This document shows, piece by piece, positions 1 through 64,000 of a stretch of DNA of 64,000 nt. The notes below the pieces were generated by a model. The model was not told the DNA's origin, made no database searches, and saw only the letters and a list, made by a program, of their open reading frames with translations. Both the position numbers and the translations under genes were made by a program. Positions within the stretch are counted from its first letter, which is position 1. Every line of letters begins with the position of its first letter. Source of the stretch: Anaerolineae bacterium (GTDB lineage Bacteria > Chloroflexota > Anaerolineae > Fen-1058); contig DATBWU010000155.1 of the NCBI GenBank assembly GCA_036514635.1, forward strand, positions 802 through 64,801, in the 5' to 3' direction.

Positions 1-2
1 CC

Positions 3-203
3 GATCCGCTTGGTTCGGCTCTGCCCATCACCGCGGCCGGCACGAGCGTTCTCGGCCCGGACATTCTGTTCCAGTGGGTCTTCATCCCGAATCAGCCCGG
101 CGCGCACACGCTGCAGGTGAACGCCGGCCAGTTCACGCAGCCACTGGTACAGCAGGTATTCGTGGCGTCTGCGCGCGTGTACCTGCCCATCGTGCTGCGC
201 TGA
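3..203 (+). CDS. C-terminal fragment of an unidentified CDS entering from the left edge
   Basis: Uninterrupted frame from position 3 to TGA 201-203 (...QQVFVASARVYLPIVLR*). No start in window and no motif recognised. Confidence 0.3.
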   Translation, partial: DPLGSALPITAAGTSVLGPDILFQWVFIPNQPGAHTLQVNAGQFTQPLVQQVFVASARVYLPIVLR

Positions 204-211
204 GGCGACAC

Positions 212-1225
212 ATGACCTGGACTCCTCCACCCGATTGGACGCGCATCACGACGATCGATTGCCACGCGGCAGGCGAGCCGCTGCGCGTCGTCACCGGCGG
301 CTGGCCGTCGATTCCGGGTGACACGATCCTCGCCAAGCGGCGCTACTGCCGCGAGCATCTCGACCATCTGCGCCGCGCGTTGATCTTCGAGCCGCGCGGT
401 CACGCCGACATGTATGGCTGCATCCTCACCGAGCCGGTGACGCCCGACGGCGACCTGGGTGTGCTGTTCTTGCATAACGAAGGCTACAGTACGATGTGCG
501 GTCACGGCATCATCGGACTGATTACTGTCGTACTGGAAACCGGCCTGCTTCCACCCAAAGACCTCATCCGTCTGGACACACCCGCCGGTCGCGTAACCGC
601 CCGCGCGAGATTCGACGGCAAGCGTGTGCGCAGTGTCGCGTTTGAGAACGTGCCCTCGTTTGCCTACGTGCTGGACGGGGAGGCAGCCGTGCCCGGCATC
701 GGCACGCTGCGCTACGACATCGGTTTCGGTGGCGCGTTCTATGCATACTGCAAAGCCCAGGACCTCGGCGTGCGGGTCGAGCCGGAGGGCTTCCGCAGAT
801 TGATCGAGACCGGCATGGCGGTCAAACATGCCGTGATGACCTCGCTCCCCATCACGCATCCGTTCGAAGCCGACTTGAGCTTCCTGTACGGCACGATTAT
901 CGACAGCGCGCCACACGGCCCCGGCGCGCACAGTCGCAACGTGTGCATCTTCGCCGAAGGCGAGGTCGATCGCTCGCCGACCGGGACGGGCGTCAGTGGG
1001 CGCATCGCGATCGAGTTCGCCCGGGGCAACGTGTCGATCAATCAACCCTTTGTGATCGAGAGTCTGATCGGCACGCGGTTCACGGGTCGGGTGATGCGGA
1101 CGACGACCTTCGGGCCATTTCAGGCCGTCGTGCCGGAAATCGAAGGGAGCGCCTGGATCACCGGTCGCAACGAGTTCCTGATCGCGCCCGATGATCCGTT
1201 GAAAGAAGGGTTCGTCCTGAGATAA
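212..1225 (+). CDS. Proline racemase-family enzyme of the Cys/Thr type (predicted trans-3-hydroxy-L-proline dehydratase)
   Basis: ATG 212 inside ORF 74..1225. Motifs STMCGHG (Cys codon 497-499) and DRSPTGTG (Thr codon 980-982, where racemases/epimerases carry the second Cys). Confidence 0.85.
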   Translation: MTWTPPPDWTRITTIDCHAAGEPLRVVTGGWPSIPGDTILAKRRYCREHLDHLRRALIFEPRGHADMYGCILTEPVTPDGDLGVLFLHNEGYSTMCGHGIIGLITVVLETGLLPPKDLIRLDTPAGRVTARARFDGKRVRSVAFENVPSFAYVLDGEAAVPGIGTLRYDIGFGGAFYAYCKAQDLGVRVEPEGFRRLIETGMAVKHAVMTSLPITHPFEADLSFLYGTIIDSAPHGPGAHSRNVCIFAEGEVDRSPTGTGVSGRIAIEFARGNVSINQPFVIESLIGTRFTGRVMRTTTFGPFQAVVPEIEGSAWITGRNEFLIAPDDPLKEGFVLR

Positions 1226-1284
1226 ACAGAGGTTATCAGCGGATGTGAAGCGGACAAACGGATTGAAACGAATACAGATGGGCG

Positions 1285-1374
1285 CCATCCGTTTCCATCC
1301 GCATATCCGTTCACAAGTCCGTTGACAACCCATCCGTTTCCATCCGCTTGTCCGTTCACAAGTCCGTTGATGAC
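1285..1374. repeat. Tandem 45-bp direct repeat x2 built from ATCCGTT/GTCCGTT words
   Basis: ccatccgtttccatccgc(a/t)t(a/g)tccgttcacaagtccgttga(c/t) starts at 1285 and again at 1330. Confidence 0.9.
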
Positions 1375-1395
1375 TCTGACTTCTCGCGGTATAAT
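1367..1395 (+). promoter_or_regulatory. Candidate sigma-70 promoter (TTGATG-17-TATAAT) upstream of ppdK
   Basis: TTGATG 1367-1372, 17-nt spacer, TATAAT 1390-1395. Implies a ~280-nt leader containing the 1517-1641 palindrome. Confidence 0.4.
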
Positions 1396-1516
1396 GCCGC
1401 CCTTGGAAGGGTGACAATCCTCGTCCGACCCGGCGCTAATCGTCACTACCCCTATCGGTTGGGGTGGTTACACTGTAGCCTGGCCCGCCTCTTGCGGGCC
1501 ATACCATGTCAACCCA

Positions 1517-1641
1517 GGATCACTGGTGATTATTCACATCTCACCACGGAGGCACAGAGGCACGGAGCGAAGCCTCTTGAAATCTCCGTGTACTCCGTGT
1601 CTCCGTGGTTATATCGACTTGTGTATAATCACCAGAGGATC
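1517..1641. repeat. Long nested imperfect palindrome (CACGGAG/CACAGAG word family)
   Basis: Outer arms ggatcactggtgattat / ataatcaccagaggatc. Inner arms accacggaggcacagaggcacggag / ctccgtgtactccgtgtctccgtggt. Confidence 0.85.
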
Positions 1642-1682
1642 ACACCTGGCACGCAACTCAAACTCGCAAAGGAGTTTCAGCA

Positions 1683-4469
<2,787 letters not shown>

Positions 4470-4490
4470 GGCAACGAATAAGCATCGAAT

Positions 4491-4528
4491 AAACGGATAA
4501 GCGGATGCGCATCCGCTTATCCGTTTTT
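4491..4528 (+). terminator. Intrinsic terminator after ppdK (perfect 36-nt palindrome plus T tract)
   Basis: aaacggataagcggatgc|gcatccgcttatccgttt followed by tt, 22 nt after the ppdK stop. Confidence 0.75.
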
Positions 4529-4537
4529 CATCCGCTT

Positions 4538-4643
4538 CCCATCCGTTGCCATCCGTTTGTCCGTTTCCCATCCGTTGATGGCCCATCCGTTGCCATCCGT
4601 TTGTCCGTTTCCCATCCGCTGACAACCCATCCGTTGACAACCC
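4538..4643. repeat. Tandem 44-bp repeat x2.4 built from ATCCGTT words
   Basis: cccatccgttgccatccgtttgtccgtttcccatccg... starts at 4538, 4582 and 4626. Confidence 0.9.
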
Positions 4644-4715
4644 CCTCATTCTTGATTCAGGGTATACTTCTATCATAGTGAATTCCGCATTCACCATTCC
4701 GCATTCTTCATTCCC

Positions 4716-6641
4716 ATGAGCGTCATCGACGACATCAAAGACCGCATCGACATCGTCGACGTCGTCGGCGAGACGGTGAAACTGAAAAAGAGCGGGCGCA
4801 CCTTCACCGGCTTCTGCCCGTTCCACTCCAACACGCGCACGCCGTCGTTCGTCGTGTGGCCGGAGAGTGGCACGTGGAAGTGCTTCGGCGCGTGCAACAC
4901 CGGCGGCGACGTGTTCACCTTCGTCATGAAGCGCGACGGGCTGGAGTTCCGCGAGGCGCTGGAAATGCTCGCCGCGCGCACGGGCGTCGAGCTGCCGCGC
5001 CACGCAGCGCCGCAAGAAGCCGCCGACAAAAGCGATCGGCTGCGCGAGGCGGTGGCCGCCGCCGCGCAGTGGTTCAACTATCTGTTGACGCACCATCCGC
5101 AGGCGCACATCGCACGTGCTCACCTGGCGAAGCGCGGCGTTTCCGACGCGACGATCGAGACGTTCCAACTCGGCTACGCGCTCGACGACTGGCACGCGCT
5201 GCAAAACTACCTGGCCAACAAAGGCTACACGGTCGACGAAATGAGCGATGCCGGACTCCTCGTTCGCCGCGACGACGGCAACGTGTTCGATCGGTTCCGC
5301 AACCGGCTGATGATCCCGATTCACGACTGGAAGGGCCGCGCCATCGGCTTCGGCGCACGCGCGCTGAAAGAAGGCGACGAGCCGAAATATCTCAACTCGC
5401 CGCAGACCGACCTGTTCGACAAGAGCAAGACGTTGTACGGCCTGCACTTCGCCAAGAACGCGATCCGCGAATCGGGCCGGGCGGTGATCGTCGAAGGCTA
5501 CATGGACGTCATCGGCGCGCACCAGGCGGGCTTCGCCAACGTCGTCGCCTCGCTCGGCACGGCGCTGACCGAGATGCAATTCAAGCAGTTGCAGAAACTC
5601 GCTAAGCGCTTCGTCCTCGCGCTCGACGCGGACACGGCCGGCGTCAATGCCATGCTGCGCGGGCTGGATGTGGCGCGCGAAAGCCTCGACCGCGAGATGC
5701 AGCCGCTGTTCAACCCGCGCGGGCTGATCGGCTTCGAGGGCAAGCTGCAAGTCGATATTCGCGTGCTGACGCTGCCCGAAAATGTTGACCCCGACGACCT
5801 GATCCGCAGCGAGCCGCAGAAGTGGGTCGAGTTGATTGACGCGGCGAAGCCGGTTGTGCAGTACGTCATCGATACGCTGTCGGCGGGGCGCAACCTGAAC
5901 GATCCAAAGGAAAAAGCGGCGCTGTCGCGCGAGGTGATCCCGTTCGTCCGCGACGTGTCCGATCCGGTCGAGCGAGCCGCGTATGCGCAGCGATTAGCAC
6001 GGCTGCTCAAAGTCGACGAGCGTGCAGTGATGGATCAACTCGGCGGCGTGGCAGTGACCTCGAAGCGCGCGCGATCGGCGCCCGCGCCCGAACCACCCGC
6101 GCTCACGCGCCCCGTAACCGATCGCGAGCGCTACTGCCTGATCGAACTCTTGCGCGCGCCGTCGCTCAAAGAGACATTGCAGGCGATCGATGATACGCTG
6201 GCGCGCGCCGACCTGTCGCCGTTCAGCGCCGACGATTTCGAGAGCATCGCGCATCGCGAGGTGTTCCTGGCAATCCAGGCGGCATTGGAAGACAGCGAAC
6301 ACCCCACTCGCGACGACGTGCTGGAGCGGCTCGACTCTTCGCTGCAAGCCGATGTGCCGGTCTGGATCGAATCGACTCCGTCGAGACCGCCGCTCGATCG
6401 GGATGTCGATGCGACGCGCGGCGTCGTCGATGCGGCGCTTCTGTTGCGCGAGCGCAATCTCAAGACGCAAGGCGCGCAGATCGAAGACCTGATCCGCAGC
6501 GCCTCGGAAGAGAACGACGCCGAGAGCATTCGCGAGCTGGGCCAATCGAAACGCGCCTTATCGGATCAACTGCTGCGCCTGTCGCGCATCCGCTACGCGC
6601 CGGAGTGGGTGCGCCAGATGCACGGCAGCACGCCGTATTAG
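4716..6641 (+). CDS. dnaG: DNA primase
   Basis: 641 aa. CHC2 zinc finger CPFHSNTRTPSFVV...CFGCNTGGD-like motif, then a Toprim domain (EGYMDV...DAD). Confidence 0.95.
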   Translation: MSVIDDIKDRIDIVDVVGETVKLKKSGRTFTGFCPFHSNTRTPSFVVWPESGTWKCFGACNTGGDVFTFVMKRDGLEFREALEMLAARTGVELPRHAAPQEAADKSDRLREAVAAAAQWFNYLLTHHPQAHIARAHLAKRGVSDATIETFQLGYALDDWHALQNYLANKGYTVDEMSDAGLLVRRDDGNVFDRFRNRLMIPIHDWKGRAIGFGARALKEGDEPKYLNSPQTDLFDKSKTLYGLHFAKNAIRESGRAVIVEGYMDVIGAHQAGFANVVASLGTALTEMQFKQLQKLAKRFVLALDADTAGVNAMLRGLDVARESLDREMQPLFNPRGLIGFEGKLQVDIRVLTLPENVDPDDLIRSEPQKWVELIDAAKPVVQYVIDTLSAGRNLNDPKEKAALSREVIPFVRDVSDPVERAAYAQRLARLLKVDERAVMDQLGGVAVTSKRARSAPAPEPPALTRPVTDRERYCLIELLRAPSLKETLQAIDDTLARADLSPFSADDFESIAHREVFLAIQAALEDSEHPTRDDVLERLDSSLQADVPVWIESTPSRPPLDRDVDATRGVVDAALLLRERNLKTQGAQIEDLIRSASEENDAESIRELGQSKRALSDQLLRLSRIRYAPEWVRQMHGSTPY

Positions 6642-6655
6642 CGCCGTGACTCCAC

Positions 6656-6684
6656 TTGCCACAATTGCGCGACCCGCGTAGAAT
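6656..6684 (+). promoter_or_regulatory. Candidate promoter of rpoD (TTGCCA-17-TAGAAT)
   Basis: TTGCCA 6656-6661, 17-nt spacer, TAGAAT 6679-6684. Confidence 0.55.
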
Positions 6685-6726
6685 ATGCGCCCGTATCCTG
6701 ACAACTGTCGATTCAGTCGTGACTCC

Positions 6727-8322
<1,596 letters not shown>

Positions 8323-8357
8323 CTTCATAGCGCGGCCTCCTGCCGCAACCAAATCGC

Positions 8358-8430
8358 GTGGACGCTGATTCACGCGGATGAACGCGGATCGAAACAGAAT
8401 CAGCGTGAATCCGCGTTTATCTGCGTCCAC
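8358..8430. repeat. Imperfect palindrome after rpoD (CACGCGGAT words), probable terminator
   Basis: gtggacgc (8358-8365) pairs with gcgtccac (8423-8430). Inner pair is aacgcggat / atccgcgtt. Confidence 0.55.
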
Positions 8431-8483
8431 GAATCTTCGCGGTCGTGATAGATTCTCAAGGGTAATACTATAGCGCACTATCC

Positions 8484-8511
8484 TTGACGTGCCTCGTGCG
8501 CGTGGTATAAT
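8484..8511 (+). promoter_or_regulatory. Candidate promoter of tRNA-Asn (TTGACG-16-TGgTATAAT)
   Basis: TTGACG 8484-8489, extended -10 tggTATAAT with TATAAT at 8506-8511, 15 nt before the tRNA 5' end. Confidence 0.65.
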
Positions 8512-8526
8512 CGCGCCCGTATTCGG

Positions 8527-8599
8527 TCCTGAGTAGCTCAATCGGCAGAGCAATCGGCTGTTAACCGATGGGTTCTGGGTTCGAGTCCCAGCTCAGGAG
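8527..8599 (+). tRNA. tRNA-Asn (anticodon GTT)
   Basis: Hand-folded cloverleaf: acceptor tcctgag/ctcagga, anticodon arm atcgg-ctGTTaa-ccgat, T arm ctggg-ttcgagt-cccag. 73 nt, no encoded CCA. Confidence 0.93.
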
Positions 8600-8678
8600 C
8601 CTGATGACGGGGAAGCAATCGCTTCCCCGTTTGCGTCCCCCTGGCCGCGCGAGCGGCTCAGGCGAACTTGCAGGTAAA

Positions 8679-9797
8679 ATGCGCTCCATGAAACGACTGA
8701 TACTCCTCACCACTCTGCTAATCTTCGTCACTGCGTGCAGTGCGCCGACGCCCACGCTGCCTCCAACCGATCTGCCACGCCCAACACAGACACCACAGCC
8801 AATCGACACGCCAACTGTCCAACCAACGAATACCCCCGCTCCAACAACTCCAGCTCCAACTCCAACTCCATCTCCCACGCCCGATGTGTTCGCGCCGTTC
8901 ACCATCGAGCATCTGCGCGAGCGCGTCTACGACACCGGCCCGATCGAGATCGTCGAGACACTGGAATCGAATAGCGCCTTCACGCGATACGCCGTCGCCT
9001 ATCCCAGTGACGGCTTGCGCGTGACGGCGATGATGGACGTGCCCAACGGCCCGGCGGATCAGCGCTATCCGGTGATCATCCTCAATCACGGCTACGTCGA
9101 TCCGGATCAGTTTCCAACCGGCAGTTACATTCGGGCCGAAGCCGACTACCTGGCGAGTCGGGGGTATCTCACGCTCAATCCCGATTACCGCGGTCACGCC
9201 GGATCGGAAGGCGATTCCGAAGACGCCGGCCCGAACGTGCGCGGCGAGAACACCTTCCGCGTGGGTTACGCCATCGACGTGCTGAACCTGCTGCGCGCGG
9301 TGCCATCGCTGGCGCAAGCCGACCCGGAGCGTATTGGCCTGTGGGGCCATTCGATGGGCGGCGGCATCACGCTGAAAGTGCTCACCGTCGATCGCAGCGC
9401 GATGATCAAGGCCGCCGTGCTGTACGGCGCGATGAGCGGCGACGAGACGGCCAACCTGCGCCACATCGATCGCCTGTGGCGACCCGGCCTGTACGATCAG
9501 GTCACGGCGGTCTTCGGCACGCCCGACGATCGGCCGGACAATTACGCGCGCATCTCGCCGATTCACTTCCTGGATGACACCGCCGCGCCGGTCGAAATTC
9601 ATCACGGCTCGCTGGACGATCAGGTCCCGGTCGAGTGGTCGCGTGACCTGAATCAGCGACTCGCGGATGCGGGCAAGACCGTCACCTACTTCGAGTACAA
9701 CGGCTCAGGTCACTCGTTCCACGGCGAGGCGTGGGCCACATTCATGCAGCGCGTCGCCGCTTTCTTCGACCAATACGTGAAGGGCGTCAACGAGTAG
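8679..9797 (+). CDS. Lipoprotein alpha/beta-hydrolase, prolyl-oligopeptidase (S9)-like
   Basis: ATG 8679 lies after the tRNA. Signal plus lipobox ...IFVTAC, Pro/Thr-rich linker, nucleophile elbow GHSMGG, C-terminal D/H region (HHGSLDDQVP, GSGHSF). Confidence 0.8.
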   Translation: MRSMKRLILLTTLLIFVTACSAPTPTLPPTDLPRPTQTPQPIDTPTVQPTNTPAPTTPAPTPTPSPTPDVFAPFTIEHLRERVYDTGPIEIVETLESNSAFTRYAVAYPSDGLRVTAMMDVPNGPADQRYPVIILNHGYVDPDQFPTGSYIRAEADYLASRGYLTLNPDYRGHAGSEGDSEDAGPNVRGENTFRVGYAIDVLNLLRAVPSLAQADPERIGLWGHSMGGGITLKVLTVDRSAMIKAAVLYGAMSGDETANLRHIDRLWRPGLYDQVTAVFGTPDDRPDNYARISPIHFLDDTAAPVEIHHGSLDDQVPVEWSRDLNQRLADAGKTVTYFEYNGSGHSFHGEAWATFMQRVAAFFDQYVKGVNE

Positions 9798-9807
9798 GCG
9801 ACGAATC

Positions 9808-9836
9808 GACCAACCAACTAACGAGCCAACTAACCC
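9808..9836. repeat. CA-rich AACCAACT-type word run
   Basis: gaccaaccaactaacgagccaactaaccc, 12 nt upstream of the MFS start codon. Confidence 0.8.
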
Positions 9837-9847
9837 TCGAACCGCGA

Positions 9848-11203
9848 ATGAACAACGAACCGGCCGTCGCTTCCCTGCCCCTCGACGACATTCCACTCTC
9901 TGAATCGCTGCCCCGAGTGCGCAAAGGCGCTTTCCGCGCGTTGAGCCATCGTAACTACCGGCTGTTCTTCTTCGGCCAGATGATCTCGGTCGTCGGCACG
10001 TGGATGCAGACGACGGCGCTGCAACTGCTCGTCGTCCGGCTGTACCGCGACGATCCGGTGCAGGCGGCCTTCTGGTTGAGCGCCGTCGGCTTCGTTCCCT
10101 TGATCCCGTTGCTCCCGTTCGCGTTGATCGGCGGATCGATTGTGGATCGATTTCCGCGCCGGACGATCGTCGTTGTCACTCAGGCGACGATGATGATCAT
10201 GGCTTTCATCCTGTTCGCGCTCACCTCCGCCAACGTCGTCACGATCGGGCACGTGCTGGGGTTGCTGGTGATTTCCGGCATCGCCAGCGCGATCGACGTT
10301 CCGGCGCGACAAACGCTCGTCATCGAGATGGTCGATAGCGACAAAGACGATCTGGCCGGCGCGATCGCGCTCAACTCGTCGATCTTCAACCTGGGGCGCG
10401 CCATCGGCCCGGCGCTGGCCGGCGTGATCGTCGCCGCCGTCGGCGAGGCCGACGCCTTTCTGCTGAACGGCCTGTCGTTTATCGCCGTGCTGATCGGCCT
10501 GCTGTTGATGCGTCTACCGCCCGGGCCAATCGAGAAGACGCGCTCCAAACTGGGCAAACACTTGCAGGATGGCTTCCGCTACATGCTCGGCGAGAAAACT
10601 CTCCGGGTGTTGTTGTCGATGATCGCGGCGACCGCATTCCTGGCGATGCCGTTCACGCAGTGGCTGCCGCTGTTCGCCCAATACACATTGGCCGATAGCG
10701 CCGCGCCGCTGACAGGCTTCGTGTGCAGCCGCATTCAGTGCCTGACGCCGGAAGCCCTGACGCTGGGCCTGCTCAATGCGTGCTTCGGGTTTGGCGCGTT
10801 GATCGGCGCGCTGCTGGTCGCCTCGCGCAGCGCCGGGCAGGGCCGAGGGCGGATGCTGGCGATTGGCAACATCGGCTTCCCGCTGCTACTGCTGATCTTC
10901 GCAGTGTCACAATCGCTTCTCTGGTCGCTGCTATTGCTGTTCCTGGTCGGCATCGCCTGGGTGATGCAGACCTCGCTCACCAACACGCTGCTGCAATTGA
11001 ACACGCCCGACGACCTGCGGGGGCGTGTGATGAGCATGTATTCGATGTTGTTTCAGGGGATGTGGCGCGTCGGCATCGTGGGGCAAGGCTTGATCGCGGC
11101 GGCGATTAGCGCGCCCTTCGCGATCGGGCTGGGTGCGGTGCTGGCGCTGGGCTACGGCATCTTCGCCGCCGTGCGCTGGCCGAGGGTTCGGAAACTAGCT
11201 TGA
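9848..11203 (+). CDS. MFS transporter
   Basis: ATG 9848 within ORF 9731..11203. About 12 hydrophobic segments; typical MFS loop motif VDRFPRR. Confidence 0.85.
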   Translation: MNNEPAVASLPLDDIPLSESLPRVRKGAFRALSHRNYRLFFFGQMISVVGTWMQTTALQLLVVRLYRDDPVQAAFWLSAVGFVPLIPLLPFALIGGSIVDRFPRRTIVVVTQATMMIMAFILFALTSANVVTIGHVLGLLVISGIASAIDVPARQTLVIEMVDSDKDDLAGAIALNSSIFNLGRAIGPALAGVIVAAVGEADAFLLNGLSFIAVLIGLLLMRLPPGPIEKTRSKLGKHLQDGFRYMLGEKTLRVLLSMIAATAFLAMPFTQWLPLFAQYTLADSAAPLTGFVCSRIQCLTPEALTLGLLNACFGFGALIGALLVASRSAGQGRGRMLAIGNIGFPLLLLIFAVSQSLLWSLLLLFLVGIAWVMQTSLTNTLLQLNTPDDLRGRVMSMYSMLFQGMWRVGIVGQGLIAAAISAPFAIGLGAVLALGYGIFAAVRWPRVRKLA

Positions 11204-11268
11204 ACGACGAAGGACGAACGACCAGGGGCAAAAGTCTTGGTGTTCCGTCATTCGTCATCCGTCCTTCC
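11204..11268. repeat. Imperfect palindrome of ACGAAGGACGAA words between convergent genes
   Basis: acgacgaaggacgaacgacc ... cgtcattcgtcatccgtccttc. Likely a bidirectional terminator. Confidence 0.7.
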
Positions 11269-11289
11269 TCATTCTACATTCTGCATTTC

Positions 11290-11886
11290 TCATTCCGCCT
11301 TTACCCTGTCGCACAGCTCGCGATAACCGTCTTCGCCTAAAATCAGAATCGCTTCCTCGCGATAAACTTCATATAATGGTCGGGCCTGCGCGGCAGGCCG
11401 CTGGCATCCGCCACCCGGAAAATCAAGCGGAGTCTCATCATCCACCGTCATCGCGTCGTGCTCGTGATACAGCGGATAGATCGCGCAGAAATACGGCTTG
11501 AGTCCGGGCCAGCCCAGGCGGTGCGCCTCTGATGCGACTTGTAGCGCGCACTTACGATCGGGGCGCAAGAACACGCAGCACGTCTGGCCGGGCCGCGCCG
11601 GATCGTCGACGGTCGTCGTGCCTTGCTCGTAACCCAGCGGCCAGTTCTCGTCAGGCTCGCCGGGCGAGAACCACTGTGATTCGTCGCGCCGCTCCGGCGG
11701 CAGAACCGGCTTGACGATCTCCGCCGACTCCAGAATGCGCGCAACGTGTTTCGACTCGACCCACACGCCACCGCTGCAGCACGCCGCCTGGCATTCCTTC
11801 AGCGCACAGCGCTCGATCGGCATCGGGCGCAGCACTTTCGGATCGATGCGGATTCCCCCGATGATCAGCGATTCGTCAGTCTCCAT
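11290..11886 (-). CDS. Cys-rich metal/Fe-S-binding protein (DUF3109 / YkgJ-like CxxCxxCC family)
   Basis: 198 aa. Motifs C..KECQAACCSGG, TCCVFL, KCALQ. Family name recalled from memory and not verified. Confidence 0.55.
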   Translation of the reverse strand: METDESLIIGGIRIDPKVLRPMPIERCALKECQAACCSGGVWVESKHVARILESAEIVKPVLPPERRDESQWFSPGEPDENWPLGYEQGTTTVDDPARPGQTCCVFLRPDRKCALQVASEAHRLGWPGLKPYFCAIYPLYHEHDAMTVDDETPLDFPGGGCQRPAAQARPLYEVYREEAILILGEDGYRELCDRVKAE

Positions 11887-11939
11887 GTACTCCCCCCGCG
11901 TTTGGATCCACCTGTAAAGGCATCAAGGCAACGGATAAC

Positions 11940-12704
11940 TTATCCAAATCGACCGGTCACGTAATCTTCGGTACGCTTGTCGGTGGGATTGGTGAATAAC
12001 TGGCGGCCCTGCCCTTCTTCGATCAGGCGGCCTTGCAGGAAGAAGGCGGCCTGATCGGCCACCCGCGCCGCCTGCTGAATGTTGTGCGGCACGATGACGA
12101 CGGTGTACACTCGCTTCAACTGCTGTAACGTCTCCTCGATCTTCACCGTCGAGATCGGATCGAGGCCGGACATCGGCTCATCGAGCAGGATCACTTCCGG
12201 TTCCAACGCCAGCACACGCGCCAGGCATAAGCGCTGCTGTTGGCCGCCGGAGATCGCGAAGCCCGATTCGTCCAGGCGATCCTTCACCTCGTCCCACAAC
12301 GCCGCCGCGCGCAGGCTGCGCTCGACGATGTTACCCAGCCGAACCCGATCGCGCACGCCCGCCAGGCGCGGCCCGTACTCGATGTTAGCGCGGATCGACA
12401 TCGGCAGCGGCATCGGTTGGGCGAAGACGATGCCCACGCGACGGCGCAGCTCGGTCACGTTGACGCCGGGCGCGTAGATGTCTTGCCCATCGAGCAGCAC
12501 GCGGCCGGTCATGGTGCAGCCTTCGACCAGATCGTTCAGCCGATTCAGAATGCGCAGCAGCGTCGATTTGCCGCCGCCTGCCGGGCCAAACAGCGCCGTA
12601 ATCTCGTTGGCATAGATCGTCAAACTGACGCCGTTTAAGCCCTCCGTGCCGTCGTCGTAATTGAAACTCAGGTTTTCGATTACGATCTTTGGATCGCGCG
12701 TCAT
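11940..12704 (-). CDS. pstB: Phosphate ABC transporter ATP-binding protein
   Basis: Walker A GPAGGGKST, signature LSGGQQQRL, Walker B ILLDEP, PstB-type C-terminus TEDYVTGRFG. ATG 12704 preferred; GTG 12719 is possible. Confidence 0.9.
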   Translation of the reverse strand: MTRDPKIVIENLSFNYDDGTEGLNGVSLTIYANEITALFGPAGGGKSTLLRILNRLNDLVEGCTMTGRVLLDGQDIYAPGVNVTELRRRVGIVFAQPMPLPMSIRANIEYGPRLAGVRDRVRLGNIVERSLRAAALWDEVKDRLDESGFAISGGQQQRLCLARVLALEPEVILLDEPMSGLDPISTVKIEETLQQLKRVYTVVIVPHNIQQAARVADQAAFFLQGRLIEEGQGRQLFTNPTDKRTEDYVTGRFG

Positions 12705-12715
12705 GAGCGGTATAG

Positions 12716-12766
12716 CCACAGAGCCACAGAGACACGGAGAAAACTCTGTGTTCTTTGTGTCTCTGT
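12716..12766. repeat. Hairpin of CACAGAG/CACGGAG words between pstA and pstB
   Basis: ccacagagccacagagacacggag aaaa ctctgtgttctttgtgtctctgt. Confidence 0.8.
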
Positions 12767-12774
12767 AGCAAGCC

Positions 12775-13620
12775 TTACCATTGTCGCTTGCGGCGATAAT
12801 AACTACGCAAAATGGCTGCCGCCAGGTTCATCGTCAACACGAACACCAGCAGCACCAACGCGGTGCCGAACTGGATGCGAGTCGGCATGGCCGGAACCTG
12901 CGTGCTGATCACAAACAGGTGATAAGGCAATGCCATGGTCTTGTCAAAAATGCTGGTCGGCAGTTGCGGCAGAAAGAACGCCGCTGCTGTGAAAAGAATC
13001 GGCGCAGTCTCACCCGCCGCACGCTCCAATCCCAGAATGATACCGGTCAGAATACCCGGCAGCGCTTGCGGCAGGACGACCTTGCGAATCGTTTGCCATT
13101 GGGTTCCGCCCAGACTGGTGCTGACCGTCCGAAAACTCTGCGGCACGGACCGAAGCGCCTCTTCCGATGTGCTGATGATCACGGGCAGCGTCATGATCGA
13201 CAACGTGAGCGATCCGGCCAGGATCGACGACCCGAATTGCAGCGCCAGCACGAACAATCCCAGCCCGAACAGGCCATACACCACCGACGGGATCCCGGCC
13301 AGATTGACGATCGCCAACCGGACGAGTCGGGTGAAGGTGTTGTCGCGGGCATACTCGCTCAGGTAAATTGCGATCGCCACGCCGAGCGGGACAGAGAAGA
13401 CGGCCGTGCCGATCGTCAACCAGAACGTGCCGACGATGGCCGGCCAGATACCGCCTGCGCGCATGCCCTCGCGCGGCGCGGTCGTCAGAAACTCCGCCGA
13501 GATCGCCGGCAGGCCCTCGACCACGATCGCGCCGACGACGAGGATGATCGGCAACACCACCACGATCGTCACGATCGTCAGCAGGGTGAGGCCCAGGCGT
13601 TGTACCAGCAAACGGGGCAT
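12775..13620 (-). CDS. pstA: Phosphate ABC transporter permease PstA
   Basis: 281 aa, 6 TM. EAA-type loop ...EEALRSVP...SLGGTQWQTIRKVVLP. Confidence 0.9.
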   Translation of the reverse strand: MPRLLVQRLGLTLLTIVTIVVVLPIILVVGAIVVEGLPAISAEFLTTAPREGMRAGGIWPAIVGTFWLTIGTAVFSVPLGVAIAIYLSEYARDNTFTRLVRLAIVNLAGIPSVVYGLFGLGLFVLALQFGSSILAGSLTLSIMTLPVIISTSEEALRSVPQSFRTVSTSLGGTQWQTIRKVVLPQALPGILTGIILGLERAAGETAPILFTAAAFFLPQLPTSIFDKTMALPYHLFVISTQVPAMPTRIQFGTALVLLVFVLTMNLAAAILRSYYRRKRQW

Positions 13621-13625
13621 GGATA

Positions 13626-13652
13626 AACCATGGATGGCACGGATGGCACGGA
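13626..13652. repeat. Single arm of CACGGATG words flanking the GxxExxY gene
   Basis: aaccatggatggcacggatggcacggat. Same orientation as the left arm of the 14057-14122 element. Confidence 0.7.
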
Positions 13653-13661
13653 TATTGTTAT

Positions 13662-14039
13662 TTACAACACACGCCGTTTGAACTCCAGATGGCCTGTGCC
13701 AAAGTTGAGCACAAGCCCAACACGAAGTCCAGTGACCTTCAGGTAATTGATAATCTGCGCCTCTTCAATCTCAGTCAGGCATTTGATCGCTTTCGTATCC
13801 ACAATCACCTTACTGTCGACGACAAAGTCCGGGCGATACACTCCGGCTGATATGGTCTTGTAGGGCACAGAGAAAGTCTTTTGACGCTCAAAGGGTATAG
13901 CACGCAATCCAAACTCGTGGGCAAGGGCTTCCTCATACACTGCTTCTAGAAAACCAGGCCCGAGAATGGTATGTACCTCCATCGCCGCACCGATGATCTT
14001 GCCTGTCAAGTCCGCATATAGCAGTTTCTGTTCGGTCAT
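13662..14039 (-). CDS. GxxExxY-family protein (PD-(D/E)XK nuclease superfamily), inserted between pstC and pstA
   Basis: 125 aa. Motif ...LGPGFLEAVYEEAL... (GxxExxY), then DFVVD...VDTKA...E core. Visibly lower GC than its neighbours. Confidence 0.85.
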   Translation of the reverse strand: MTEQKLLYADLTGKIIGAAMEVHTILGPGFLEAVYEEALAHEFGLRAIPFERQKTFSVPYKTISAGVYRPDFVVDSKVIVDTKAIKCLTEIEEAQIINYLKVTGLRVGLVLNFGTGHLEFKRRVL

Positions 14040-14056
14040 CGTTACAGCTCCTGATT

Positions 14057-14122
14057 AACCACGGATGACACGGATGACACTGATAGCTCACACAATCCGT
14101 GTAATCTGTGTCATCCGTGGTT
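14057..14122. repeat. Palindromic element with AACCACGG...CCGTGGTT termini (CACGGATG words)
   Basis: aaccacggatgacacggatgacac...gtgtaatctgtgtcatccgtggtt. Overlaps the pstC stop codon. Confidence 0.85.
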
Positions 14123-15023
14123 AAGACAATAACCTTGCCGAGCGGCGCGTCTGCTGGAAGATCGCCACGGACGCGACGAGGTTGACGACGAACGTAATGA
14201 CGAACAAGACAATGCCGATGGCGAACAGCACGTGAAAGTGCGTGCTGCCCTGAGCCACTTCGCCCATCTCGGCGGCGATCGTCGCCGTCATCGTGCGCAC
14301 GGACAGGAAGAATGCGTCGAGCGAGAGCGGCATGCGCGCCGCGTTGCCGGTGACCATCATCACGGCCATCGTCTCGCCGATGGCCCGGCCAATGCCCAGC
14401 ATCATCGCCGTCAGGATGCCCGACCGCGCCGCCTTGACTGTGACCATCCAGATCGTCTGCCACTTGGTCGCGCCCAACGCCAGCGCCGCGTCGCGATAAC
14501 TCTTCGGCACCGCGTCCAGCGCATCTTCCGCCACGCTGATAATCGTCGGCAGTGCCATGTAGGCCAGCACGAGCGATCCGGTGAACGCCGTCAGGCCGGT
14601 CGGCGCGCCGAACGTCTCGCGCACCAGCGGCGACAACACTAACATGCCGATGAAGCCCAAGACGACCGATGGGATTCCGGCCAGCACTTCGATCGCCGGC
14701 TTCAGCACCTCACGCAGCCAGCGCGGCGCAACCTCGGCGATGAAAACCGCCGTCAGCAAGCCGGCCGGCAGCGCAATGACCGCCGCACCGAGCGTGACGA
14801 CGAGGGAGCCGAGAATCAGCGGGAGCAGCCCGAAATGCTGCTCGATGGGATACCAGCGCGTTGCGGCGAGATCGGCCAGCGGCACTTCGACAAACGCCGG
14901 CACACCCTCGCGCAGCAGAAACGCGAAGATGAGCACGACAAAACCGATCGCCATCCAGCCGCTGGCACGGATGATGCGCTCGGCGAGAAACTCGGTAAAT
15001 GACCTGCGCTTCGTGATGACCAT
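14121..15023 (-). CDS. pstC: Phosphate ABC transporter permease PstC
   Basis: 300 aa, multi-TM. ...AEDALDAVPKSYRDAALALGATKWQTIW... EAA-type loop. Confidence 0.9.
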   Translation of the reverse strand: MVITKRRSFTEFLAERIIRASGWMAIGFVVLIFAFLLREGVPAFVEVPLADLAATRWYPIEQHFGLLPLILGSLVVTLGAAVIALPAGLLTAVFIAEVAPRWLREVLKPAIEVLAGIPSVVLGFIGMLVLSPLVRETFGAPTGLTAFTGSLVLAYMALPTIISVAEDALDAVPKSYRDAALALGATKWQTIWMVTVKAARSGILTAMMLGIGRAIGETMAVMMVTGNAARMPLSLDAFFLSVRTMTATIAAEMGEVAQGSTHFHVLFAIGIVLFVITFVVNLVASVAIFQQTRRSARLLS

Positions 15024-15030
15024 TACCAGA

Positions 15031-15900
15031 TTACTTCAGCGGGACGAAACCCAATTCAGCCACAATCGCCTGCCCGTCCGGGCCGAGAATCCAATCGATG
15101 TACTCCTTGATCGCGCCTGCCGGCTCGCCGCGCGTGTACATGTATAGCGGGCGTGCGATCGGATACGAGCCATCATTCACCGACTCGATACCGGGCAGCA
15201 CAAAGGGCTTGCCCGGTGTGGCGGCTACGGCGATCGTCTTCACGTCGGGCGTGACATAGCCCAGGCCATCATACCCGATCGCGTTGACGTTCTGGCGAAT
15301 CTCGGCGGTGATTCCCTCACTCGACGGCAAGAGCAGCGTATCGGGCGAGAAGAGCGTCTTGTTCTCCTTCTGGCCCAGTCGAACGACCTGCTCCAGGAAG
15401 AAGACATGCGTGCCCGAGTTGGTCTCACGTGACAACAGGACGATCGGGCGGTCTTCGCCGCCGAGGTCTTTCCAGTTGGTGATCTTGCCGCTGAAAATGT
15501 CGGAGATCTGCTGAAGGGTGAGCGCGTCGACCGGATTCGCGGGGTGGACGATGACGGCGATCGCGTCGCGTGCGATTTCGATCTCGTAGGGTTGGGCGCC
15601 GCTGGCTTCTTGCCGCTCTTCGGGCTTGATGGCCCGGCTGGCATTCGCGATGTCGGCGGTTCCGTTGATCAGCGATGCGATGCCGGTTCCCGATCCGCCG
15701 CCGGTCACGGCGATGCGCACATCGGGATGTTGCTGTTGATACGCTTCGGCCCAGGCCAGTGCCAGATTCACGATGGTGTCCGAGCCGATGTTCTCGATTG
15801 TCGTCACACCGGAAAGGCTCGACTGTGCCCTGGCACATCCAGCGCATCCGGTGATCACCAGCAGGCCCAGCAGGAGGAATCGAAGGGGCAGCACACGCAT
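15031..15900 (-). CDS. pstS: Phosphate-binding protein PstS family (lipoprotein-like signal)
   Basis: 289 aa. N-terminal [10 protein letters not shown], periplasmic-binding motifs GGGSGTG and SRETNSGT. Confidence 0.85.
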
Positions 15901-15908
15901 TGCGCGCG

Positions 15909-15936
15909 ATTATAACATGCCGGGCGGCCTTCACAA
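15909..15936 (-). promoter_or_regulatory. Candidate pstS promoter (TTGTGA-16-TATAAT), 8 nt from the ATG
   Basis: On the minus strand: TTGTGA (15936-15931), TATAAT (15914-15909), pstS ATG at 15900. No SD between them. Confidence 0.5.
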
Positions 15937-15941
15937 AGTGC

Positions 15942-15970
15942 TTGTGAGTTGCCCGGCTTCACGTTACAAT
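15942..15970 (+). promoter_or_regulatory. Candidate promoter of the second pstB (TTGTGA-17-TACAAT), 6 nt from the ATG
   Basis: TTGTGA 15942-15947, TACAAT 15965-15970, ATG 15977, no SD. The two -35 boxes form the palindrome TCACAaagtgcTTGTGA. Confidence 0.5.
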
Positions 15971-15976
15971 GACCCT

Positions 15977-16726
15977 ATGAACAAGATCGAGGTCGAGCAT
16001 CTGAACTTCTACTACAATGGGAAACAGGCTCTCATCGATGTCAACCTGAACATCCCCGACCGCCACATCACCGCGCTCATCGGCCCTAGCGGCTGTGGCA
16101 AATCGACCTTCTTGCGCTGCCTGAACCGCATGAACGACACGATTCCCGGCGCGTGCGCCGAAGGCACCATCCGGCTGGATAGCGTCGACGTGCTATCGCC
16201 GGCGCAAGACGTGGTCGATCTGCGGCGGCGCGTGGGCATGGTTTTCCAGAAGCCCAACCCGTTCCCGCAATCGATCTACGATAACGTCGCGTTCGGGCCG
16301 CGTGCGCTGAAGATGAAGAACAGCATGCTGGACGACGTGGTCGAACAGTCCTTGCGCGGCGCAGCGCTGTGGGACGAAGTGAAGGATAAGCTCAAGCATT
16401 CCGCACTGGAACTGTCGCTGGGCGAGCAGCAGCGCTTGTGCATCGCTCGCGTGCTGGCCGTCCAGCCCGAAGTGATCTTGATGGACGAGCCGTGCTCGGC
16501 GCTCGACCCCATCGCCACGCTCAAAATCGAAGACTTGATGCAACAGTTGAAACAGAAGTACGCCATCGTCATCGTCACCCACAACATGCAACAAGCCGCC
16601 CGCGCCAGCGATTCCGCCGGCTTCTTCTGGCTGGGCGAGCTGGTCGAGCATGGGCCGACCGAGAAGTTGTTCACCCGCCCGGAGAACCAGAGGACCGAAG
16701 ATTACATCACGGGACGATTTGGATAA
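15977..16726 (+). CDS. pstB: Second PstB-type phosphate ABC ATPase, divergent from pstS
   Basis: ATG 15977 ([13 protein letters not shown]). [25 protein letters not shown]-terminal [10 protein letters not shown]. Confidence 0.9.
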
Positions 16727-16790
16727 GAGGCGTCGATTCGCAAAATACGATATAATCTGAGTGCCGCCGACCCTTATGGGCAGCGAGCTA

Positions 16791-16836
<46 letters not shown>

Positions 16837-16908
16837 AGCCCACTCGTTTTGCCGCTTGGATCGCACGCCGACCGAGACGGAGACCATGCAGAATTACACC
16901 GCTCGCCT

Positions 16909-16942
16909 GCGCCTGCCTGCGATCCTCGCAGCGGGCGCTTTT
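16909..16942 (+). terminator. Candidate intrinsic terminator about 180 nt after the second pstB
   Basis: gcgcctgcctgcga tcc tcgcagcgggcgc followed by tttt. Confidence 0.45.
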
Positions 16943-17014
16943 CGTTTCTACATTCGACATTCTGCATTCTACATTCGTCCGACCTGCTATCAGCCAGACT
17001 GAAGGAGAGTCAAA

Positions 17015-17890
17015 ATGGAACGCAAGAAAGTCAGCATCCCCTACCTGCACGGCAAGAAAGCGCGCGGCGAGCCGATCAGCATGGTCACCGCGTACGACTA
17101 CCCCGGCGCGCTGACGGCAGACGCCGCCGGCATCGACATGATCCTCGTCGGCGATTCGTTGGGCATGGTCGTCCTCGGCTACGAGTCCACCGTCCCGGTT
17201 ACGATGGACGAGATGATCATCCATGCCGCTGCTGTCAAGCGTGGCGCGAAAGCAACGTTCATCGTCGGCGACATGCCGTTCCTGTCCTATCAGGCCGACG
17301 TGAAAGAAGCCATTCACAACGCGGGCCGCTTCATGAAAGAAGGCGGCAGCGACGCGGTCAAGCTCGAGGGCGGCGCAGAAATGGCGGACACGCTCAAGGC
17401 CATCGTCGACGCGGGCATCCCGGTGATGGGCCACATCGGCCTGACACCACAGTCGGCCTCCAAGTTGGGCGGCTACCGCGTGCAGGGCAAGACCGCGCGC
17501 GCCGCGCTGAAACTGCTCGACGACGCGTTCGCTTTAGAGCAGGCCGGCGCGTTCAGCCTCGTCCTGGAGACGGTGCCGGATCGCGTGTCGGAGTTAGTGA
17601 GCAAGCGATTGAGCATCCCGACGATCGGCATCGGCGCGGGCGCCGGCTGCGACGGGCAGGTGCTGGTGTTCCACGACCTGCTCGGCTACTTCGATCGTTT
17701 TTCACCGCGTCACAACAAGCGCTACACCAACTTGCGCGAGATCATCGTCAACGCGCTGAGCGAGTATCGCCGCGAGGTTGAAACGCGCGCGTTCCCGACT
17801 GCCGAAAACTCATTTGCCATCGACGACGCGGAATTCCAGTCGTTGCTGCAAGCGTTAGGCGAGGTGCACCCTGAGGTAATGCCGGGTTAG
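17015..17890 (+). CDS. panB: 3-methyl-2-oxobutanoate hydroxymethyltransferase
   Basis: 291 aa. ...ISMVTAYDYP...ILVGDSLGMVVLGY...VGDMPF...KLEGG. SD AGGAG upstream. Confidence 0.93.
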   Translation: MERKKVSIPYLHGKKARGEPISMVTAYDYPGALTADAAGIDMILVGDSLGMVVLGYESTVPVTMDEMIIHAAAVKRGAKATFIVGDMPFLSYQADVKEAIHNAGRFMKEGGSDAVKLEGGAEMADTLKAIVDAGIPVMGHIGLTPQSASKLGGYRVQGKTARAALKLLDDAFALEQAGAFSLVLETVPDRVSELVSKRLSIPTIGIGAGAGCDGQVLVFHDLLGYFDRFSPRHNKRYTNLREIIVNALSEYRREVETRAFPTAENSFAIDDAEFQSLLQALGEVHPEVMPG

Positions 17891-18108
17891 AGGCTCTCCG
17901 AAAGCTCACCACCACGCCCCCGCCCAGCGCGCCCCCGCTGCTTCGCAGCGGACAGGGCGTGTCCGACGCTTCGCGTCGGGGGCGCGCCAGGCGAGACTCC
18001 ACCCCCTGAAGGGGGCAAGCGACACAAAGGAACACAAAGAAAACTTGGAGAGGCTTGGTGCCCCGGTGTCTTGGTGGTTACCACAGCGACCTTTTCGGAC
18101 AGGCTTTT
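17889..18108. repeat. MITE/REP-like element, family A copy 1
   Basis: Near-identical to 61090-61300. Outer arms agaggctctccgaaagc / gcttttcggacaggcttt-like, inner termini caccaccacg...cttggtggtt. Three mini stem-loops at 17935-17951, 17963-17979 and 18002-18015. Confidence 0.85.
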
Positions 18109-18126
18109 AGAAATGTGGAGGAGGCG

Positions 18127-19113
18127 ATGAACATCTCGATCATTGGCACGGGGGCGATGGCGTCACTATTCGGCGCGCGGCTATCGCGCGTGGCGAACGT
18201 GACGCTGATGGGCATGTGGACCGCAGCGGTGCAGGCGATCCGCCACGACGGCATCCGCATGGAGGGCGAAGGGACATTCCGTGTTCACGGCGCGAGCGAT
18301 CCCGACGATGCCCCGCCCGCCGATCTGGCTATCGTCTTGGTCAAGACGTATCAGACCGAGCGCGCCGCGCAGTGGGCCGCGCGCACGCTGAAACCCGGCG
18401 GCCTGGCGCTGACGCTGCAAAACGGGCTGGGCAACATCGAAGTGCTAGGCGCGCACGTCGGCATCGACCGCGCACTGCTCGGCGTGACCACGCAGGGCGC
18501 GACGCTGATCGGCCCGGGGCACGTTCGATCGGGCGGGCACGGCACGACGCACCTGGGCTTCTTGCCAGTCGAGCGTGCCGCGCCGCACAACGGCTCGGCG
18601 GAAAGCCTGGCGCACGAGGCGACGGCTCTGTTCAACGCCGCCGGGCTGACGAGTTTCGTCAGCGACAATATGCAGGCGCTGGCGTGGGGCAAGGTGATCG
18701 TTAACGCGGCGATCAACCCGCTCACCGCGATCCTGCGCGTGCCGAACGGCGCACTGGTCGAATCGGCGGACACGCTGGAACTGATGCGCCAGGCCTCCGC
18801 CGAAGCCGCATCGGTGGCAAAAGCACACGGCATCGCGCTGCCTTACCCCGATCCATTCGAGCACGTGAAGCAAGTCGCGCAGGCGACCGCGTCGAACCAC
18901 TCGTCGATGCTGCAAGACGTGCTCAACCACCGACCGACCGAGATCGATGCGATCAATGGTAAAATCGTCGAGTGTGGCCGGGCGGTCAACGTGCCGACGC
19001 CAATCAACGCGACACTCACAATGCTCGTTCGCGCCCTGGAAAAGGACTCGGCCGCAGAGAACGCAAAGAACGCGGAGAAGGAATTGAGTCGGATTCTGGA
19101 TGGAAGGATGTAG
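18127..19113 (+). CDS. panE: 2-dehydropantoate 2-reductase
   Basis: ATG 18127 with SD GGAGGAGG. N-terminal Rossmann IIGTGAMASLFG; ApbA/PanE C-terminal domain (SSMLQD). Confidence 0.85.
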   Translation: MNISIIGTGAMASLFGARLSRVANVTLMGMWTAAVQAIRHDGIRMEGEGTFRVHGASDPDDAPPADLAIVLVKTYQTERAAQWAARTLKPGGLALTLQNGLGNIEVLGAHVGIDRALLGVTTQGATLIGPGHVRSGGHGTTHLGFLPVERAAPHNGSAESLAHEATALFNAAGLTSFVSDNMQALAWGKVIVNAAINPLTAILRVPNGALVESADTLELMRQASAEAASVAKAHGIALPYPDPFEHVKQVAQATASNHSSMLQDVLNHRPTEIDAINGKIVECGRAVNVPTPINATLTMLVRALEKDSAAENAKNAEKELSRILDGRM

Positions 19114-19138
19114 GCCCGTGCCGGCCCTCAAAGACTAT

Positions 19139-19196
19139 CCACGAATCGGCACGAATATGCGCGAATCTATTCGTGTCGATTCGTGAAGATTCGTGG
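19139..19196. repeat. Hairpin of CACGAAT words
   Basis: ccacgaatcggcacgaatatgcgcgaat ct attcgtgtcgattcgtgaagattcgtgg. Confidence 0.8.
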
Positions 19197-19228
19197 ATCA
19201 CTTCTCAGCGTGACCAGGAGACAACACA

Positions 19229-20995
19229 GTGCGTCTATCTCATCACTTCGGCTCGACGCTGCGCGAAGCCCCTGCCGGCGTTGAAGCCATCAGCCACCAA
19301 CTGCTGCTACGCGCAGGCTTCATTCGCCAACTGGGGCAAGGTCTTTTTTCGTACCTGCCGCTCGCCAAGCGCTCGCTCACCAAAATCGAGAACATCCTGC
19401 GCGAAGAGATGAACGCGATCGGCGGGCAGGAGCTGACCATGCCGGTCGTGCATCCCGCGGAGGTGTGGCAGGCCACCGGGCGCTGGTACTCGGTCGGCCC
19501 GGAGATGGCCCGCTTCAAAGATCGCAAGGATCGCGATATGGTGCTGGCGATGACGCACGAGGAAGTCGTCGCCGACCTGTGCAAGACCGAGATCAAGTCG
19601 TACCGGCAACTGCCGCAACTGGTGTATCACATCCAGACCAAGTTTCGCGACGACCCGCGCCCGCGCGCCGGGCTGATCCGCGTGCGCGAGTTCACGATGA
19701 AGGACTCGTACAGCCTCGACCTGGACGAGGCCGGGCTGGACGAGCAGTATCGCGCGCACTATCAGGCTTACTTCAACATCTTCAATCGCTGCGGCGTGCC
19801 GGCCATCGCCGTCGGCTCCGACGTGGGCATGATGGGCGGCAGCCTGGCGCACGAATACATGTACCTCGCGCCGATCGGCGAGGACACGCTGGTGCTGTGT
19901 CGAGAGTGCGGTTACGCCGCCAACCGGCAGGTCGCGCGTTTCGCCAAGCCGCCCGCTCCACCCGAAGACCTCAAGCCGACTGCGAAAGTCGCTACGCCGG
20001 ACGCCAAGACCATCGACGCACTGGCGGTGTTTCTAAATGTGCCGAAGAGCAAAACGGCCAAGGCCCTGCTGATGATCGCCGGGCACGAGGAAGAAGGCAG
20101 AGCGCGCGAGGAGTTTATCTTCGCCGTAATTCGCGGCGATATGGAAGTGAACGAAACCAAGCTGGGCAACGCCGTCAAAGCCGACTGGCTGCGCCCGGCG
20201 ACCGACGACGAAATCCGCGCCGTCGGTGCGACGCCCGGTTATGCGTCGCCCATCGGCCTCAAGAATATTACGGTCGTCGTGGACGACGCCGTGCCGGCCT
20301 CGCCCAACCTCGTCGCGGGCGCGAACGAAGAAGGCTATCACCTGCTCAACGTCAACACGCCGCGCGATTACGCCGCGTCGATCGTCGCCGACATCGCGGC
20401 GGCGGGTGACGGCGACGCCTGCCTCAACTGCGGCCGGCCGCTGTACACCGCGCGCGGCGTCGAGATCGGCAACATCTTCAAGCTCGGCACGCGTTACTCG
20501 GGCGCAATCGGGGCGACGTACCTCGCCGCCGATGGGATGCAGAAGCCGATCGTGATGGGGTCGTATGGCATCGGATCGGGCCGCTTGCTGGCCTGTGTCG
20601 CCGAAGAGCATCACGACGACAAGGGGCTGATCTGGCCGATCAGCGTCGCGCCGTATCAGGTGCATCTCGTCTCGCTGGCGGGCGCGGATGCGAGTGTTGC
20701 CCAGGCCGCCGAGCGCGTGTATCGCACACTGCTGGATGCGGACATCGAAGTGCTGCACGACGATCGCGAAGAAAGCCCCGGCGTCAAGTTCGCCGACGCC
20801 GACCTGATCGGCATCCCGATTCGTTTGACGGTCAGCGCCAAGTCGATCGGTAAAGGCGGTGTCGAGATGAAGCGGCGCGATCGGCGCGACGTCGAGATCG
20901 TTGCCGAGTCCAACCTGATCGCGCGCTTGCAGGCGGAGATCAAGTCGATGTTCGAGGAGATTCAGGCGAGGGTCGTCGAGGTTCCGTTCAAGTGA
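19229..20995 (+). CDS. proS: Proline--tRNA ligase (bacterial type with editing insertion)
   Basis: 588 aa, GTG start with SD AGGAG. Class II motifs (FRDE.RPR.GL.R.REF, GSYGIG) and anticodon-binding C-terminus. Confidence 0.95.
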   Translation: MRLSHHFGSTLREAPAGVEAISHQLLLRAGFIRQLGQGLFSYLPLAKRSLTKIENILREEMNAIGGQELTMPVVHPAEVWQATGRWYSVGPEMARFKDRKDRDMVLAMTHEEVVADLCKTEIKSYRQLPQLVYHIQTKFRDDPRPRAGLIRVREFTMKDSYSLDLDEAGLDEQYRAHYQAYFNIFNRCGVPAIAVGSDVGMMGGSLAHEYMYLAPIGEDTLVLCRECGYAANRQVARFAKPPAPPEDLKPTAKVATPDAKTIDALAVFLNVPKSKTAKALLMIAGHEEEGRAREEFIFAVIRGDMEVNETKLGNAVKADWLRPATDDEIRAVGATPGYASPIGLKNITVVVDDAVPASPNLVAGANEEGYHLLNVNTPRDYAASIVADIAAAGDGDACLNCGRPLYTARGVEIGNIFKLGTRYSGAIGATYLAADGMQKPIVMGSYGIGSGRLLACVAEEHHDDKGLIWPISVAPYQVHLVSLAGADASVAQAAERVYRTLLDADIEVLHDDREESPGVKFADADLIGIPIRLTVSAKSIGKGGVEMKRRDRRDVEIVAESNLIARLQAEIKSMFEEIQARVVEVPFK

Positions 20996-20996
20996 G

Positions 20997-21113
20997 TAGT
21001 GACCAGTAATCAGTAACCAGTTGGCAGTAATCAGTTGGCAGTCGGCAGTGACAACCGATCACTGCCCACTGATCACCGCCCACTGGTCACTGCCCACTGA
21101 TCACTGTTCACTG
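20997..21113. repeat. About 115-nt imperfect palindrome of CAGTAAT / CACTGAT words
   Basis: gtgaccagtaatcagtaaccagttggcagtaatcagttggcagtcggcagtga ... tcactgcccactgatcaccgcccactggtcactgcccactgatcactg. Confidence 0.85.
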
Positions 21114-21132
21114 GCATCACTTGGAGTCAAAC

Positions 21133-22023
21133 GTGCAAGTCCTTACTGCCATCCAAGACTTCCGTGCTGCCAAATCCGCCCTGCCCGGCACATGGGGCTT
21201 CGCGCCAACGATGGGCTACCTGCACGAAGGCCACCTTTCGCTCGTGCGGCGCGCGAAAGCCGAGAACGATCGCGTCGCCGTCAGCATCTTCGTCAACCCG
21301 ACGCAGTTCGGACCGAATGAGGACCTCGCCGCTTACCCGCGTGACCTGGAACGCGATCTGAAATTGCTCGAACCGCTCGGCGTCGATCTGGTCTTTCATC
21401 CGACGCCCGAGGGGATGTATCCCTCACACTTCCAAACGTACGTCAGCGTAGAAGAAGTGACAAAAGTGTTGGAGGGTGCGGCGCGGCCCGGACACTTTCG
21501 CGGCGTGGCGACGGTCGTCGCGAAAGTGCTGAACATTGCGCAGGCCGATCGTGCTTACTTCGGTCAGAAAGACGCACAGCAGGTCATCATCATCAAGCGC
21601 CTGGTCGCCGACCTGGCGATCCCGGTTCAAATTGTCGTGTGCCCGACTGTCCGCGAACCGGACGGGCTGGCGATGTCGAGCCGCAACACCTATCTCAATC
21701 TCCAAGAACGCCGGGCGGCAACCGTTCTGTATCGTGCGCTGTGCGCGGCCCAAGAGCAATTCGAGGCGGGCACACGCAATGGCGGCGGGCTGCGCGAGAC
21801 AATGCGATCCACCTTAGCGCGAGAGCCGTTGGCGAAAGTGGAGTACGTCTCCGCCGCCGACCCGGAGACGCTGCTCGAACTGGATCAGGTCGGAGATCGC
21901 CTGCTGCTGTCGATGGCGGTTCGTATCGGCAAGACGCGGCTGATCGACAACTTTCTGTATGGGAACGGCGTCTGGATGATCGGCGAGTCAGCGAGTCAGC
22001 GAATCAGCGAACCAGCCAACTAA
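21133..22023 (+). CDS. panC: Pantoate--beta-alanine ligase
   Basis: GTG 21133 preferred (TTG 21121 possible). PTMGYLHEGHLSLV (HIGH-like), FVNPTQF, YFGQKD. The C-terminal tail reads into a word array. Confidence 0.9.
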   Translation: MQVLTAIQDFRAAKSALPGTWGFAPTMGYLHEGHLSLVRRAKAENDRVAVSIFVNPTQFGPNEDLAAYPRDLERDLKLLEPLGVDLVFHPTPEGMYPSHFQTYVSVEEVTKVLEGAARPGHFRGVATVVAKVLNIAQADRAYFGQKDAQQVIIIKRLVADLAIPVQIVVCPTVREPDGLAMSSRNTYLNLQERRAATVLYRALCAAQEQFEAGTRNGGGLRETMRSTLAREPLAKVEYVSAADPETLLELDQVGDRLLLSMAVRIGKTRLIDNFLYGNGVWMIGESASQRISEPAN

Positions 22024-22032
22024 CCAACCATC
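21985..22032. repeat. Period-8 word run grading from GAGTCAGC to CAACCAAC
   Basis: gagtcagc gagtcagc gaatcagc gaaccagc caactaac caaccatc. Contains the panC stop codon. Confidence 0.85.
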
Positions 22033-22054
22033 GCCCTATCTCACTATCGCACGT

Positions 22055-22837
22055 ATGCTGCTTACCCTCGACATCAGCAACACTACCATCAAAGCCGGCG
22101 TGTTCCGGGACGAGACAATCGTGGCCGATTGGCGCTTCGCCACCGAGCGGCACAAACTCGCCGACGAGTACGCGATGCTGCTGCTCAGCCTGTTCCAGGC
22201 CAGCGGCATCCCCGCCAGCGAAGTGACCGGCGTGTCGATCTCGTGCGTCGTCCCGCCGCTGCGTTCGGTGTTCGAGCAGTTTTCGCGTCACTACCTCCAT
22301 GTCGATCCGATCATCGTCGGCCCGGGCGTCAAGACCGGCATCCGGCTCGCCGTCGATAACCCGCGCGAGGTCGGCTCGGATCGCGTGGTCAACTCGCTGG
22401 CGATGCACCGCTTGTACGGCGGCCCGGCGATCGGCATCGTCTTCGGCACGGCGACTGTGTTCGACTGCGTCTCGGCGGAAGGCGAATACCTGGGCGGCGC
22501 GATCGCGCCGGGCATGGTCGTCGCGCTCGAATCGCTGGCGCAATCGGCGGCGCAGTTGTATCAGGTCGAGCTGGTCAGGCCGCCCAGGGCCATCGGCAAG
22601 AACACCATGCACACCATGCAGTCGGGCCTGGTGCTGGGCTACGCGGGCCTGGTCGAGGGTCTGGTGCGCCGCCTGAAGCGCGAGATGATCGGATCGGACC
22701 CCGGCAAAAAAGTCGCCGTCATCGCCACCGGGGGGTTGGCCGAAGTCATCGCGCCGGAGACGGACGTGATCGACATCATCGACCAGCAGCTCACGCTCAA
22801 AGGGCTGCGGTTGATCTACGAACTCAACAAACCCTAA
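22055..22837 (+). CDS. coaX: Type III pantothenate kinase
   Basis: 260 aa. MLLTLDISNTTIK..., GSDRVVN, ATGGLA motifs. Confidence 0.9.
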   Translation: MLLTLDISNTTIKAGVFRDETIVADWRFATERHKLADEYAMLLLSLFQASGIPASEVTGVSISCVVPPLRSVFEQFSRHYLHVDPIIVGPGVKTGIRLAVDNPREVGSDRVVNSLAMHRLYGGPAIGIVFGTATVFDCVSAEGEYLGGAIAPGMVVALESLAQSAAQLYQVELVRPPRAIGKNTMHTMQSGLVLGYAGLVEGLVRRLKREMIGSDPGKKVAVIATGGLAEVIAPETDVIDIIDQQLTLKGLRLIYELNKP

Positions 22838-22879
22838 CCAACCAACCACCTAACCAGCCAACCATCTAACCATCCAACC
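22834..22879. repeat. CA-rich AACCAACC word run
   Basis: ctaaccaaccaaccacctaaccagccaaccatctaaccatccaacc. Contains the coaX stop codon. Confidence 0.85.
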
Positions 22880-22898
22880 GGCCCTCTGGGGGGAAGGC

Positions 22899-23780
22899 AT
22901 GAGCGATTCAGTACAGTTTCGCTGGTTGGGCGTCGCAGGGATCGAGCTGGCGGTGAACGATCGGGTTCTCGCCGTCGATCCGTTCTTCACCCGCCCGCCC
23001 TTCCGGCGCATGTGGTTCGGGCGAGCGCACCCGAATCGCTCGCTCATCGCCGAGAAGATTCAGCGCTGCCATTTCATCCTGGTCACGCATCCGCACTGGG
23101 ATCACATCATGGATGTGCCCGATGTGGCGCGCAACACCGGCGCGACGGTGTTCGGATCGCCCAATGCTTGCCAGTTGGCTTCCGCATTAGGCGTGCCCGA
23201 CAAGCAGATTCACCCAATTGCCCTCGGCGACACGTTGAGCCTGGATGAGTTCGAGATTGAGGTGTTGCCTGCCCAACATCTCAAGACGCCGATCGACGGC
23301 CTCATCAACGGTCCGCTTCGGCGCGACTTGCGACCGCCGTTGCGGCTGTTCGATTACCGGATGGATGCTTGCTTCAGTTTTCGGATTCGCGCCGGCGCTT
23401 ATCGAGTCTTGCACGGTGAGCATCCGGTTCCCGCCGACATTCTGCTGGCGGCTCCCTTGCAGCCGCGCACCCACTTCGAGTCGTTGTTGCGCGATGTCCG
23501 GCCACACGTTATCATACCGATCCATTGGGACGACCTGTTCCGCCCGCTTTCAAAACCGATCCGCCCGATGTTGAAGCCGCCGGTCTGGGCCATACCTCCA
23601 TTGCAAAGGATGGAGCCGACCGAGTTCAAGAAAATGATTGAAGGTACCGCCGCCAAGACGAAAGTGTTCATCCCGGAGATATTCCGCAGCTACTCTCTGG
23701 ATGATGTGTTGCGCGCCTGCCAAGCGATGAAACAAACAAACCATCCAACCAACCAGCTAACTAATCAACCATCCAACTAA
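22899..23780 (+). CDS. MBL-fold metallo-hydrolase
   Basis: 293 aa. THPHWDH metal motif. The tail ...TNHPTNQLTNQPSN is encoded by a CA word run. Confidence 0.8.
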   Translation: MSDSVQFRWLGVAGIELAVNDRVLAVDPFFTRPPFRRMWFGRAHPNRSLIAEKIQRCHFILVTHPHWDHIMDVPDVARNTGATVFGSPNACQLASALGVPDKQIHPIALGDTLSLDEFEIEVLPAQHLKTPIDGLINGPLRRDLRPPLRLFDYRMDACFSFRIRAGAYRVLHGEHPVPADILLAAPLQPRTHFESLLRDVRPHVIIPIHWDDLFRPLSKPIRPMLKPPVWAIPPLQRMEPTEFKKMIEGTAAKTKVFIPEIFRSYSLDDVLRACQAMKQTNHPTNQLTNQPSN

Positions 23781-23790
23781 CCAACCAATC
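23731..23790. repeat. CA-rich AACCAAC word run
   Basis: aaacaaacaaaccatccaaccaaccagctaactaatcaaccatccaactaaccaaccaatc. Confidence 0.85.
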
Positions 23791-23803
23791 TGCGAGCAAT
23801 CTC

Positions 23804-24673
23804 ATGGCCGAATTCTCGTGGTGGACCGGCGGCCAGATCGGGTATCTCGACACACCCGATGGCCGGGTAGCGTATCGTTATTGGGAAGAAGCGCGGGACG
23901 CGGCGAAGACGCTGCTCGGCATTCACGGCATCGGCGGCAACAACGACAACTACATCGCGCTGGGCGAGGCGCTAAAGCCCGATGTGGCCGTGTACGCCAT
24001 CGACCTGGCCGGGCACGGCGAATCGGGCACACCCGGCGACGTGGCCGGCCTCGAAGTGCACCTGCGCAATCTGGACGCGCTGTCGGCGCTGATCCGGGCG
24101 CGCCATCCCAACGCGAAGCATTACCTCGCCGGATATAGCCTCGGCGCGGCGTACGCGTCGGTGTACGTGGCGCGGAATGGGCATCGTTTCGACGGCGTGA
24201 TCCTTTTCGCAGCACCCTTTCGCACAACCCTCATGCCGTCGCCACACATGCACATCATTTTCCGCGCGCTGACGATCCTCGCGCCACGCAAGCGGATTCG
24301 GATCGGCGGGCGCTCAGAAGACCGGCTCGATCCGCGTTATCGCTTCGCCATGCACACCGAGAAGTTCATCGGCGCGCGGACGCTGCGATCGCTCAAAGTG
24401 GCGCTGGACATGGTGACGCTAGGCGAGCGTGCGCTGCCCGGCGTGACCATCCCGACGTTGATCATTCACAGCGACGCCGACTCGGCAGCGCCGCCCGACG
24501 GCGCGCGCTTGGCCTATGAACGACTGGGGAGCCGCGACAAGGCACTGCACTGGGTCCCCGGCGCGCAGCACGACCTGTACGACATGGTGAGCGGCGTCAA
24601 GAGCAGCGAGGTGTCCGGCGAGCAGCGCTCGTTGGTGATTCAGCCTGTGCGCGAATGGCTGGAGATGCACTGA
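23804..24673 (+). CDS. Alpha/beta hydrolase (lysophospholipase/monoacylglycerol-lipase-like)
   Basis: 289 aa. HGIGG oxyanion region, nucleophile elbow GYSLG, C-terminal D...H (SDADS, GAQHD). Confidence 0.8.
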   Translation: MAEFSWWTGGQIGYLDTPDGRVAYRYWEEARDAAKTLLGIHGIGGNNDNYIALGEALKPDVAVYAIDLAGHGESGTPGDVAGLEVHLRNLDALSALIRARHPNAKHYLAGYSLGAAYASVYVARNGHRFDGVILFAAPFRTTLMPSPHMHIIFRALTILAPRKRIRIGGRSEDRLDPRYRFAMHTEKFIGARTLRSLKVALDMVTLGERALPGVTIPTLIIHSDADSAAPPDGARLAYERLGSRDKALHWVPGAQHDLYDMVSGVKSSEVSGEQRSLVIQPVREWLEMH

Positions 24674-24743
24674 TCAGTAAATCAGTGCGACGGCGTGGCA
24701 GCCACCTTTCTTCATTCTGCATTCTTCATTACCGCATTCAACT

Positions 24744-25973
24744 ATGGAACCTATCACAATTCTACAAGACAAACGCATCTTGCTGGGCATCACTGGCGGC
24801 ATTGCCTGTTATAAGGTTGTCGATCTGGCGAGCAAGCTGACGCAGGCCGGTGCGACGGTCGATTGCGTGCTGACCGAGTCGGCGACGAAATTCGTCACAT
24901 CGGTGACCTTCGCCGCCGTGACGGGCCGCCCGGCGCTGACCGATGCCGACCTGTGGCGATCCGATTTGCACGTCCCGCACATCGGCCTGGGCCACGACGC
25001 CGATCTGATCGTCATCGCTCCGGCGACAGCCAATACCCTCGCCAAACTCGCGCACGGCCTCGGCGACAATCTATTGGCGGTCAGCGTCCTCGCGTCGAAG
25101 TGCCCGCTGATCGTCGCCCCGGCCATGGACGCAGGCATGTGGGGCCATCCGGCGACACAGGCGAACGTCGAGACGCTGCGCGCGCGCGGCGCGACGATCG
25201 TTGGCCCAGCGGAGGGGCGCATGGCCTCCGGCCTGGTCGGGCCGGGTCGCATGGTCGAGCCGGGCGAATTGCTCGGCTGGATTCGCGTCGTGCTGGGTCA
25301 AGGAGGATCGCTGGCCGGGCGCAAGATCGTCGTGACAGCGGGCGGCACACACGAAGCGATCGACCCGGTGCGTTTCGTCGGCAATCGATCGAGCGGCAAG
25401 CAGGGTTTCGCGCTGGCGCAGGCCGCGCTCGACCGCGGCGCGCAGGTGATGCTGATCGCCGGAGCGACGGCGCTGGAGACGCCCGTCGGCGCGGCGCGCG
25501 TCGATGTCGAATCGGCGCAGGAGATGTGCGACGCGGTGCTCGCCGCGTGCCGTGACGCCGACGCGCTGATCATGGCTGCCGCCGTCGCCGATTTTCAGCC
25601 CGACCACGCGGCCGATCGAAAAATCAAGAAGACGCAAGACACACCCGGCCTCGACTTGCATTTGACGCGCACGCCGGACATTTTGCTCGCCGTGAAACGG
25701 CAGCGCGAGACGACGAAAATGCCGAAGGTCGTCGTCGGCTTCGCGGCAGAAACCGAAGACCTGCTGAAGAACGCGCTGGCAAAACTGGAAAGCAAGGGGC
25801 TGGATTTGATCGTTGCCAATGACGTGACGCGAGAAGACTCCGGCTTCGCCTCGGACACAAACCGGGTGACGCTGTTGGGCAGCGGCGGCGGCGCGGAGTC
25901 TTTGACGCTAATGAGCAAAGCGCGCGTGGCCGAGCACATTCTCGATCGACTGATCGAGCTGCTGTCTGCGTGA
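24744..25973 (+). CDS. coaBC: Bifunctional phosphopantothenoylcysteine decarboxylase / phosphopantothenate--cysteine ligase
   Basis: 409 aa. Flavoprotein domain ILLGITGGIACYK, PAMD, and a CoaB domain with KIKK. Confidence 0.93.
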   Translation: MEPITILQDKRILLGITGGIACYKVVDLASKLTQAGATVDCVLTESATKFVTSVTFAAVTGRPALTDADLWRSDLHVPHIGLGHDADLIVIAPATANTLAKLAHGLGDNLLAVSVLASKCPLIVAPAMDAGMWGHPATQANVETLRARGATIVGPAEGRMASGLVGPGRMVEPGELLGWIRVVLGQGGSLAGRKIVVTAGGTHEAIDPVRFVGNRSSGKQGFALAQAALDRGAQVMLIAGATALETPVGAARVDVESAQEMCDAVLAACRDADALIMAAAVADFQPDHAADRKIKKTQDTPGLDLHLTRTPDILLAVKRQRETTKMPKVVVGFAAETEDLLKNALAKLESKGLDLIVANDVTREDSGFASDTNRVTLLGSGGGAESLTLMSKARVAEHILDRLIELLSA

Positions 25974-25976
25974 TCG

Positions 25977-26085
25977 GATGACCTCATCCCCTGACCCCTT
26001 CTCCTGAAGCTTCGCTTCAAGAGAAGGGGAAACGCTCCCCTCTTCCAATGGCCAATGTCGTCGGGAGAAGGGCTGGGGGATGAGG
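25977..26085. repeat. Left copy of the composite palindromic repeat flanking the DUF559 gene
   Basis: gatgacctcatcccctgaccccttctcc...gggagaagggctgggggatgagg. Nested hairpins; direct repeat of 26480-26617. Confidence 0.85.
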
Positions 26086-26126
26086 CCGCGACTCTGACCA
26101 CGCTCTCCGCCGACGGGAGAAAACAC

Positions 26127-26513
26127 ATGCATCGAAGAACGAGAGGCAAATCCACGGCCAAGATCGTTCAGGCCGCGCGAGGTCTGCGCCGCGAGTTGAC
26201 ACCCGCTGAAAGGGAATTGTGGAAAGCGCTGAGAAGTCGTCGGCTGGCTGGGCTGAAGTTTCGGAGGCAACACCCACTTGATCGTTTCATCCTGGATTTC
26301 TTCTGCGTGGAGCATCAACTCGAAATCGAAATTGATGGTGAAATTCACGTGCGTTCTGATCAAGCAGCGCGGGACAGCGAGCGAACAGAGTGGCTTCAAG
26401 CGCAAGGCATCCGCGTGCTGCGATTTAGCAATGAGGAAATCGAGAAGAATCTCGGCGGGGTCTTGAGACGGATCGTGGAGATGACCTCACCCCCTGCCCC
26501 TCTCCTGAGATGA
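26127..26513 (+). CDS. DUF559 (Vsr-like endonuclease fold) protein
   Basis: ATG 26127. ...TPAERELWKALR...GLKFRRQHP...ILDFFC....LEIEIDGEIH...D..R...L...G..VLRFSNEEI. Low GC; the last 34 nt lie in the right repeat. Confidence 0.8.
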   Translation: MHRRTRGKSTAKIVQAARGLRRELTPAERELWKALRSRRLAGLKFRRQHPLDRFILDFFCVEHQLEIEIDGEIHVRSDQAARDSERTEWLQAQGIRVLRFSNEEIEKNLGGVLRRIVEMTSPPAPLLR

Positions 26514-26617
26514 AACAGCGCATCTCAGGAGAGGGGGAAACGCCGGATGAAAATTGACCCTTCCCCTTCTCCTGACGACATTGGTTCGTCGTCGGGAGAA
26601 GGGGCCGGGGGATGAGG
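26480..26617. repeat. Right copy of the composite palindromic repeat flanking the DUF559 gene
   Basis: gatgacctcaccccctgcccctctcc...gggagaaggggccgggggatgagg. Same orientation as the left copy. Confidence 0.85.
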
Positions 26618-26639
26618 AGAAGATTCCAAAGGACACAAC

Positions 26640-27314
26640 ATGCCAGATACATCCAACGACCAACTCATCAGGCAAATCGATGCCTATATCGAGCGGCTCT
26701 TCGTCCGACCCGACGAGAGGCTGGAGCAAGGCCTGAAAGATTCGGCACGGGCCGGCTTGCCTACCATCAATGTCTCGCCCAACGAGGGCAAGCTGCTGTA
26801 TCTGATTGCCCGGATCGCGGGAGCGAAGCGCGTACTCGAGATCGGGACGCTGGGTGGCTACAGCACGACCTGGCTGGCCCGCGCCCTGCCGCCCGAAGGC
26901 AAAGTCGTCACCCTCGAACTCGATCCGAAGCACGCCGAGGTCGCGCGCCGGAACCTCCACCGGGCAGGCGTGGGCGATCGGGTCGAGATTCGCGTCGGGC
27001 GCGCGGTCGACACACTGCGCGCGATGATCCGCGACGGCGAGAAACCCTTCGACATCGTCTTCATCGACGCCGACAAATCGTTGTACGTAGATTACCTGAA
27101 TCTGTCACTGCAGCTCGCCCGGCCCGGCACGATCGTCCTGGCAGACAACCTGATCCGCAATGGGCGCGTGCTCGACGCCAATCCCACGGAGGATAACGCG
27201 CGCGGCGTGAAGGCGTATAATGAAGCCATCGCGGCGCACCCGCGTCTCGATTCGCTCATCTTGCCGATCATCCGCCACAACCTGGATGGACTGTCGCTCT
27301 CGATCGTCAAGTAA
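26640..27314 (+). CDS. Class I SAM-dependent O-methyltransferase (caffeoyl-CoA OMT/YrrM-like)
   Basis: 224 aa. VLEIGTLGGYST, FIDADK, and the family-typical metal-site region. Confidence 0.85.
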   Translation: MPDTSNDQLIRQIDAYIERLFVRPDERLEQGLKDSARAGLPTINVSPNEGKLLYLIARIAGAKRVLEIGTLGGYSTTWLARALPPEGKVVTLELDPKHAEVARRNLHRAGVGDRVEIRVGRAVDTLRAMIRDGEKPFDIVFIDADKSLYVDYLNLSLQLARPGTIVLADNLIRNGRVLDANPTEDNARGVKAYNEAIAAHPRLDSLILPIIRHNLDGLSLSIVK

Positions 27315-27356
27315 ACCTGAATTCACGCTTTACGTTTTACGCTTTACGTTTTACGA

Positions 27357-27470
27357 CTCTTCTGAAAAAAGGCTTATCTCACCGCGAAGAGCGCAAAGAA
27401 CGCAAAGAATACGTAGAAAACTTCGCGCCCTTTGCGTCCTTTGCGGTTAAATCCGGCTTTTTGCAGTGGG
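27357..27470. repeat. Nested palindrome (GCAAAGA/GCGAAGA words) inside a TTTACGC word array
   Basis: Outer arms ctgaaaaaaggc / gccggctttttgcag. Inner arms caccgcgaagagcgcaaagaacgcaaag / ctttgcgtcctttgcggt. Flanked by tttacgc words at 27324-27356 and 27471-27508. Confidence 0.85.
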
Positions 27471-27518
27471 GTCGTTTTACGCTTCACGTTCTACGCTTCA
27501 CGCATCACGAGGCTCGCA

Positions 27519-27992
27519 ATGGAACTTTACTTTCTCCGCCACGGTATCGCCGACTGGCCTAACTGGAACACCGCGCGCGACGACGAGCGCCCGCTCACCG
27601 ACGAAGGCGTCGCGAAAATGAAAGCCGAAGCCAGGACGATCGAGCAGCTCGACTTGGGGCTCGATGCGATCCTGTCCAGCCCGCTCGTGCGGGCGCGGCA
27701 GACGGCGGAGGCAGTTGCGGATCGGCTCGGCCTGGAGGTGACCGACGAACCGGCGCTTGCGCCCGGCTTCGATGCTCAGCGCTTGCCGGATGTTCTGCGC
27801 CGCCATCCCGATGCACAGGCGCTGATGCTCGTCGGCCACGAGCCGGACTTCAGCAAAACCATCGCGCAACTGATCGGCGGTGGGCGCGTGGTGATGAAAA
27901 AGGGCGGCCTGGCCCGTGTCGATCTCGAATCGACTGATCCGCCGAAGGGCGCGTTGGTGTGGCTGCTCGCTCCGAAGGTATTGACCCTTTAA
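27519..27992 (+). CDS. sixA: Phosphohistidine phosphatase SixA-like (histidine phosphatase superfamily)
   Basis: ATG 27519. LYFLRHGIA (RHG motif), LVGHEPD. Confidence 0.8.
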   Translation: MELYFLRHGIADWPNWNTARDDERPLTDEGVAKMKAEARTIEQLDLGLDAILSSPLVRARQTAEAVADRLGLEVTDEPALAPGFDAQRLPDVLRRHPDAQALMLVGHEPDFSKTIAQLIGGGRVVMKKGGLARVDLESTDPPKGALVWLLAPKVLTL

Positions 27993-28010
27993 CGCACGAG
28001 CACGACGAAT

Positions 28011-28994
28011 ATGAACGCTCGGCTGGCCGAACAAGGCATTCGCTTCCGCGAGTTTCGTTTGGATGACATCCCGGCGATGGTCGATGTCTTGAATCGCACC
28101 TACCCCGATCAGCCCACGACCGTCGAGCGCGAAACACATTTCGAGAAAGCCTATCCGCCGGACAAACCCCGCCTGCGATTTGTCGTTGAAGCGCCCGATG
28201 GCCGGTTCATCGGCATGGGGCTGTGCGCGTATCCCTTCTGGCTGGAGCCTGCCGGCGTGTATTGGCTGGCGGGCGTGATCGACCCGGCGTGGCGCGGGCG
28301 CGACATCGCCCGTGCAATGTTGGCCGAGTTCGAGTCGTTCGCGCACGAGCGTGGAGCCGCGTGCCTGTGGTCGGATTGCCGGGAGGATTTCGATTTCTCG
28401 ATTCGATTCTTCGAGCGGGCCGGGTTCAAGAAGTACGGCCTGCGCTTCGAGTCGGAGCTCGATCTGATTGCATTTGATGAGTCGCGCTTCCCCGGCGCGG
28501 TCGATCGTGTGCTGGACGCGGGCTTCCATCTGAGCACGCTTGCCGCCGAGCGATCGATGAACCCTCAGGCGGATGAGCAGTTGTACGAACTCGATAGCGC
28601 GACGGCGCGCGACGTGCCATTACCCGGCGGGGCCAGGCTCAACCTGACCTACGCTGACTTCCGCGCACGCACACTGGACAATCCCGAAAGTGATCCCACG
28701 GCGGTGTTCATCGCCAAGCGCGGCAAGCGGTACGTCGGTCACACCGCGCTGTGGCTGCCTCCAGAAGGGCCGGCGCTCACGAGCAGCACCGGCGTCTTGC
28801 GCGAATATCGCGGGCGAGGGATTGCGCTGGCGCTCAAGCTGCTATCGATCCGCGTGATGAAAGCGCGCGGCTATGCCGAGGCGCGCACCAACAACGACAC
28901 CGGCAACCCGGCTATCCTGAAATTGAACGAGAAACTGGGTTACCGGAAGCGTCCCGGCTGGCTGCAGTGGGAAAAACACTACGAAAGGTCGTAG
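28011..28994 (+). CDS. GNAT family N-acetyltransferase (two tandem GNAT-like domains)
   Basis: 327 aa. Second domain RGRGIALALK acetyl-CoA motif. Confidence 0.8.
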   Translation: MNARLAEQGIRFREFRLDDIPAMVDVLNRTYPDQPTTVERETHFEKAYPPDKPRLRFVVEAPDGRFIGMGLCAYPFWLEPAGVYWLAGVIDPAWRGRDIARAMLAEFESFAHERGAACLWSDCREDFDFSIRFFERAGFKKYGLRFESELDLIAFDESRFPGAVDRVLDAGFHLSTLAAERSMNPQADEQLYELDSATARDVPLPGGARLNLTYADFRARTLDNPESDPTAVFIAKRGKRYVGHTALWLPPEGPALTSSTGVLREYRGRGIALALKLLSIRVMKARGYAEARTNNDTGNPAILKLNEKLGYRKRPGWLQWEKHYERS

Positions 28995-28998
28995 CAGA

Positions 28999-30000
28999 AT
29001 GAACCGGCATCACTTGCTCTTGCTGCTCTTGGCCCTGCTGGCGGGATTGATCATCGCGCTGCTCGCGCACTCCTCGGTGACCAGCGCGCCGTTGCGCATC
29101 ACGACCACGCCCTCGCCCACGCCGACTCCGAGGTCGGCCGCCATCACTTACGTCGTGCAGCGCGGCGACACATTGTCCGCCATCGCGCGGCGCTTCGGCG
29201 TCAGCGTGATCGACATTGCCCGCGCCAACAACATCATCAACCCCAACCTGATCCGTGTTGGGCAGACGTTGATCATCCCGATCCAGCCCGGCGGCACGCC
29301 GCTGCCGACCACCACGCCCACGCCGACGCCCGCGCCCGGCTCGACCATCACCTACGTCGTGCAGCGCGGCGACACGCTGTATCGCATCGCCGTGCAGTTC
29401 GGGACGACAGTGGCCGCCATCCGCGCCGCGAACAACCTGACGAACGTGAACCTGATCTACATCGGGCAGACGCTGATCATCCCGCTTGGATCGACACCAC
29501 CGCGCACGCCGACCCCTACCCTGCCGCCGTTCCCGACCCCGACGATCAAAGATGTGCCCGCCGCCTTCCAATCGTTCGAGCGAGGCTTTATGATCTGGGT
29601 CGGCGATCGCAAGCGCATTTGGGTGGCCGTGTGCTGCACCAGCACCATCCCGCTCGGCGGGCGCTGGCTGGCCTTCGACGATGCTTTCACAGAGGGCCTG
29701 CCGGAAAGCGATCCGTCGATTGTCCCACCGGCCGGGCTGTATCAACCCGTGCGCGGCTTCGGACTGGTGTGGCGGACGCTCTCGGATTATTCTTATGGCG
29801 GATCGATTCGCGACCTGCTGGGCTGGGCCACCGCGCCCGAACGGGGTTATACTGCGCACATGGAGTATCATCCCGGCGGTTTCTTCGATCCGGGAGGACA
29901 TTTCAACGGGCGACCGGGTTACTGGACGGTCAACGCGCCCGACGGCACGCTCTACAACTTCCACGAAGCCGGTCCGGCGTGGAGTCAGGCTGCACCGTAA
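28999..30000 (+). CDS. Membrane-anchored protein with two LysM domains
   Basis: N-terminal TM LLLLLLALLAGLII. Two copies of YVVQRGDTL..IA..FG......ANN......I..GQTLIIP. C-terminal domain unassigned. Confidence 0.8.
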   Translation: MNRHHLLLLLLALLAGLIIALLAHSSVTSAPLRITTTPSPTPTPRSAAITYVVQRGDTLSAIARRFGVSVIDIARANNIINPNLIRVGQTLIIPIQPGGTPLPTTTPTPTPAPGSTITYVVQRGDTLYRIAVQFGTTVAAIRAANNLTNVNLIYIGQTLIIPLGSTPPRTPTPTLPPFPTPTIKDVPAAFQSFERGFMIWVGDRKRIWVAVCCTSTIPLGGRWLAFDDAFTEGLPESDPSIVPPAGLYQPVRGFGLVWRTLSDYSYGGSIRDLLGWATAPERGYTAHMEYHPGGFFDPGGHFNGRPGYWTVNAPDGTLYNFHEAGPAWSQAAP

Positions 30001-30001
30001 A

Positions 30002-30062
30002 AGGTGACCGGCACTCCGAAGGCCCCCGAAGCGGAGCGAGGGGGGTGAAGTGCCGGTCACCT
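30002..30062. repeat. Hairpin, family D copy 1 (AGGTGACCGGCACT arms)
   Basis: aggtgaccggcact (30002-30015) / agtgccggtcacct (30049-30062). The right arm contains the GTG start of the next CDS. Confidence 0.85.
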
Positions 30063-30907
30063 CGAAAGGAGGAACCATCAGCAACCCACTCCGCATCGAG
30101 CTGAACAATCCCGATGCCGTCTATCAGCCCGGCGAAACGATTTACGGCCAGGTCGCCTTGACCTTGAGCAACGAGCAGCATCCGCGCCGCGTGACACTGC
30201 ACGCCATCGGCACCGAGTTCACCAACTGGGGGACCGAACCGGCCTACATCGCGCGCACGCACCCGCTGGATGCGACGCTTGACATGTGGACACCCAAGCG
30301 CGAGGGCGAGGCGCTGGCCGCAGGGACACACACCTTTCCGTTCGCCATCGGTCTGCCCGCGCGCCTGCCGCCGTCGTTCGATGGGCTGCTGACCGAGATC
30401 GGCTATGGGCTGAAGGCGAAAGCCGATCTACCGATGCAGATCGACCTGCACGCCGATGTCGGGTTCATCGTGCTGGCCGTCGCGCCGGCTGTCGAGGATA
30501 AACCGATCACGATCGATGCCGGCGACGAAGCGGGCCGCCTGATCTCGCTGGAGTTGCCACGATCGGTGTATCGCCTGGGCGAAGCGATCGGCGGGGCCGT
30601 GCACGTCGTGCGGCCCGGCGCGGGCCAGTCGCGGAGGCTGACGGTCGAGTTGCTGTCGCGCGAGCGGGGCGGCGCGCAGGGCGTGTGGACTGAGTACGTC
30701 GAGCGCGAGGCCGATTTCCGCGTGGAGCTGGAGCGCGTCGTCGAAGGCACGACGTACCCGTTCACCTTCAAAGTGCCCGACTCCGCCGCGCCGTCGTTCA
30801 GCGGCGAGCACTCTGTATTGACGTGGCACGTCAGCGCCCGGCTCGACGTGATCCGCGCACCCGACCTGATCGCCGATGCGATCATCGCCGTCGTCGAGTC
30901 GGGGTAG
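30050..30907 (+). CDS. Hypothetical protein with arrestin-like two-lobe pattern (Spo0M/Arrestin_N-like)
   Basis: 285 aa, GTG start. Repeated pattern Y.PGE.I.G.V.L......R.V.L / YRLGEAIGGAVHV......RRLTVEL. Fold call is tentative. Confidence 0.5.
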   Translation: MPVTSKGGTISNPLRIELNNPDAVYQPGETIYGQVALTLSNEQHPRRVTLHAIGTEFTNWGTEPAYIARTHPLDATLDMWTPKREGEALAAGTHTFPFAIGLPARLPPSFDGLLTEIGYGLKAKADLPMQIDLHADVGFIVLAVAPAVEDKPITIDAGDEAGRLISLELPRSVYRLGEAIGGAVHVVRPGAGQSRRLTVELLSRERGGAQGVWTEYVEREADFRVELERVVEGTTYPFTFKVPDSAAPSFSGEHSVLTWHVSARLDVIRAPDLIADAIIAVVESG

Positions 30908-31006
30908 TCTCCCTTCAGAGTGTTGGTCTTACCGCAGAGCACGCAGACGCCAGAGGCGCGCAGAGAGTCTTAAGTCGCCCGGCGCTCTCCGCGCTCTCAG
31001 CGGTGA
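30906..31006. repeat. MITE/REP-like element, family B copy 1 (right end apparently truncated)
   Basis: About 95% identical by eye to 34777-34876: agtctccc(t)tcagagtgttggtcttaccgcagagcacgcagacgccagaggcgcgcagag...gcgctctccgcgctctcagcggtga. Confidence 0.85.
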
Positions 31007-31048
31007 AGCCTACGATCCGATCTCGCGCAGCGACGCCCACTCCCTGAC

Positions 31049-31846
31049 TCAGTCGAATCTCATCAGCTGGGCCTGCCGCTGCTCGAACTGCGTCACGTAC
31101 TTCAGCCCCGCCGCCCGCGCCGCGTCGAGCGCCGCATCGAAGTCCGCGCCCACGAACTTGGGGTTGTGCGCATCCGAGCCGAGCGTGACGCGCTCGCCTC
31201 CCAACTCGACGTACCAGCGCAGAATATCCACGTTGGGGGTCAGGATTCGGCACGAGCTGCGCAGCCCTTTGGTGTTGAGGTCGAGCGCGATGCCATGCTC
31301 GATGCAATTCTTCAGCACCGGGCGGATGGCGTCTTCATAGCGGCGCGGATCGTACTCGCCATACACATCGAAACCCGTGCGTACCGGCACGTCGAAATGG
31401 CTGAGGATGTCGAATCCGCCGACGCGCGTCATGCGTTCCAGTTCTTCAAAGAACAGGCGGAAGGCTTCGTCGGCGGGGCGGCGGAAATACGCGCGGTCGA
31501 AGATCGATTCCGACCCAACCCAGTGCAGCGAGCCGAGCGCGTAATCGAACGGGTAGCGCCGGAGCATGGCCTCCGCCTCGGCGCGAAAGAGGTGTGGCTC
31601 GCCGATCTCGATGCCGGCGCGGACCACCAACCGCCCGTCGAACTCGGCGCGGCAATGAACCAGCTCGCCGGCCCACGGTTCCAGGCGGAACCAGTCTCGG
31701 TACGGCTCGTCGGGATGCAAATCGTAGTGCTCGGTGAAGCCGATCTCTGGAACACCTTTCTCGATTGCGCCGCGACACATCTCGGCCATCGTGAACTTGC
31801 AGTCGCATGAGAAGCTCGAATGCGCATGGTAGTCGTGTGGAATCAT
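31049..31846 (-). CDS. PHP-family histidinol-phosphatase (HisJ/HisK type)
   Basis: 265 aa. DYHAHSSFS, GFTEH, GSLHW, LGSDAH metal-ligand motifs. Confidence 0.85.
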   Translation of the reverse strand: MIPHDYHAHSSFSCDCKFTMAEMCRGAIEKGVPEIGFTEHYDLHPDEPYRDWFRLEPWAGELVHCRAEFDGRLVVRAGIEIGEPHLFRAEAEAMLRRYPFDYALGSLHWVGSESIFDRAYFRRPADEAFRLFFEELERMTRVGGFDILSHFDVPVRTGFDVYGEYDPRRYEDAIRPVLKNCIEHGIALDLNTKGLRSSCRILTPNVDILRWYVELGGERVTLGSDAHNPKFVGADFDAALDAARAAGLKYVTQFEQRQAQLMRFD

Positions 31847-31945
31847 ATCGCTGAAACGAAACGCGGCCAGTCATGCTTGACCGACCGCCCCCTAGAATTT
31901 GTGTGATTATACCATCATCAAGACGAATAGGCATTGCCTGTGTAC

Positions 31946-31974
31946 GCCTCAGCGATTGACCTACGTATCTTCCG
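31946..31974 (+). promoter_or_regulatory. Candidate promoter (TTGACC-17-TACAAT) for the low-GC two-gene unit
   Basis: TTGACC 31946-31951, TACAAT 31969-31974. Confidence 0.5.
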
Positions 31975-32091
31975 CCTGTACAATTGTGGTGCCCCGTTGC
32001 CACTTGTTCTGCTGCGCGGCGCAAGGCTGCGCGACTTGCGGCGGCTTCGCGCCGTATCTATCCTGATTCGTTAAGCAGCAATGGAGGCCGC

Positions 32092-32661
32092 GTGAACAAG
32101 ATCGCGGAACGTATCGAGCGTGAGGCCGGCATGCCCGGCCTCGTATCCATCCTTGCCGATCGTCTCGCACCAACGGACCTACAATCCATCCTTCTCGAGG
32201 TCTATCGCCTTCGCAGTCGCCAAATGCAACCCTCTACAGTGCTGTCACACTACCAGACCAACCGGTTCGTCCGGCCCTCGGCCGCATCACCGACTCAGCT
32301 TCTCCGCTGGGAGCAAGTCGCCTTCTCGCCGTTGAATGTTTCCGTCACAAATTTCGATCAGAACGCGCGCGAGGAGTTTCTTCAAACACAACTCCTCTCA
32401 CCGGTTCGATCAGAGTTCGAGAACGTCGACTGTGCCATCGACGACCAGCGAACGAGTGGTCGAGGATACTACCTTGACCTTTGCTTTCATGTCCACGCCA
32501 CGGCCACTTCCGGCCAGCGATTGGAACTCGTCGACGGTGGTTGTGTCAACTGGACACAGAAGTATCTGAGCAACGCCAGGGAGCGGCTTGTCATTAGCGG
32601 CCTGGGAACTGAAAGGCTTTGCCAAGCGCTTCAACCTGATGCGCTTCCTAGTTCGGCATGA
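32092..32661 (+). CDS. Hypothetical protein with a class-II aaRS (HisRS/HisZ) motif-3-like C-terminal half
   Basis: GTG 32092 after GGAGG. ...GRGYYLDLCFHV(8)GQRLELVDGGCVNW(11)RLVISGLGTERL parallels RGLDYY..VFE...GGGRYD...PAVGFA.G.ERL in order and spacing. N-terminal half unassigned. Confidence 0.5.
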   Translation: MNKIAERIEREAGMPGLVSILADRLAPTDLQSILLEVYRLRSRQMQPSTVLSHYQTNRFVRPSAASPTQLLRWEQVAFSPLNVSVTNFDQNAREEFLQTQLLSPVRSEFENVDCAIDDQRTSGRGYYLDLCFHVHATATSGQRLELVDGGCVNWTQKYLSNARERLVISGLGTERLCQALQPDALPSSA

Positions 32662-32738
32662 AGCCGTTGCTCAGACGGCCCGTGCCGCGACTGGCCGATC
32701 GCAAAGTGCCCGGACACGAAAATTTGGGGGAAAAGTCA

Positions 32739-34220
32739 ATGAACGTCCTGCTGATCTACCCGGAGTTCCCGGATACCTTCTGGAGTTTCAAGCACGCGCT
32801 CAGATTCATACGGAAAAAGGCCGTCTCGCCGCCGCTGGGCTTATTGACGGTTGCCGCGTTGCTACCGCCGGAATGGGACAAGCGTTTGATCGACGCCAAT
32901 ACGGCGAGTCTCACTGAAAAAGACCTGGCCTGGGCTGATTGTGTGTTCATCAGCGGCATGGTTGTTCAAAGAGAGTCGGCTCGCCAAATCATCACCCGTT
33001 GCAAAGCCGCCGGTATCATGGTCGTCGCCGGCGGGCCGCTCTTCACGATCGAGCATGAACAATTTGACGAGGTCGATCACTTCGTGCTCAACGAAGCCGA
33101 GCTGACACTACCGGCTTTTCTGGCCGATCTGGAACAGGGACGAGCCAGGCGGGTCTATACGACAGCCAACTTCGCCGACATCCGCAAGACGCCGGTTCCA
33201 GTGTGGGCGTTAGCCGATCTGGATCGATACGCCACGGTGAACGTCCAATTCTCCCGAGGCTGTCCGTTCAATTGCGATTTCTGCAACGTGACGGTGTTAT
33301 TAGGCCACCGGCCACGCACCAAGACCGCCCAGCAGATCATCACCGAGTTAAACAGCCTGGTCAATCTGGGTTACCGTGGGAGTGTCTTCTTCGTCGATGA
33401 CAACCTCATCGGAAACAAGCGCTGTCTCAAAACCGACCTGTTGCCCGCGCTCATCGAGTGGCAGCGAGGCAGGAAAAGGAAAGTAACGTTTAGCACGGAA
33501 GTCTCGATCAATCTGGCCGACGATCAGCCCTTAATGCAGATGCTGGTTGAAGCGGGGTTCAATACGGTCTTTATCGGGATCGAGACGCCGGATGAAGGCT
33601 GTTTGGTCGAGTGCGGCAAAAAGCAGAACACGAATCGCAATCTAATCGAAGATGTCAAACGCATCCAACGTGCTGGATTGCAGGTGCAGGGCGGCTTCAT
33701 CGTCGGTTTTGACCACGACACGTCGTCCATCTTTCAGCGGCAGATCGAGTTCATCCAGAAGAGCGGAATTGTGACAGCGATGGTCGGCCTGCTTCAGGCT
33801 CCGCCCGGCACGCGGTTGTACCAGCGCCTGAAACAGGAGGGTCGCCTGCTCGATCGCGCCTCAGGTGATAACGTCGATGGCACAACGAATATCATTCCCA
33901 AGATGAATCTCGATGCGTTGCGCGAGGGATACAAGACTATTCTGCGACACCTCTACTCACCGGAGCATTACTATCAGCGCATCAAAACCTTCTTGCGCGA
34001 GTATAGGCCGCCGAAAATCAAAGAACCGCTGGGCTTCGGGCAAATCCTGGCTTTCTTGCGTTCCATCTACCGGCTAGGTGTCATGGGTAAAGAACGACTT
34101 CAGTATTGGAATCTCCTGTTATGGACGCTGTTTCGGCGCCCGGGCCTGCTGCCGCAAGCCGTCACGCTTGCGATTTACGGTTACCATTTCCGCAAAATCT
34201 GCGAACTGCGCGTCCGCTAA
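32739..34220 (+). CDS. B12-binding domain radical SAM protein (DUF4070-type C-terminus)
   Basis: ATG 32739. N-terminal cobalamin-binding-like domain (VLLIYPEF...GLLTVAALLP), CPFNCDFC cluster motif at 33261-33284. Function unknown. Confidence 0.9.
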   Translation: MNVLLIYPEFPDTFWSFKHALRFIRKKAVSPPLGLLTVAALLPPEWDKRLIDANTASLTEKDLAWADCVFISGMVVQRESARQIITRCKAAGIMVVAGGPLFTIEHEQFDEVDHFVLNEAELTLPAFLADLEQGRARRVYTTANFADIRKTPVPVWALADLDRYATVNVQFSRGCPFNCDFCNVTVLLGHRPRTKTAQQIITELNSLVNLGYRGSVFFVDDNLIGNKRCLKTDLLPALIEWQRGRKRKVTFSTEVSINLADDQPLMQMLVEAGFNTVFIGIETPDEGCLVECGKKQNTNRNLIEDVKRIQRAGLQVQGGFIVGFDHDTSSIFQRQIEFIQKSGIVTAMVGLLQAPPGTRLYQRLKQEGRLLDRASGDNVDGTTNIIPKMNLDALREGYKTILRHLYSPEHYYQRIKTFLREYRPPKIKEPLGFGQILAFLRSIYRLGVMGKERLQYWNLLLWTLFRRPGLLPQAVTLAIYGYHFRKICELRVR

Positions 34221-34324
34221 AGCTCAGTGTTTGAAGTGGTCGAGGCCAGCGCCAGTGCGGCAGGATGAAGCTTCCATTCTCCACAGTGAACGCAGCGTTT
34301 AAGAGCCACTTACGACTCCAGATA

Positions 34325-34362
34325 GAAAAGCGGCCTAACCTCCAACAAGGAGGTTCGACCGC
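34325..34362 (-). terminator. Intrinsic terminator downstream of tRNA-Lys
   Basis: Minus strand: gcggtcgaacctcc ttgt tggaggttaggccgc followed by tttt. Confidence 0.6.
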
Positions 34363-34374
34363 CCAAAAAACCCA

Positions 34375-34448
34375 TGAGCCCGGAAGGACTCGAACCTTCA
34401 ACCAATTGCTTAAGAGGCAACTGCTCTGCCGAATTGAGCTACGGGCCC
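34375..34448 (-). tRNA. tRNA-Lys (anticodon CTT)
   Basis: Reverse complement folds as gggcccg-ta-gctc..gagc-a-gttgc-ctCTTaa-gcaat-tggtt-gaagg-ttcgagt-ccttc-cgggctc-a. 74 nt. Confidence 0.92.
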
Positions 34449-34461
34449 TGAAGCGACCGGC

Positions 34462-34490
34462 ATTATAAGTGGCCCATCTTACCTTGTCAA
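34462..34490 (-). promoter_or_regulatory. Consensus sigma-70 promoter of tRNA-Lys (TTGACA-17-TATAAT)
   Basis: Minus strand: TTGACA (34490-34485), 17 nt, TATAAT (34467-34462), 13 nt before the tRNA 5' end. Confidence 0.75.
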
Positions 34491-34605
34491 GTTCACGCGA
34501 ATAACGTGTGCACACAAAACATGTCAGGCCGTTTGCGCCCGACGATGCCCACTCCGCTGCGCTACGGGGTGCTTCGCAAAATCGTCGGCTCATACCACAA
34601 AGCCA

Positions 34606-34637
34606 GACACATGCGGTGCAGTGCTCCCGTAAATCCG
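34606..34637. repeat. Short dispersed repeat, family C copy 1
   Basis: gacacatgcggtgcagtgctcccgtaaa... is the reverse complement of 51100-51135. Confidence 0.8.
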
Positions 34638-34776
34638 GCTGTATTCAGCCCGGTTTACCGGGCTTGGCGGCCTGAGCCGGGCGGCTTCAGCCCCCGGCAG
34701 TGGGTGCACTGACAGCTTTGCGTGCACACCGAACAACGGGGTGCATGTAATGCTCCCGCACGTTCGGAACGTGGGC

Positions 34777-34919
34777 AGTCTCCCTCCAGAGTGTTGGTCT
34801 TACCGCAGAGCACGCAGACGCCAGAGGCGCGCAGAGGTTCTTAAGTTGCTCGGCGCTCTCCGCGCTCTCAGCGGTGAGAAACGGGGCCGATCTGCTCGCC
34901 AACACTGAGGCGGGAGACT
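34777..34919. repeat. MITE/REP-like element, family B copy 2 (complete, with 21-nt terminal inverted repeats)
   Basis: TIRs agtctccctccagagtgttgg (34777-34797) / ccaacactgaggcgggagact (34899-34919), 18/21 complementary. Inner GCAGAG-word hairpin. Confidence 0.85.
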
Positions 34920-34940
34920 ATCGGAACGCGGGAGAGGGCA

Positions 34941-37106
34941 TTACGGAAGCGGTTCTGTAGCTACTTTGTCCATCGCCGGGATGTACATGTCGTTCAGGTA
35001 CTCTTTCACCATGCGATCGGTGCTGAACATGGGCAGCAGGGTACGAATGGATTCCTTCACCAGGCGGATCCAGCCGGCGGGCAAACTACTGCCGTGGGGC
35101 CGATCATAGTACAGGGGCACGATGTCGTTTTCAAGCGTATCCAGCAACGATTCCGCGTCGGCGGCGTCCTGCGCCGGTTGGTCGGAGTAATCCGAATCGT
35201 CGCCGATGGCCCAGCCATTCGTGCCGTTGTATCCTTCGCGCCACCAACCGTCGAGCACACTGAAGTTCAACACGCCGTTCACGACCCCCTTCTGCCCGCT
35301 GGTGCCACTGGCCTCGTTAGGGCGACGCGGCGTGTTCAGCCATACGTCCACTCCTTGCAGCAGGTCGCGCGCCACGTCCATGTCATAGTCTTCCAGAAAG
35401 ACCATGCGCCCACCCAGGCCGGCGTCTTTGATGAACCGATACAGTTCCTGGATGAGATGCTTGCCTGGATCATCGGCCGGGTGTGCTTTTCCGGCGAAGA
35501 TGAACTGTACCGGGCGGGCAGGATCGTTGATGATGCGCCGAAGGCGGTCCGTGTCGTGCAGCAAGAGCGTCGCGCGTTTGTAGGTGGCGAAGCGACGGGC
35601 GAAGCCGACCGTCAGCACGTACGGATCGAGCAACACGCCTCCCGCTACGACCTGCACCGGATGCGTGCCGCCGCGTTGCCATTGTGCGCGGGCGCGCTCG
35701 CGAATGAATGCGCTCAGTTGCCGCTTCAGATGCCGTCGTGCGCCCCACACTTGCTCGTCTGGAATATCGCGCACGCGATCCCACAGCGCCTGGTCATCGA
35801 GGTGCTCACGCCAGTCCGGCCCGAGGTATCGGTTGTACAACTCCGCCATCCGATGGGCGAGCCAAGTCGGCGTGTGGATGCCGTTCGTGATCGAGCGAAT
35901 AGGGATTTCGTCCTCTGATCGATCCGGCCATAAGTATGCGAACATCTTGCGCGCCACCTGCCCGTGCAAATCGCTGACGCCGTTCACTCGCGCCGAGAAG
36001 CGAATCGCCAGCACCGACATGCTGAACACATCGCCCCACGGTTCGTGCTCCAACGCCAGCGCCAGGAACGCATCGCGGTCCACCCCCAGGTCCGGCCAGT
36101 AATTGGCGAAGTAGCGCTCCATCAGCCAGACCGGGAATTTATCGTGACCGGCGGGGACCGGCGTGTGAGTCGTGAAAATCGTCGTGGGGCGGATCTCCGC
36201 GCGCGCCTGCTCGAGGGTCATCCCATTGCGCACCAGTTCGGCTGCCCGTTCCAACACCAGGAACGCCGAATGACCTTCGTTCATGTGCCACACCACAGGG
36301 TTGTAGCCCAGTGTTCGCAACATGCGCACGCCGACGATGCCCAGGATCATCTCTTGCTGCAAGCGCCGCTCGATGTCACTGGAATACAGCCGCGCGGACA
36401 GGTGTTGATCGGCCGGATCGTTCGTATCGACGTGCGTGTCGATGAGGAACAGCGGCACGCGCCCCACCTGGGCGCGCCACACACGCGCCGTCACCTGGCG
36501 GCCCGGCAGGTCGACGTGCACGGCCACTTGATGGCCGGACTCGTCCACTTCCGGCAAGAGCGCCAGCTTGCTCAAGTCCAGCGGCTCGTTGATCGCTTCC
36601 TGCCAGCCGTCTTCGGTGATGCGCTGGCGGAAGTAGCCCTCGCGGTACAGAAAGCCGACACCGATCAGCGGCAGGCCCAGATCGCTGGCCTGCTTCAGAT
36701 GATCGCCCGACAGCACGCCCAGGCCGCCGGCATACATCGGCAGCGACTCGTGTAGCCCGAACTCGGTCGAGAAGTAAGCGATGGGCTTATTCAGCCGATC
36801 GGGCTGCGTGCGCGCCATCCACGTGTCGTCGGATTCCATGTATTCGTCAAACTCGGCGAGGATGCGGTTGTACAGCGCCATGTACGACGTGCTCTGAACC
36901 GCCGCGTTGAGATTGGAGCGGTGAACCTGCTGAAGAAACTCGACGGGGTTGTGCGACACCTGCCGCCACAGTACGTCGTCGATCCACTCGAACAGGTCGG
37001 GGGCCTGCGGATGCCACGACCACCACAGGTTGTAGGCCAGCTCGCCCAATCGGGCAATGGGTTTGGGCAGAGAGAACGATCGATTGCTGGTATGAATGGG
37101 TGTCAA
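34941..37106 (-). CDS. glgP: Alpha-glucan (glycogen/maltodextrin) phosphorylase, GT35
   Basis: 721 aa, TTG start with GGAG 7 nt upstream. LAYNLWWSW, GGLGVLSGD, EASGTSGQKG (PLP lysine). Confidence 0.92.
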   Translation of the reverse strand: MTPIHTSNRSFSLPKPIARLGELAYNLWWSWHPQAPDLFEWIDDVLWRQVSHNPVEFLQQVHRSNLNAAVQSTSYMALYNRILAEFDEYMESDDTWMARTQPDRLNKPIAYFSTEFGLHESLPMYAGGLGVLSGDHLKQASDLGLPLIGVGFLYREGYFRQRITEDGWQEAINEPLDLSKLALLPEVDESGHQVAVHVDLPGRQVTARVWRAQVGRVPLFLIDTHVDTNDPADQHLSARLYSSDIERRLQQEMILGIVGVRMLRTLGYNPVVWHMNEGHSAFLVLERAAELVRNGMTLEQARAEIRPTTIFTTHTPVPAGHDKFPVWLMERYFANYWPDLGVDRDAFLALALEHEPWGDVFSMSVLAIRFSARVNGVSDLHGQVARKMFAYLWPDRSEDEIPIRSITNGIHTPTWLAHRMAELYNRYLGPDWREHLDDQALWDRVRDIPDEQVWGARRHLKRQLSAFIRERARAQWQRGGTHPVQVVAGGVLLDPYVLTVGFARRFATYKRATLLLHDTDRLRRIINDPARPVQFIFAGKAHPADDPGKHLIQELYRFIKDAGLGGRMVFLEDYDMDVARDLLQGVDVWLNTPRRPNEASGTSGQKGVVNGVLNFSVLDGWWREGYNGTNGWAIGDDSDYSDQPAQDAADAESLLDTLENDIVPLYYDRPHGSSLPAGWIRLVKESIRTLLPMFSTDRMVKEYLNDMYIPAMDKVATEPLP

Positions 37107-37136
37107 AGTCGATCTCCAAACCGCTCAGGTGGAGCG

Positions 37137-37165
37137 ATTCTAACTCCCGGCCTGTGAACCGTCAA
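37137..37165 (-). promoter_or_regulatory. Candidate glgP promoter (TTGACG-17-TAGAAT)
   Basis: Minus strand: TTGACG (37165-37160), 17 nt, TAGAAT (37142-37137). Confidence 0.6.
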
Positions 37166-37177
37166 GCAGGAATCTGT

Positions 37178-37373
37178 TAGAGCGTGTCTGAAAAGCCGCC
37201 CAATTAACCACCAAGACACGAAGGCGCCAAGGTTTCTCCTGGTTTTCTTCACGTCTCGCCGTTTCCTGCTCTCCGTTGGAGAGCAGGCGGCGCCCTCGCC
37301 TAGCGCGTCGCCCGCGCGAAGCGTGGGGCACGACGAGGCGTGGTGACTTGGTGGTTAGGGCTTGTCAAGAAAT
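37178..37373. repeat. MITE/REP-like element related to family A, inverted and diverged (copy 3)
   Basis: Outer arm tagagcgtgtctgaaaagcc. Termini aaccaccaagacac (37206) / gtgacttggtggtt (37356). Shares the cgcctagcgcg core segment with copy 2. Confidence 0.7.
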
Positions 37374-37396
37374 AACTCCGCAGTTTTGTCATGCTG

Positions 37397-37594
37397 AGCG
37401 CAGCGAAGCATCTTTGCGCCAGATGTGGAGACCCTTCGCTGCGCTACCCAGAAACTTGCGCCATGGCCGGCGTGCGCCCGCCGATGAACTCGGCGGGCTA
37501 CACAACAGCGTCGGATGAATCCGACTAGCCCGATTCATCGGGCGCAGTAGCGCGGCGAATTCATCGCCGCGCAGGCACGCCGCGCGCAAGTTTC
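37397..37594. repeat. Mosaic of nested palindromes
   Basis: agcgcagcgaagc/cttcgctgcgct (37397-37445); gaaacttgcgc (37451-37461) / gcgcaagtttc (37584-37594); gatgaatc...gattcatc inside. Confidence 0.7.
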
Positions 37595-37712
37595 TTTCTT
37601 CGAGCCTATCGCCACCCGGCGCTGTGGGATTCTCAGGGTGACAGGCGGACTTATTCTTTGACGGCTCCTTAGTTTCATGACGACCTCTTAGCCGTTCCGC
37701 GACGGCGGATTG

Positions 37713-37721
37713 TGTTATACT
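37713..37721 (+). promoter_or_regulatory. Extended -10 element TGtTATACT, 7 nt before the ATG at 37729
   Basis: TG 37713-37714, TATACT 37716-37721. No SD before the start codon. Confidence 0.4.
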
Positions 37722-37728
37722 GCCCACG

Positions 37729-38709
37729 ATGAATTCGCTGCTGTACGTGTTCTTCGATGGCATCGGCCTTGGCCCGGACTCCGATGACAATCCTCTGGCC
37801 CGGGCCGATACCCCCCATGTTCGTGCGCTGATCGGCCGGGCGCTGATCGATGGCCCGGATGTCGCACGCGATGGCCTGCTGTTTCGTGGCATCGACGCGA
37901 CACTGGGGGTGGACGGTCTGCCGCAATCGGCCACCGGGCAGACGGCGCTGTTCACCGGCGTCAACGCGGCACACGCCGCCGGCATGCACATCGCGACTTA
38001 TCCTACCGCTCCGCTGCGCGCGATCCTCGCGGAGCACAGCCTGTTCAAGCGCGCCGCCGACGCGGGCCGCCGCGTGACATTCGCCAATCCATTTCACGCC
38101 ATTTACTGGCAGGCGGTTCAAGAGGGGCGCATCAAACTGTCGGCCACCACGCTGGCGATTCAAGCTGCCGGCGTCGCCTTCCGTGACCTCGCCGATCTAG
38201 AGCGTGGCGAAGCCGTGTTCTGGGACATCACACACGAGGTCGCGCAGCTAGGGCGACCGTTACGTGCGATACGTTCTGGCCACAAGGGCAAATCGATGGA
38301 GCCAGCCGGGACGGAACCGGTGCGAGACGACCGCTTCCCCATTCCGCCGATTACACCCGAAGAAGCCGGACGCCGCCTGGCGGCGCTGGCTGCTACTCAC
38401 GATGTGACGCTCTACGAATCCTTCCTCACCGATCTGGCCGGTCACCGCCGGCTGCCGATCGCGCCTGAGCAGATCATCGCTACCGTCGATGCGTTCATCG
38501 GCGCAATCGTGCGCCGCCGCGCCGCGCACACGACACTCGTCCTCACCAGCGATCACGGCAACCTCGAAACCCGAGCGTTCAAGGGACACACACGCAATCG
38601 CGTGCCGCTGCTCGTCGTCGGCCCGGCCGTCGATCATTTCCGGGAGGTGCGAGACATCACCCAGATCGCGCCGGCTATCCTCCGCGCGCTCGATGTGCCC
38701 ATCGCCTGA
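37729..38709 (+). CDS. Alkaline-phosphatase-superfamily metalloenzyme (cofactor-independent PGM / phosphopentomutase-like)
   Basis: 326 aa. N-terminal FFDGIGLG (metal Asp), C-terminal LTSDHGN motif. Substrate unknown. Confidence 0.6.
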   Translation: MNSLLYVFFDGIGLGPDSDDNPLARADTPHVRALIGRALIDGPDVARDGLLFRGIDATLGVDGLPQSATGQTALFTGVNAAHAAGMHIATYPTAPLRAILAEHSLFKRAADAGRRVTFANPFHAIYWQAVQEGRIKLSATTLAIQAAGVAFRDLADLERGEAVFWDITHEVAQLGRPLRAIRSGHKGKSMEPAGTEPVRDDRFPIPPITPEEAGRRLAALAATHDVTLYESFLTDLAGHRRLPIAPEQIIATVDAFIGAIVRRRAAHTTLVLTSDHGNLETRAFKGHTRNRVPLLVVGPAVDHFREVRDITQIAPAILRALDVPIA

Positions 38710-38718
38710 GGACTGTTC

Positions 38719-38805
38719 AGGTGACCGGCACTTCGACGCCTGGCAAGTATAGTCTTCCTTAAGTGCGAGGAGCGCTGCGAGAGGCCACCCAAGTGCCGGC
38801 CACCT
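38719..38805. repeat. Hairpin, family D copy 2
   Basis: aggtgaccggcactt (38719-38733) / aagtgccggccacct (38791-38805). Same arms as 30002-30062. Confidence 0.8.
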
Positions 38806-38878
38806 ATCACACAGTTTCATCCGTGCATCACAAGGGTAATGCACGGAACATGCAACACTTCGGGTATAATCCTCGCTG

Positions 38879-39949
38879 ATGAATCGCCACCTGGGCCGCG
38901 CGGTCTTGATCCTGGTTTTGCTGTGGCTGATCGGCTGGCGCGCTGCGCTCACGTCGGCGCAGACACCGACGCCCACTGCGCGGACGCCCATTCCCCTCGT
39001 CAACCTGCTGCAGAACCCATCGTTCGAAGACGAGTCTGACGCATGGGATGGTTATCGTGAAGTACGCACCTCGAAAGGCTGGCGTGCCTGGTGGATGGAG
39101 CGCGAAGGCGACGTGGGCTACATCCTGCGCCGGCCCGAATGCAAGTCGGCCCATCACTTCGTCTTCGCCAATCGCGTCAAATCGGGCGAGTACGCGCAGC
39201 AGTGCTTCACGTCCTTCGGCACGCACGACATGGGCCTGTATCAGCAGGTCAAGGTGAAGTCGGGGCAGGTGCTGCTCTTTTCAATCTGGACACAGGTGTG
39301 GTCAACCAGCACAGGCAACCCGGACGTATCGGAGTTGCCGGGCAACGTCAGAGTCTCCATCGGCATCGATCCGACGGGCGGCAGCGATCCCTTCTCGCCG
39401 ATTGTCCATTGGTCGCCCGAAATTGAGGCGTACGATCGCTGGCACTTTCAGTTCGTTCAAGAGGTCGCCCAGAGTGACGTGGTCACGGTATTCACACGCT
39501 CGCGGGCCGAGTTCGCCGTGCGCAACAACGATGTGTATTGGGACGAGGCCGGGCTGGTGGATGCCGATCAGGTCGTCGCGCTGCAACTGACGCCGATTCC
39601 GACGGCCACACCTAAACCGACGCCGACGCTCGGCCCCGAATCGATCCTGTACGCGCCCCCGGTCACCGACACACTGCGGATCATCGCCGCGCGTTTCGGC
39701 GTCGACTTCAAGAAAGTGGCGTTGTCCAATCGCGTGCCGGGGAATGTGGCGGTGCAGCCTGGCCTGCCGGTGATCATCCCCGGCGGACAGGAGCGCCATG
39801 CGACGCGCGGAACGTACGTCGTGCCGCCCGGCGAGACGCTCGACTCGATCGCGGCGAGATTTCAATTTCAGACCGTCGAGCTGGCCTTGCTCAATCGCCG
39901 TTTCGGGCCGGGCATCACCTGGCCGGGTGAGACGCTGATCCTGCCGTGA
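38879..39949 (+). CDS. Secreted protein: jelly-roll/CBM-like N-domain plus two LysM-like C-terminal repeats
   Basis: 356 aa, signal peptide. NPSFED...W motif typical of CBM4_9-like modules, PT linker, then two LysM-like segments (TDTLRIIAARFG..., GETLDSIAARFQ...). Confidence 0.65.
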   Translation: MNRHLGRAVLILVLLWLIGWRAALTSAQTPTPTARTPIPLVNLLQNPSFEDESDAWDGYREVRTSKGWRAWWMEREGDVGYILRRPECKSAHHFVFANRVKSGEYAQQCFTSFGTHDMGLYQQVKVKSGQVLLFSIWTQVWSTSTGNPDVSELPGNVRVSIGIDPTGGSDPFSPIVHWSPEIEAYDRWHFQFVQEVAQSDVVTVFTRSRAEFAVRNNDVYWDEAGLVDADQVVALQLTPIPTATPKPTPTLGPESILYAPPVTDTLRIIAARFGVDFKKVALSNRVPGNVAVQPGLPVIIPGGQERHATRGTYVVPPGETLDSIAARFQFQTVELALLNRRFGPGITWPGETLILP

Positions 39950-40078
39950 CGAAGGACGAATGACGAACGACGAAGGACGAATAACGAAGGACCAATGAGA
40001 GAACTCTCCTTACGTCTTTGGTCTTTCGTCTTTGGTCTTTCGTCTTTGGTCTTTCGTCCTTCGTCTTCGGTCTTTCGC
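39950..40078. repeat. Imperfect palindrome of ACGAAGGACGAA words with a 14-nt tandem in the right arm
   Basis: cgaaggacgaatgacgaacgacgaaggacgaataacgaagg ... (gtctttggtctttc)x3 gtccttcgtcttcggtctttcg. Confidence 0.85.
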
Positions 40079-40086
40079 TATCAAAC

Positions 40087-40449
40087 ATGAAATTCGTCAA
40101 AGTCGTCAACGCGAGAAATGAAACGCTGCTGTCGCGGGTGAAGTGGTGCGACACGTTCGGAGCGCGCCTGCGCGGCTTGACATTTCGCGCGCCACTCGCG
40201 CCCGACGAAGGGCTGATCCTGGTCGAGCCGCGCGCCAGCGTCGCAGGGACAAGCATTCACATGTTCTTCGTCAGCTTCGCCATCGCCGCCGTCTGGCTCG
40301 GCGACGATCGGCGGATAGTACATTCGGCACTTGCGCGCCCGTGGCGACCCTATTATGCTTCACCTCGACCGGCACGCTACGTCCTGGAAGGTCCGCCGAA
40401 CCTGCTGGAGCGCATTACCGTTGGCGATGTGCTGAGATTCGAGGAATAA
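40087..40449 (+). CDS. DUF192 domain protein
   Basis: ATG 40087, 120 aa. ...ARLRGL.F...L..DEGLIL......IHM.FV.F.I..V.L pattern. Confidence 0.7.
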   Translation: MKFVKVVNARNETLLSRVKWCDTFGARLRGLTFRAPLAPDEGLILVEPRASVAGTSIHMFFVSFAIAAVWLGDDRRIVHSALARPWRPYYASPRPARYVLEGPPNLLERITVGDVLRFEE

Positions 40450-40484
40450 GATCGTGGAATGCTTACGCCATCAGAGAATTAGGG

Positions 40485-40552
40485 GACACGGATTTACACG
40501 GAACACACGGATCAATAAATCACATCCGGGCTCATCCGTGTTCATCCGCGTC
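40485..40552. repeat. Imperfect palindrome of CACGGAT words
   Basis: gacacggatttacacggaacacacggat ... atccgggctcatccgtgttcatccgcgtc. The right arm contains the GTG start of the M23 gene. Confidence 0.8.
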
Positions 40553-41812
40553 CTATTGATTATTTTTATCGCCCTCGTTCCACTTGCGCCGGCCGCCGCG
40601 CAATCCAACACATCGACGGTCTACGTCGTGCAGCCCGGCGATACGCTCTTCAGCATCGCGCGCCGATTCAACATCTCGGTCACCGAACTCGCGCAGTACA
40701 ACGGCCTGCTGAATCCCAACCTGATCTACGTCGGGCAGGAGATCAAGATTCCCGCGTCGGGGTCGCGCGCCACACCCTCGAGCACGCCCGCACTCGGCGT
40801 GCCCGGCGCGACCTATCGTGTCCATGTCGTTCAGCCGGGCGAGAATCTGTTCCGCATCGCGCTCAAGTACGGCGTCAGTGTGCAGTCGATTGCCAACGCG
40901 AACAACCTCGCCAACACATCGCTGATCTTTGTCGGCCAGCAGTTGAGCATCCCCGCCGCCGGAGATGCGCCGGTCGCTGCGCCAAGCGTTCCCCTGCCCG
41001 ATCCATTCCTGTCCTTCAACATCAGCCCGCTGCCGGTGGCGCAAGGCGACATCGTTCTCGTCAGGGTTCGCACGCGCGAGCCGGTCACGCTGGACGGTGT
41101 GTTCATCGACTGGGCTATCCCGTTTGCCCTGGAAGGCGACATCTACTACGGCCTCGTCGGCGTGTCGGCCAACCCGGTGAATGGGCCGCAGCTCGGCATC
41201 TATCCGCTCAGCGTCACCTCGACCGACGCGAACGGCGCGCAGGTCACGATCTCGGCCAGCGTGCAAGTGACGGCGGGCCGCTACAATTCCGAATACATCG
41301 ACCTGCCGCCCGATCGGCAGGCGCTGCTCGACCCGCAGCTTCTCGCCGCCGAGCGCGAGAAACTCGCCGCCGTGTGGACGATCTTCAACCCGGCGCGCTA
41401 CTGGAACGGCCCCTTCGCGCTGCCGATTCAGGATTTTACCAAGATCAGCTCGCCCTTCGGCACACGCCGATCGTACAACGGCGGCCCGCTCAGTTCGTAT
41501 CACGAGGGCACCGACTTCTCGGCCAAGACGGGCACGCCGGTCTACGCGCCCGCGAAGGGGGTCGTCGTGCTGGCCGAGCCGCTGATCGTGCGCGGCAACG
41601 CCATCGTCATCGACCACGGCTGGGGCGTGTTTACCGGCCTCTACCACCTGTCGGAGATCGATGTCACCGTCGGCCAGCAGGTGAAGCAGGGTGATTTCAT
41701 TGGCCGCGTCGGCGGCACAGGCCTGTCGACCGGCCCACACCTGCATTGGGACATCCGCATCCGCAGCCTCAACGTCGATCCGCTGCAATTGACCCGGCAG
41801 GCGCTGCCCTGA
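40538..41812 (+). CDS. LysM-domain M23 family metallopeptidase
   Basis: GTG 40538 gives the signal peptide MFIRVLLIIFIALVPLAPAAAQ. Two LysM repeats; M23 motifs YHEGTDF and GPHLHWD. Confidence 0.88.
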   Translation: MFIRVLLIIFIALVPLAPAAAQSNTSTVYVVQPGDTLFSIARRFNISVTELAQYNGLLNPNLIYVGQEIKIPASGSRATPSSTPALGVPGATYRVHVVQPGENLFRIALKYGVSVQSIANANNLANTSLIFVGQQLSIPAAGDAPVAAPSVPLPDPFLSFNISPLPVAQGDIVLVRVRTREPVTLDGVFIDWAIPFALEGDIYYGLVGVSANPVNGPQLGIYPLSVTSTDANGAQVTISASVQVTAGRYNSEYIDLPPDRQALLDPQLLAAEREKLAAVWTIFNPARYWNGPFALPIQDFTKISSPFGTRRSYNGGPLSSYHEGTDFSAKTGTPVYAPAKGVVVLAEPLIVRGNAIVIDHGWGVFTGLYHLSEIDVTVGQQVKQGDFIGRVGGTGLSTGPHLHWDIRIRSLNVDPLQLTRQALP

Positions 41813-41817
41813 AATAA

Positions 41818-41848
41818 GAATCCCGGTTTCTGCGAGAAACCGGGATTC
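41818..41848. terminator. Bidirectional stem-loop between convergent genes
   Basis: gaatcccggtttc tgcga gaaaccgggattc. Confidence 0.7.
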
Positions 41849-41867
41849 TCTCGCTGACTCGCTGATT

Positions 41868-42146
41868 CTATCGACCCTCTTGCTCATCGAAGTCAACAAC
41901 ATCCTCGTCCCCACCCACCTCAATCAACTCTCGCGCTTCCTCGGCGCGCTCGATCGGCACCAGCACGCGTACCTCGCCCAGCCCGTCGAACGTCATACCC
42001 ATGCCAGCTCCTACGGCCTCATAGTCGAGCACGGCCGGAATGCCTGAGGCTTCCAGGCGGCCTTTGATCACCTGCGCGCTCAACAACCCCGACGCGCGAT
42101 ACACGACCTGCAGCCCTTCCCGCTTTACATTTCTTGGCCCGAACAT
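41868..42146 (-). CDS. DUF2007-like small protein (putative signal-transducing, PII-like fold)
   Basis: 92 aa, SD GGAGG upstream. ...A.VIKGRLEASGIPAVL... pattern. Family call from memory. Confidence 0.55.
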   Translation of the reverse strand: MFGPRNVKREGLQVVYRASGLLSAQVIKGRLEASGIPAVLDYEAVGAGMGMTFDGLGEVRVLVPIERAEEARELIEVGGDEDVVDFDEQEGR

Positions 42147-42240
42147 CTTACCTCCCTACTCCCACACCTCCAGACTGCGTAGACAGTATAGCACACCCGC
42201 ACAGCCGACGTTTGCCGCACACTGATCTCGCAGCCACTTG

Positions 42241-42249
42241 TGGTATAAT
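42241..42249 (+). promoter_or_regulatory. Extended -10 element TGgTATAAT
   Basis: tggtataat at 42241-42249, 19 nt upstream of ATG 42269. Confidence 0.35.
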
Positions 42250-42268
42250 CCCGCGCAGCAACCTTCGA

Positions 42269-43855
42269 ATGCGGTACCCCGCAGGAGTGCCTTTCACAGT
42301 GATTCAGCGCGCTACACAATCGCCTGACTACTGGACGCAGAAGTTCACCGTTCAGACAGATGACCTCGATTACCTGCTCAATCTTTTCCTGGATGACGAG
42401 CTGCCCCGCACTGCGGACGAATTAGCTTTGGAGTTGGTGCGCTATCGCTGCCAGCGCGAAGAAGCCGCGCTCAGCCGCGAATTGATCAAGGGCATACTGT
42501 ACCAGCCGAAGGATAGCTACAGCCCGGGCCAGCAGATTGTCTTTCCCGCGCTCCAGTTCGCCGTCGGCAAAGTCCTCGCCGTGCGCAACGGCGTCAACCC
42601 GGAAATCGGCCCGTTCAAAGTGATGCGCGTCGAAATGGGAGACGGTCGCACGCGAGACTTCGCCGCCGAATATCCCGTGCCGCATCATCTCAACATCGAC
42701 AGCCACCTGGCGCAAGAGCAGTCGTTGTTATCGCCCGAGGAAATCTTCTCGCGTCATAGCAAGTTGGTCGTGGAGCAGCTCGCACACAAATTGGAGCAGA
42801 CACCCGACCTGGTGTCCATCGCTGGCAAGTGGTTCCCGCGTGGCCTGATCCCCGACATGAACGTCGGCCATCTCAACTTGGCCGAAGCCGTGCTCGACAT
42901 GAACGGTGGCGGCCCGCTGCCCACCGAGTCGTTGCTCAAAGATATCGGGTTACCGTCGCAGATCAACCGCCCGCTGCAAACCTTCTCGCTCAATTACGCG
43001 CTGTACAAAGATGAACGCTTCGACGAAGTAGGCCCGGCCGGCGAAGTGATGTGGTTTCTGCGCCGCCTCGAGCCACCCGAAGTGCTGTATCAGCCGCCGC
43101 GCCTGATCGCCGTCGATGTGCCCTACGATCGGTCGCGCCTGGATCCGCCCCTGCTGCGCATCGAGCGCGAGATCGACGACGAACTGTCCAATATCCCCGC
43201 ACCCGATGAGGCGATCGACGAACTCACCTTCGTGCTCACCTATCCGCACCGGCGCGTCGGAACGCTGCCGCTGTCGCCGCGCATTGCCAAGCTGTTCCCC
43301 ACGGGGCGCACGCCTCGTATCCGTTTCATGTTCGAGGACGCGCGCACGGGGCAGCGCTGGCCGGGTTGGGTCGTGCGCGAGCACCGGTATGCCTTCGGAC
43401 TCGACACCTGGTACGAGGCCAACGAAGTGCCGGCCGGCGCATACGTGGAGATTCGGCGCAGTCGCGAGCCGGGCGTGATCGAAATCGACCTGCAGGGTCG
43501 CCGCCCCAAGCGCGAATGGGTGCGCGTGGCGCAGGTCAAAGACCGGCGCATCACGTTCGAGATGCTCAAGAAGCAGATCGCCTGCGATTACGATGAGCAA
43601 ATGATCCTCGCCGTCGATCGCCCGGCGGAGTTCGACGAGGCGTGGCTGCGCGCCGAGAACCGCTCGCTGCGCGATTGGATCGGCGACATTTTCCCCGAAC
43701 TCGCCAAACTCAGCCCACAGGGAACCGTGCACGCCAAGACACTCTACACCGCCGTCAACGCCGTGCGGCGCATCGCTCCCGGCCCACTCTTCGCCGAATG
43801 GAGCGTGCATCCGGCCGTGCGCATGGTCGGTGACGGATACGCCATCGTGCGGTGA
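42269..43855 (+). CDS. Hypothetical protein (528 aa), no domain recognised
   Basis: Long ORF with coding-like composition. ATG 42269 chosen after the -10 element (GTG 42299 possible). Confidence 0.6.
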   Translation: MRYPAGVPFTVIQRATQSPDYWTQKFTVQTDDLDYLLNLFLDDELPRTADELALELVRYRCQREEAALSRELIKGILYQPKDSYSPGQQIVFPALQFAVGKVLAVRNGVNPEIGPFKVMRVEMGDGRTRDFAAEYPVPHHLNIDSHLAQEQSLLSPEEIFSRHSKLVVEQLAHKLEQTPDLVSIAGKWFPRGLIPDMNVGHLNLAEAVLDMNGGGPLPTESLLKDIGLPSQINRPLQTFSLNYALYKDERFDEVGPAGEVMWFLRRLEPPEVLYQPPRLIAVDVPYDRSRLDPPLLRIEREIDDELSNIPAPDEAIDELTFVLTYPHRRVGTLPLSPRIAKLFPTGRTPRIRFMFEDARTGQRWPGWVVREHRYAFGLDTWYEANEVPAGAYVEIRRSREPGVIEIDLQGRRPKREWVRVAQVKDRRITFEMLKKQIACDYDEQMILAVDRPAEFDEAWLRAENRSLRDWIGDIFPELAKLSPQGTVHAKTLYTAVNAVRRIAPGPLFAEWSVHPAVRMVGDGYAIVR

Positions 43856-43893
43856 CGCGAAGCGCCGCACGGCCACGACGCCAGGGCAATCGG

Positions 43894-43902
43894 TGGTATA
43901 AT
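43894..43902 (+). promoter_or_regulatory. Extended -10 element TGgTATAAT immediately upstream of a terminator hairpin
   Basis: tggtataat at 43894-43902. Confidence 0.3.
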
Positions 43903-43906
43903 CACC

Positions 43907-43935
43907 CGCGGTCGAGACGACCGCGAGTTTTTTTT
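43907..43935 (+). terminator. Intrinsic terminator (8-bp GC stem plus T8)
   Basis: cgcggtcg aga cgaccgcg ag tttttttt. Ends 10 nt before ATG 43946. Confidence 0.75.
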
Positions 43936-43945
43936 AGGGACGTCA

Positions 43946-44395
43946 ATGATGAGTACACCAGGCCACAAGCTATCGCGCTTGATCAGACCGACGCTCGACA
44001 CGCCGTTTCATATCGATTTCGATTGGTGGGGAAAAGACGGGCGCGACTTGCGCGCCTACCTGCTCAGCCAGATTCCGCCCGACATGCGCGATGCGTATGC
44101 CGAGCTAAACGGCGAAGCGCTGGTCGACGTGGTCAATGCGGAAAGCGGCGAAGTCAAGCAGGAAGATGGCTTGTTGTCGCGCGTGCGATCACTGGCCAGG
44201 CAGCAATCCGACTTCGTCACCGCGCACACCTCGATCGTCGACGCGATATTCCGCACGTTCTTGATCAACGATAACCAGCCGCTCACCGCCTACGAGCTGT
44301 CTCGCCGCATCAATCGCGACGCCGGTTTGATCTTGCGCACGCTGGCCGGTGGACAGGTGTACAAGGGATTGCGCCCCTACATCGAAAAAGGCTGA
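43946..44395 (+). CDS. Hypothetical protein (149 aa), possible C-terminal winged helix
   Basis: No Cys. C-terminal ...PLTAYELSRRINRDAGLILRTLAGGQVYKGL. 2-nt gap to the next CDS. Confidence 0.6.
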   Translation: MMSTPGHKLSRLIRPTLDTPFHIDFDWWGKDGRDLRAYLLSQIPPDMRDAYAELNGEALVDVVNAESGEVKQEDGLLSRVRSLARQQSDFVTAHTSIVDAIFRTFLINDNQPLTAYELSRRINRDAGLILRTLAGGQVYKGLRPYIEKG

Positions 44396-44397
44396 GC

Positions 44398-44673
44398 GTG
44401 CGCGTCCAGGTGAAACTGCACGCTATTCTGCGTGATTATCGCCCGCCCGGCTTCAAGGGCGATGTGTTGAACGTCGTTGTGGAGGAAGGCGCGACGGTGC
44501 TGACCGCCATCGAACACCTGGGCATCCCGCGCAAGGTGCTGCACGCTGCCTTTCTCAACGATCAACAAGTGGGCGTGGACGCGACGCTCAAAGAGGGTGA
44601 CTTTCTCAGGCTCTTCCCGCCGGTGGTGGGCGGTTCCTCAGCCTCGCCCCGGCTGAGCCAGGGGAGCGGGTGA
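44398..44673 (+). CDS. MoaD/ThiS-family beta-grasp (ubiquitin-like) protein with a 12-residue extension after the GG
   Basis: GTG start. ...LKEGDFLRLFPPVVGG (GG codons 44629-44634) followed by SSASPRLSQGSG*. Confidence 0.75.
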   Translation: MRVQVKLHAILRDYRPPGFKGDVLNVVVEEGATVLTAIEHLGIPRKVLHAAFLNDQQVGVDATLKEGDFLRLFPPVVGGSSASPRLSQGSG

Positions 44674-44674
44674 G

Positions 44675-45112
44675 ATGCGCATCTTCCTCGCCGGCATCAT
44701 GCAAGGCTCGCGCCGCGAGAGGGGCATCGCGTCGCAAGAGTATCGTGCGCAGTTGGCGCAGGTGCTGCGCCAGCACCTCGACGATACACAGATCATCGAT
44801 CCCTTCACCTTGCATCCCGAGAGCGTCGATTACTCCTTCGAGGCGGGCCGGAAGACCCTGCTGGAAATGGCCGAGGCGGCCGGTCGGGCCGACGCGCTGG
44901 TGGCCTTCGTGCCGGAAGCCAGCATGGGGACCGCTATCGAAATCTGGGAAGCGTATCGCCATCAGCGTCCCATTTTCATCATCTCGCCGCTGCGCGAGAA
45001 CTGGGTCATCCGCTTCTTGTCGACGCGCGTGTTCGAAACGCACGAGGAGTTCATCGGCTTCGTCGCATCCGGCGAGTTCCAACGCGCCATCCAGTCGCAA
45101 TCGCCCCCGTAG
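44675..45112 (+). CDS. Nucleoside 2-deoxyribosyltransferase-like (SLOG/Rossmannoid) protein
   Basis: 145 aa. MRIFLAG..., ADALVAFVPEASMGTAIEIWEAY..RPIFII pattern. The last 10 nt, including the TAG stop, overlap tRNA-Arg. Confidence 0.65.
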   Translation: MRIFLAGIMQGSRRERGIASQEYRAQLAQVLRQHLDDTQIIDPFTLHPESVDYSFEAGRKTLLEMAEAAGRADALVAFVPEASMGTAIEIWEAYRHQRPIFIISPLRENWVIRFLSTRVFETHEEFIGFVASGEFQRAIQSQSPP

Positions 45113-45175
45113 CTCAATGGATAGAGCACCTGCCTTCTAAGCAGTAGGTTGTGGGTTCGAGTCCCGCCGGGGGCG
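45103..45175 (+). tRNA. tRNA-Arg (anticodon TCT)
   Basis: gcccccg-ta-gctc..gagc-a-cctgc-ctTCTaa-gcagt-aggtt-gtggg-ttcgagt-cccgc-cgggggc-g. One 27:43 mismatch. Confidence 0.9.
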
Positions 45176-45205
45176 CCTGTTCCTGAAGGTCTACATCTTG
45201 GAGGC

Positions 45206-45727
45206 GTGACCATTCCTGTCGCACCCACGTCGAGCATCCCGGATGTCCCGCGGCAGCAGATCGAGCACCTGGCGCAGACGCTGCTGGATCGCTACCAGGT
45301 TCGCCAGCCGCCGGTGCCGATCGAGCGGATGGTGGCCGAGCCGTCGCTGGGCCTGTGGGACGTCGATCAGACCGACTTGAGCGCGACCATCGGGCACGGG
45401 CTGTATCGCTATGCTCCACGCATGGCCCAGGCGCGACTGCTGTATCGCGCTATCTGCGACAGCGAGTCCGCGCGCCATCACGGGTTGAACGTACCTTGGC
45501 CGGCGTCGCGCCACGAGATCAAATACTTCGCGCGCTGCTTGCTGATACCGGAAGCCTGGGTGCGCACGCTGCCCCCTTCGCAGCACTACCCGGACATACT
45601 CAGCGAGATATTCCAAGTTCCCTCTTACGACATCGTAACGCGCCTGGCCGAACTCGGCCTCGACATTCCCGAATCCTCCACGGCTCAAACTCCTGATCCG
45701 GATGAGCCGGAACCCAACGTGCGATGA
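45206..45727 (+). CDS. ImmA/IrrE (M78)-like protein lacking the HExxH motif (pseudo-peptidase)
   Basis: GTG 45206 (start uncertain). Scaffold matches: PVPIERM..., RHEIKYFARCLLIPEAWV (E..AN.FA..LL.P), LSEIFQVPSYDIVTRLAELGL. YRAIC sits where HExxH is expected. Confidence 0.5.
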   Translation: MTIPVAPTSSIPDVPRQQIEHLAQTLLDRYQVRQPPVPIERMVAEPSLGLWDVDQTDLSATIGHGLYRYAPRMAQARLLYRAICDSESARHHGLNVPWPASRHEIKYFARCLLIPEAWVRTLPPSQHYPDILSEIFQVPSYDIVTRLAELGLDIPESSTAQTPDPDEPEPNVR

Positions 45728-46146
45728 GAAACCACATGTCATACAACTTCCCCAGCGCCGAATGGGTGGCTGAGCTGGAGCGGCAGATCAATTCCAGCGA
45801 AGAGTACGCCAGAGCCGCCAGCACTTGGGAAGGCGACTTGAACTTCATGATCGAGGGCCTGCCGGGCGCCGAAAAGCCTATCGTGATCTATCTCGACCTC
45901 TGGCACGGCAAATGCCGCGAGGCGCACATTACGGACGAAGCCTCGATGAAAGCGGCCAGGTTTCGGATCAACGCGCCGCTTGCCAACTGGAGGCGCGTGA
46001 TCATGAAGGAGGTTGGCCTGATTCCGGCCCTGGTCAGTGGGCAGCTCAAGCTCCACGGCAACCTGCCCCACATTCTGCGTCACGTGCGCGCCGCGCAGGA
46101 GCTGGTCGAGTGTGCCACCCGAGTCGACACCGACTTCCCGATCTGA
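45724..46146 (+). CDS. SCP2 sterol-carrier-like domain protein
   Basis: 140 aa, ATGA overlap with the upstream stop. ...ALVSGQLKLHGNLPHILRH... typical SCP2 C-terminus. Confidence 0.7.
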   Translation: MRNHMSYNFPSAEWVAELERQINSSEEYARAASTWEGDLNFMIEGLPGAEKPIVIYLDLWHGKCREAHITDEASMKAARFRINAPLANWRRVIMKEVGLIPALVSGQLKLHGNLPHILRHVRAAQELVECATRVDTDFPI

Positions 46147-46215
46147 TCGGTGAGAGGCATCTCCCGATGCCGGCTGTTGGCGACGGGAGTCGCACCTTAC
46201 CCTCCCATACTCACT

Positions 46216-48060
46216 ATGTCCTTCGGCAAACTCCTCATCGTCGATCTCACTCACCAAACCTGGCATGACCACCCAGTCGATCCAGACATCGCCCGCGATT
46301 ACGTCGGCGGCAGCGGCCTCGCTGCGCGCTTGCTGTGGGATCGCCTGACACCCGAGGTCGATCCACTCGGCCCCGACAACCCTTTGCTCTTCAGCACCGG
46401 CCCGTTGACCGGCACGGCCGGCCCGACCAACGGTCGCTTCAGCGTGTGCGCCCGATCGCCCGCCACCGGCTTGTGGGGCGAGGCCAACTGCGGCGGCTTC
46501 TGGGGACCGGAATTGCGCTTCGCCGGATACGATGGCGTGCTGATCACCGGAAAAGCCGACGCACCCGTTTATCTGTGGATCAACAACGGTAAGGTCGAAC
46601 TGCGCGACGCCTCGCACTTGTGGGGAGAGACCGACACTTACCAGACGCAGCAGCGTATCCAAGAGGAAGTCGGCGATGGGCTGGCACGCATCGCCTGCAT
46701 CGGCGTGGCAGGTGAGCGATTGATTCCGTATGCGCTCATCCTGTGCGATCATGGCCGGGTCGCGGGCCGCACCGGCATGGGCGCGGTGATGGGCAGCAAA
46801 AACCTCAAAGCCATCGCCGTGCGCGGTCACGGCAAACTGCCTATCGCGCGGCCCGAAGTGTTCCAGCCGATTCGCTCCTCGGCCAACAGAGCACTGCGCG
46901 AGGAAAACGTCACCCTCTCGTTGCGCGCGTCCGGCAGCGCCGCCGCCGCCGAATACTTTCAACTCCTCGGCGAAATGCCCGCGCGCTATTTCACCGCCGG
47001 GCAATTCGCGGGGCAGGAGAGCGTCAGCGGCAGCGTCATCGCAGACACGATCCTCACGGGAGTCACCACCTGCCACGCCTGCGTCATCGCCTGCGGGCGG
47101 CGGGTCACCATCAAAGACGGGCCTTACGCGCGCGAAGAAAGCAAAGGCCCGGAATACGAAACGATGGTGGGCTTCGGCGCGATCCTCGGCAGCGGCGACA
47201 TGCACGCGGCCACGCACCTCGGCCAGTTGTGCGACGCCTACGGCCTGGACACGATCAGCACCAGCAACGTCATCGGCCTGGCCTACCTCCTGTTCGAGCG
47301 CGGCCTGCTCAGCGGGCGCGACACTGGCGGCTTGAGACTCGTGTGGGGCGATCCGCGCCCGGCTGAAGCACTGATTCACCTGATCGCTCGCCGCGAAGGC
47401 TTAGGCGAAGTGATGAGTCGGGGTGCGAAGGCGCTCGGCGCGCACTTCGGCGTGGCGGAGCTTGCCGTGCAGGTCAACAACCTGGAAGTGCCCTATCACG
47501 ATCCGCGCGCGCTATCCGGCATGGGCATCGTGTATGCCACGTCGCCGCGCGGCGCGTGCCACAACCAGGGCGACTTCTTCACCACCGAAGTCGGCGCCAG
47601 CCACGAAGAGATCGGCATCCCGATCCTCACCCCGCCCGTCCCGGACGAAGGCAAAGCCGCGCTCGTCGCCCGGCATCAGGATTTTCGCTCCCTGAGCAAT
47701 AGCCTGGTGACGTGCGTCTTCGCTCGCGTGCCGGTGACGACGCACCTGGCACTGTACAACGCCGCCGCCGGCATCGACTGGGGCCTCGACGAATTCATGC
47801 GGGCGGGCGCGCGCATCTGGAACCTCAAGCGCGTCATCAACCATCGCCTCGGCCTGACGCGCGAGAACGATAAACTGCCCAAGCTCCTGCTCGAACCGCT
47901 GCCCGACGGCCCGATCGCGGGACACGTGCCCGACTACGACGTGCTGATGCGCGAATACTATGCTGCGCGCGGATGGGACTTCGTCACCGGCCGCCCGACG
48001 CGCGCGACACTCGAAGCGCTCGACCTCGACTTCGCCGCCGATGCGCTATACAAAGAATGA
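46216..48060 (+). CDS. Aldehyde:ferredoxin oxidoreductase family (tungstopterin/4Fe-4S)
   Basis: ATG 46216. MSFGKLLIVDLT..., GGSGLAARLLW, CHACVIACGR cluster region, AOR C-terminal domains. Confidence 0.93.
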   Translation: MSFGKLLIVDLTHQTWHDHPVDPDIARDYVGGSGLAARLLWDRLTPEVDPLGPDNPLLFSTGPLTGTAGPTNGRFSVCARSPATGLWGEANCGGFWGPELRFAGYDGVLITGKADAPVYLWINNGKVELRDASHLWGETDTYQTQQRIQEEVGDGLARIACIGVAGERLIPYALILCDHGRVAGRTGMGAVMGSKNLKAIAVRGHGKLPIARPEVFQPIRSSANRALREENVTLSLRASGSAAAAEYFQLLGEMPARYFTAGQFAGQESVSGSVIADTILTGVTTCHACVIACGRRVTIKDGPYAREESKGPEYETMVGFGAILGSGDMHAATHLGQLCDAYGLDTISTSNVIGLAYLLFERGLLSGRDTGGLRLVWGDPRPAEALIHLIARREGLGEVMSRGAKALGAHFGVAELAVQVNNLEVPYHDPRALSGMGIVYATSPRGACHNQGDFFTTEVGASHEEIGIPILTPPVPDEGKAALVARHQDFRSLSNSLVTCVFARVPVTTHLALYNAAAGIDWGLDEFMRAGARIWNLKRVINHRLGLTRENDKLPKLLLEPLPDGPIAGHVPDYDVLMREYYAARGWDFVTGRPTRATLEALDLDFAADALYKE

Positions 48061-48151
48061 CCAATGACGAACGACGGATGACGGACGCCACCTTGCATCG
48101 TGCATCTTGCATCCTGTATCAACCTTCACTCATCACAACAGATCGCCACTC

Positions 48152-49183
48152 ATGATTCTCGTCACCGGTGCAACCGGCTTCCTCGGCCATAACCTCGTGC
48201 CGCTGCTGCTCTCGCGCGGGCATCACGTTCGCGCGCTCGTCCGATCCTCAAGCCAGTGGCAGTTCCTGGCCGACCTCGGCGTCGATCTGGCGTGGGGTGA
48301 CACGCGCGATCCTGACGCGGTCGAACACGCTATGCAGGGCTGCCGGGCGGTCGTCCACGGCGCAGGGCTGTTTCGATTCTGGGGCCGCTACGAGGATTTC
48401 TACAGCACCAACGTCGAAGGCACGTACAACGTGCTGGAAGCCGCGCGGGGCGCAGGCGTCGAGCGGTTCATCCACATCTCGACCATCGCCGTCGTGGGCC
48501 GGCCCAAGCCCGGCGCTGTGATCGACGAGACGTATGCGTGTGCGCCGGTCGATCCGTACATGCGCAGCAAGCTCGACGGCGAATGGCTGGTACGCGACTA
48601 TCACCGCACGCACAACCTGCCCGCACTCGTTTTACGCCCAGGCGCGTACTACGGCCCGTGGGGGCATTACGCTTTCAATCGACTCTTCTTTGAAGACCCG
48701 TTCATGAAAGGACTCCCGATCCGGGTTCACGGCGGGCGGCACGTGACTTTTCCTATCTACTTACCCGATCTGGCTTGCGTCATCCACAACGCGCTCACGC
48801 AAGGCCGGCCCGGCGAGACCTACAACGTATCGGGGCCGAGCCTGTTACATCGCGAGATCAACGCGGCGATCAGCCGCATCACCGGCATCACGCCGCACTG
48901 GATCAACATGCCTGCGCCGGCCATCCTGCTGTTTGCTCGCCTGTGGACGGCGTTGTCTCGGATCACGCAACGCGAGCCATATTACCCGATCAACATGGCC
49001 CCCTACGTCTTCTACGATTGGATGGTAGATAGCGACAAAGCCGCGCGCGAGTTATCGTTCAAGCCGACGCCCTTCGAAGACGGCGCGCGTGTGACGATCG
49101 AGTGGTATCGCAGCATCGGCATGTTGAAACACCCACTCGCGCACTCCCACACTTCTCTACTGACATCCGAGAAACACCCATGA
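48152..49183 (+). CDS. NAD-dependent epimerase/dehydratase (extended SDR)
   Basis: ATG 48152. VTGATGFLGHNLV Rossmann motif, YMRSK catalytic YxxxK. Confidence 0.85.
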   Translation: MILVTGATGFLGHNLVPLLLSRGHHVRALVRSSSQWQFLADLGVDLAWGDTRDPDAVEHAMQGCRAVVHGAGLFRFWGRYEDFYSTNVEGTYNVLEAARGAGVERFIHISTIAVVGRPKPGAVIDETYACAPVDPYMRSKLDGEWLVRDYHRTHNLPALVLRPGAYYGPWGHYAFNRLFFEDPFMKGLPIRVHGGRHVTFPIYLPDLACVIHNALTQGRPGETYNVSGPSLLHREINAAISRITGITPHWINMPAPAILLFARLWTALSRITQREPYYPINMAPYVFYDWMVDSDKAARELSFKPTPFEDGARVTIEWYRSIGMLKHPLAHSHTSLLTSEKHP

Positions 49184-50859
49184 AGCTCGTCACCGTTGCC
49201 CAGATGCGATCGATCGAAGCCGCCTCGGACGCCGCCGGCCATTCATACGACGCGATGATGGATCGCGCCGGGGCTGCTATCGCACGGGTCATCCAACAGC
49301 GCGTGGAGGTCAAAGGCAAGCGCGTCCTGGTGCTCGTCGGGCCGGGCAACAATGGCGGCGATGGGCTGGTCGCGGCGGCACACCTGAGCCAGGCAGGCGC
49401 GGAGGTCGCGTGTTACCTGCTCACAGCGCGTGAGGATGCGCGCGTTGCTGCCGCTAAAGGCGCGGGCGCGTTTATCGCCACGTTGCCCGACGATCGCGGC
49501 CTGCGTGTCTTGCGCCTGCGCAGCGCCCACGCCGATGTCATCGTCGATGCGCTGTTCGGCACAGGCGCGCGCCTGCCGCTTCCGCCCGACGCGCAGAAGA
49601 TTCTGAACGCGGTCAAGGCCGATGTCGAAGCCCGGCGTAACCAACCCGGCCCGCTAACAATCCCCAGTGATCCGATCTCTACCTCTGGCCCGCTCATCGT
49701 CGCCGTCGATGGGCCGAGCGGCATGGACTTCGACACCGGTGGAATCGATGCCAACGCGCTGAAGGCCGATGTTAGCGTCACGTTCGCCTATCCGAAGATC
49801 GGACACACGCGCTTCCCCGCCGCCGACGCCTGCGGCGAGTTGATCGTCGCCGACATCGGCACCGATCCAGCGCTGGCAAAGGACATCGCACTAGAGATGG
49901 CTGACGCGGGCCTGATCCGCCCGTTGCTTCCGGCCCGGCCCGCCAGCGCACACAAAGGGACATTCGGCAAGGTGATGATCGTCGCAGGCTCGATTCTATA
50001 CGCGGGTGCGCCTGCGCTCGCCGCGTCCGCCGCGTATCGATCCGGCGCGGGCCTGGTGACCGTCGCCGTGCCTCGATCCATCTTGCCGATCGTCGCGGCG
50101 AAACTGACCGAAGCGACTTTCCTGCCGCTGCCCGAGGCACTGGGCGTGATCTCCGCCGATGCCGTGCCGGTGCTGAGTCAAGCGTTGGAAGGCTACCGTG
50201 CGCTATTGCTTGGCCCTGGACTCACGCATGAGAAAGAGGCAGTCGCCTTCGTCGATCAACTGCTCGGCGGATCGGGCACGTCGAAGCGGCCTCTCGGTTT
50301 TGTGACGAGCGCCGCGCCAGCGAACGAATCCCTTCACGCGACACTGCCGCCACTCGTCGTCGATGCTGACGGGTTGAACATCCTCGCCGATATGAGCGAT
50401 TGGTGGAAGCGCCTGCCGGAACTGAGCGTGCTGACGCCGCATCCCGGCGAGATGGAGCGGCTGACAAAACTAAGCCCAACGGAGATCGCGTCGGATCGGA
50501 TCGGGGTCGCGACGAAGTTCGCGCAGGCGTGGAGACACGTTGTCGTCTTGAAAGGCGCGTTCACCGTCGTCGCCGCGCCGGATGGTCGGGCCGTGGTGAT
50601 GCCCTTCGCCAATCCTGCGCTTGCCACCGCTGGCAGCGGCGACGTGCTGGCCGGGACGATCGCCGGACTGCGGGCGCAGGGACTCGGCGCGTTCGAGGCG
50701 GCGTTGTGCGGCACGTACTTGCACGGGCTGAGCGGCGAGATCGCCCGCAGAGCGATCGGATCGGCAGGCGTGCTGGCGGGCGATCTTCTGGCGCGTCTGC
50801 CGGCGGCGCTCAAAATGGTCTTCGGCGCTCAAGAACAAAAAGCGGGTCTTCCGGGTTGA
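49180..50859 (+). CDS. nnr: Bifunctional NAD(P)H-hydrate repair enzyme (epimerase + ADP-dependent dehydratase)
   Basis: ATGA overlap with the upstream gene. GPGNNGGDG (YjeF_N) and GSGDVLAG (C-terminal kinase-like domain). Confidence 0.9.
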   Translation: MKLVTVAQMRSIEAASDAAGHSYDAMMDRAGAAIARVIQQRVEVKGKRVLVLVGPGNNGGDGLVAAAHLSQAGAEVACYLLTAREDARVAAAKGAGAFIATLPDDRGLRVLRLRSAHADVIVDALFGTGARLPLPPDAQKILNAVKADVEARRNQPGPLTIPSDPISTSGPLIVAVDGPSGMDFDTGGIDANALKADVSVTFAYPKIGHTRFPAADACGELIVADIGTDPALAKDIALEMADAGLIRPLLPARPASAHKGTFGKVMIVAGSILYAGAPALAASAAYRSGAGLVTVAVPRSILPIVAAKLTEATFLPLPEALGVISADAVPVLSQALEGYRALLLGPGLTHEKEAVAFVDQLLGGSGTSKRPLGFVTSAAPANESLHATLPPLVVDADGLNILADMSDWWKRLPELSVLTPHPGEMERLTKLSPTEIASDRIGVATKFAQAWRHVVVLKGAFTVVAAPDGRAVVMPFANPALATAGSGDVLAGTIAGLRAQGLGAFEAALCGTYLHGLSGEIARRAIGSAGVLAGDLLARLPAALKMVFGAQEQKAGLPG

Positions 50860-51028
50860 CTGGGAAAAGCTTCACCGCGAAGACGCGAAGAGCGCAAAGC
50901 CTTTGAAATTCTTGGCGTCCGCCTGCCCCGCTTTTTTGCGGGGTTGCGTTCGCCTGCCCTCTTCAGAGGGTTGCGGTTCAATTCCCGCCCAAGCCGGAAG
51001 AGCCTAAAAAGCCAACGCTCAATAGGTG

Positions 51029-51205
51029 TTTCAAGGAGGTCGATGCAACGAATCCACAACGGATAAACGGATGCGGCTTGCGCCATCTCATGCCTGTCGC
51101 GGATTCGTTTACGGGAGCACTGCACCGCATGTGTCCGTTGCCCATCCGTTGCCTCGGCCACATTCACCGCAATTGGCTTTGGGGCAAACGGCCACCTCCT
51201 TGAAA
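51029..51205. repeat. Large palindromic element (arms tttcaaggaggt / acctccttgaaa) enclosing ATCCGTT words and the family C repeat
   Basis: 12-nt arms at 51029-51040 and 51194-51205. caacggataaacggat / gtccgttgcccatccgttg inside. Confidence 0.75.
51100..51135. repeat. Short dispersed repeat, family C copy 2 (inverted)
   Basis: cggattcgtttacgggagcactgcaccgcatgtgtc, the reverse complement of 34606-34637. Confidence 0.8.
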
Positions 51206-51224
51206 TTCATGAAGAGCCAAAGCC

Positions 51225-51259
51225 AAAAAGAACCCCCGACCTCGCCCGAGATCGGGGTT
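51225..51259 (-). terminator. Candidate intrinsic terminator downstream of the YtxH gene
   Basis: Minus strand: aaccccgatctcgggcgaggtcgggggtt followed by cttttt. Confidence 0.5.
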
Positions 51260-51357
51260 CCATTCTCACGCTGGGATTGATCTCCGACCAAGTCCTTTCT
51301 TTTGACCTTCGGCCTCCCGTCGGCGCGGGTCACAGACGCGCACTGAACAAACGCAGG

Positions 51358-51732
51358 TTACGCACCGGATGAGGCTTTCTCGTCCGGCGCGCTCTCGCCC
51401 ATCAACTCGACCCGTTTGCGCGCCGCTGCCTTCTTGCCTTCCTCGACGGCGTCCTTCACTCGATCACGTTGCTCCTCGAAGGCTTTCCGTCCACGATCAG
51501 CCGCTTCTTCAACATGCTTCCGGGCGTCGTCCAGTGCGGTCTCCGCGCGCTTGCGCGTATCCTCGGCAATGTCCTCGGCGCGGTCGCGCAACTCGTAGGC
51601 CTTCTCGCGCACCAGGCGGCGCGACTCTTCACCGGACTGCGGGGCCAAGATCAGAGCCACGGCCGCGCCCACCAACCCGCCGATCACAAACCCGGCCAGA
51701 AAGGCTCCCGTTTCGCTTCCGTTGTCGCTCAT
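51358..51732 (-). CDS. YtxH domain protein (general-stress, membrane-anchored coiled coil)
   Basis: 124 aa. N-terminal GAFLAGFVIGGLVGAAVALILAPQSGEE, then a charged helical region. Confidence 0.8.
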   Translation of the reverse strand: MSDNGSETGAFLAGFVIGGLVGAAVALILAPQSGEESRRLVREKAYELRDRAEDIAEDTRKRAETALDDARKHVEEAADRGRKAFEEQRDRVKDAVEEGKKAAARKRVELMGESAPDEKASSGA

Positions 51733-51774
51733 GGATATGCTCCTCTATTTGAGATGCTGCCGGCTCACATCGAC

Positions 51775-52200
51775 TCAGCGGCGCGGGCGGCGCAACTCGC
51801 CGATCAGGCTGAAGAGACGCACGATGCCGGCCACTGCCCCGGCCGCCTGGATCACCGGGCGCGCCACGTGGTCGCTCACAAACAGTGTCGTGCCGCGCGC
51901 CGTATTGACAGTCTCCTGCGCGTTTTCCAGCAGCGGCTTGATCTCCTCGCGCAGCATCTTGGTCAGCGCCGCAATCTGATAGACTAACGCCGCCAACATG
52001 ACGACGATGAACAGCGACACAATCGCTAGGAAGATGATGAAAATATCGCGCACGGTCGCCGTGGCGTTCGCCTGCACCATCCACACAAAAGCGCCGATCA
52101 CCAGGAGCAGGATCGCCACAGCGACGATACCGATGACGGCGCCGCGCCGGGATTGACGCGCCGGGATGTCCGCAGACGGATTCAGTTGATCGGGTGGCAT
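51775..52200 (-). CDS. DUF948-like membrane protein
   Basis: ATG 52200. Two TM segments, then LTKMLREEIKPLLENAQETV. Commonly paired with YtxH. Confidence 0.6.
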   Translation of the reverse strand: MPPDQLNPSADIPARQSRRGAVIGIVAVAILLLVIGAFVWMVQANATATVRDIFIIFLAIVSLFIVVMLAALVYQIAALTKMLREEIKPLLENAQETVNTARGTTLFVSDHVARPVIQAAGAVAGIVRLFSLIGELRRPRR

Positions 52201-52224
52201 GGGTGATCCTCGCACGCGATTATA

Positions 52225-52473
52225 TCATGCGGGGGGGCGGTTGACAACCAACAGCGCGATCGCGCTGCCGAGCGTGGCTTCGAGCAGGTGCACTTCGCCC
52301 AGCATCGCCCCGTTCCAGCCGAGCAAGGCACCGGCTACCTGCCCCAAGCCAAAGCCGATCCAGCTTGCGATCATGAACAATCCCAATCGGCGCAGGGTCC
52401 CGCCGCGCCACAGGTGAAAGGCTGCGCCGTAGGCGGTCGAGAGCAACGCCACGGTCAACAATATGGGGGTCAT
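52225..52473 (-). CDS. Small hydrophobic membrane protein (82 aa)
   Basis: ATG 52473 overlaps the mnmA stop (ATGA). Three predicted TM segments. Only the 3' third of ORF 52225..52941 looks real. Confidence 0.5.
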   Translation of the reverse strand: MTPILLTVALLSTAYGAAFHLWRGGTLRRLGLFMIASWIGFGLGQVAGALLGWNGAMLGEVHLLEATLGSAIALLVVNRPPA

Positions 52474-53537
52474 ATGATAATGCCCTGCCCGATGGCGACC
52501 TCGCCATCGAACAGCACCAGCGCCTGGCCCGGCGTCACGTCGCGCTGCGGCTCGTCGAACTCGACGCGGATCGAGTCGCCCTGCGGGTAGGCCATCGCCG
52601 GCACCGCGCGCGCCGTGTAGCGAATCTTCGCTTCCGCGCGGAACGACCCGCTCGGCGCGACCCCGCTGACGTAGTGCATATCGCGCGCCACGCATTCGCG
52701 CCGGCCCAGTTCGGCGAGCGAGCCGACGATGAGCGCGTTGTCGGCGGCGTCCTTCGCAATGACGTACAACGGCTCGGCGGCGGCGAGGCCCAAGCCCTTG
52801 CGCTGGCCGACGGTGAAGAACGGCAAGCCGGTGTGTTGGCCCAAGACGTGTCCGGAAGTGTCGCGAATAACGCCCGGCCGAATCGCGTCCGGTGCGTGGC
52901 GTATCAGGAAGGCGCGATAATCGCCGTCGCCCAGGAAACACAAATCCTGGCTTTCCATCTTTTCGGCGACCGGCAGCTTCATCCGTGCTGCGTGCGCGCG
53001 CACCTCAGGCTTCGTCAGTTCGCCCAGCGGAAACATCACGTGCGCTAACTGCGCCTGGCCCAGCACGCTCAAGACGTAGGATTGATCCTTATTTCGATCG
53101 ACGGCGCGCAGCAAGTGGTACGTGCCATCGACCTGCCGCACACGCGCGTAATGTCCCGTCGCCAGAGCCTGCGCGCCCAGTCCCAGCGCTTTGTTCAGCA
53201 GCATCTCAAAGCGAATGTGCCGGTTGCACTCCAGGCACGGGTTGGGCGTGACACCCGCCGCGTACTCGCGAACGAAAAAATCGACGACAATGGACTTGAA
53301 CGAGTCGGCGATGTTGATCAGGTAAAAGGGGATGCCGAGTTGATCCGCGATGGATCGCGCAATGGCGACGTCGGCCGGCGTGCAGCAGCGGTTGGTGCGC
53401 GAGCCGCCTTCCTCGCTCCACAACTTGAGCATGATGCCGGCCACGTCGTAGCCCTGCTCGACCAGCAAGGCCGCCGCGACCGAACTATCGACGCCGCCGC
53501 TCATCGCGACGACGACGCGGGCGCTGTTGCGATCCAT
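52470..53537 (-). CDS. mnmA: tRNA 2-thiouridine(34) synthase
   Basis: 355 aa. PP-loop VVAMSGGVDSSVAA, catalytic Cys regions (NPCLECN, DLCFL). Confidence 0.95.
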   Translation of the reverse strand: MDRNSARVVVAMSGGVDSSVAAALLVEQGYDVAGIMLKLWSEEGGSRTNRCCTPADVAIARSIADQLGIPFYLINIADSFKSIVVDFFVREYAAGVTPNPCLECNRHIRFEMLLNKALGLGAQALATGHYARVRQVDGTYHLLRAVDRNKDQSYVLSVLGQAQLAHVMFPLGELTKPEVRAHAARMKLPVAEKMESQDLCFLGDGDYRAFLIRHAPDAIRPGVIRDTSGHVLGQHTGLPFFTVGQRKGLGLAAAEPLYVIAKDAADNALIVGSLAELGRRECVARDMHYVSGVAPSGSFRAEAKIRYTARAVPAMAYPQGDSIRVEFDEPQRDVTPGQALVLFDGEVAIGQGIII

Positions 53538-54085
53538 TACTTGAACACGTCCTTTACGGCAACTGCAAAGCCCGGCAACACGTCTTCACCGTCCAGCGTA
53601 TCATCTTCAATAAGTCGCCGCACTTCACGTGAGGGCCGATAAACATGCACGCTGCGCGTTTTCGGATTGAGAACCCAGACTAATCGGACGCCGATGCCGA
53701 GATATTCCGCCACCTTCTCTTCAATTTCGCTCCATCGATCGGTGGGTGAGACCACTTCGACCACCAGATCGGGAGCGACATCCACAAATTTCGAGAGATC
53801 GGTGACTTGCGCCAGGCGCTCATTCGAGATGTACATGGCATCGACCGCGCGAATGGTATCCGGGTCGCGCGAAGTGAAGAGGCCGGTTTCGGCCCCAAAG
53901 ACCAAACCGAGTTTCTTGGGTTCTACGAAGTTCAGCAGCTGCGAACCGATCTTAATGGTGAGTTTGCCGTGCTCGCCACCTGAAGGAGTCATCTTGATCA
54001 GCTCTCCTTTCACCAGTTCCGCACGGCCCGCATCGCTCATGTTCAGCAAGTCATCGGCCGTGAGCAACGTTCGAACAGCCATCAT
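53537..54085 (-). CDS. Uma2 (DUF820) family endonuclease, PD-(D/E)XK fold
   Basis: 182 aa from ATG 54085. ...ELI.G.L.KMTPSGGEHG..., PDLVVEVVSPTD, EKV.EY...GV..VWVLNP. Lower GC; its stop overlaps the mnmA ATG by 1 nt. Confidence 0.85.
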   Translation of the reverse strand: MMAVRTLLTADDLLNMSDAGRAELVKGELIKMTPSGGEHGKLTIKIGSQLLNFVEPKKLGLVFGAETGLFTSRDPDTIRAVDAMYISNERLAQVTDLSKFVDVAPDLVVEVVSPTDRWSEIEEKVAEYLGIGVRLVWVLNPKTRSVHVYRPSREVRRLIEDDTLDGEDVLPGFAVAVKDVFK

Positions 54086-54096
54086 GCACCTCGCTT

Positions 54097-55281
54097 TCAG
54101 TTCATTGCGGACATCGGCGCGTGCTCCCTCAGTCGCGCGACGACGCGCGGCAGAACGTCCAGCACTATGTCGATGTCCTCCGGCTGCGTCAGATGCCCCA
54201 GCGTCAGGCGCAGCGATCCGACGGCCCACTCGCGCGGCAGGCCCATCGCCGTCAGCACGAACGACGGCTCGGCTTCGCCCGTGGTGCAGGCCGATCCGGT
54301 CGAGACGCAAATGCCCTCCAGGTCGAGCGCCAGCAGGGCAGATTCACCTTCGACGCCCTTCAGCGCAAACGATGCGCTATTGGGTAGTCGCCCGGTCGGA
54401 TGGCCGGTGAGCTTCACGTCGGGCACGCGCTCTAGCACGCCCTTGACTAATCGATCGCGCAACGCGGGCAATCGCGCCGACTCGCTCGCGCGGTTTTCCG
54501 TTGCCAGCTTCAACGCCGCCGCCGCGCCGACCACGCCCGCCACGTTGACCGTGCCCGGCCGGCGACCGCGCTCGTGCCCGCCACCGGTCAGCGCCGGGAC
54601 GAGTTCCGCCCCGCGTCGGACGTACAGAATGCCGACGCCTTTCGGGCCGTAGAATTTGTGCGCCGACAACGCGAGCAGATCGACGTTCAGATCATCGACC
54701 TTGAGGCTGAGCGCCCCGGCGGCTTGAACCGCATCGGTGTGAAAGACGATGCCCTTGCGCCTGGCGATTGCGCCGATCTCGCCAATCGGTTGAATCGTAC
54801 CAACCTCATTGTTGGCGTACATCACGCTGATCAGGCCGGTATCGCGCCGGATCGCGCGGCCTATCGCATCGGGATCGACGCGGCCATAGTCGTCCACGTC
54901 GACGACGGTCAGTTCGAACCCGTGCAGGTCGTGCAACTGGTCAAGCGTATGCCCGACGGCGTGGTGCTCGATTGGCGTCGTGATGATGTGACTCCCCCGC
55001 CCAGTCTGGCGTGCCGCCCACGCCGCGCCGCGCAACGCCAGGTTATCGCTTTCTGTGCCGCATCCGGTAAAGACGACCTCCATCGGGTTGCAGCCCAGCA
55101 CATCGGCGACAGTCGAGCGGGCTTGTTCCAGGGCTTTCAACGCCGCCCGGCCCGCGCCGTGAATCGACGACGTATTGCCGAACGCGCCGGCCCAATACGG
55201 CTGCATCGCTTCGACCACGCGCGGATCGACCGGCGTGGTCGCCGCGTGATCGAGATAGATCGTGCGCTGTGCTTCACTCAT
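54097..55281 (-). CDS. Cysteine desulfurase (NifS/IscS class)
   Basis: ATG 55281 with SD GGGGGAG. IYLDHAATTP, SAHKFYGPKG (PLP Lys), STGSACT (catalytic Cys). Confidence 0.93.
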   Translation of the reverse strand: MSEAQRTIYLDHAATTPVDPRVVEAMQPYWAGAFGNTSSIHGAGRAALKALEQARSTVADVLGCNPMEVVFTGCGTESDNLALRGAAWAARQTGRGSHIITTPIEHHAVGHTLDQLHDLHGFELTVVDVDDYGRVDPDAIGRAIRRDTGLISVMYANNEVGTIQPIGEIGAIARRKGIVFHTDAVQAAGALSLKVDDLNVDLLALSAHKFYGPKGVGILYVRRGAELVPALTGGGHERGRRPGTVNVAGVVGAAAALKLATENRASESARLPALRDRLVKGVLERVPDVKLTGHPTGRLPNSASFALKGVEGESALLALDLEGICVSTGSACTTGEAEPSFVLTAMGLPREWAVGSLRLTLGHLTQPEDIDIVLDVLPRVVARLREHAPMSAMN

Positions 55282-55362
55282 GGCTCCCCCTTGTGCCGGG
55301 TCGATTGTAGCACGCGCCCATAGCCCCGTCAACGCAATTGGTGTAAAATCGCGGCCGGGGCG

Positions 55363-55842
55363 ATGCAGACCATCTACGTTTTGATCGGCGCGCCGGCTTG
55401 TGGCAAGACGCAATGGGCGTTACGCAACGCGAAGCGACTGGGCGCGTTCATCCTATCGGCGGATGTCGTGCGCGAGGCCATTCGCCAATCCGGCGGCGAT
55501 CCGTTCGACGGCGATCGCGTCTTCGCCGAACTCGGCCAGCGGCTCAGCGAGCGCCTGTTGTCGGGCGACTCGGTGATTGTTGACGCCACGCACTGGCAGC
55601 GCCAATACCGATCGTACGCCGTGAGCGCGGCCCGCGCGGTGGGCGCGCGCATCGTCGGCGTGTGGTTCGATGTTCCGCTGGAGGTGTGCCTGCAACGCAA
55701 CGATAGCCGCCTCGGCAGCAGTCCCGGTCTGCGCCGCGAAGACCCCGAGACGATCCGACGTATCCATGTCGGGCTTGAACTGCCTTCAATCGAAGAATTT
55801 GACGAAATCCATCGCATCCAGTATGCAACCGAATCCTGGTGA
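55363..55842 (+). CDS. P-loop kinase-like protein (AAA_33 type), paralog 1
   Basis: 159 aa. Walker A GAPACGKT, VIVDATH, WFDVPLEVCLQRN. About half identical by eye to 57228..57707. Confidence 0.75.
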   Translation: MQTIYVLIGAPACGKTQWALRNAKRLGAFILSADVVREAIRQSGGDPFDGDRVFAELGQRLSERLLSGDSVIVDATHWQRQYRSYAVSAARAVGARIVGVWFDVPLEVCLQRNDSRLGSSPGLRREDPETIRRIHVGLELPSIEEFDEIHRIQYATESW

Positions 55843-55969
55843 TTACGCACACGTCAGCGAACCACGGAGGCAGTGCGAAGCCTCCCCGTGGGACGGAGAC
55901 ACAGAGGTTTCAAAGGGCCGCTTTCTCCGTGCCTCTATGTCTCTGTGGTGAGAGGTGAACAATCACCAG
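55836..55969. repeat. Nested palindromic element (CACGGAG/CACAGAG words; outer arms ctggtgatta / caatcaccag)
   Basis: aaccacggaggcag...ggacggagacacagagg ... cctctatgtctctgtggtg. Same architecture as 1517-1641. Confidence 0.8.
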
Positions 55970-56031
55970 AGCCGAATCGCTTTGACCGCGAGAGACACCG
56001 GCTCAGGCCACGTCGAGCACAGGAGGCGAGC

Positions 56032-56406
56032 GTGAAACCCGATGACATTCGAGCCATCATCGAGCGAGCCGGGCGGGCCTGGGTCGCCGGCGACGCCGAA
56101 TCCTTCGCGGCGCTGTTCACGCCCGATGGCGAATTCGTCGTGCCGGGCAAACGCTGGCAGAGTCCGCCCGCTATCCGCGAAGTGCTCGCCCGTTTTGCCG
56201 AGCGCTATTCGGACGTAAGAGTAGACATCCGGCGCATTATCGTCGACGGCGATCAGGCAGCGGTCGAATGGTATTGGGAGGACACGAAAAACGAGACCGG
56301 CGCTCGCAACCGGGCCGACGATGCGATCGTCGTCGATTTCCGGGATGGCCGGATCAGCCGCTGGCGCGAGTACATCGACACGAAGTCGCCGGCCACGAAT
56401 TCGTAG
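56032..56406 (+). CDS. SnoaL-like / NTF2-fold protein
   Basis: GTG 56032 after AGGAGG, 124 aa. ...AWVAGDAESFAALFTPDGEFV... pattern. Confidence 0.7.
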   Translation: MKPDDIRAIIERAGRAWVAGDAESFAALFTPDGEFVVPGKRWQSPPAIREVLARFAERYSDVRVDIRRIIVDGDQAAVEWYWEDTKNETGARNRADDAIVVDFRDGRISRWREYIDTKSPATNS

Positions 56407-56409
56407 GAG

Positions 56410-57231
56410 ATGCCGATCTTGGAGAATGCATACCCGCCCGACTACTGGCCGCTGTTTGAAGCCTACCATCGCGTGCGCGAGCCGATTTACCGGGCGATCA
56501 TCGCCGATGCACGGCTGACCCCTGATGCGCTCATTCTCGACGCGGCTTGCGGTGACGCATTCTACAGTTGGCTCCTGATCGACAGCCTGGGGCCAAAGGC
56601 GCGAATCATCGCCGTCGATCATAATCCGGCGCTGCTTCGCTCTCGACCCGGGCTCGGCGGAGCGATACAGCTCTGCTTGAGCGACCTGGAGTGCGCAGGA
56701 CTGCGGCACCACGTCTTCGACACGATCTGGATTTGCCGGGCCATGCACTCGGCGCTCGATCCGCTGCGCCGATTGTCTGCGCTGGTGCCGCTGTTGCGAT
56801 CGGGCGGACGGCTAATCGTGATCGAAAACGATCTCGCGCACTGCCCCATCCTCCCCTGGCCGGCCCGCTTCGAAAGCCGCATTCAGGCGGCGCTCCACCA
56901 ATGCCTGGAGCGCCGCTGCCCGGACGGCGTATCGATCGAGCGCTACCACGCCGCCCGCCACCTGGTCGCCTGGCTGGATCAGGTCGGGCTGCGGCAAATT
57001 TCGATCCGCACGTATCTTGCGGAAGACGTCGCGCCCCTGACAAACGAGGTGGAAGCATACTGGAAACTGGCGATGGACTACCTGGGTCATCTGATCCAGC
57101 CATTCCTCGCGCCCGAGGATTGGCAAGCCTACTCACGCGCATTCGATCCTCAATCCCAAGATTACATGCTGACCAATCCCGGCTTCTACGGCCTTGAACC
57201 GATCACTGTCGGCTGCGGCATTGCGCCGTGA
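56410..57231 (+). CDS. Class I SAM-dependent methyltransferase
   Basis: 273 aa. Motif I ILDAACGDA, then RSGGRLIVIE. Confidence 0.8.
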   Translation: MPILENAYPPDYWPLFEAYHRVREPIYRAIIADARLTPDALILDAACGDAFYSWLLIDSLGPKARIIAVDHNPALLRSRPGLGGAIQLCLSDLECAGLRHHVFDTIWICRAMHSALDPLRRLSALVPLLRSGGRLIVIENDLAHCPILPWPARFESRIQAALHQCLERRCPDGVSIERYHAARHLVAWLDQVGLRQISIRTYLAEDVAPLTNEVEAYWKLAMDYLGHLIQPFLAPEDWQAYSRAFDPQSQDYMLTNPGFYGLEPITVGCGIAP

Positions 57232-57707
57232 AAACGCTTTACGTGCTGATTGGCGCGCCGGGGTCGGGTAAGAGCACCTGGACGCGCGAAAACGCGGGAC
57301 GGCTGGGCGCTGTCACGATCGGCTCAGACGACGTGCGAAACGATTTTCGGGCCAGCGGCCGGAATCCTACCGACGGCGATGCCGTCTTTGCGGAGGTCGA
57401 GCGCCGTGCACGCGATCGATTGTTGGCCGGTCAAAATGTGATCCTCGATGCGACGCACTTCCTACGCCGGTATCGGGCCTACGCCGTCAACCTGGCCCGT
57501 CAACTCGGCGCACGCCGGGTCGCCATCTGGTTCGACGTGCCTCTCGACGAGTGCTTGCGCCGCAATGCCGACCGGCCGGGATCGGCGTTCGGGAGTGAGA
57601 GCGTGCCCGCCCAGGTCGTCCGCAAGATATTCGAGCGTCTTCAGCCGCCGGGTTCCGACGAGTTCGACGTGATTCAGCGCATCACATCGGAAGAGGTCTC
57701 GGCTTGA
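57228..57707 (+). CDS. P-loop kinase-like protein (AAA_33 type), paralog 2
   Basis: GTG start overlapping the upstream stop (GTGA). GAPGSGKS, VILDATH, WFDVPLDECLRRN. Confidence 0.75.
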   Translation: MKTLYVLIGAPGSGKSTWTRENAGRLGAVTIGSDDVRNDFRASGRNPTDGDAVFAEVERRARDRLLAGQNVILDATHFLRRYRAYAVNLARQLGARRVAIWFDVPLDECLRRNADRPGSAFGSESVPAQVVRKIFERLQPPGSDEFDVIQRITSEEVSA

Positions 57708-57731
57708 CCGCACCGGAGCGCGGCTTATAAT
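57704..57731 (+). promoter_or_regulatory. Candidate eno promoter (TTGACC-16-TATAAT)
   Basis: TTGACC 57704-57709 (overlaps the kinase stop), TATAAT 57726-57731. The leader contains the 57746-57816 hairpin and SD AAGGAG. Confidence 0.6.
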
Positions 57732-57745
57732 GCCGGAGTGAACTT

Positions 57746-57816
57746 TCACCGCCGAGAACGCCGAGAGCGCAGAGAGAGATGAAATGTCTCGGCGGTCTCC
57801 GCGTACTCTGCGGTCA
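57746..57816. repeat. Hairpin of CGCCGAG/CGCAGAG words in the eno leader
   Basis: tcaccgccgagaacgccgagagcgcagagag ... tctcggcggtctccgcgtactctgcggtca. Confidence 0.8.
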
Positions 57817-57821
57817 ACTAA

Positions 57822-59114
<1,293 letters not shown>

Positions 59115-59119
59115 TCGAG

Positions 59120-59173
59120 GCAACGGATAAGAACGGGTAAACGGATGCTCGACGGTATCCGTTTATCCGTTGC
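59120..59173 (+). terminator. Stem-loop of AACGGAT words after eno (probable terminator)
   Basis: gcaacggataa...aaacggat gctcgacggt atccgtttatccgttgc. Confidence 0.55.
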
Positions 59174-59201
59174 TTCGCGCCAATCCTCAATCTGCAATCG
59201 T

Positions 59202-59783
59202 ATGAACCCGATCTTGCTCGATTTCCCCGACTCTTTCGACACCGAGCGGCTGACCATCCGCGCGCACCGCGTCGGTGATGGCGCGCAAATCGCTGAAGCC
59301 GTGCGCGAGTCGCTGGACGCGCTGCGGCCATGGATGCCGTGGGCGCAAGATGAACCGAGCGCCGAGGCTCAAGAGGCCCGTATTCGACATTGCATCGCCG
59401 GCTGGATCGGGCGTAAAGACCTGGGGCTTTTGCTGTTTCTCAAAGGCCGCGACACACTCGTCGGCAGCAGCGGCCTGCATCGCATCGATTGGGATGCGCG
59501 GTGTTTTGAAATCGGCTACTGGGTGCGGACGAAGTTCGCCGGGCAGGGCTACGCCACCGAAGCGGTCAACGGTATCACCCGATTCGCATTCACGCATCTC
59601 AAGGCCAATCGCGTCGAGATTCGCTGCGACGCGAAGAACGTCCGCAGTGCGGCGATCGCCAAACGCTGCGGATTTCTGCTGGAGGGCGTGCGGCGGCACG
59701 ATAGTCTCGGTGTCGATGGCGACCTGCGCGACACGCTGGTCTTCTCCAAGATCGGCCTGGATGAGTTCCACTGGTACGACTGA
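59202..59783 (+). CDS. GNAT N-acetyltransferase (RimJ/RimL-like)
   Basis: ATG 59202. ...ERLTIR..., FEIGYWV, GQGYATEA motif A. Confidence 0.85.
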   Translation: MNPILLDFPDSFDTERLTIRAHRVGDGAQIAEAVRESLDALRPWMPWAQDEPSAEAQEARIRHCIAGWIGRKDLGLLLFLKGRDTLVGSSGLHRIDWDARCFEIGYWVRTKFAGQGYATEAVNGITRFAFTHLKANRVEIRCDAKNVRSAAIAKRCGFLLEGVRRHDSLGVDGDLRDTLVFSKIGLDEFHWYD

Positions 59784-59864
59784 CGACGAAAGACGAACGA
59801 CGGAGGGCGAAAACGATCTCTTCGCACACGATTCACCTTCGTCATTCGTCTATGGTCCTTCGTC
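59782..59864. repeat. Imperfect palindrome of ACGAA(A/G)GACGAA words
   Basis: gacgacgaaagacgaacgacggagg ... ccttcgtcattcgtctatggtccttcgtc. Confidence 0.8.
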
Positions 59865-59873
59865 TCTCTTCAG

Positions 59874-60512
59874 ATGAATGTCGAACCCGTCACTCTTGAA
59901 GGCAAGGTCATCCGGCTTGAGCCGCTCTCGCTGGATCATCACGCGCAACTGTGCCAGGTGGGCCTGGAGCCGGGCATCTGGCGCTGGACGACGACGGCGG
60001 TTAGCACGCCGGACGACATGCGCGCTTACATCGAGAATGCGCTGAAGGCGCAGGCAGAAGGGTCGGCCCTGCCCTTCGCGACGATCGAGAAGTCCGCTGG
60101 CCGCGTCGTGGGCAGCACGCGCTTCGGCAACATCGACCGGGCCAACCGCCGCGTCGAGATTGGCTGGACGTGGATCGGGCTGCTGTGGCAACGCACGCCG
60201 GTCAACACCGAGGCGAAGTACCTGATGTTGCGGCACGCCTTCGAGACGTGGGGCTGCATCCGCGTGGAACTGAAGACCGACGTGCTCAACGAGCGCTCGC
60301 GCAACGCCATCCTGCGTATCGGCGCGAAGCAGGAAGGCATCCTGCGCCAGCACATGATCGTGCCAGGCGGGCGACTCCGCGACTCGGTGTACTTCAGCAT
60401 CATCGACCGCGAGTGGCCGGAAGTGAAAGCGCGGCTGGAAGAGAAACTGGCGCGCCCATTCCTTATCAGAGCACAACAAACCACGGAGACACGAAGACAC
60501 GGAGAGACGTAG
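59874..60512 (+). CDS. GNAT N-acetyltransferase (RimJ/RimL-like)
   Basis: 212 aa. VIRLEPLSLDH, VEIGWTW, NERSRNAILRIGAKQEG. The last ~11 codons are encoded by a repeat arm. Confidence 0.85.
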   Translation: MNVEPVTLEGKVIRLEPLSLDHHAQLCQVGLEPGIWRWTTTAVSTPDDMRAYIENALKAQAEGSALPFATIEKSAGRVVGSTRFGNIDRANRRVEIGWTWIGLLWQRTPVNTEAKYLMLRHAFETWGCIRVELKTDVLNERSRNAILRIGAKQEGILRQHMIVPGGRLRDSVYFSIIDREWPEVKARLEEKLARPFLIRAQQTTETRRHGET

Positions 60513-60543
60513 CCCATCTCAGTGCCTCCGTGTCTCCGTGGTT
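60479..60543. repeat. Palindromic element with AACCACGG...CCGTGGTT termini
   Basis: aaccacggagacacgaagacacggagag ... cctccgtgtctccgtggtt. Spans the GNAT stop and ends 3 nt before the NUDIX ATG. Confidence 0.85.
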
Positions 60544-60545
60544 CC

Positions 60546-61091
60546 ATGAAGACCACGCCGAAGATGCCCCGAACCGAACAAGGTATCGATGTCAGCCTGA
60601 AGCGCAACCGCTACACCGCCATCCCGCGCACGCTGTGCTTCATCACGCGCGGGCGCGACGAGGTGCTGCTCTTGCGCGGCGCGCCGACGAAACGCATCTG
60701 GGCGAATCGATACAACGGCATCGGTGGGCACGTCGAGCCGGATGAAGACATCCTGTCCTCGATGGCGCGCGAGCTGCGCGAAGAAACCGGCCTCACGGTC
60801 GGGCGTCTTGCGCTGCGCGGCATCGTCAACGTCAACACGGGCGATTCGGTCGGTATCATCGTATTCGTTTTTTCGGCGGAGTACACCTCGGGCGAGGTGA
60901 GGTCTTCCGAAGAAGGCGCACTCGAATGGGTTCAACGCGATCGATTGGCGTCGCTCCCGCTGGCGCCGGACTTGCCGGCTATTCTGGCGCGCATCTTCGA
61001 CGCCGCTCCCAATACTCCACCCTTCTTCGCTTACACGCATTACGACGAAAACGATCAACTCGTCATCGAGTTCGCCGATGCCGCGAACTGA
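60546..61091 (+). CDS. NUDIX hydrolase
   Basis: ATG 60546. Nudix box GGHVEPDEDILSSMARELREETGL. Confidence 0.85.
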   Translation: MKTTPKMPRTEQGIDVSLKRNRYTAIPRTLCFITRGRDEVLLLRGAPTKRIWANRYNGIGGHVEPDEDILSSMARELREETGLTVGRLALRGIVNVNTGDSVGIIVFVFSAEYTSGEVRSSEEGALEWVQRDRLASLPLAPDLPAILARIFDAAPNTPPFFAYTHYDENDQLVIEFADAAN

Positions 61092-61300
61092 GAGCCTGTT
61101 TGAAAAGCCCTGATGATTAACCGCCACGCCCCCGCCCAGCGCGCCCCCGCTGCTGCGCAGCGGACAGGGCGTATCCGACGCATCGCGTCGGGGGCGCGCT
61201 AGGCGAGTCACCACCCCCTGAAGGGGGCAAGCGACACCAAGAATCGCAAAGCTTCCTTTGAGCCTTGGTGTCTTGGTGGTGAGTTTCAAGACAGCCTGAG
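61090..61300. repeat. MITE/REP-like element, family A copy 2
   Basis: Near-identical ~110-nt core to 17911-18020. Outer arms gagagcctgtttgaaaagcc / gtttcaagacagcctgag. Confidence 0.85.
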
Positions 61301-61311
61301 GGATTCCGATC

Positions 61312-62223
61312 TTGAAGAAGCCCAGTCGACTGGAACGCCGGATCGCCGCTGCGCTGAAGAACGAAGACCTGGACGCGCTTGTGCTCGCGCTCGGCGCACG
61401 CGGCACTGGGCACGCCGCCGTCAGTGCTGATCCGGGCACGGCGCGCACCGCCGACAAGCGCTTGGCCGCCAGGATGATTCGCGCACACTTTGCCGATCGG
61501 CCGCGCGATCTCTCGGCGTGGTGCAAGCAGCTGCTGGCACGCCCCGACCACAACACGCACGAAGTCGGATTGATCCTGCTGCCCGACGTGTACACGCTGC
61601 ATCCGATCTACGCCCAACGCCAACTGCTGAAGTTTGCCGACAGCCCCAACTGGGAAGTGCGCGAATTTGCGGGAAGCGTCGCCGGGCAGATCCTCGACGA
61701 GCACTTCAACATGTTCTACCCGGTGATGAAGAAGTGGTCGCGCCATGCTTCGGAGAATGTGCGGCGCGCCGTAGTGATTGCGACCATGCAGGCCTCGGAC
61801 GCGAAAAAGCCGGAGCGCGGGCCAAAGTTGATGCGCCTGCTCGATCCGCTGATGGCCGATCCGGCGCGCTACGTGCGCGTCAACCTGGGCCAGTTCGCCA
61901 TCAGCCTGTCGCTGTTGAAGAACTACCCTGAATTGACGCTCAAGTGGCTAAACGCGCAGTCGCGCAAGGCCGACGAAAACGTGCGCTGGAACGTGGCGAT
62001 GGTGTGGAGCGCGGTCGGCGGGCGGAAACATGCGGTGGAGGGCGCGCGCCTTCTGCATCGGCTGGCCGCCGATGATCGGCGCTTCGTGTGGCGCGCGGTC
62101 GCCAGCGCGGCGGTGAAGCTGGGTCGTGCCCGGCCTGATGTGGTCAAGCCGCTCGTCCGCAAATGGCGAACCGATCCCAGGCGCAAGCACGCGGCGGCAG
62201 TCGTCGCCTATTACCTGAAGTGA
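61312..62223 (+). CDS. HEAT-repeat protein, DNA alkylation repair (AlkD/AlkC-like) family
   Basis: 303 aa, TTG start. Repeated W.VRE/NVRR/YVRV/NVRW helical-repeat signatures. Family call from memory. Confidence 0.55.
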   Translation: MKKPSRLERRIAAALKNEDLDALVLALGARGTGHAAVSADPGTARTADKRLAARMIRAHFADRPRDLSAWCKQLLARPDHNTHEVGLILLPDVYTLHPIYAQRQLLKFADSPNWEVREFAGSVAGQILDEHFNMFYPVMKKWSRHASENVRRAVVIATMQASDAKKPERGPKLMRLLDPLMADPARYVRVNLGQFAISLSLLKNYPELTLKWLNAQSRKADENVRWNVAMVWSAVGGRKHAVEGARLLHRLAADDRRFVWRAVASAAVKLGRARPDVVKPLVRKWRTDPRRKHAAAVVAYYLK

Positions 62224-62227
62224 CAAA

Positions 62228-63031
62228 GTGACAAAGCCCATGCCCGAATGTGAACCGACCCTCACCAGCCTGGCCTTCGATCGCGCCGCGTCGTTCTACG
62301 ACGACACGCGCGCCCTGCCCGCCGACATCTCCGGGCGCGTCACACAAGCGATCCTCGACCTGGCCCCACCCGGTCAGCCGATACTCGAATGTGGGGTGGG
62401 CACCGGGCGCATCGCCGCGCCCGTGTTGATGCGAGGCGCGCCGCTGATCGGCATCGATCTGTCGATCGAGATGATGCAGCGCCTGCGGGCAAAGGTCGAT
62501 CACGCGCGGCTGGCGCAGGCCGATATTTCACGTCTACCCTTTCCCGATGCCACCTTCGGCGCGATCCTCACGGTGCACGTCCTTCATCTGGTCGGCCCGT
62601 GGCGCGAGGCGCTGCGCGAGTTCAAGCGCGTGCTGCGCCCCGGCGGCGCTTACCTCAACTCACACAACTTCCGCCGCCCCGACTCGCCCAACGCCCGGCT
62701 GCGCGAGCGCTGGCACAACCTGGTCGAAGCACGCGGCTATTCCTGGCGTCGCCCCGGCGCGCAGAACCACGAGCAAGTCGTCGACGAGCTGCGCTCGATG
62801 GGTGCGCGCGTCGAAGAGGTCTTCGTTGGATCGTGGACGCAAACGGTCACGCCGCAACAAGAGCTCGAATCGATTGCGAGCCGTGTGCACTCGGACACGT
62901 GGGACGTGCCGGATGACGTCCTGGCGGGAACCGCCGCCGAGCTGCGCGCCTGGGCCATCACCGAGTATCGCGATTTAAGCACCCCCGTTCCAATCGAGCG
63001 GCGCTTCAGCTTCGACGTAACCCGCTTTTGA
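62228..63031 (+). CDS. Class I SAM-dependent methyltransferase
   Basis: Motif I ILECGVGTGR, then LRPGGAYL. Start is GTG 62228 or ATG 62240. Confidence 0.8.
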   Translation: MTKPMPECEPTLTSLAFDRAASFYDDTRALPADISGRVTQAILDLAPPGQPILECGVGTGRIAAPVLMRGAPLIGIDLSIEMMQRLRAKVDHARLAQADISRLPFPDATFGAILTVHVLHLVGPWREALREFKRVLRPGGAYLNSHNFRRPDSPNARLRERWHNLVEARGYSWRRPGAQNHEQVVDELRSMGARVEEVFVGSWTQTVTPQQELESIASRVHSDTWDVPDDVLAGTAAELRAWAITEYRDLSTPVPIERRFSFDVTRF

Positions 63032-63047
63032 GATTTGTCGACCGCTT

Positions 63048-63116
63048 AACCGCCGAGGCCACGGAGAACGCGGAGGAATCCTGAGAATCTCTGCGCCCTC
63101 AGCCTCCTCGGCGGTG
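63048..63116. repeat. Hairpin of CGCCGAG/CACGGAG/CGCGGAG words
   Basis: aaccgccgaggccacggagaacgcggag ... ctctgcgccctcagcctcctcggcggtg. Confidence 0.8.
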
Positions 63117-63157
63117 AAATCCTCGCGCGGGAATCAAAGACTTCAGGGATCAGGTTC

Positions 63158-63937
63158 TCATTTCACCACGATCACCGCCGGAACCGCGATCCACGAATCG
63201 ATGCCCCACACGCCGTCCGCCGTTCGCGCCATCAGTCCCGATGACGTGCCGCCATCCAGATTCAACGCCGCGTCTAGTTCGAGGTCCGATTGCGACAGCC
63301 ACATCGCCAGATCGGTCAGGCTGAAGATCGGGCGCGGGCTGACCAGGAACACGATGCGCCCGGCCCGATCGAGGCCAACCACGCTGCGCGGCGCGATGTC
63401 GCCGTCGTCGCGAATCCGATCATTCGCCGCCCGATGATTGAGCAGCATCGGGAATGACTGCACCATGTGCTCGAACGTCTCGGCCGGCGAGTAGGGCTGC
63501 AAGATGAGCGAGCGCACCTGCACGCGCCCTTGACTGACGCCGAACAACCCTCCCAGGTCGACATACGACTCGCCAAACGCCTGCCCATCCGAAATCAACA
63601 GCCCCAGCGCGCGATTGTCTGTGCCGAAGAAGCCGCCGTTGATCACCAGCCGGGCCTGCTCGGCGTCCAGCCACTCGCCGACGCGGCGGGGCCGATCGGG
63701 CGAATAGCGCACCTGAAACGAGGCCAGGCTCGGATCGACGCGCGCGATCAACAGCCGGTCGTGGCGGCTTGCGTTGATCACACTCAATTCGCGGACCTCG
63801 ATGCCGGCGCTGACGGTCTGCCAGCCGGTATCCGGGGCGATCGGAGTCAGGGTCGGGGTTGGAGTGAAAGTGAGTTCGTCGATCGGGCTGCAGGCCGCCA
63901 TCAGCCAGGCTGCAACGACGAGGCACAGCGGTTTCAC
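63158..63937 (-). CDS. Phosphodiester glycosidase family lipoprotein (DUF2233)
   Basis: 259 aa, GTG start, lipobox LMAAC. INGGFF, RSVVGLD..GR, LNLDGGTSS motifs. Confidence 0.75.
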   Translation of the reverse strand: MKPLCLVVAAWLMAACSPIDELTFTPTPTLTPIAPDTGWQTVSAGIEVRELSVINASRHDRLLIARVDPSLASFQVRYSPDRPRRVGEWLDAEQARLVINGGFFGTDNRALGLLISDGQAFGESYVDLGGLFGVSQGRVQVRSLILQPYSPAETFEHMVQSFPMLLNHRAANDRIRDDGDIAPRSVVGLDRAGRIVFLVSPRPIFSLTDLAMWLSQSDLELDAALNLDGGTSSGLMARTADGVWGIDSWIAVPAVIVVK

Positions 63938-64000
63938 TGCGAATCGCCTGACTGGACACCGAGCACTTTGGGCAGGATGAGGATCGCGCCGGGCACTTCG

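Follow-up and report, generated by a model that had tools for sequence, protein, structure and literature searches.

Several described systems resemble the elements reported here. In REP/BIME elements and REPtrons (PMC3733652, PMC2817692), abundant extragenic palindromes of 20–40 nt, bearing a GTAG tag, lie just after or overlapping stop codons, occur as several sequence families per genome and in clusters of units, and may serve as 3' stem-loops, while the gene for an HUH Y1 transposase (the RAYT) lies between the same palindrome arms and each protein lineage is paired with its own repeat family. MITEs are short, non-coding, two-ended elements, with terminal inverted repeats and target-site duplications, whose ends are shared by a longer, gene-bearing parent IS. 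In the intervening sequences of 23S rRNA, a small ORF occupies the loop of a long stem that is cleaved by RNase III. The STRRs of cyanobacteria, i.e., intergenic TAACTGA-type heptamer repeats, also occur in Beggiatoaceae, a scattered distribution that hints at horizontal transfer (PMC4679880), and the P6b stem of the Nostoc tRNA-Leu intron is formed by complementary arrays of heptamers (TDNGATT or NNTGAGT), with units being gained and lost on either side (PMC4476775).

In the window (i.e., the whole 64,000-nt stretch of DNA that we analyzed from a soil Chloroflexota, of the Anaerolineae), 19 of the 46 spacers of at least 25 nt (41%) hold a hairpin in which two to seven tandem words of 7–10 nt face an arm of their complements, and 24 of the 46 hold either a hairpin or an array. 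The initial annotation had taken nearly every spacer to be a palindrome assembled from spacer-specific words, an observation that was real but overstated: Palindromes are limited to the spacers just counted, and the words fall into a small number of related families, which are found again in further spacers and in other genomes. The listed repeats do exist, with TRF recovering paired arrays of period 7–10 and an inverted-repeat scan recovering the arms, and the structures surpass shuffled controls (fold z-scores of −5 to −9.3 against 200 dinucleotide shuffles in 15 of 23 candidate hairpins). Compared with some 2 Mb from other genomes, the words are enriched as well, and the observation thus survives both refuting tests that had been proposed for it: Strictly defined word-palindromes reach 1.9 per 10 kb in the window, as against 0.13 in 1.3 Mb of assembly loci (mostly from Chloroflexota MAGs). 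For metagenome loci, the figure is 0.12 in 0.68 Mb; these were found via enolase and served as background only, the closest, at 72% identity, being too distant for spacers to be compared.

Tandem arrays with periods of 6–12 make up 12.8% of intergenic but only 0.7% of coding bases, an 18-fold difference in coverage. Like the STRRs, they are intergenic repeats of about 7 nt that form many families in one genome, and their phylogenetic distribution is likewise scattered in a manner hinting at horizontal transfer; and as in the Nostoc P6b stem, complementary arrays gain or lose units on both sides of a stem-loop. One could view them, like the cyanobacterial STRRs, as neutral by-products of an unusually high rate of short tandem duplication in non-coding DNA, with palindromes arising by chance pairing and having no role in RNA or as nuclease substrates. 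Such a process is consistent with the many one-armed arrays (of CATTC, TTTACGC, AACC and GCGAGTCA words), with copy numbers that vary between strains, and with intergenic TRF periods that cluster at 7 (11 rows), 8 (6), 9 (8) and 10 (5) beside higher-order units of 14 (10) and 21 (3). It does not predict that the purine-rich arm lies 5' in 19 of 19 hairpins, that heads are conserved, that fold z-scores descend to −9, that placement at stop codons is precise, or that the association with GxxExxY genes described below far exceeds chance, and we consider it quite improbable. The window also departs from the cyanobacterial case in its phylum and its words, in that palindromes are the prevailing form and turn up at many loci, and in having an associated gene, none having been reported for the cyanobacterial repeats.

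The words follow a single grammar, N-R-C-R-R-A-K with a linker of 0–3 nt, often headed by AACC...GGTT, that recurs across genomes, and the heads of hairpins read T-N-A-ACC-R-C. The AACC...GGTT termini and the CTGGTGATTA outer arms (nine matches vs. 1.1 expected) thus survive from the earlier description, as do its statements that spacers are non-random and that many consist of outer head, word arm, loop and inverse word arm. Similarly in excess are the CGCMAAG word pattern (12 matches vs. 1.8 expected) and the AACCACGGATNACACGGAT pattern (3 vs. 0.02). The contrast that had been drawn with classical REPs also stands: Stems of 16–47 bp and elements of 36–131 nt are far longer, the arms are internally tandem-repetitive, and AACC-headed families lack the GTAG tag, there being no GTAG/CGTC end tetranucleotide other than the CGTC that is contained in every word of the GACGAAG family. 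An Rfam covariance-model scan of the window yielded three tRNAs at the gathering score and no family for the hairpins; microRNA precursor models matched below threshold, solely because of the long stems.

If the arrays were double-stranded sites at which a host nucleoid protein or regulator reads converging direct repeats, with hairpin potential being incidental, one would expect word cores to be conserved and linkers free, as they are; and the CACGAAT-word hairpin at 19137..19198 (z −6.9; between panE and proS), with three 7-bp helices separated by unpaired linkers, and the CACGGAT-word hairpin at 40484..40553 (z −7.0; just upstream of a LysM-M23 gene) both have a period of 10, near one helical turn. 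But arrays of period 7, 8 or 9 are no rarer than those of period 10, the many word variants would require many proteins, arrays lie at the 3' ends of genes and not at promoters, and no candidate binding protein was identified, which together render this reading very improbable. CsrA-type GGA sites were dropped since the words are paired and many contain no GGA, as were CRISPR arrays, there being no spacers and the arrays being inverted, and iterons.

That a word is followed by its inverse holds for many spacers, but several of those listed consist of a single arm that lacks an inverse partner: the CATTCNN repeats at 4682–4714, 11268–11298, 16947–16980 and 24709–24743, the array at 48058–48086, and most of the CTTCACCGCGAAGACGCGAAGAGCGCAAAG R-array at 50866..50900 (+ strand), which lies just after the YjeF stop and whose head and word match an array upstream of a Sphingomonas GxxExxY gene. 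The TTTACGC arrays at 27324–27356 and 27471–27508 are direct, not inverted, repeats of each other, and between them (27324..27508) lies a CGCAAAGA-word hairpin (27378–27450, z −5.3) with outer arms CTGAAAAAAGGC and GGCTTTTTGCAG. Segments 1236–1300, 51045–51153 and 11202–11274 fold weakly (z −1.2 to −2.0). The first belongs to an asymmetric, TRF-detected element at 1236..1374, in which a few GCGGAT/ACGGAT words precede about ten CATCCGTT words organized as a 45-nt super-unit; the PPDK promoter's −35 box contains the end of the array (promoter-like site 1367–1395).

Relative to stop codons, hairpin starts range from −34 to +63 nt, with 12 of 16 no more than 25 nt away, and five hairpins overlap the stop; hairpins occur in none of the four divergent spacers, four of the five convergent ones and 15 of the 37 co-directional ones. 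This is the placement of REPs, i.e., extragenic palindromes downstream of genes that often overlap stops. A GACGAAG-word hairpin in a convergent spacer (11202..11274) overlaps the stop codon of an MFS gene and scores z −2.0 on the plus strand, with −32.7 kcal/mol on the minus strand; another (59782..59864, z −2.8) overlaps the stop of a GNAT gene; and the AACC-headed CACGGAG-word hairpin at 60479..60543 (z −6.8) reaches into a GNAT ORF, whose final 11 codons and stop fall in the 5' arm and loop. Two others are long heptamer palindromes detected by TRF: 126 nt of CAGTAAT/CACTGAT words between proS and panC (20991..21116, z −6.9), overlapping the proS stop, and 131 nt of GACGAAG words (39948..40078, z −7.8), overlapping the stop of a LysM gene. 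The arms of the latter have expanded independently, with super-units of 21 nt in the 5' arm and of 14 nt in the 3' arm. In general, the two arms of gene-less hairpins differ in higher-order units and have non-complementary linkers, so fold-back copying was rejected as their origin; and since the arms are not mirror copies, plain slippage accounts for much of their growth.

Further hairpins lie in a convergent spacer (TTAACC-headed, CGCCGAG/CACGGAG words, 63046..63118, z −4.3) and on both sides of the enolase gene, one of CGCCGAG/CGCAGAG words 14 nt upstream of the start (57746..57816, z −5.1) and one of AACGGATA words 5 nt after the stop (59120..59173, z −6.4). Two copies, 94% identical, of a 105-nt dispersed repeat (30902..31006, with a CGCAGAG-word hairpin inside, z −2.3, and 34773..34877) flank a 3.8-kb segment of lower GC with a radical-SAM gene and a tRNA-Lys.

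This arrangement raises the possibility that the hairpins arose in place as RNA elements, i.e., as stem-loops after stop codons that were lengthened by slippage of their arms and selected as terminators, attenuators or exonuclease barriers, with the similar flanks of GxxExxY genes reflecting a need of inserted genes for similar insulating stems. Their proximity to stops, their absence from divergent spacers and the independent expansion of the two arms are on its side; the polarity, purine-rich 5' and pyrimidine-rich 3', fits a bidirectional terminator; and canonical hairpin-plus-T-run terminators are not enriched, a consensus scan of the first 20 kb having returned 12 sites vs. 15.9 expected. 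Also in its favor is a perfect 18-bp palindrome of AACGGATA words (4491..4526, + strand, z −7.3) that lies 21 nt after the PPDK stop, is followed by a T run, and from its sequence looks like an intrinsic terminator; it is kept in the closest relative, L001, at the same place and with the same word, with a compensatory G-C to A-T change. A one-armed CATCCGTT array (4527–4643) follows directly. However, a T run follows the stem only there and, in part, at the outer arms of 27358–27470; most hairpins lack one and lie 5–30 nt before the next start codon, and so cannot be full terminators. Mismatches on the sense strand gave a mixed picture, with no excess of G-U over A-C such as an RNA-only function would leave; hairpins are missing at orthologous spacers of close relatives; and an origin in place leaves the identical heads and words at GxxExxY genes in eight phyla unexplained. 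We therefore judge this account unlikely.

The gene in question lies within a cassette on the minus strand (13626..14124), inside an ABC-permease operon. Read in gene sense, it opens with an R-arm, AACCACGGATGACACAGATTACACGGAT (14095–14122), continues through a short internal Y-arm (14057–14080) and the GxxExxY ORF (13662–14039), and closes with a Y-arm, TCCGTGCCATCCGTGCCATCCATGGTT (13626–13652), the array that had been listed as a palindrome but has its partner not in its own spacer but at the far side of the gene. The upstream end is itself a CACGGAT-word hairpin (14055..14124) with the lowest z-score found, −9.3, and a TTAACC...GGTTAA head within which the stop codon of the upstream permease gene falls. 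The inverted-repeat score across the gene, 15.5, is reached by 0.07% of random positions. Like the 23S rRNA intervening sequences, the cassette places a small, possibly selfish ORF within a long inverted repeat in a host transcript; it differs in that the host is an mRNA operon and the ORF belongs to another family. Integron attC sites were rejected since the heads fit RYYYAAC/GTTRRRY cores poorly, the ORF lies inside the palindrome, housekeeping genes adjoin the cassette and no integrase occurs in the window.

The ORF, which is the sole GxxExxY gene in the window, matches PF13366 (E = 1.7e-38) and TIGR04256 (E = 7.5e-41; 139 bits vs. a cut-off of 35); no Y1_Tnp domain was found among the scanned ORFs of the window. 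A small nuclease-type gene lies between palindrome arms as in a REPtron, but it encodes a PD-(D/E)XK protein in place of an HUH Y1 transposase. In an alignment of 41 homologues the D71 and K83 columns of the PD..(D/E)xK motif are nearly invariant, with the acidic residue 81 being E or D, and the structure model has an alpha/beta nuclease fold (mean pLDDT 94). Structure and PDB searches for a specific function returned only generic PD-(D/E)XK enzymes, and a search of a phage collection returned no homologue. A non-significant sequence match to T7 endonuclease I (E = 0.54), which we mention as a lead only, spans the catalytic motif. One survey that lists GxxExxY (PDDEXK_3) proteins gives their function as unknown (PMC3424549).

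Arms and gene travel together across phyla. In a small and non-random sample, every GxxExxY gene that we fetched lies within, or at least adjoins, word arrays (16 independent contexts in eight phyla), and in each of the nine distinct loci scored, the inverted repeat across the gene reaches 13 or more, a value attained by only 0.6% of 1500 random positions. The arms of the window cassette recur in L164, L166, L167 (two copies), L168, L170 and L171: They bracket the gene in the window and in four syntenic Anaerolineae genomes, at a second, non-orthologous copy in L167, in L170, where six gene-less copies cluster around the gene as REP units do, and in the Planctomycetota genome L171. As in REPtrons, protein lineages differ in their words (CACGGAT, CGCMAAG or CACAGAG). 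The L010 lineage, whose protein is 47% identical, has CGCMAAG arms in four of four contexts (five genomes), although in one, L194, only the downstream arm is clear; the word of the 27378–27450 hairpin forms the arms of these cassettes. On plasmids, CACAGAG/CACGGAG arms accompany the genes of Bacteroides and Bernardetia, a CGCGGAT-word hairpin adjoins that of Gemmatirosa, a single CACGGAT inverted word that of Treponema, and word arrays adjoin those of Fusobacteriota, Sphingomonas, Prevotella and Persicobacter; in three plasmid examples the arrays are one-sided only or in direct orientation. Arms of gene-bearing cassettes are near-perfect mirror copies. Links to the gene are limited to the CACGGAT, CGCMAAG, CACAGAG/CACGGAG and CGCGGAT families, with GACGAAG, AACGGATA, CAGTAAT, CATTC and TTTACGC having none.

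Gene-less copies, in turn, have been gained or lost between close relatives. L164 and L166 lack them at orthologous spacers, and the strict word-palindrome count is zero in L164, L166 and L167. At the spacer holding the CACAGAG-word hairpin between permease and ATPase genes (12714..12769, z −7.3), L164 and L166 have no hairpin and L167 has one of the CACGGAT family; L166 also lacks the panE-proS hairpin and, between proS and panC, has 681 nt with a 133-aa ORF instead of the heptamer palindrome. Five genomes share the permease-gene cassette as an orthologue, which means that it has not been mobile there in recent times.

By the standards applied to MITEs, terminal inverted repeats with target-site duplications and no coding capacity are seen only in the CTGGTGATTA composite element. 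Its first copy (1523..1635), in the PPDK 5' leader, is bounded by the terminal inverted repeat CTGGTGATTA and 7-bp direct repeats, AGGATCA; it contains a CACGGAG/CACAGAG-word hairpin (1541..1611, z −6.2), whose word family also supplies the arms of the Bacteroides finegoldii gene. The element is missing from the otherwise conserved leader of L001. The second copy (55836..55969), flanked by CCGAATC repeats, holds hairpins at 55861–55952, the inner one of z −2.6. Word hairpins share with MITEs the relationship of a non-coding form to a longer, gene-bearing one with the same ends (graded in L010, from arms with gene to arms of the same word type around a 90-nt loop), but differ in that no recognized transposase occurs among the scanned window ORFs and, for the AACC-headed ones, no consistent direct repeat in the flanks of about 20 elements and cassettes, which show only an A/T-rich T-N-A beside the head. 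Exact empty sites for the latter were not found in L164, L166 and L168, whose orthologous spacers are too diverged to align. We know of no described bacterial MITE family whose ends are arrays of 7–10-nt words.

On balance, we consider it somewhat more likely than not that the hairpins are a REP/MITE-like family amplified in this lineage, the gene-bearing form of which is the GxxExxY cassette, and some copies appear to have been co-opted as 3' stem-loops. Each arm would be a short tandem array of a purine-rich word, often AACC-headed, and the other arm its complement; the gene-bearing form would be a promoterless cassette, co-oriented with the host operon, with a gene of about 125 aa in its loop. 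The nuclease may recognize or cut the word arms, folded or as duplex, and so spread or maintain them, either in trans, as RAYTs may do on REPs, or by homing into empty hairpins via arm homology. Slippage would subsequently lengthen each arm independently, and copies would survive just after stops, where a transcript can tolerate or profit from a stem-loop, with at least the PPDK copy perhaps acting as a terminator-like 3' hairpin. Counting against this explanation are the single GxxExxY gene in the window for some 19 hairpins, the word families with no link to the gene, the failure to find target-site duplications or exact empty sites at AACC-headed hairpins, the one-sided or direct arrays on plasmids, the slippage-driven growth of gene-less arms and the recent immobility of the permease-gene cassette.

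The occurrence of word arms at these genes across phyla suggests a repeat-plus-nuclease system of which we found no description in the literature. We advance more tentatively, as a possibility short of an even bet, that GxxExxY nucleases and their inverted word repeats constitute unrecognized, cross-phylum selfish cassettes, a PD-(D/E)XK counterpart of REP-RAYT that reads or cuts hairpins of its cognate word, and that gene-less derivatives seed intergenic stem-loops in some genomes, possibly including the heptamer repeats, long without explanation, of cyanobacteria and other filamentous bacteria. There are thousands of GxxExxY proteins across bacteria and archaea, and a link that ties them reproducibly to one kind of DNA or RNA structure would offer the family a testable substrate, would add to RAYT and REP a second, independent case in which a nuclease gene goes with a palindromic repeat found genome-wide, and would account for a large share of spacer sequence in this Chloroflexota lineage. 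Because there are cultured carriers (Gemmatirosa kalamazoonensis and Bacteroides finegoldii), the idea can be tested at the bench. Slippage of word arrays is itself a suggested route by which long stems could be built quickly, and for annotation it matters that the hairpins overlap stops, code for the C-termini of proteins and provide −35 boxes.

From strain to strain, arrays differ by entire units. Differences among strain contigs that are 99.5–99.9% identical fall mainly inside arrays, e.g., in copy number and a 10-nt indel at 1236–1374, and at 4619–4625. Two elements were absent from the initial annotation. A ACGCGGAT-word hairpin lies 34 nt after the rpoD stop (8357..8431, z −8.2), and its word type also forms the hairpin beside the Gemmatirosa gene. 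Between panC and coaX, an array of 8-nt period on the plus strand (21979..22052) drifts from GCGAGTCA to AACCAACC; with a z-score of −0.8 it forms no hairpin, its word makes up arrays elsewhere in L001, and soil metagenome contigs, which are fragmentary and offer only hints of copy number, carry extra units of it.

The word hairpins of the window (i.e., intergenic palindromes whose arms are tandem 7-10-nt words and their complement) are real: they obey one grammar and one polarity, lie at the 3' ends of genes and turn over fast, and GxxExxY genes across phyla are enclosed by the same arms, built from lineage-specific words. The suggestion of the initial annotation that spacers contain word arrays followed by their inverse thus holds in substance, on the combined evidence of paired inverse arrays, an inverted-repeat scan and folding. 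At the places proposed, Tandem Repeats Finder returned pairs of arrays with periods of 7-10 that run in inverse orientation, the inverted-repeat scan recovered the arms, and 15 of 23 candidate structures had fold scores (z) of -5 to -9.3 against 200 dinucleotide shuffles, the same comparison returning 1236-1300, 51045-51153, 11202-11274 and 21979-22052 as weak folders. Relative to a curated map of the genes, arrays with periods of 6-12 make up 12.8% of intergenic bases as opposed to 0.7% of coding bases. That nearly every spacer is palindromic was, however, an overstatement: among the 46 spacers of at least 25 nt, 19 hold a word hairpin and 24 a hairpin or an array. The arrays of the CATTCNN type, that at 48058-48086 and most of 50866-50900 are one-armed rather than palindromic, the array at 13626-13652 is without a partner inside its own spacer, and the two TTTACGC arrays are direct repeats on either side of a hairpin; a further hairpin, at 8357-8431, had been passed over. 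Counted strictly, with ungapped arms of 14 nt or more and an arm periodicity of 0.70 or more, word palindromes occur at 1.9 per 10 kb in the window; the corresponding densities are 0.13 in 1.3 Mb surrounding the PPDK (pyruvate phosphate dikinase) genes of genome assemblies, predominantly Chloroflexota MAGs, and 0.12 across 0.68 Mb of metagenome contigs. No Rfam family matched any hairpin in the window.

The words had also been described as specific to each spacer, which gives way to a shared vocabulary. In most hairpins both arms, followed from their outer ends towards the loop, open with the head T-N-A-ACC-R-C, after which come units of the form N-R-C-R-R-A-K with 0-3 linker bases (CACGGAG, CACAGAG, CACGGAT, CACGAAT, CGCAAAG, CGCAGAG, CGCCGAG, GACGAAG and AACGGAT). 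Because the density of runs of at least three grammar words is 2.0 per 10 kb for the window as opposed to 0.055 per 10 kb for 2.0 Mb of other loci, this vocabulary cannot be regarded as belonging to single spacers. The purine-rich arm is 5' and the pyrimidine-rich arm 3' in all 19 hairpins; since a palindrome is identical on both strands, this polarity belongs to the element rather than to the gene strand. In several stems (e.g., 19137-19198) the word cores are paired and the linkers unpaired, yielding stacked 7-bp helices with small internal loops. The two arms of a hairpin differ in their higher-order units, which at 39948-40078 measure 21 nt on the 5' side as against 14 nt on the 3' side; the arms thus grew independently by slippage and not by arm-to-arm copying. 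G-U mismatches on the sense strand showed no excess over A-C in the hairpin stems tested.

Relative to the upstream gene's stop codon, hairpins begin at -34 to +63 nt, within 25 nt of it in 12 of 16 cases; five overlap the stop codon, and a GNAT ORF takes its final 11 codons from one hairpin. They occur in four of five convergent spacers, 15 of 37 co-directional spacers and none of the four divergent ones. Because most have no T run and many lie 5-30 nt upstream of the following start codon, they cannot act as full terminators, and a search of 20 kb for consensus hairpin-plus-T-run terminators found no enrichment (12 found, 15.9 expected). At the 3' end of panE (19053-19077) there are three in-frame 9-nt words (CGCAGAGAA CGCAAAGAA CGCGGAGAA), so that word arrays whose period is a multiple of three can enter coding sequence.

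The window carries an ordinary set of housekeeping genes (among them proline racemase, PPDK, dnaG, rpoD, an ABC transporter, a pantothenate/CoA cluster and enolase), its G+C content is 62%, and its proteins place it in the class Anaerolineae of the Chloroflexota. The permease operon contains a single small 'extra' gene, at 13662-14039 on the minus strand, which encodes a 125-aa PD-(D/E)XK protein matching PF13366 and TIGR04256 ('GxxExxY protein'). In gene sense, AACCACGGATGACACAGATTACACGGAT precedes this gene and TCCGTGCCATCCGTGCCATCCATGGTT follows it, so that it lies within the loop of a palindrome of CACGGAT words. Such words are also dense at one other locus, in a Chloroflexia MAG (L010), whose GxxExxY gene (47% identical) stands between near-perfect 42-nt inverted arrays of CGCAAAGA; elsewhere in L010, CGCAGAGA-word arms of the same type as those of its cassette surround a 90-nt loop.

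We fetched GxxExxY homologues with their contigs and compared the flanks by protein lineage. In the window-like lineage (62-88% identity), AACCACGGAT...ATCCGTGGTT arms are shared by four Anaerolineae genomes with conserved synteny, one of which (L167) has them again at an unrelated site, and by a member of the Sedimentisphaerales (Planctomycetota); in L170, from the Anaerolineales, the GxxExxY gene has on each side a tandem of three complete gene-less hairpins (i.e., the same arms without the gene). The L010-like lineage has CGCCAAGA or CGCAAAGA arms in L173, L181, L197 and L194, the last with only its downstream arm clear. At that stage the best inverted-repeat score across the gene was at least 13 in nine of nine distinct loci tested, a score reached by 0.6% of 1500 random positions. 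Among plasmid-borne homologues (30-47% identity), that of Bacteroides finegoldii is surrounded by TTCACCACAGAGGACGCAGAGGACACGGAG and its complement, which is the window's CACGGAG/CACAGAG family, head included; that of Bernardetia has CACAGAGA arms and that of Treponema a single inverted ACACGGATTCG. A ACGCGGAT word hairpin of the type at 8357-8431 adjoins the gene in Gemmatirosa, a cultured carrier, and in Sphingomonas, Fusobacteriota, Prevotella and Persicobacter the gene has word arrays on at least one side. In total, there are 16 independent contexts from eight phyla, about 10 with a clear bracketing inverted pair, and in nearly all of them the gene is co-oriented with its neighbours and separated from them by very short spacers. 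Long word palindromes of other families, e.g., (GGGACTC)n, (CACGCAGC)n and (GAATTTC)n, occur in Gemmatirosa kalamazoonensis plasmid 1 (417261-457599) and at L181 3836-5821.

Across 41 aligned homologues, the GxxExxY motif shows little or no variation; in a D-x9-(D/E)-x-K motif, D71 and K83 are almost invariant and the acidic residue is either E or D. The AlphaFold model of the window's protein is confident (mean pLDDT 94), and its Foldseek neighbours are exclusively generic PD-(D/E)XK enzymes with TM of at most 0.57 (lambda exonuclease, Cas4, restriction enzymes, splicing endonuclease and resolvases). The only PDB sequence match, T7 endonuclease I, is non-significant (E 0.54) and spans the catalytic motif. 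Because the catalytic motif is conserved, the model confident and the fold neighbours of PD-(D/E)XK type, the protein is probably an active nuclease. The one survey to list PDDEXK_3 gives its function as unknown and notes multiple transfers (PMC3424549); our literature search on GxxExxY, PDDEXK_3, PF13366 and TIGR04256 found no paper connecting the family to repeats.

The PPDK encoded at 1683-4469 has 87% identity to its counterpart in L001, an Anaerolineae MAG from soil, and 68-69% to Thermoflexus, and soil metagenomes contain contigs with 99.5-99.9% identity to the window. Among these strain contigs, the arrays are the main place of difference: at 1285-1370 they differ by a single 45-nt unit and a 10-nt indel, a unit was converted at 4619-4625, and the array at 21979-22016 has additional units in soil contigs. 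L001 has the hairpin after PPDK in the same place and of the same word, with a compensatory G-C to A-T change, retains the CATTC leader of dnaG, and is missing a 113-nt PPDK-leader element. With CTGGTGATTA inverted ends and direct repeats of 7 bp at their flanks, that element and its second copy (55836-55969) are MITE-like; a 105-nt hairpin-bearing repeat likewise has two copies in the window. In the syntenic L164, L166, L167 and L168, orthologous spacers mostly have no counterpart of the window's hairpins or have another family, and the strict count is zero in L164, L166 and L167. Gene-less hairpins are thus young and lineage-specific, which fits spread better than an ancient regulatory structure. 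Where the window has an ATCCGTT array between proline racemase and PPDK, L001 (8713-9800) has about 1 kb with three small ORFs that, judged by eye, resemble a toxin-antitoxin-like insert; where it has a 126-nt palindrome between proS and panC, L166 has a 681-nt spacer (2082-2762) with a 133-aa ORF that lacks a Pfam match and has TACGTRT and CACGCAT word arrays on either side.

The preferred account is that gene-less hairpins are either GxxExxY cassettes in a non-coding form or the sites at which such cassettes land. The arms would be what the nuclease acts on, each arm would then be lengthened by slippage, and copies would survive where a stem-loop in the transcript is tolerated or useful. Among the loci examined, the hairpin families GACGAAG, AACGGATA and CAGTAAT, like the one-armed arrays of CATTC, TTTACGC or A/C-rich type, had no link to a GxxExxY gene; these may stem from other cassette lineages or from a general tendency to tandem duplication. 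We class the finding with dispersed palindromes that have an associated nuclease gene. In logic, the closest analogue is REP with RAYT; tag, enzyme class and arm structure all differ (PMC3733652). In architecture, the closest is the P6b stem of the Nostoc tRNA-Leu intron, with its complementary heptamer arrays (PMC4476775), and the heptamer repeats of cyanobacteria and Beggiatoa are also close (PMC4679880); for none of these has an associated gene been reported (PMC4476775, PMC4679880).

Pyrimidine-rich CATTCNN/CATCCTT heptamer arrays, which belong to no palindrome, end 1-35 nt before the start codons of dnaG, panB and coaBC (4682-4714, 16947-16980 and 24709-24743; L001 14370-14405; L166 183-238); no Shine-Dalgarno motif was apparent in them by eye. 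These leaders seem to be conserved in position, as L001 retains the array at dnaG and L166 the one at coaBC. G-poor, A/C-rich tandem arrays (AACC, CAACTAAC) fill five short spacers immediately before start codons (9793-9850, 16774-16847, 21991-22056, 22821-22886 and 23716-23813), comprise 24 register copies of one family, and may be unstructured translation leaders; 8845-8875 (CAACTC x5) is similar, and ACTCTA repeats precede PPDK in L001. The PPDK leader at 1382-1499 is 73% conserved in L001 (9819-9937), although the flanking spacer is not; it matches no Rfam family, has a promoter-like site upstream (TTGATG-17-TATAAT, 1367-1395), and could be a structured 5' UTR.

A DUF559 gene (Vsr-like PD-(D/E)XK, 26055-26513) is flanked by three hairpins of another family, CCCCTYCTCCTGA...TCAGGAGARGGGG (25995-26029, 26497-26536 and 26563-26604), and related CCCCTCTCCC...GGGAGAGGGG palindromes lie in the panB-panE spacer of L166. 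The third small PD-(D/E)XK-type gene, Uma2/DUF820 (53537-54310), lies between mnmA and an iscS-like gene; its ends overlap its neighbours, and it has no flanking arrays. A region of lower GC (0.565) at 31850-34700, between the two copies of the 105-nt repeat, holds an ORF without assigned function, a B12-binding radical-SAM gene and tRNA-Lys(CTT), and may have been acquired as an island or have arisen by rearrangement between the repeats. A dispersed, G+C-rich repeat of 143 nt, present at 17908-18050 and 61120-61262 with 89% identity between copies, contains long palindromes (CGCCCAGCGCGCCCCCGCTGC...) and bears no relation to the word hairpins.

Follow-up and report, generated by a model that had tools for sequence, protein, structure and literature searches.

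In MoaX (MoaD-MoaE) and in Ub-Mut7C, a beta-grasp fused to an RNase domain, an N-terminal beta-grasp is followed by the enzyme that it serves. Ubiquitin-like (Ubl), NDT/SLOG-type and ImmA-like folds also recur in conflict systems. Enzymes of the NDT fold such as DNPH1 form a covalent glycosyl-enzyme intermediate (PMC10603095). DNPH1 has the triad Y24/D80/E104, and MilB carries F17 in place of Y24, accepting ribose (PMC10603095). Here we describe a pair of bacterial genes, B and C, whose products appear in most relatives as one protein built like MoaX and Ub-Mut7C; it differs from both in its partner domain, a putative glycosidase of the NDT fold. We searched the literature on PF15891, Nuc_deoxyri_tr2 and ThiS/MoaD-deoxyribosyltransferase fusions and found no paper. 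The joining of a ubiquitin-like carrier protein to a predicted nucleotide glycosidase of the DNPH1/MilB type is undescribed and offers a concrete, testable hypothesis for both halves.

A conserved gene cluster in Anaerolineae

The locus lies in a 64,000-nucleotide stretch of DNA, hereafter the window, from a member of the Anaerolineae, a class abundant in sediments, sludge and soils with few cultured members. The initial annotation had proposed A, B and C as a candidate uncharacterised module, and their recurrence in related loci bears this out: the three genes are part of a gene cluster that is conserved across Anaerolineae (Chloroflexota) and has not been described before. The trio stands, but the unit is wider than first drawn, since it also includes E and the tRNA gene and reads E-A-(Ubl)-(NDT)-tRNA-Arg. 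The features of the locus are as follows.

LysM-LysM-Peptidase_M23 gene: 40454..41812, + strand; Pfam labels taken from related locus L001
DUF2007 small protein gene: 41868..42146, - strand, divergent from E; Pfam DUF2007 in L001 and L002
E: 42299..43855, + strand; 518 aa, orphan family
E-A intergenic element: 43893..43933, + strand; TGGTATAAT, then an 8-bp GC-rich hairpin and T8
A: 43946..44395, + strand; 149 aa, no Cys, orphan family, partner of E
B: 44398..44673, + strand; 91 aa, MoaD/ThiS/SAMP-type beta-grasp (Ubl)
C: 44675..45112, + strand; 145 aa, NDT/DNPH1/MilB-fold, N-glycosidase-like
tRNA-Arg(UCU), anticodon TCT: 45103..45177, + strand; ARAGORN, and Rfam tRNA at 70.9 bits
D: 45206..45727, + strand; 173 aa, GTG start, apparently M78(ImmA/IrrE)-related, non-core neighbour
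AOR gene: 46150-48060; strong Pfam match

The neighbourhood comparison across related genomes that had been suggested was run on 162 related loci. It revealed a near-invariant E-A pair, with A directly after E in 63/64 loci, and a variable presence of the genes that follow: Ubl plus NDT, NDT only, Ubl only, or nothing. In about a third of loci, neither Ubl nor NDT accompanies E-A. A same-strand tRNA-Arg(TCT) follows the cluster within 400 nt in 59/84 loci. With these two frequencies, the arrangement is far beyond chance. In the window the trio is as tightly packed as had been described, the ORF coordinates leaving 2 nt between A and B and 1 nt between B and C.

Synteny across Anaerolineae extends to the LysM-M23, DUF2007, YjeF and MnmA flanks. 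A LysM-M23 homologue lies near E-A in 55/103 loci and DUF2007 in 52/103; the LysM-M23 gene is a conserved upstream syntenic neighbour outside the functional unit. The gene order of even unrelated housekeeping genes is kept across the class, and the window itself carries the housekeeping genes dnaG, rpoD, pst, panBC, proS, eno and mnmA. GC3 is 0.74-0.77 for all ORFs of the cluster, matching the adjoining genes.

We propose that the three genes are the local version of a chromosomal operon that is specific to Anaerolineae and passed on vertically, with the layout E - A - (Ubl) - (NDT-fold enzyme) - tRNA-Arg(UCU), and we put the probability of this explanation as a whole, including the mechanistic steps suggested below, at roughly 0.6. 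Functional links of B-C to E-A or to the tRNA may follow from this layout. The association of E-A with B-C may also be synteny only, because E-A occurs without B-C, other phyla and many Chloroflexota loci have the NDT gene but not E-A, and in L083, the closest relative, the Ubl is present and the NDT is missing. Outside Chloroflexota, the neighbourhoods revealed no conserved partner for the NDT gene; its neighbours there are loose, namely an RlmN-like gene (11 loci), a PriA-like gene (10 loci) and tRNA-His (2 loci).

Protein C resembles nucleotide N-glycosidases

C, whose sequence includes MRIFLAGIMQGS...PEASMGTAIEIWEAY..., has 1130 homologues. It scores 23.5 bits (7e-5) on PF15891 (Nuc_deoxyri_tr2) against a cut-off of 30 and 15.1 bits on PF05014 against a cut-off of 28.8; 13-14/59 relatives match one or the other family at E <= 0.01. 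PDB profile matches of C had E-values of about 0.5. For the AF2 model of the fusion homologue P0025 (pLDDT 88.7), the top Foldseek matches were CtNDT (8qc0), 7m5h, DNPH1 (8rpt) and MilB (4jem), with E-values of 1e-5 to 1e-4 and TM scores of 0.6-0.67. Among the top 50 matches of its C-terminal domain, nearly all were NDT, DNPH1 or MilB proteins, at E-values of 1e-5 to 6e-4 and TM scores of 0.58-0.68.

C had been described as SLOG/2-deoxyribosyltransferase-like. Of the two labels, the structural comparison upholds the second, with NDT, DNPH1 and MilB matched by the fusion model alongside SAMP1/MoaD. The assignment to SLOG proper did not hold: DprA is the sole SLOG protein in the Foldseek top 50, at rank 43, no LOG is present there, and neither C nor its relatives had a Pfam SLOG or LOG match. 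LOG proteins are Rossmann-like NMP N-glycosidases with a similar P...GTxxE segment.

In a profile alignment to rat Rcl, F4 of C falls on the catalytic Tyr (in YFCGSIRGG) and E89 on the catalytic Glu (in GYELG), and alignment to human DNPH1 gave the same result, with E89 on E104. C shares with DNPH1/Rcl, a 2'-deoxynucleoside 5'-phosphate N-hydrolase, and with the CMP/hmCMP N-glycosidases MilB/BlsM a fold (TM 0.6-0.67), a Gly-rich N-terminal loop (F-x-A-G-I-M-Q-G-S in C, Y-F-C-G-S-I-R-G-G in Rcl) and a PxxSxGxxxE segment that contains the Glu. Judging from the model and these alignments, C has the NDT/DNPH1/MilB fold, in which the catalytic Glu is conserved and the position of DNPH1 Tyr24 is taken by Phe, as in MilB. 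No conserved acid aligns with DNPH1 D80; candidates include position 42, which is mostly Asp and in some members Cys, and H47.

The C family is near-invariant across at least five phyla. F4, G7, Q10, G11, Q21, Y23, R24, P43, Y53, D73, P80, A82-G85, A87, E89, W91, N109 and W110 are family-invariant, and 21 columns, among them F4, G7, G11, S83, G85 and E89, are invariant across five phyla. Several of these residues set C apart from DNPH1 and MilB, namely Q10, Q21-x-Y23-R24, Y53 and N109-W110, which are undescribed there. C further differs from DNPH1 and MilB in sequence similarity, which is below family thresholds, in the Ubl that is fused to many of its relatives, and in its place in an operon that ends in a tRNA gene.

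These comparisons predict that C is an NMP N-glycosidase of the DNPH1/MilB type. Because the invariant F4 replaces the deoxyribose-selecting Tyr, as in MilB, a ribonucleotide substrate is predicted, and it may be a modified one. During catalysis, the Gly-rich loop GIMQGS would hold the phosphate and E89 would attack C1' to give a ribosyl-phosphate-enzyme intermediate.

The ubiquitin-like protein B and its fusion to the enzyme

B is a beta-grasp protein of the ThiS/MoaD superfamily with a C-terminal Gly-Gly, as had been annotated. It exceeds the Pfam cut-offs of Ub-Mut7C (33.4 bits, 4.4e-8; cut-off 23), its best-scoring model, and of ThiS (31.2 bits, 3.3e-7; cut-off 22.5), and both families are matched by 46/59 relatives. 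Foldseek relates the B-like domain of the AF2 fusion model to SAMP1 (3po0) and MoaD (1fm0/1nvi). B ends in FPPVVGG followed by a 12-residue tail, SSASPRLSQGSG. It thus shares with MoaD, ThiS, SAMP1 and TtuB the ThiS and Ub-Mut7C membership, the FPPVxGG motif and the structural match to SAMP1/MoaD. Its Gly-Gly end differs from theirs in being usually fused to an NDT-fold enzyme, or tailed as here. Unlike MoaD and SAMP1, B reaches no equivalog score, the NCBIfam models giving 14 bits against a cut-off of 66 (TIGR01682) and 18 against 94 (PRK11130) for MoaD, and 27 against 60 for SAMP1; and no MoaE or ThiG lies nearby, nor, by a crude motif check, an E1 or JAMM.

Most of the 1130 C homologues are fusion proteins of 225-249 aa in which a ThiS/Ub-Mut7C domain precedes C. 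B and C thus correspond to the two parts of a protein that most relatives make as a single Ubl-NDT chain, and this common polypeptide suggests that they work together. The tail after the Gly-Gly, which had been listed as a special feature of B, loses that status: it corresponds to the linker of the fusion, the commonest form of the family. Whether fused, tailed or free, all forms strictly conserve FPPVVGG. Stand-alone Ubl relatives end at the Gly-Gly exactly or carry 2-15 further residues, and about ten end precisely at GG*. In our proposed operon, the FPPVVGG end of B would serve C, either as part of a tethered partner domain or as a carrier once the Gly-Gly is exposed.

The separation of B and C could instead reflect a degenerate, frameshifted fusion gene, that is, a pseudogene or an assembly error. 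The two genes are in different frames and 1 nt apart, and the tail of B is linker-like. We consider this barely plausible, because each of the 18 closest C homologues, at 61-71% identity, is a stand-alone protein of 132-154 aa and two lineages, represented by L001 and L008, have cleanly split forms in which the Ubl ends exactly at GG*. Both ORFs also keep all family-invariant residues and a high GC3, and an SD-like AGGGGAG lies 8 nt before the ATG of C.

The initial annotation had offered a different role for B, as the MoaD that serves the tungsto- or molybdopterin of the AOR encoded 1.5 kb downstream, with the other genes unrelated. The AOR match is strong and B does match MoaD, weakly. We rejected this reading, which is hardly credible at all: AOR and SCP2 genes adjoin only in the window and in the close relative L083 (2/35 Ubl loci), most relatives have the Ubl fused to an NDT domain, B falls far below the MoaD equivalog cut-off, and neither moaE nor moeB was seen in the cluster neighbourhoods.

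A further possibility is that B and C are a sulfur-carrier or Ubl-conjugation pair that follows the logic of MoaD/MoaE or ThiS/ThiG. Fused MoaD-MoaE (MoaX) is cleaved after the Gly-Gly, and NDT-fold enzymes pass a glycosyl group to an incoming nucleophile. By analogy, cleavage of the linker or tail would free the Gly-Gly, which a remote E1 of the MoeB/ThiF type would adenylate before it is thiocarboxylated; the Gly-Gly would then enter the NDT-fold site, where its sulfur would capture the glycosyl-enzyme intermediate to yield a thio-sugar or thio-nucleotide. The product could be tied to the modification or turnover of tRNA-Arg(UCU), whose gene closes the operon. The retention of FPPVVGG in every form, the Ubls that end at GG*, the carriers SAMP1 and MoaD as nearest structural matches and the disorder of the Gly-Gly and linker in the AF2 fusion model (pLDDT <50 at residues 77-80) are consistent with such a scheme. 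However, the cluster contains no E1, JAMM or sulfurtransferase, a crude motif check of the window, which included a regular-expression search for ThiF (E1) and JAMM motifs, found none either, and the NCBIfam scores for MoaD and SAMP1 are far under their cut-offs. Most NDT family members, including all those from other phyla, have no Ubl, and we know of no precedent for sulfur chemistry on the NDT fold. We therefore regard the sulfur-carrier pair as unlikely.

The orphan proteins E and A

E and A represent two large orphan families. E has 6283 homologues (>6000 clusters at 90% identity), and a Pfam scan of all of them found no domain in any; A has 150. The start of E was set by its homologue cluster, giving 518 aa against the earlier 528 aa. 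Sequence-profile searches of the PDB with E and with A yielded nothing useful. The AF2 model of E (pLDDT 85) has a helical part at its N-terminus and a winged-helix-like domain at its C-terminus. It also contains an SH3/KOW-like barrel, a tri-helical HTH and, at about residues 308-425, a B3-like DNA-binding pseudobarrel. Its Foldseek matches were plant B3 domains (probability 0.97-0.99, E-value 0.04-0.07, target-normalised TM 0.52-0.59), with others to EF-P domain I, SAWADEE and SelB. With E-values in this range, E looks like a nucleic-acid-binding protein with a B3-like barrel. The best structural matches are DNA-bound plant B3 domains, which links E to the pseudobarrels of B3, EcoRII-N and BfiI-C; E differs from these in having no nuclease or other catalytic domain, and about 400 residues beyond its B3-like part have neither a clear counterpart nor a Pfam match.

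The A family conserves an N-terminal motif, PTLDTPFHIDFDWW, in its alignment. The HTH-like C-terminus assigned to A in the initial annotation is present as a wHTH-like pattern (FR.FL.NGN.PLT..EL...L.R....ILRTLAG.RVY.GLRP), but all Pfam wHTH matches, which occur in some members (WH_GDS1, HTH_20, MarR), are sub-threshold; A itself has no PDB or Pfam match above threshold. A HARE-HTH assignment was rejected both for A and for the C-terminal end of E (hhalign probability <1% against the N-terminal domain of B. subtilis RpoE delta), as was homology of A to a domain of E (hhalign probability 3.6%).

A more specific scheme would make E-A previously unrecognised, class-wide DNA-binding regulators of the operon and Ubl-NDT a new kind of carrier-protein/enzyme pair, in which the GG tail delivers sulfur, or links covalently, at the N-glycosidase active site, so as to make or remove a modified nucleotide tied to tRNA-Arg(UCU). 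We judge this decidedly unlikely.

Protein D and the absence of defence-system matches

The gene downstream of the tRNA had been annotated as an ImmA/IrrE-like protein without HExxH. The missing motif was confirmed, as HExxH is absent from all 44 aligned members of the D family, which has 61 representatives. The scaffold assignment holds weakly at the family level, where 19/44 members match Peptidase_M78 (best E-value 1.6e-5); D itself is below the Pfam cut-off, at 13.1 bits against 22. A D-like gene lies right after the tRNA in the window and in 6 of about 100 loci (L083, L099, L152, L036, L110 and L105), and with only 7 loci D does not qualify as a member of the module. We thus take D to be an occasional neighbour rather than a core component, from a family that its sequence relates to M78(ImmA/IrrE) and that lacks HExxH throughout.

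These observations bear on the conflict or signalling role that had been suggested for the locus. Here a Ubl, an NDT/SLOG-type enzyme and an ImmA-like protein would form a module at a tRNA-side island, as the location beside a tRNA and the M78-related protein downstream might indicate. However, PADLOC and PHROGs searches, with A, B, C, D and E among the queries and the SCP2 protein added for PADLOC, gave no matches, and neither an integrase or effector nor, by the crude motif check, an E1 or JAMM turned up. The tRNA gene shares the strand of the operon and closes its 3' end; it does not mark an island border. Across the class, synteny covers both the locus and its flanks, and E, always paired with A, is 44-80% identical between loci. 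Given this housekeeping context and vertical inheritance across the class, and a D family that is found in so few loci, we consider a conflict module highly improbable; the cluster looks like housekeeping and not like a defence system.

Overlap with tRNA-Arg and proposed transcription of the operon

ARAGORN and Rfam placed the tRNA gene such that C ends 10 nt inside it, as had been noted, and the TAG stop codon of C forms tRNA positions 8-10; D begins (GTG 45206) 28 nt past the tRNA end. Five other loci (L001, L003, L009, L021 and L030) show the 10-nt overlap as well, and in most loci the tRNA lies -10 to +41 nt from the NDT stop. This spacing is too short for a separate promoter, and we therefore propose that the tRNA is co-transcribed with A-B-C, so that all four would come from one transcript. 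In several lineages, the stop codon of a protein gene is supplied by positions 8-10 of the tRNA downstream; RNase P processing would remove this stop from the mRNA, and this operon design would represent an unusual mRNA-tRNA coupling.

The element between E and A combines an extended -10-like sequence with the hairpin and T8, a layout that L001 and L092 share with another stem sequence. Possible roles are promoter or 5' leader of A-B-C-tRNA, terminator of E, or both. A run of T5+ between E and A occurs in only 4/100 loci; the element is therefore specific to a sub-clade, and a terminator between E and A was rejected as a general feature. In an Rfam scan of the region the tRNA alone was above threshold, and a sub-threshold tfoR match at 43837-43935 was disregarded.

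Layout and domain content of the locus

The locus is best read as a housekeeping operon found across the class, with B and C acting as a functional pair and being co-transcribed with A and tRNA-Arg(UCU). The window is an ordinary high-GC chromosome segment carrying primase, rpoD, pst, panB/C, proS, enolase and mnmA, and the named relatives are Anaerolineae and Thermoflexales MAGs. The features are:

42299-43855: E, 518 aa; start at 42299 set from the homologue cluster
43946-44395: A, 149 aa, Cys-free
44398-44673: B, 91 aa, C-terminal FPPVVGG followed by SSASPRLSQGSG
44675-45112: C, 145 aa
45103-45177: tRNA-Arg(tct), from ARAGORN and Rfam
45206-45727: D, 173-aa ORF with a GTG start, beginning 28 nt past the tRNA

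A and B are separated by 2 nt and B and C by 1 nt, and the 3' end of C overlaps tRNA-Arg by 10 nt, its TAG stop forming tRNA positions 8-10. ORF coordinates, ARAGORN and Rfam bear out exactly the packed trio, with the stop of C inside the tRNA, described in the initial annotation.

B exceeded the Pfam curated thresholds for ThiS and Ub-Mut7C and scored far under the cut-offs of the NCBIfam equivalogs MoaD and SAMP1. In a fusion homologue (P0025), Foldseek matched the N-terminal domain to SAMP1 and MoaD; together with the Pfam result, this confirms B as a MoaD/ThiS-like beta-grasp, a ubiquitin-like (Ubl) protein. C had sub-threshold Pfam matches only, to two nucleoside 2-deoxyribosyltransferase (NDT) families. 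A and E had no matches in Pfam, NCBIfam, PADLOC or PHROGs. The helix-turn-helix-like C-terminus proposed for A was echoed by wHTH matches in some family members, all of them sub-threshold.

The multi-domain model of E (pLDDT 85) fits a nucleic-acid-binding protein. Its best Foldseek matches, all weak, were plant B3 DNA-binding pseudobarrels (probability 0.97-0.99, E-value 0.04-0.07), and the model probably contains a B3-like DNA-binding barrel. Further weak matches were to EF-P domain I, SAWADEE and SelB winged helices, and no enzyme domain was recognisable among the structural matches. The E family is very large and orphan (6283 clusters scored, 44-80% identity, no Pfam domain); it appears restricted to Anaerolineae-type Chloroflexota, with A always next after E.

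A conserved, vertically inherited unit

We compared 80 genomic loci collected through the C family and 80 metagenomic loci collected through E, using E, A, Ubl and NDT HMMs to score each. A lay after E in 63 of the 64 loci with room for it, and E-A is a near-invariant pair. In 84 loci that extend 200 nt or more downstream, A was followed on the same strand by Ubl and NDT, fused or split, in 16, by NDT only in 27, by Ubl only in 12 and by neither in 29. A same-strand tRNA-Arg(TCT) lay within 400 nt downstream in 59 of these 84 loci, none of which had another tRNA at that position. All Ubl genes (35/35) were directly 3' of A, a one-way count from loci collected from the C and E sides only. The loci show a unit E-A-[Ubl]-[NDT]-tRNA-Arg(TCT), with boundaries wider than the trio first delimited. 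Roughly one locus in three has E-A by itself, and NDT in the absence of E-A is widespread: nine Chloroflexota loci have NDT followed by tRNA-Arg(TCT), and the NDT genes of Planctomycetota, Zixibacteria, Latescibacteria and Acidobacteria stand by themselves, with no constant partner. E-A may either cooperate with B-C or only share the operon. In the Planctomycetota loci (L048-L082), the stand-alone NDT-like gene is often beside an RlmN-like radical-SAM methyltransferase gene (11 loci) and in two cases precedes tRNA-His(GTG). Another 10 loci, from Anaerolineae and lacking E-A, have a PriA-like gene upstream of NDT and on the opposite strand.

Upstream, LysM-M23 was present in 55 and DUF2007 in 52 of 103 loci; downstream, YjeF/Nnr and MnmA form the syntenic flank. 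Syntenic flanks indicate vertical inheritance of the locus, and they also make adjacency alone weak functional evidence in this class. The conflict or signalling flavour originally given to the locus is contradicted by this synteny, by the housekeeping context and by the lack of any PADLOC or PHROGs match for the proteins of the locus. Some 7-10 kb downstream (52470-53537 and 54097-55413, both on the minus strand) are genes for MnmA (tRNA 2-thiouridylase) and a cysteine-desulfurase-like protein, and 9 related loci, including L104, keep MnmA in this position, on the opposite strand and a few kb downstream. The proximity is notable in that a sulfur-carrier-like Ubl adjoins a tRNA gene; it is probably mere synteny.

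B had alternatively been proposed as a MoaD for the aldehyde:ferredoxin oxidoreductase (AOR) downstream. AOR and SCP2 adjoin the Ubl locus only in the window and in the close relative L083, contradicting this role. The order in L083 is E-A-Ubl(GG*)-tRNA-D-SCP2-AOR, the same as in the window with the NDT gene entirely absent, indicating a very recent gain or loss of NDT in this lineage. L083 is the closest metagenomic relative (E 76% identical), and its Ubl-to-tRNA spacing is 92 nt.

D matched Peptidase_M78 marginally in Pfam, and 19 of 44 members of its small family (61 representatives) did so weakly. HExxH was absent at the expected position from every family member aligned, the consensus there being R-M-x-x-A-R-x-L-A-R. 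Absence of the metal site is therefore a family trait rather than gene decay: the suggested ImmA/IrrE-like relationship holds, weakly, and the view of D as "dead" does not. D-like genes lie immediately past the tRNA in six other loci, making D a recurrent yet optional neighbour. Some members of this HExxH-less M78-like family (P0374, P0406, P0418 and others) have extra N-terminal domains, among them RsmD-like methyltransferase (Cons_hypoth95), response-regulator receiver, beta-flower and Roadblock/LC7.

B and C are fused in other relatives

C has 1130 homologues, the closest of which (61-71% identity) stand alone and are 132-154 aa long. At ~60% identity and lower, nearly all are 225-249 aa with an N-terminal ThiS/Ub-Mut7C domain; that is, B and C are one protein in these relatives, and this fusion argues that they are a functional pair. 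In the fusions, ...LFPPVVGG is followed by a variable linker of 3-20 residues and then RVFIAGIMQGS.... The post-GG tail of B, pointed out in the initial annotation, sits at the same place as this linker and is similar in length, and in two further split lineages (L001 and L008) the Ubl terminates precisely at GG*. The split could have reflected an artefact or a pseudogene; this is contradicted by the split state of all nearest relatives of C, by the family-invariant residues kept in both ORFs and by an SD-like AGGGGAG upstream of the ATG of C. An SD-like element, slippery codon and UGA make the junction (44660-44677), AGGGGAG-c-GGG-TGA-g-ATG, similar to the +1 frameshift site of prfB. A candidate +1 shift at GGG-UGA would give ...SQGSG-E-M-R-I-F..., restoring a fused Ubl-NDT protein; the SD is equally accountable as the normal ribosome-binding site of C.

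FPPVVGG is strictly kept in free, tailed and fused forms and many free forms end at GG*, which points to actual use of the tail, by analogy with the functional GG tail of MoaD or ThiS. No E1, JAMM or acceptor enzyme besides C was found near B, E1 and JAMM having been sought by a crude motif check of the window. Should the GG tail turn out to join chemistry at the NDT active site, the locus would gain in interest. The component folds are already known, and our literature search found no paper on the Ubl-NDT fusion, PF15891 or the E and A families. A Ubl combined with an NDT-fold enzyme is undescribed, as are the families of E and A and this operon ending in a stop-supplying tRNA.

Predicted chemistry of C

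The AlphaFold model of P0025 (59% identical to C) had a mean pLDDT of 88.7, with low confidence only at GG and the linker (residues 77-80) and the QGSRR loop (residues 93-97). Foldseek against the PDB matched its C-terminal domain to cyanobacterial NDT 8qc0, E. faecalis NDT-like 7m5h, human DNPH1 and MilB (E-values 1e-5 to 1e-4, TM 0.6-0.67), and DprA, a SLOG protein, appeared only at rank 43. This ranking supports the NDT half of the earlier SLOG/2-deoxyribosyltransferase-like assignment and leaves SLOG proper unsupported.

An alignment of 32 NDT sequences from five phyla had 21 invariant columns: F4, G7, Q10, G11, Q21, Y23, R24, P43, Y53, D73, A77, P80, A82, S83, M84, G85, A87, E89, W91, N109 and W110. 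Its profile matched PDB entries weakly (E-value ~0.5), five of the six being NDT or Rcl proteins. Alignment with rat Rcl set FLAGIMQGS over YFCGSIRGG and PEASMGTAIEMWEAY over TQPSLGVGYELGRAV, placing F4 at the catalytic Tyr and E89 at the nucleophilic Glu; hhalign against human DNPH1 gave identical registration. DNPH1 uses a Y24/D80/E104 triad and a covalent glycosyl-Glu intermediate, and in MilB F17 replaces Y24, accommodating ribose (PMC10603095). Since C has Phe at this position as MilB does, in contrast to the Tyr of DNPH1, we predict ribonucleoside-5'-phosphate N-glycosidase activity for C; no D80 counterpart was identified in the DNPH1 comparison. Acting through E89, C would most likely hydrolyse the N-glycosidic bond in a ribonucleotide that may be modified.

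The tRNA overlap and transcription

Most NDT stops lie -10 to +41 nt from the tRNA. This spacing is too tight for the tRNA to have its own promoter, and the natural inference is co-transcription of the two genes. The 10-nt overlap also occurs in L001, L003, L009, L021 and L030, and L007 has 18 nt. The overlap (45103-45112), in which TAG is U8-A9-G10 of the tRNA, thus recurs in distant loci, and RNase P, in cutting at the 5' end of the tRNA, would strip the upstream mRNA of its stop and give a non-stop message.

Between E and A (43893-43933), TGGTATAAT (extended -10-like) directly precedes an 8-bp GC hairpin and T8. This layout is shared, with different stem sequences, by L001 and L092, in what looks like compensatory change; the T-run occurs in 4 of 100 loci and the element is confined to this sub-clade. 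It could either end transcription of E as a terminator or drive A-B-C-tRNA as a promoter with a 5' stem-loop or attenuator.
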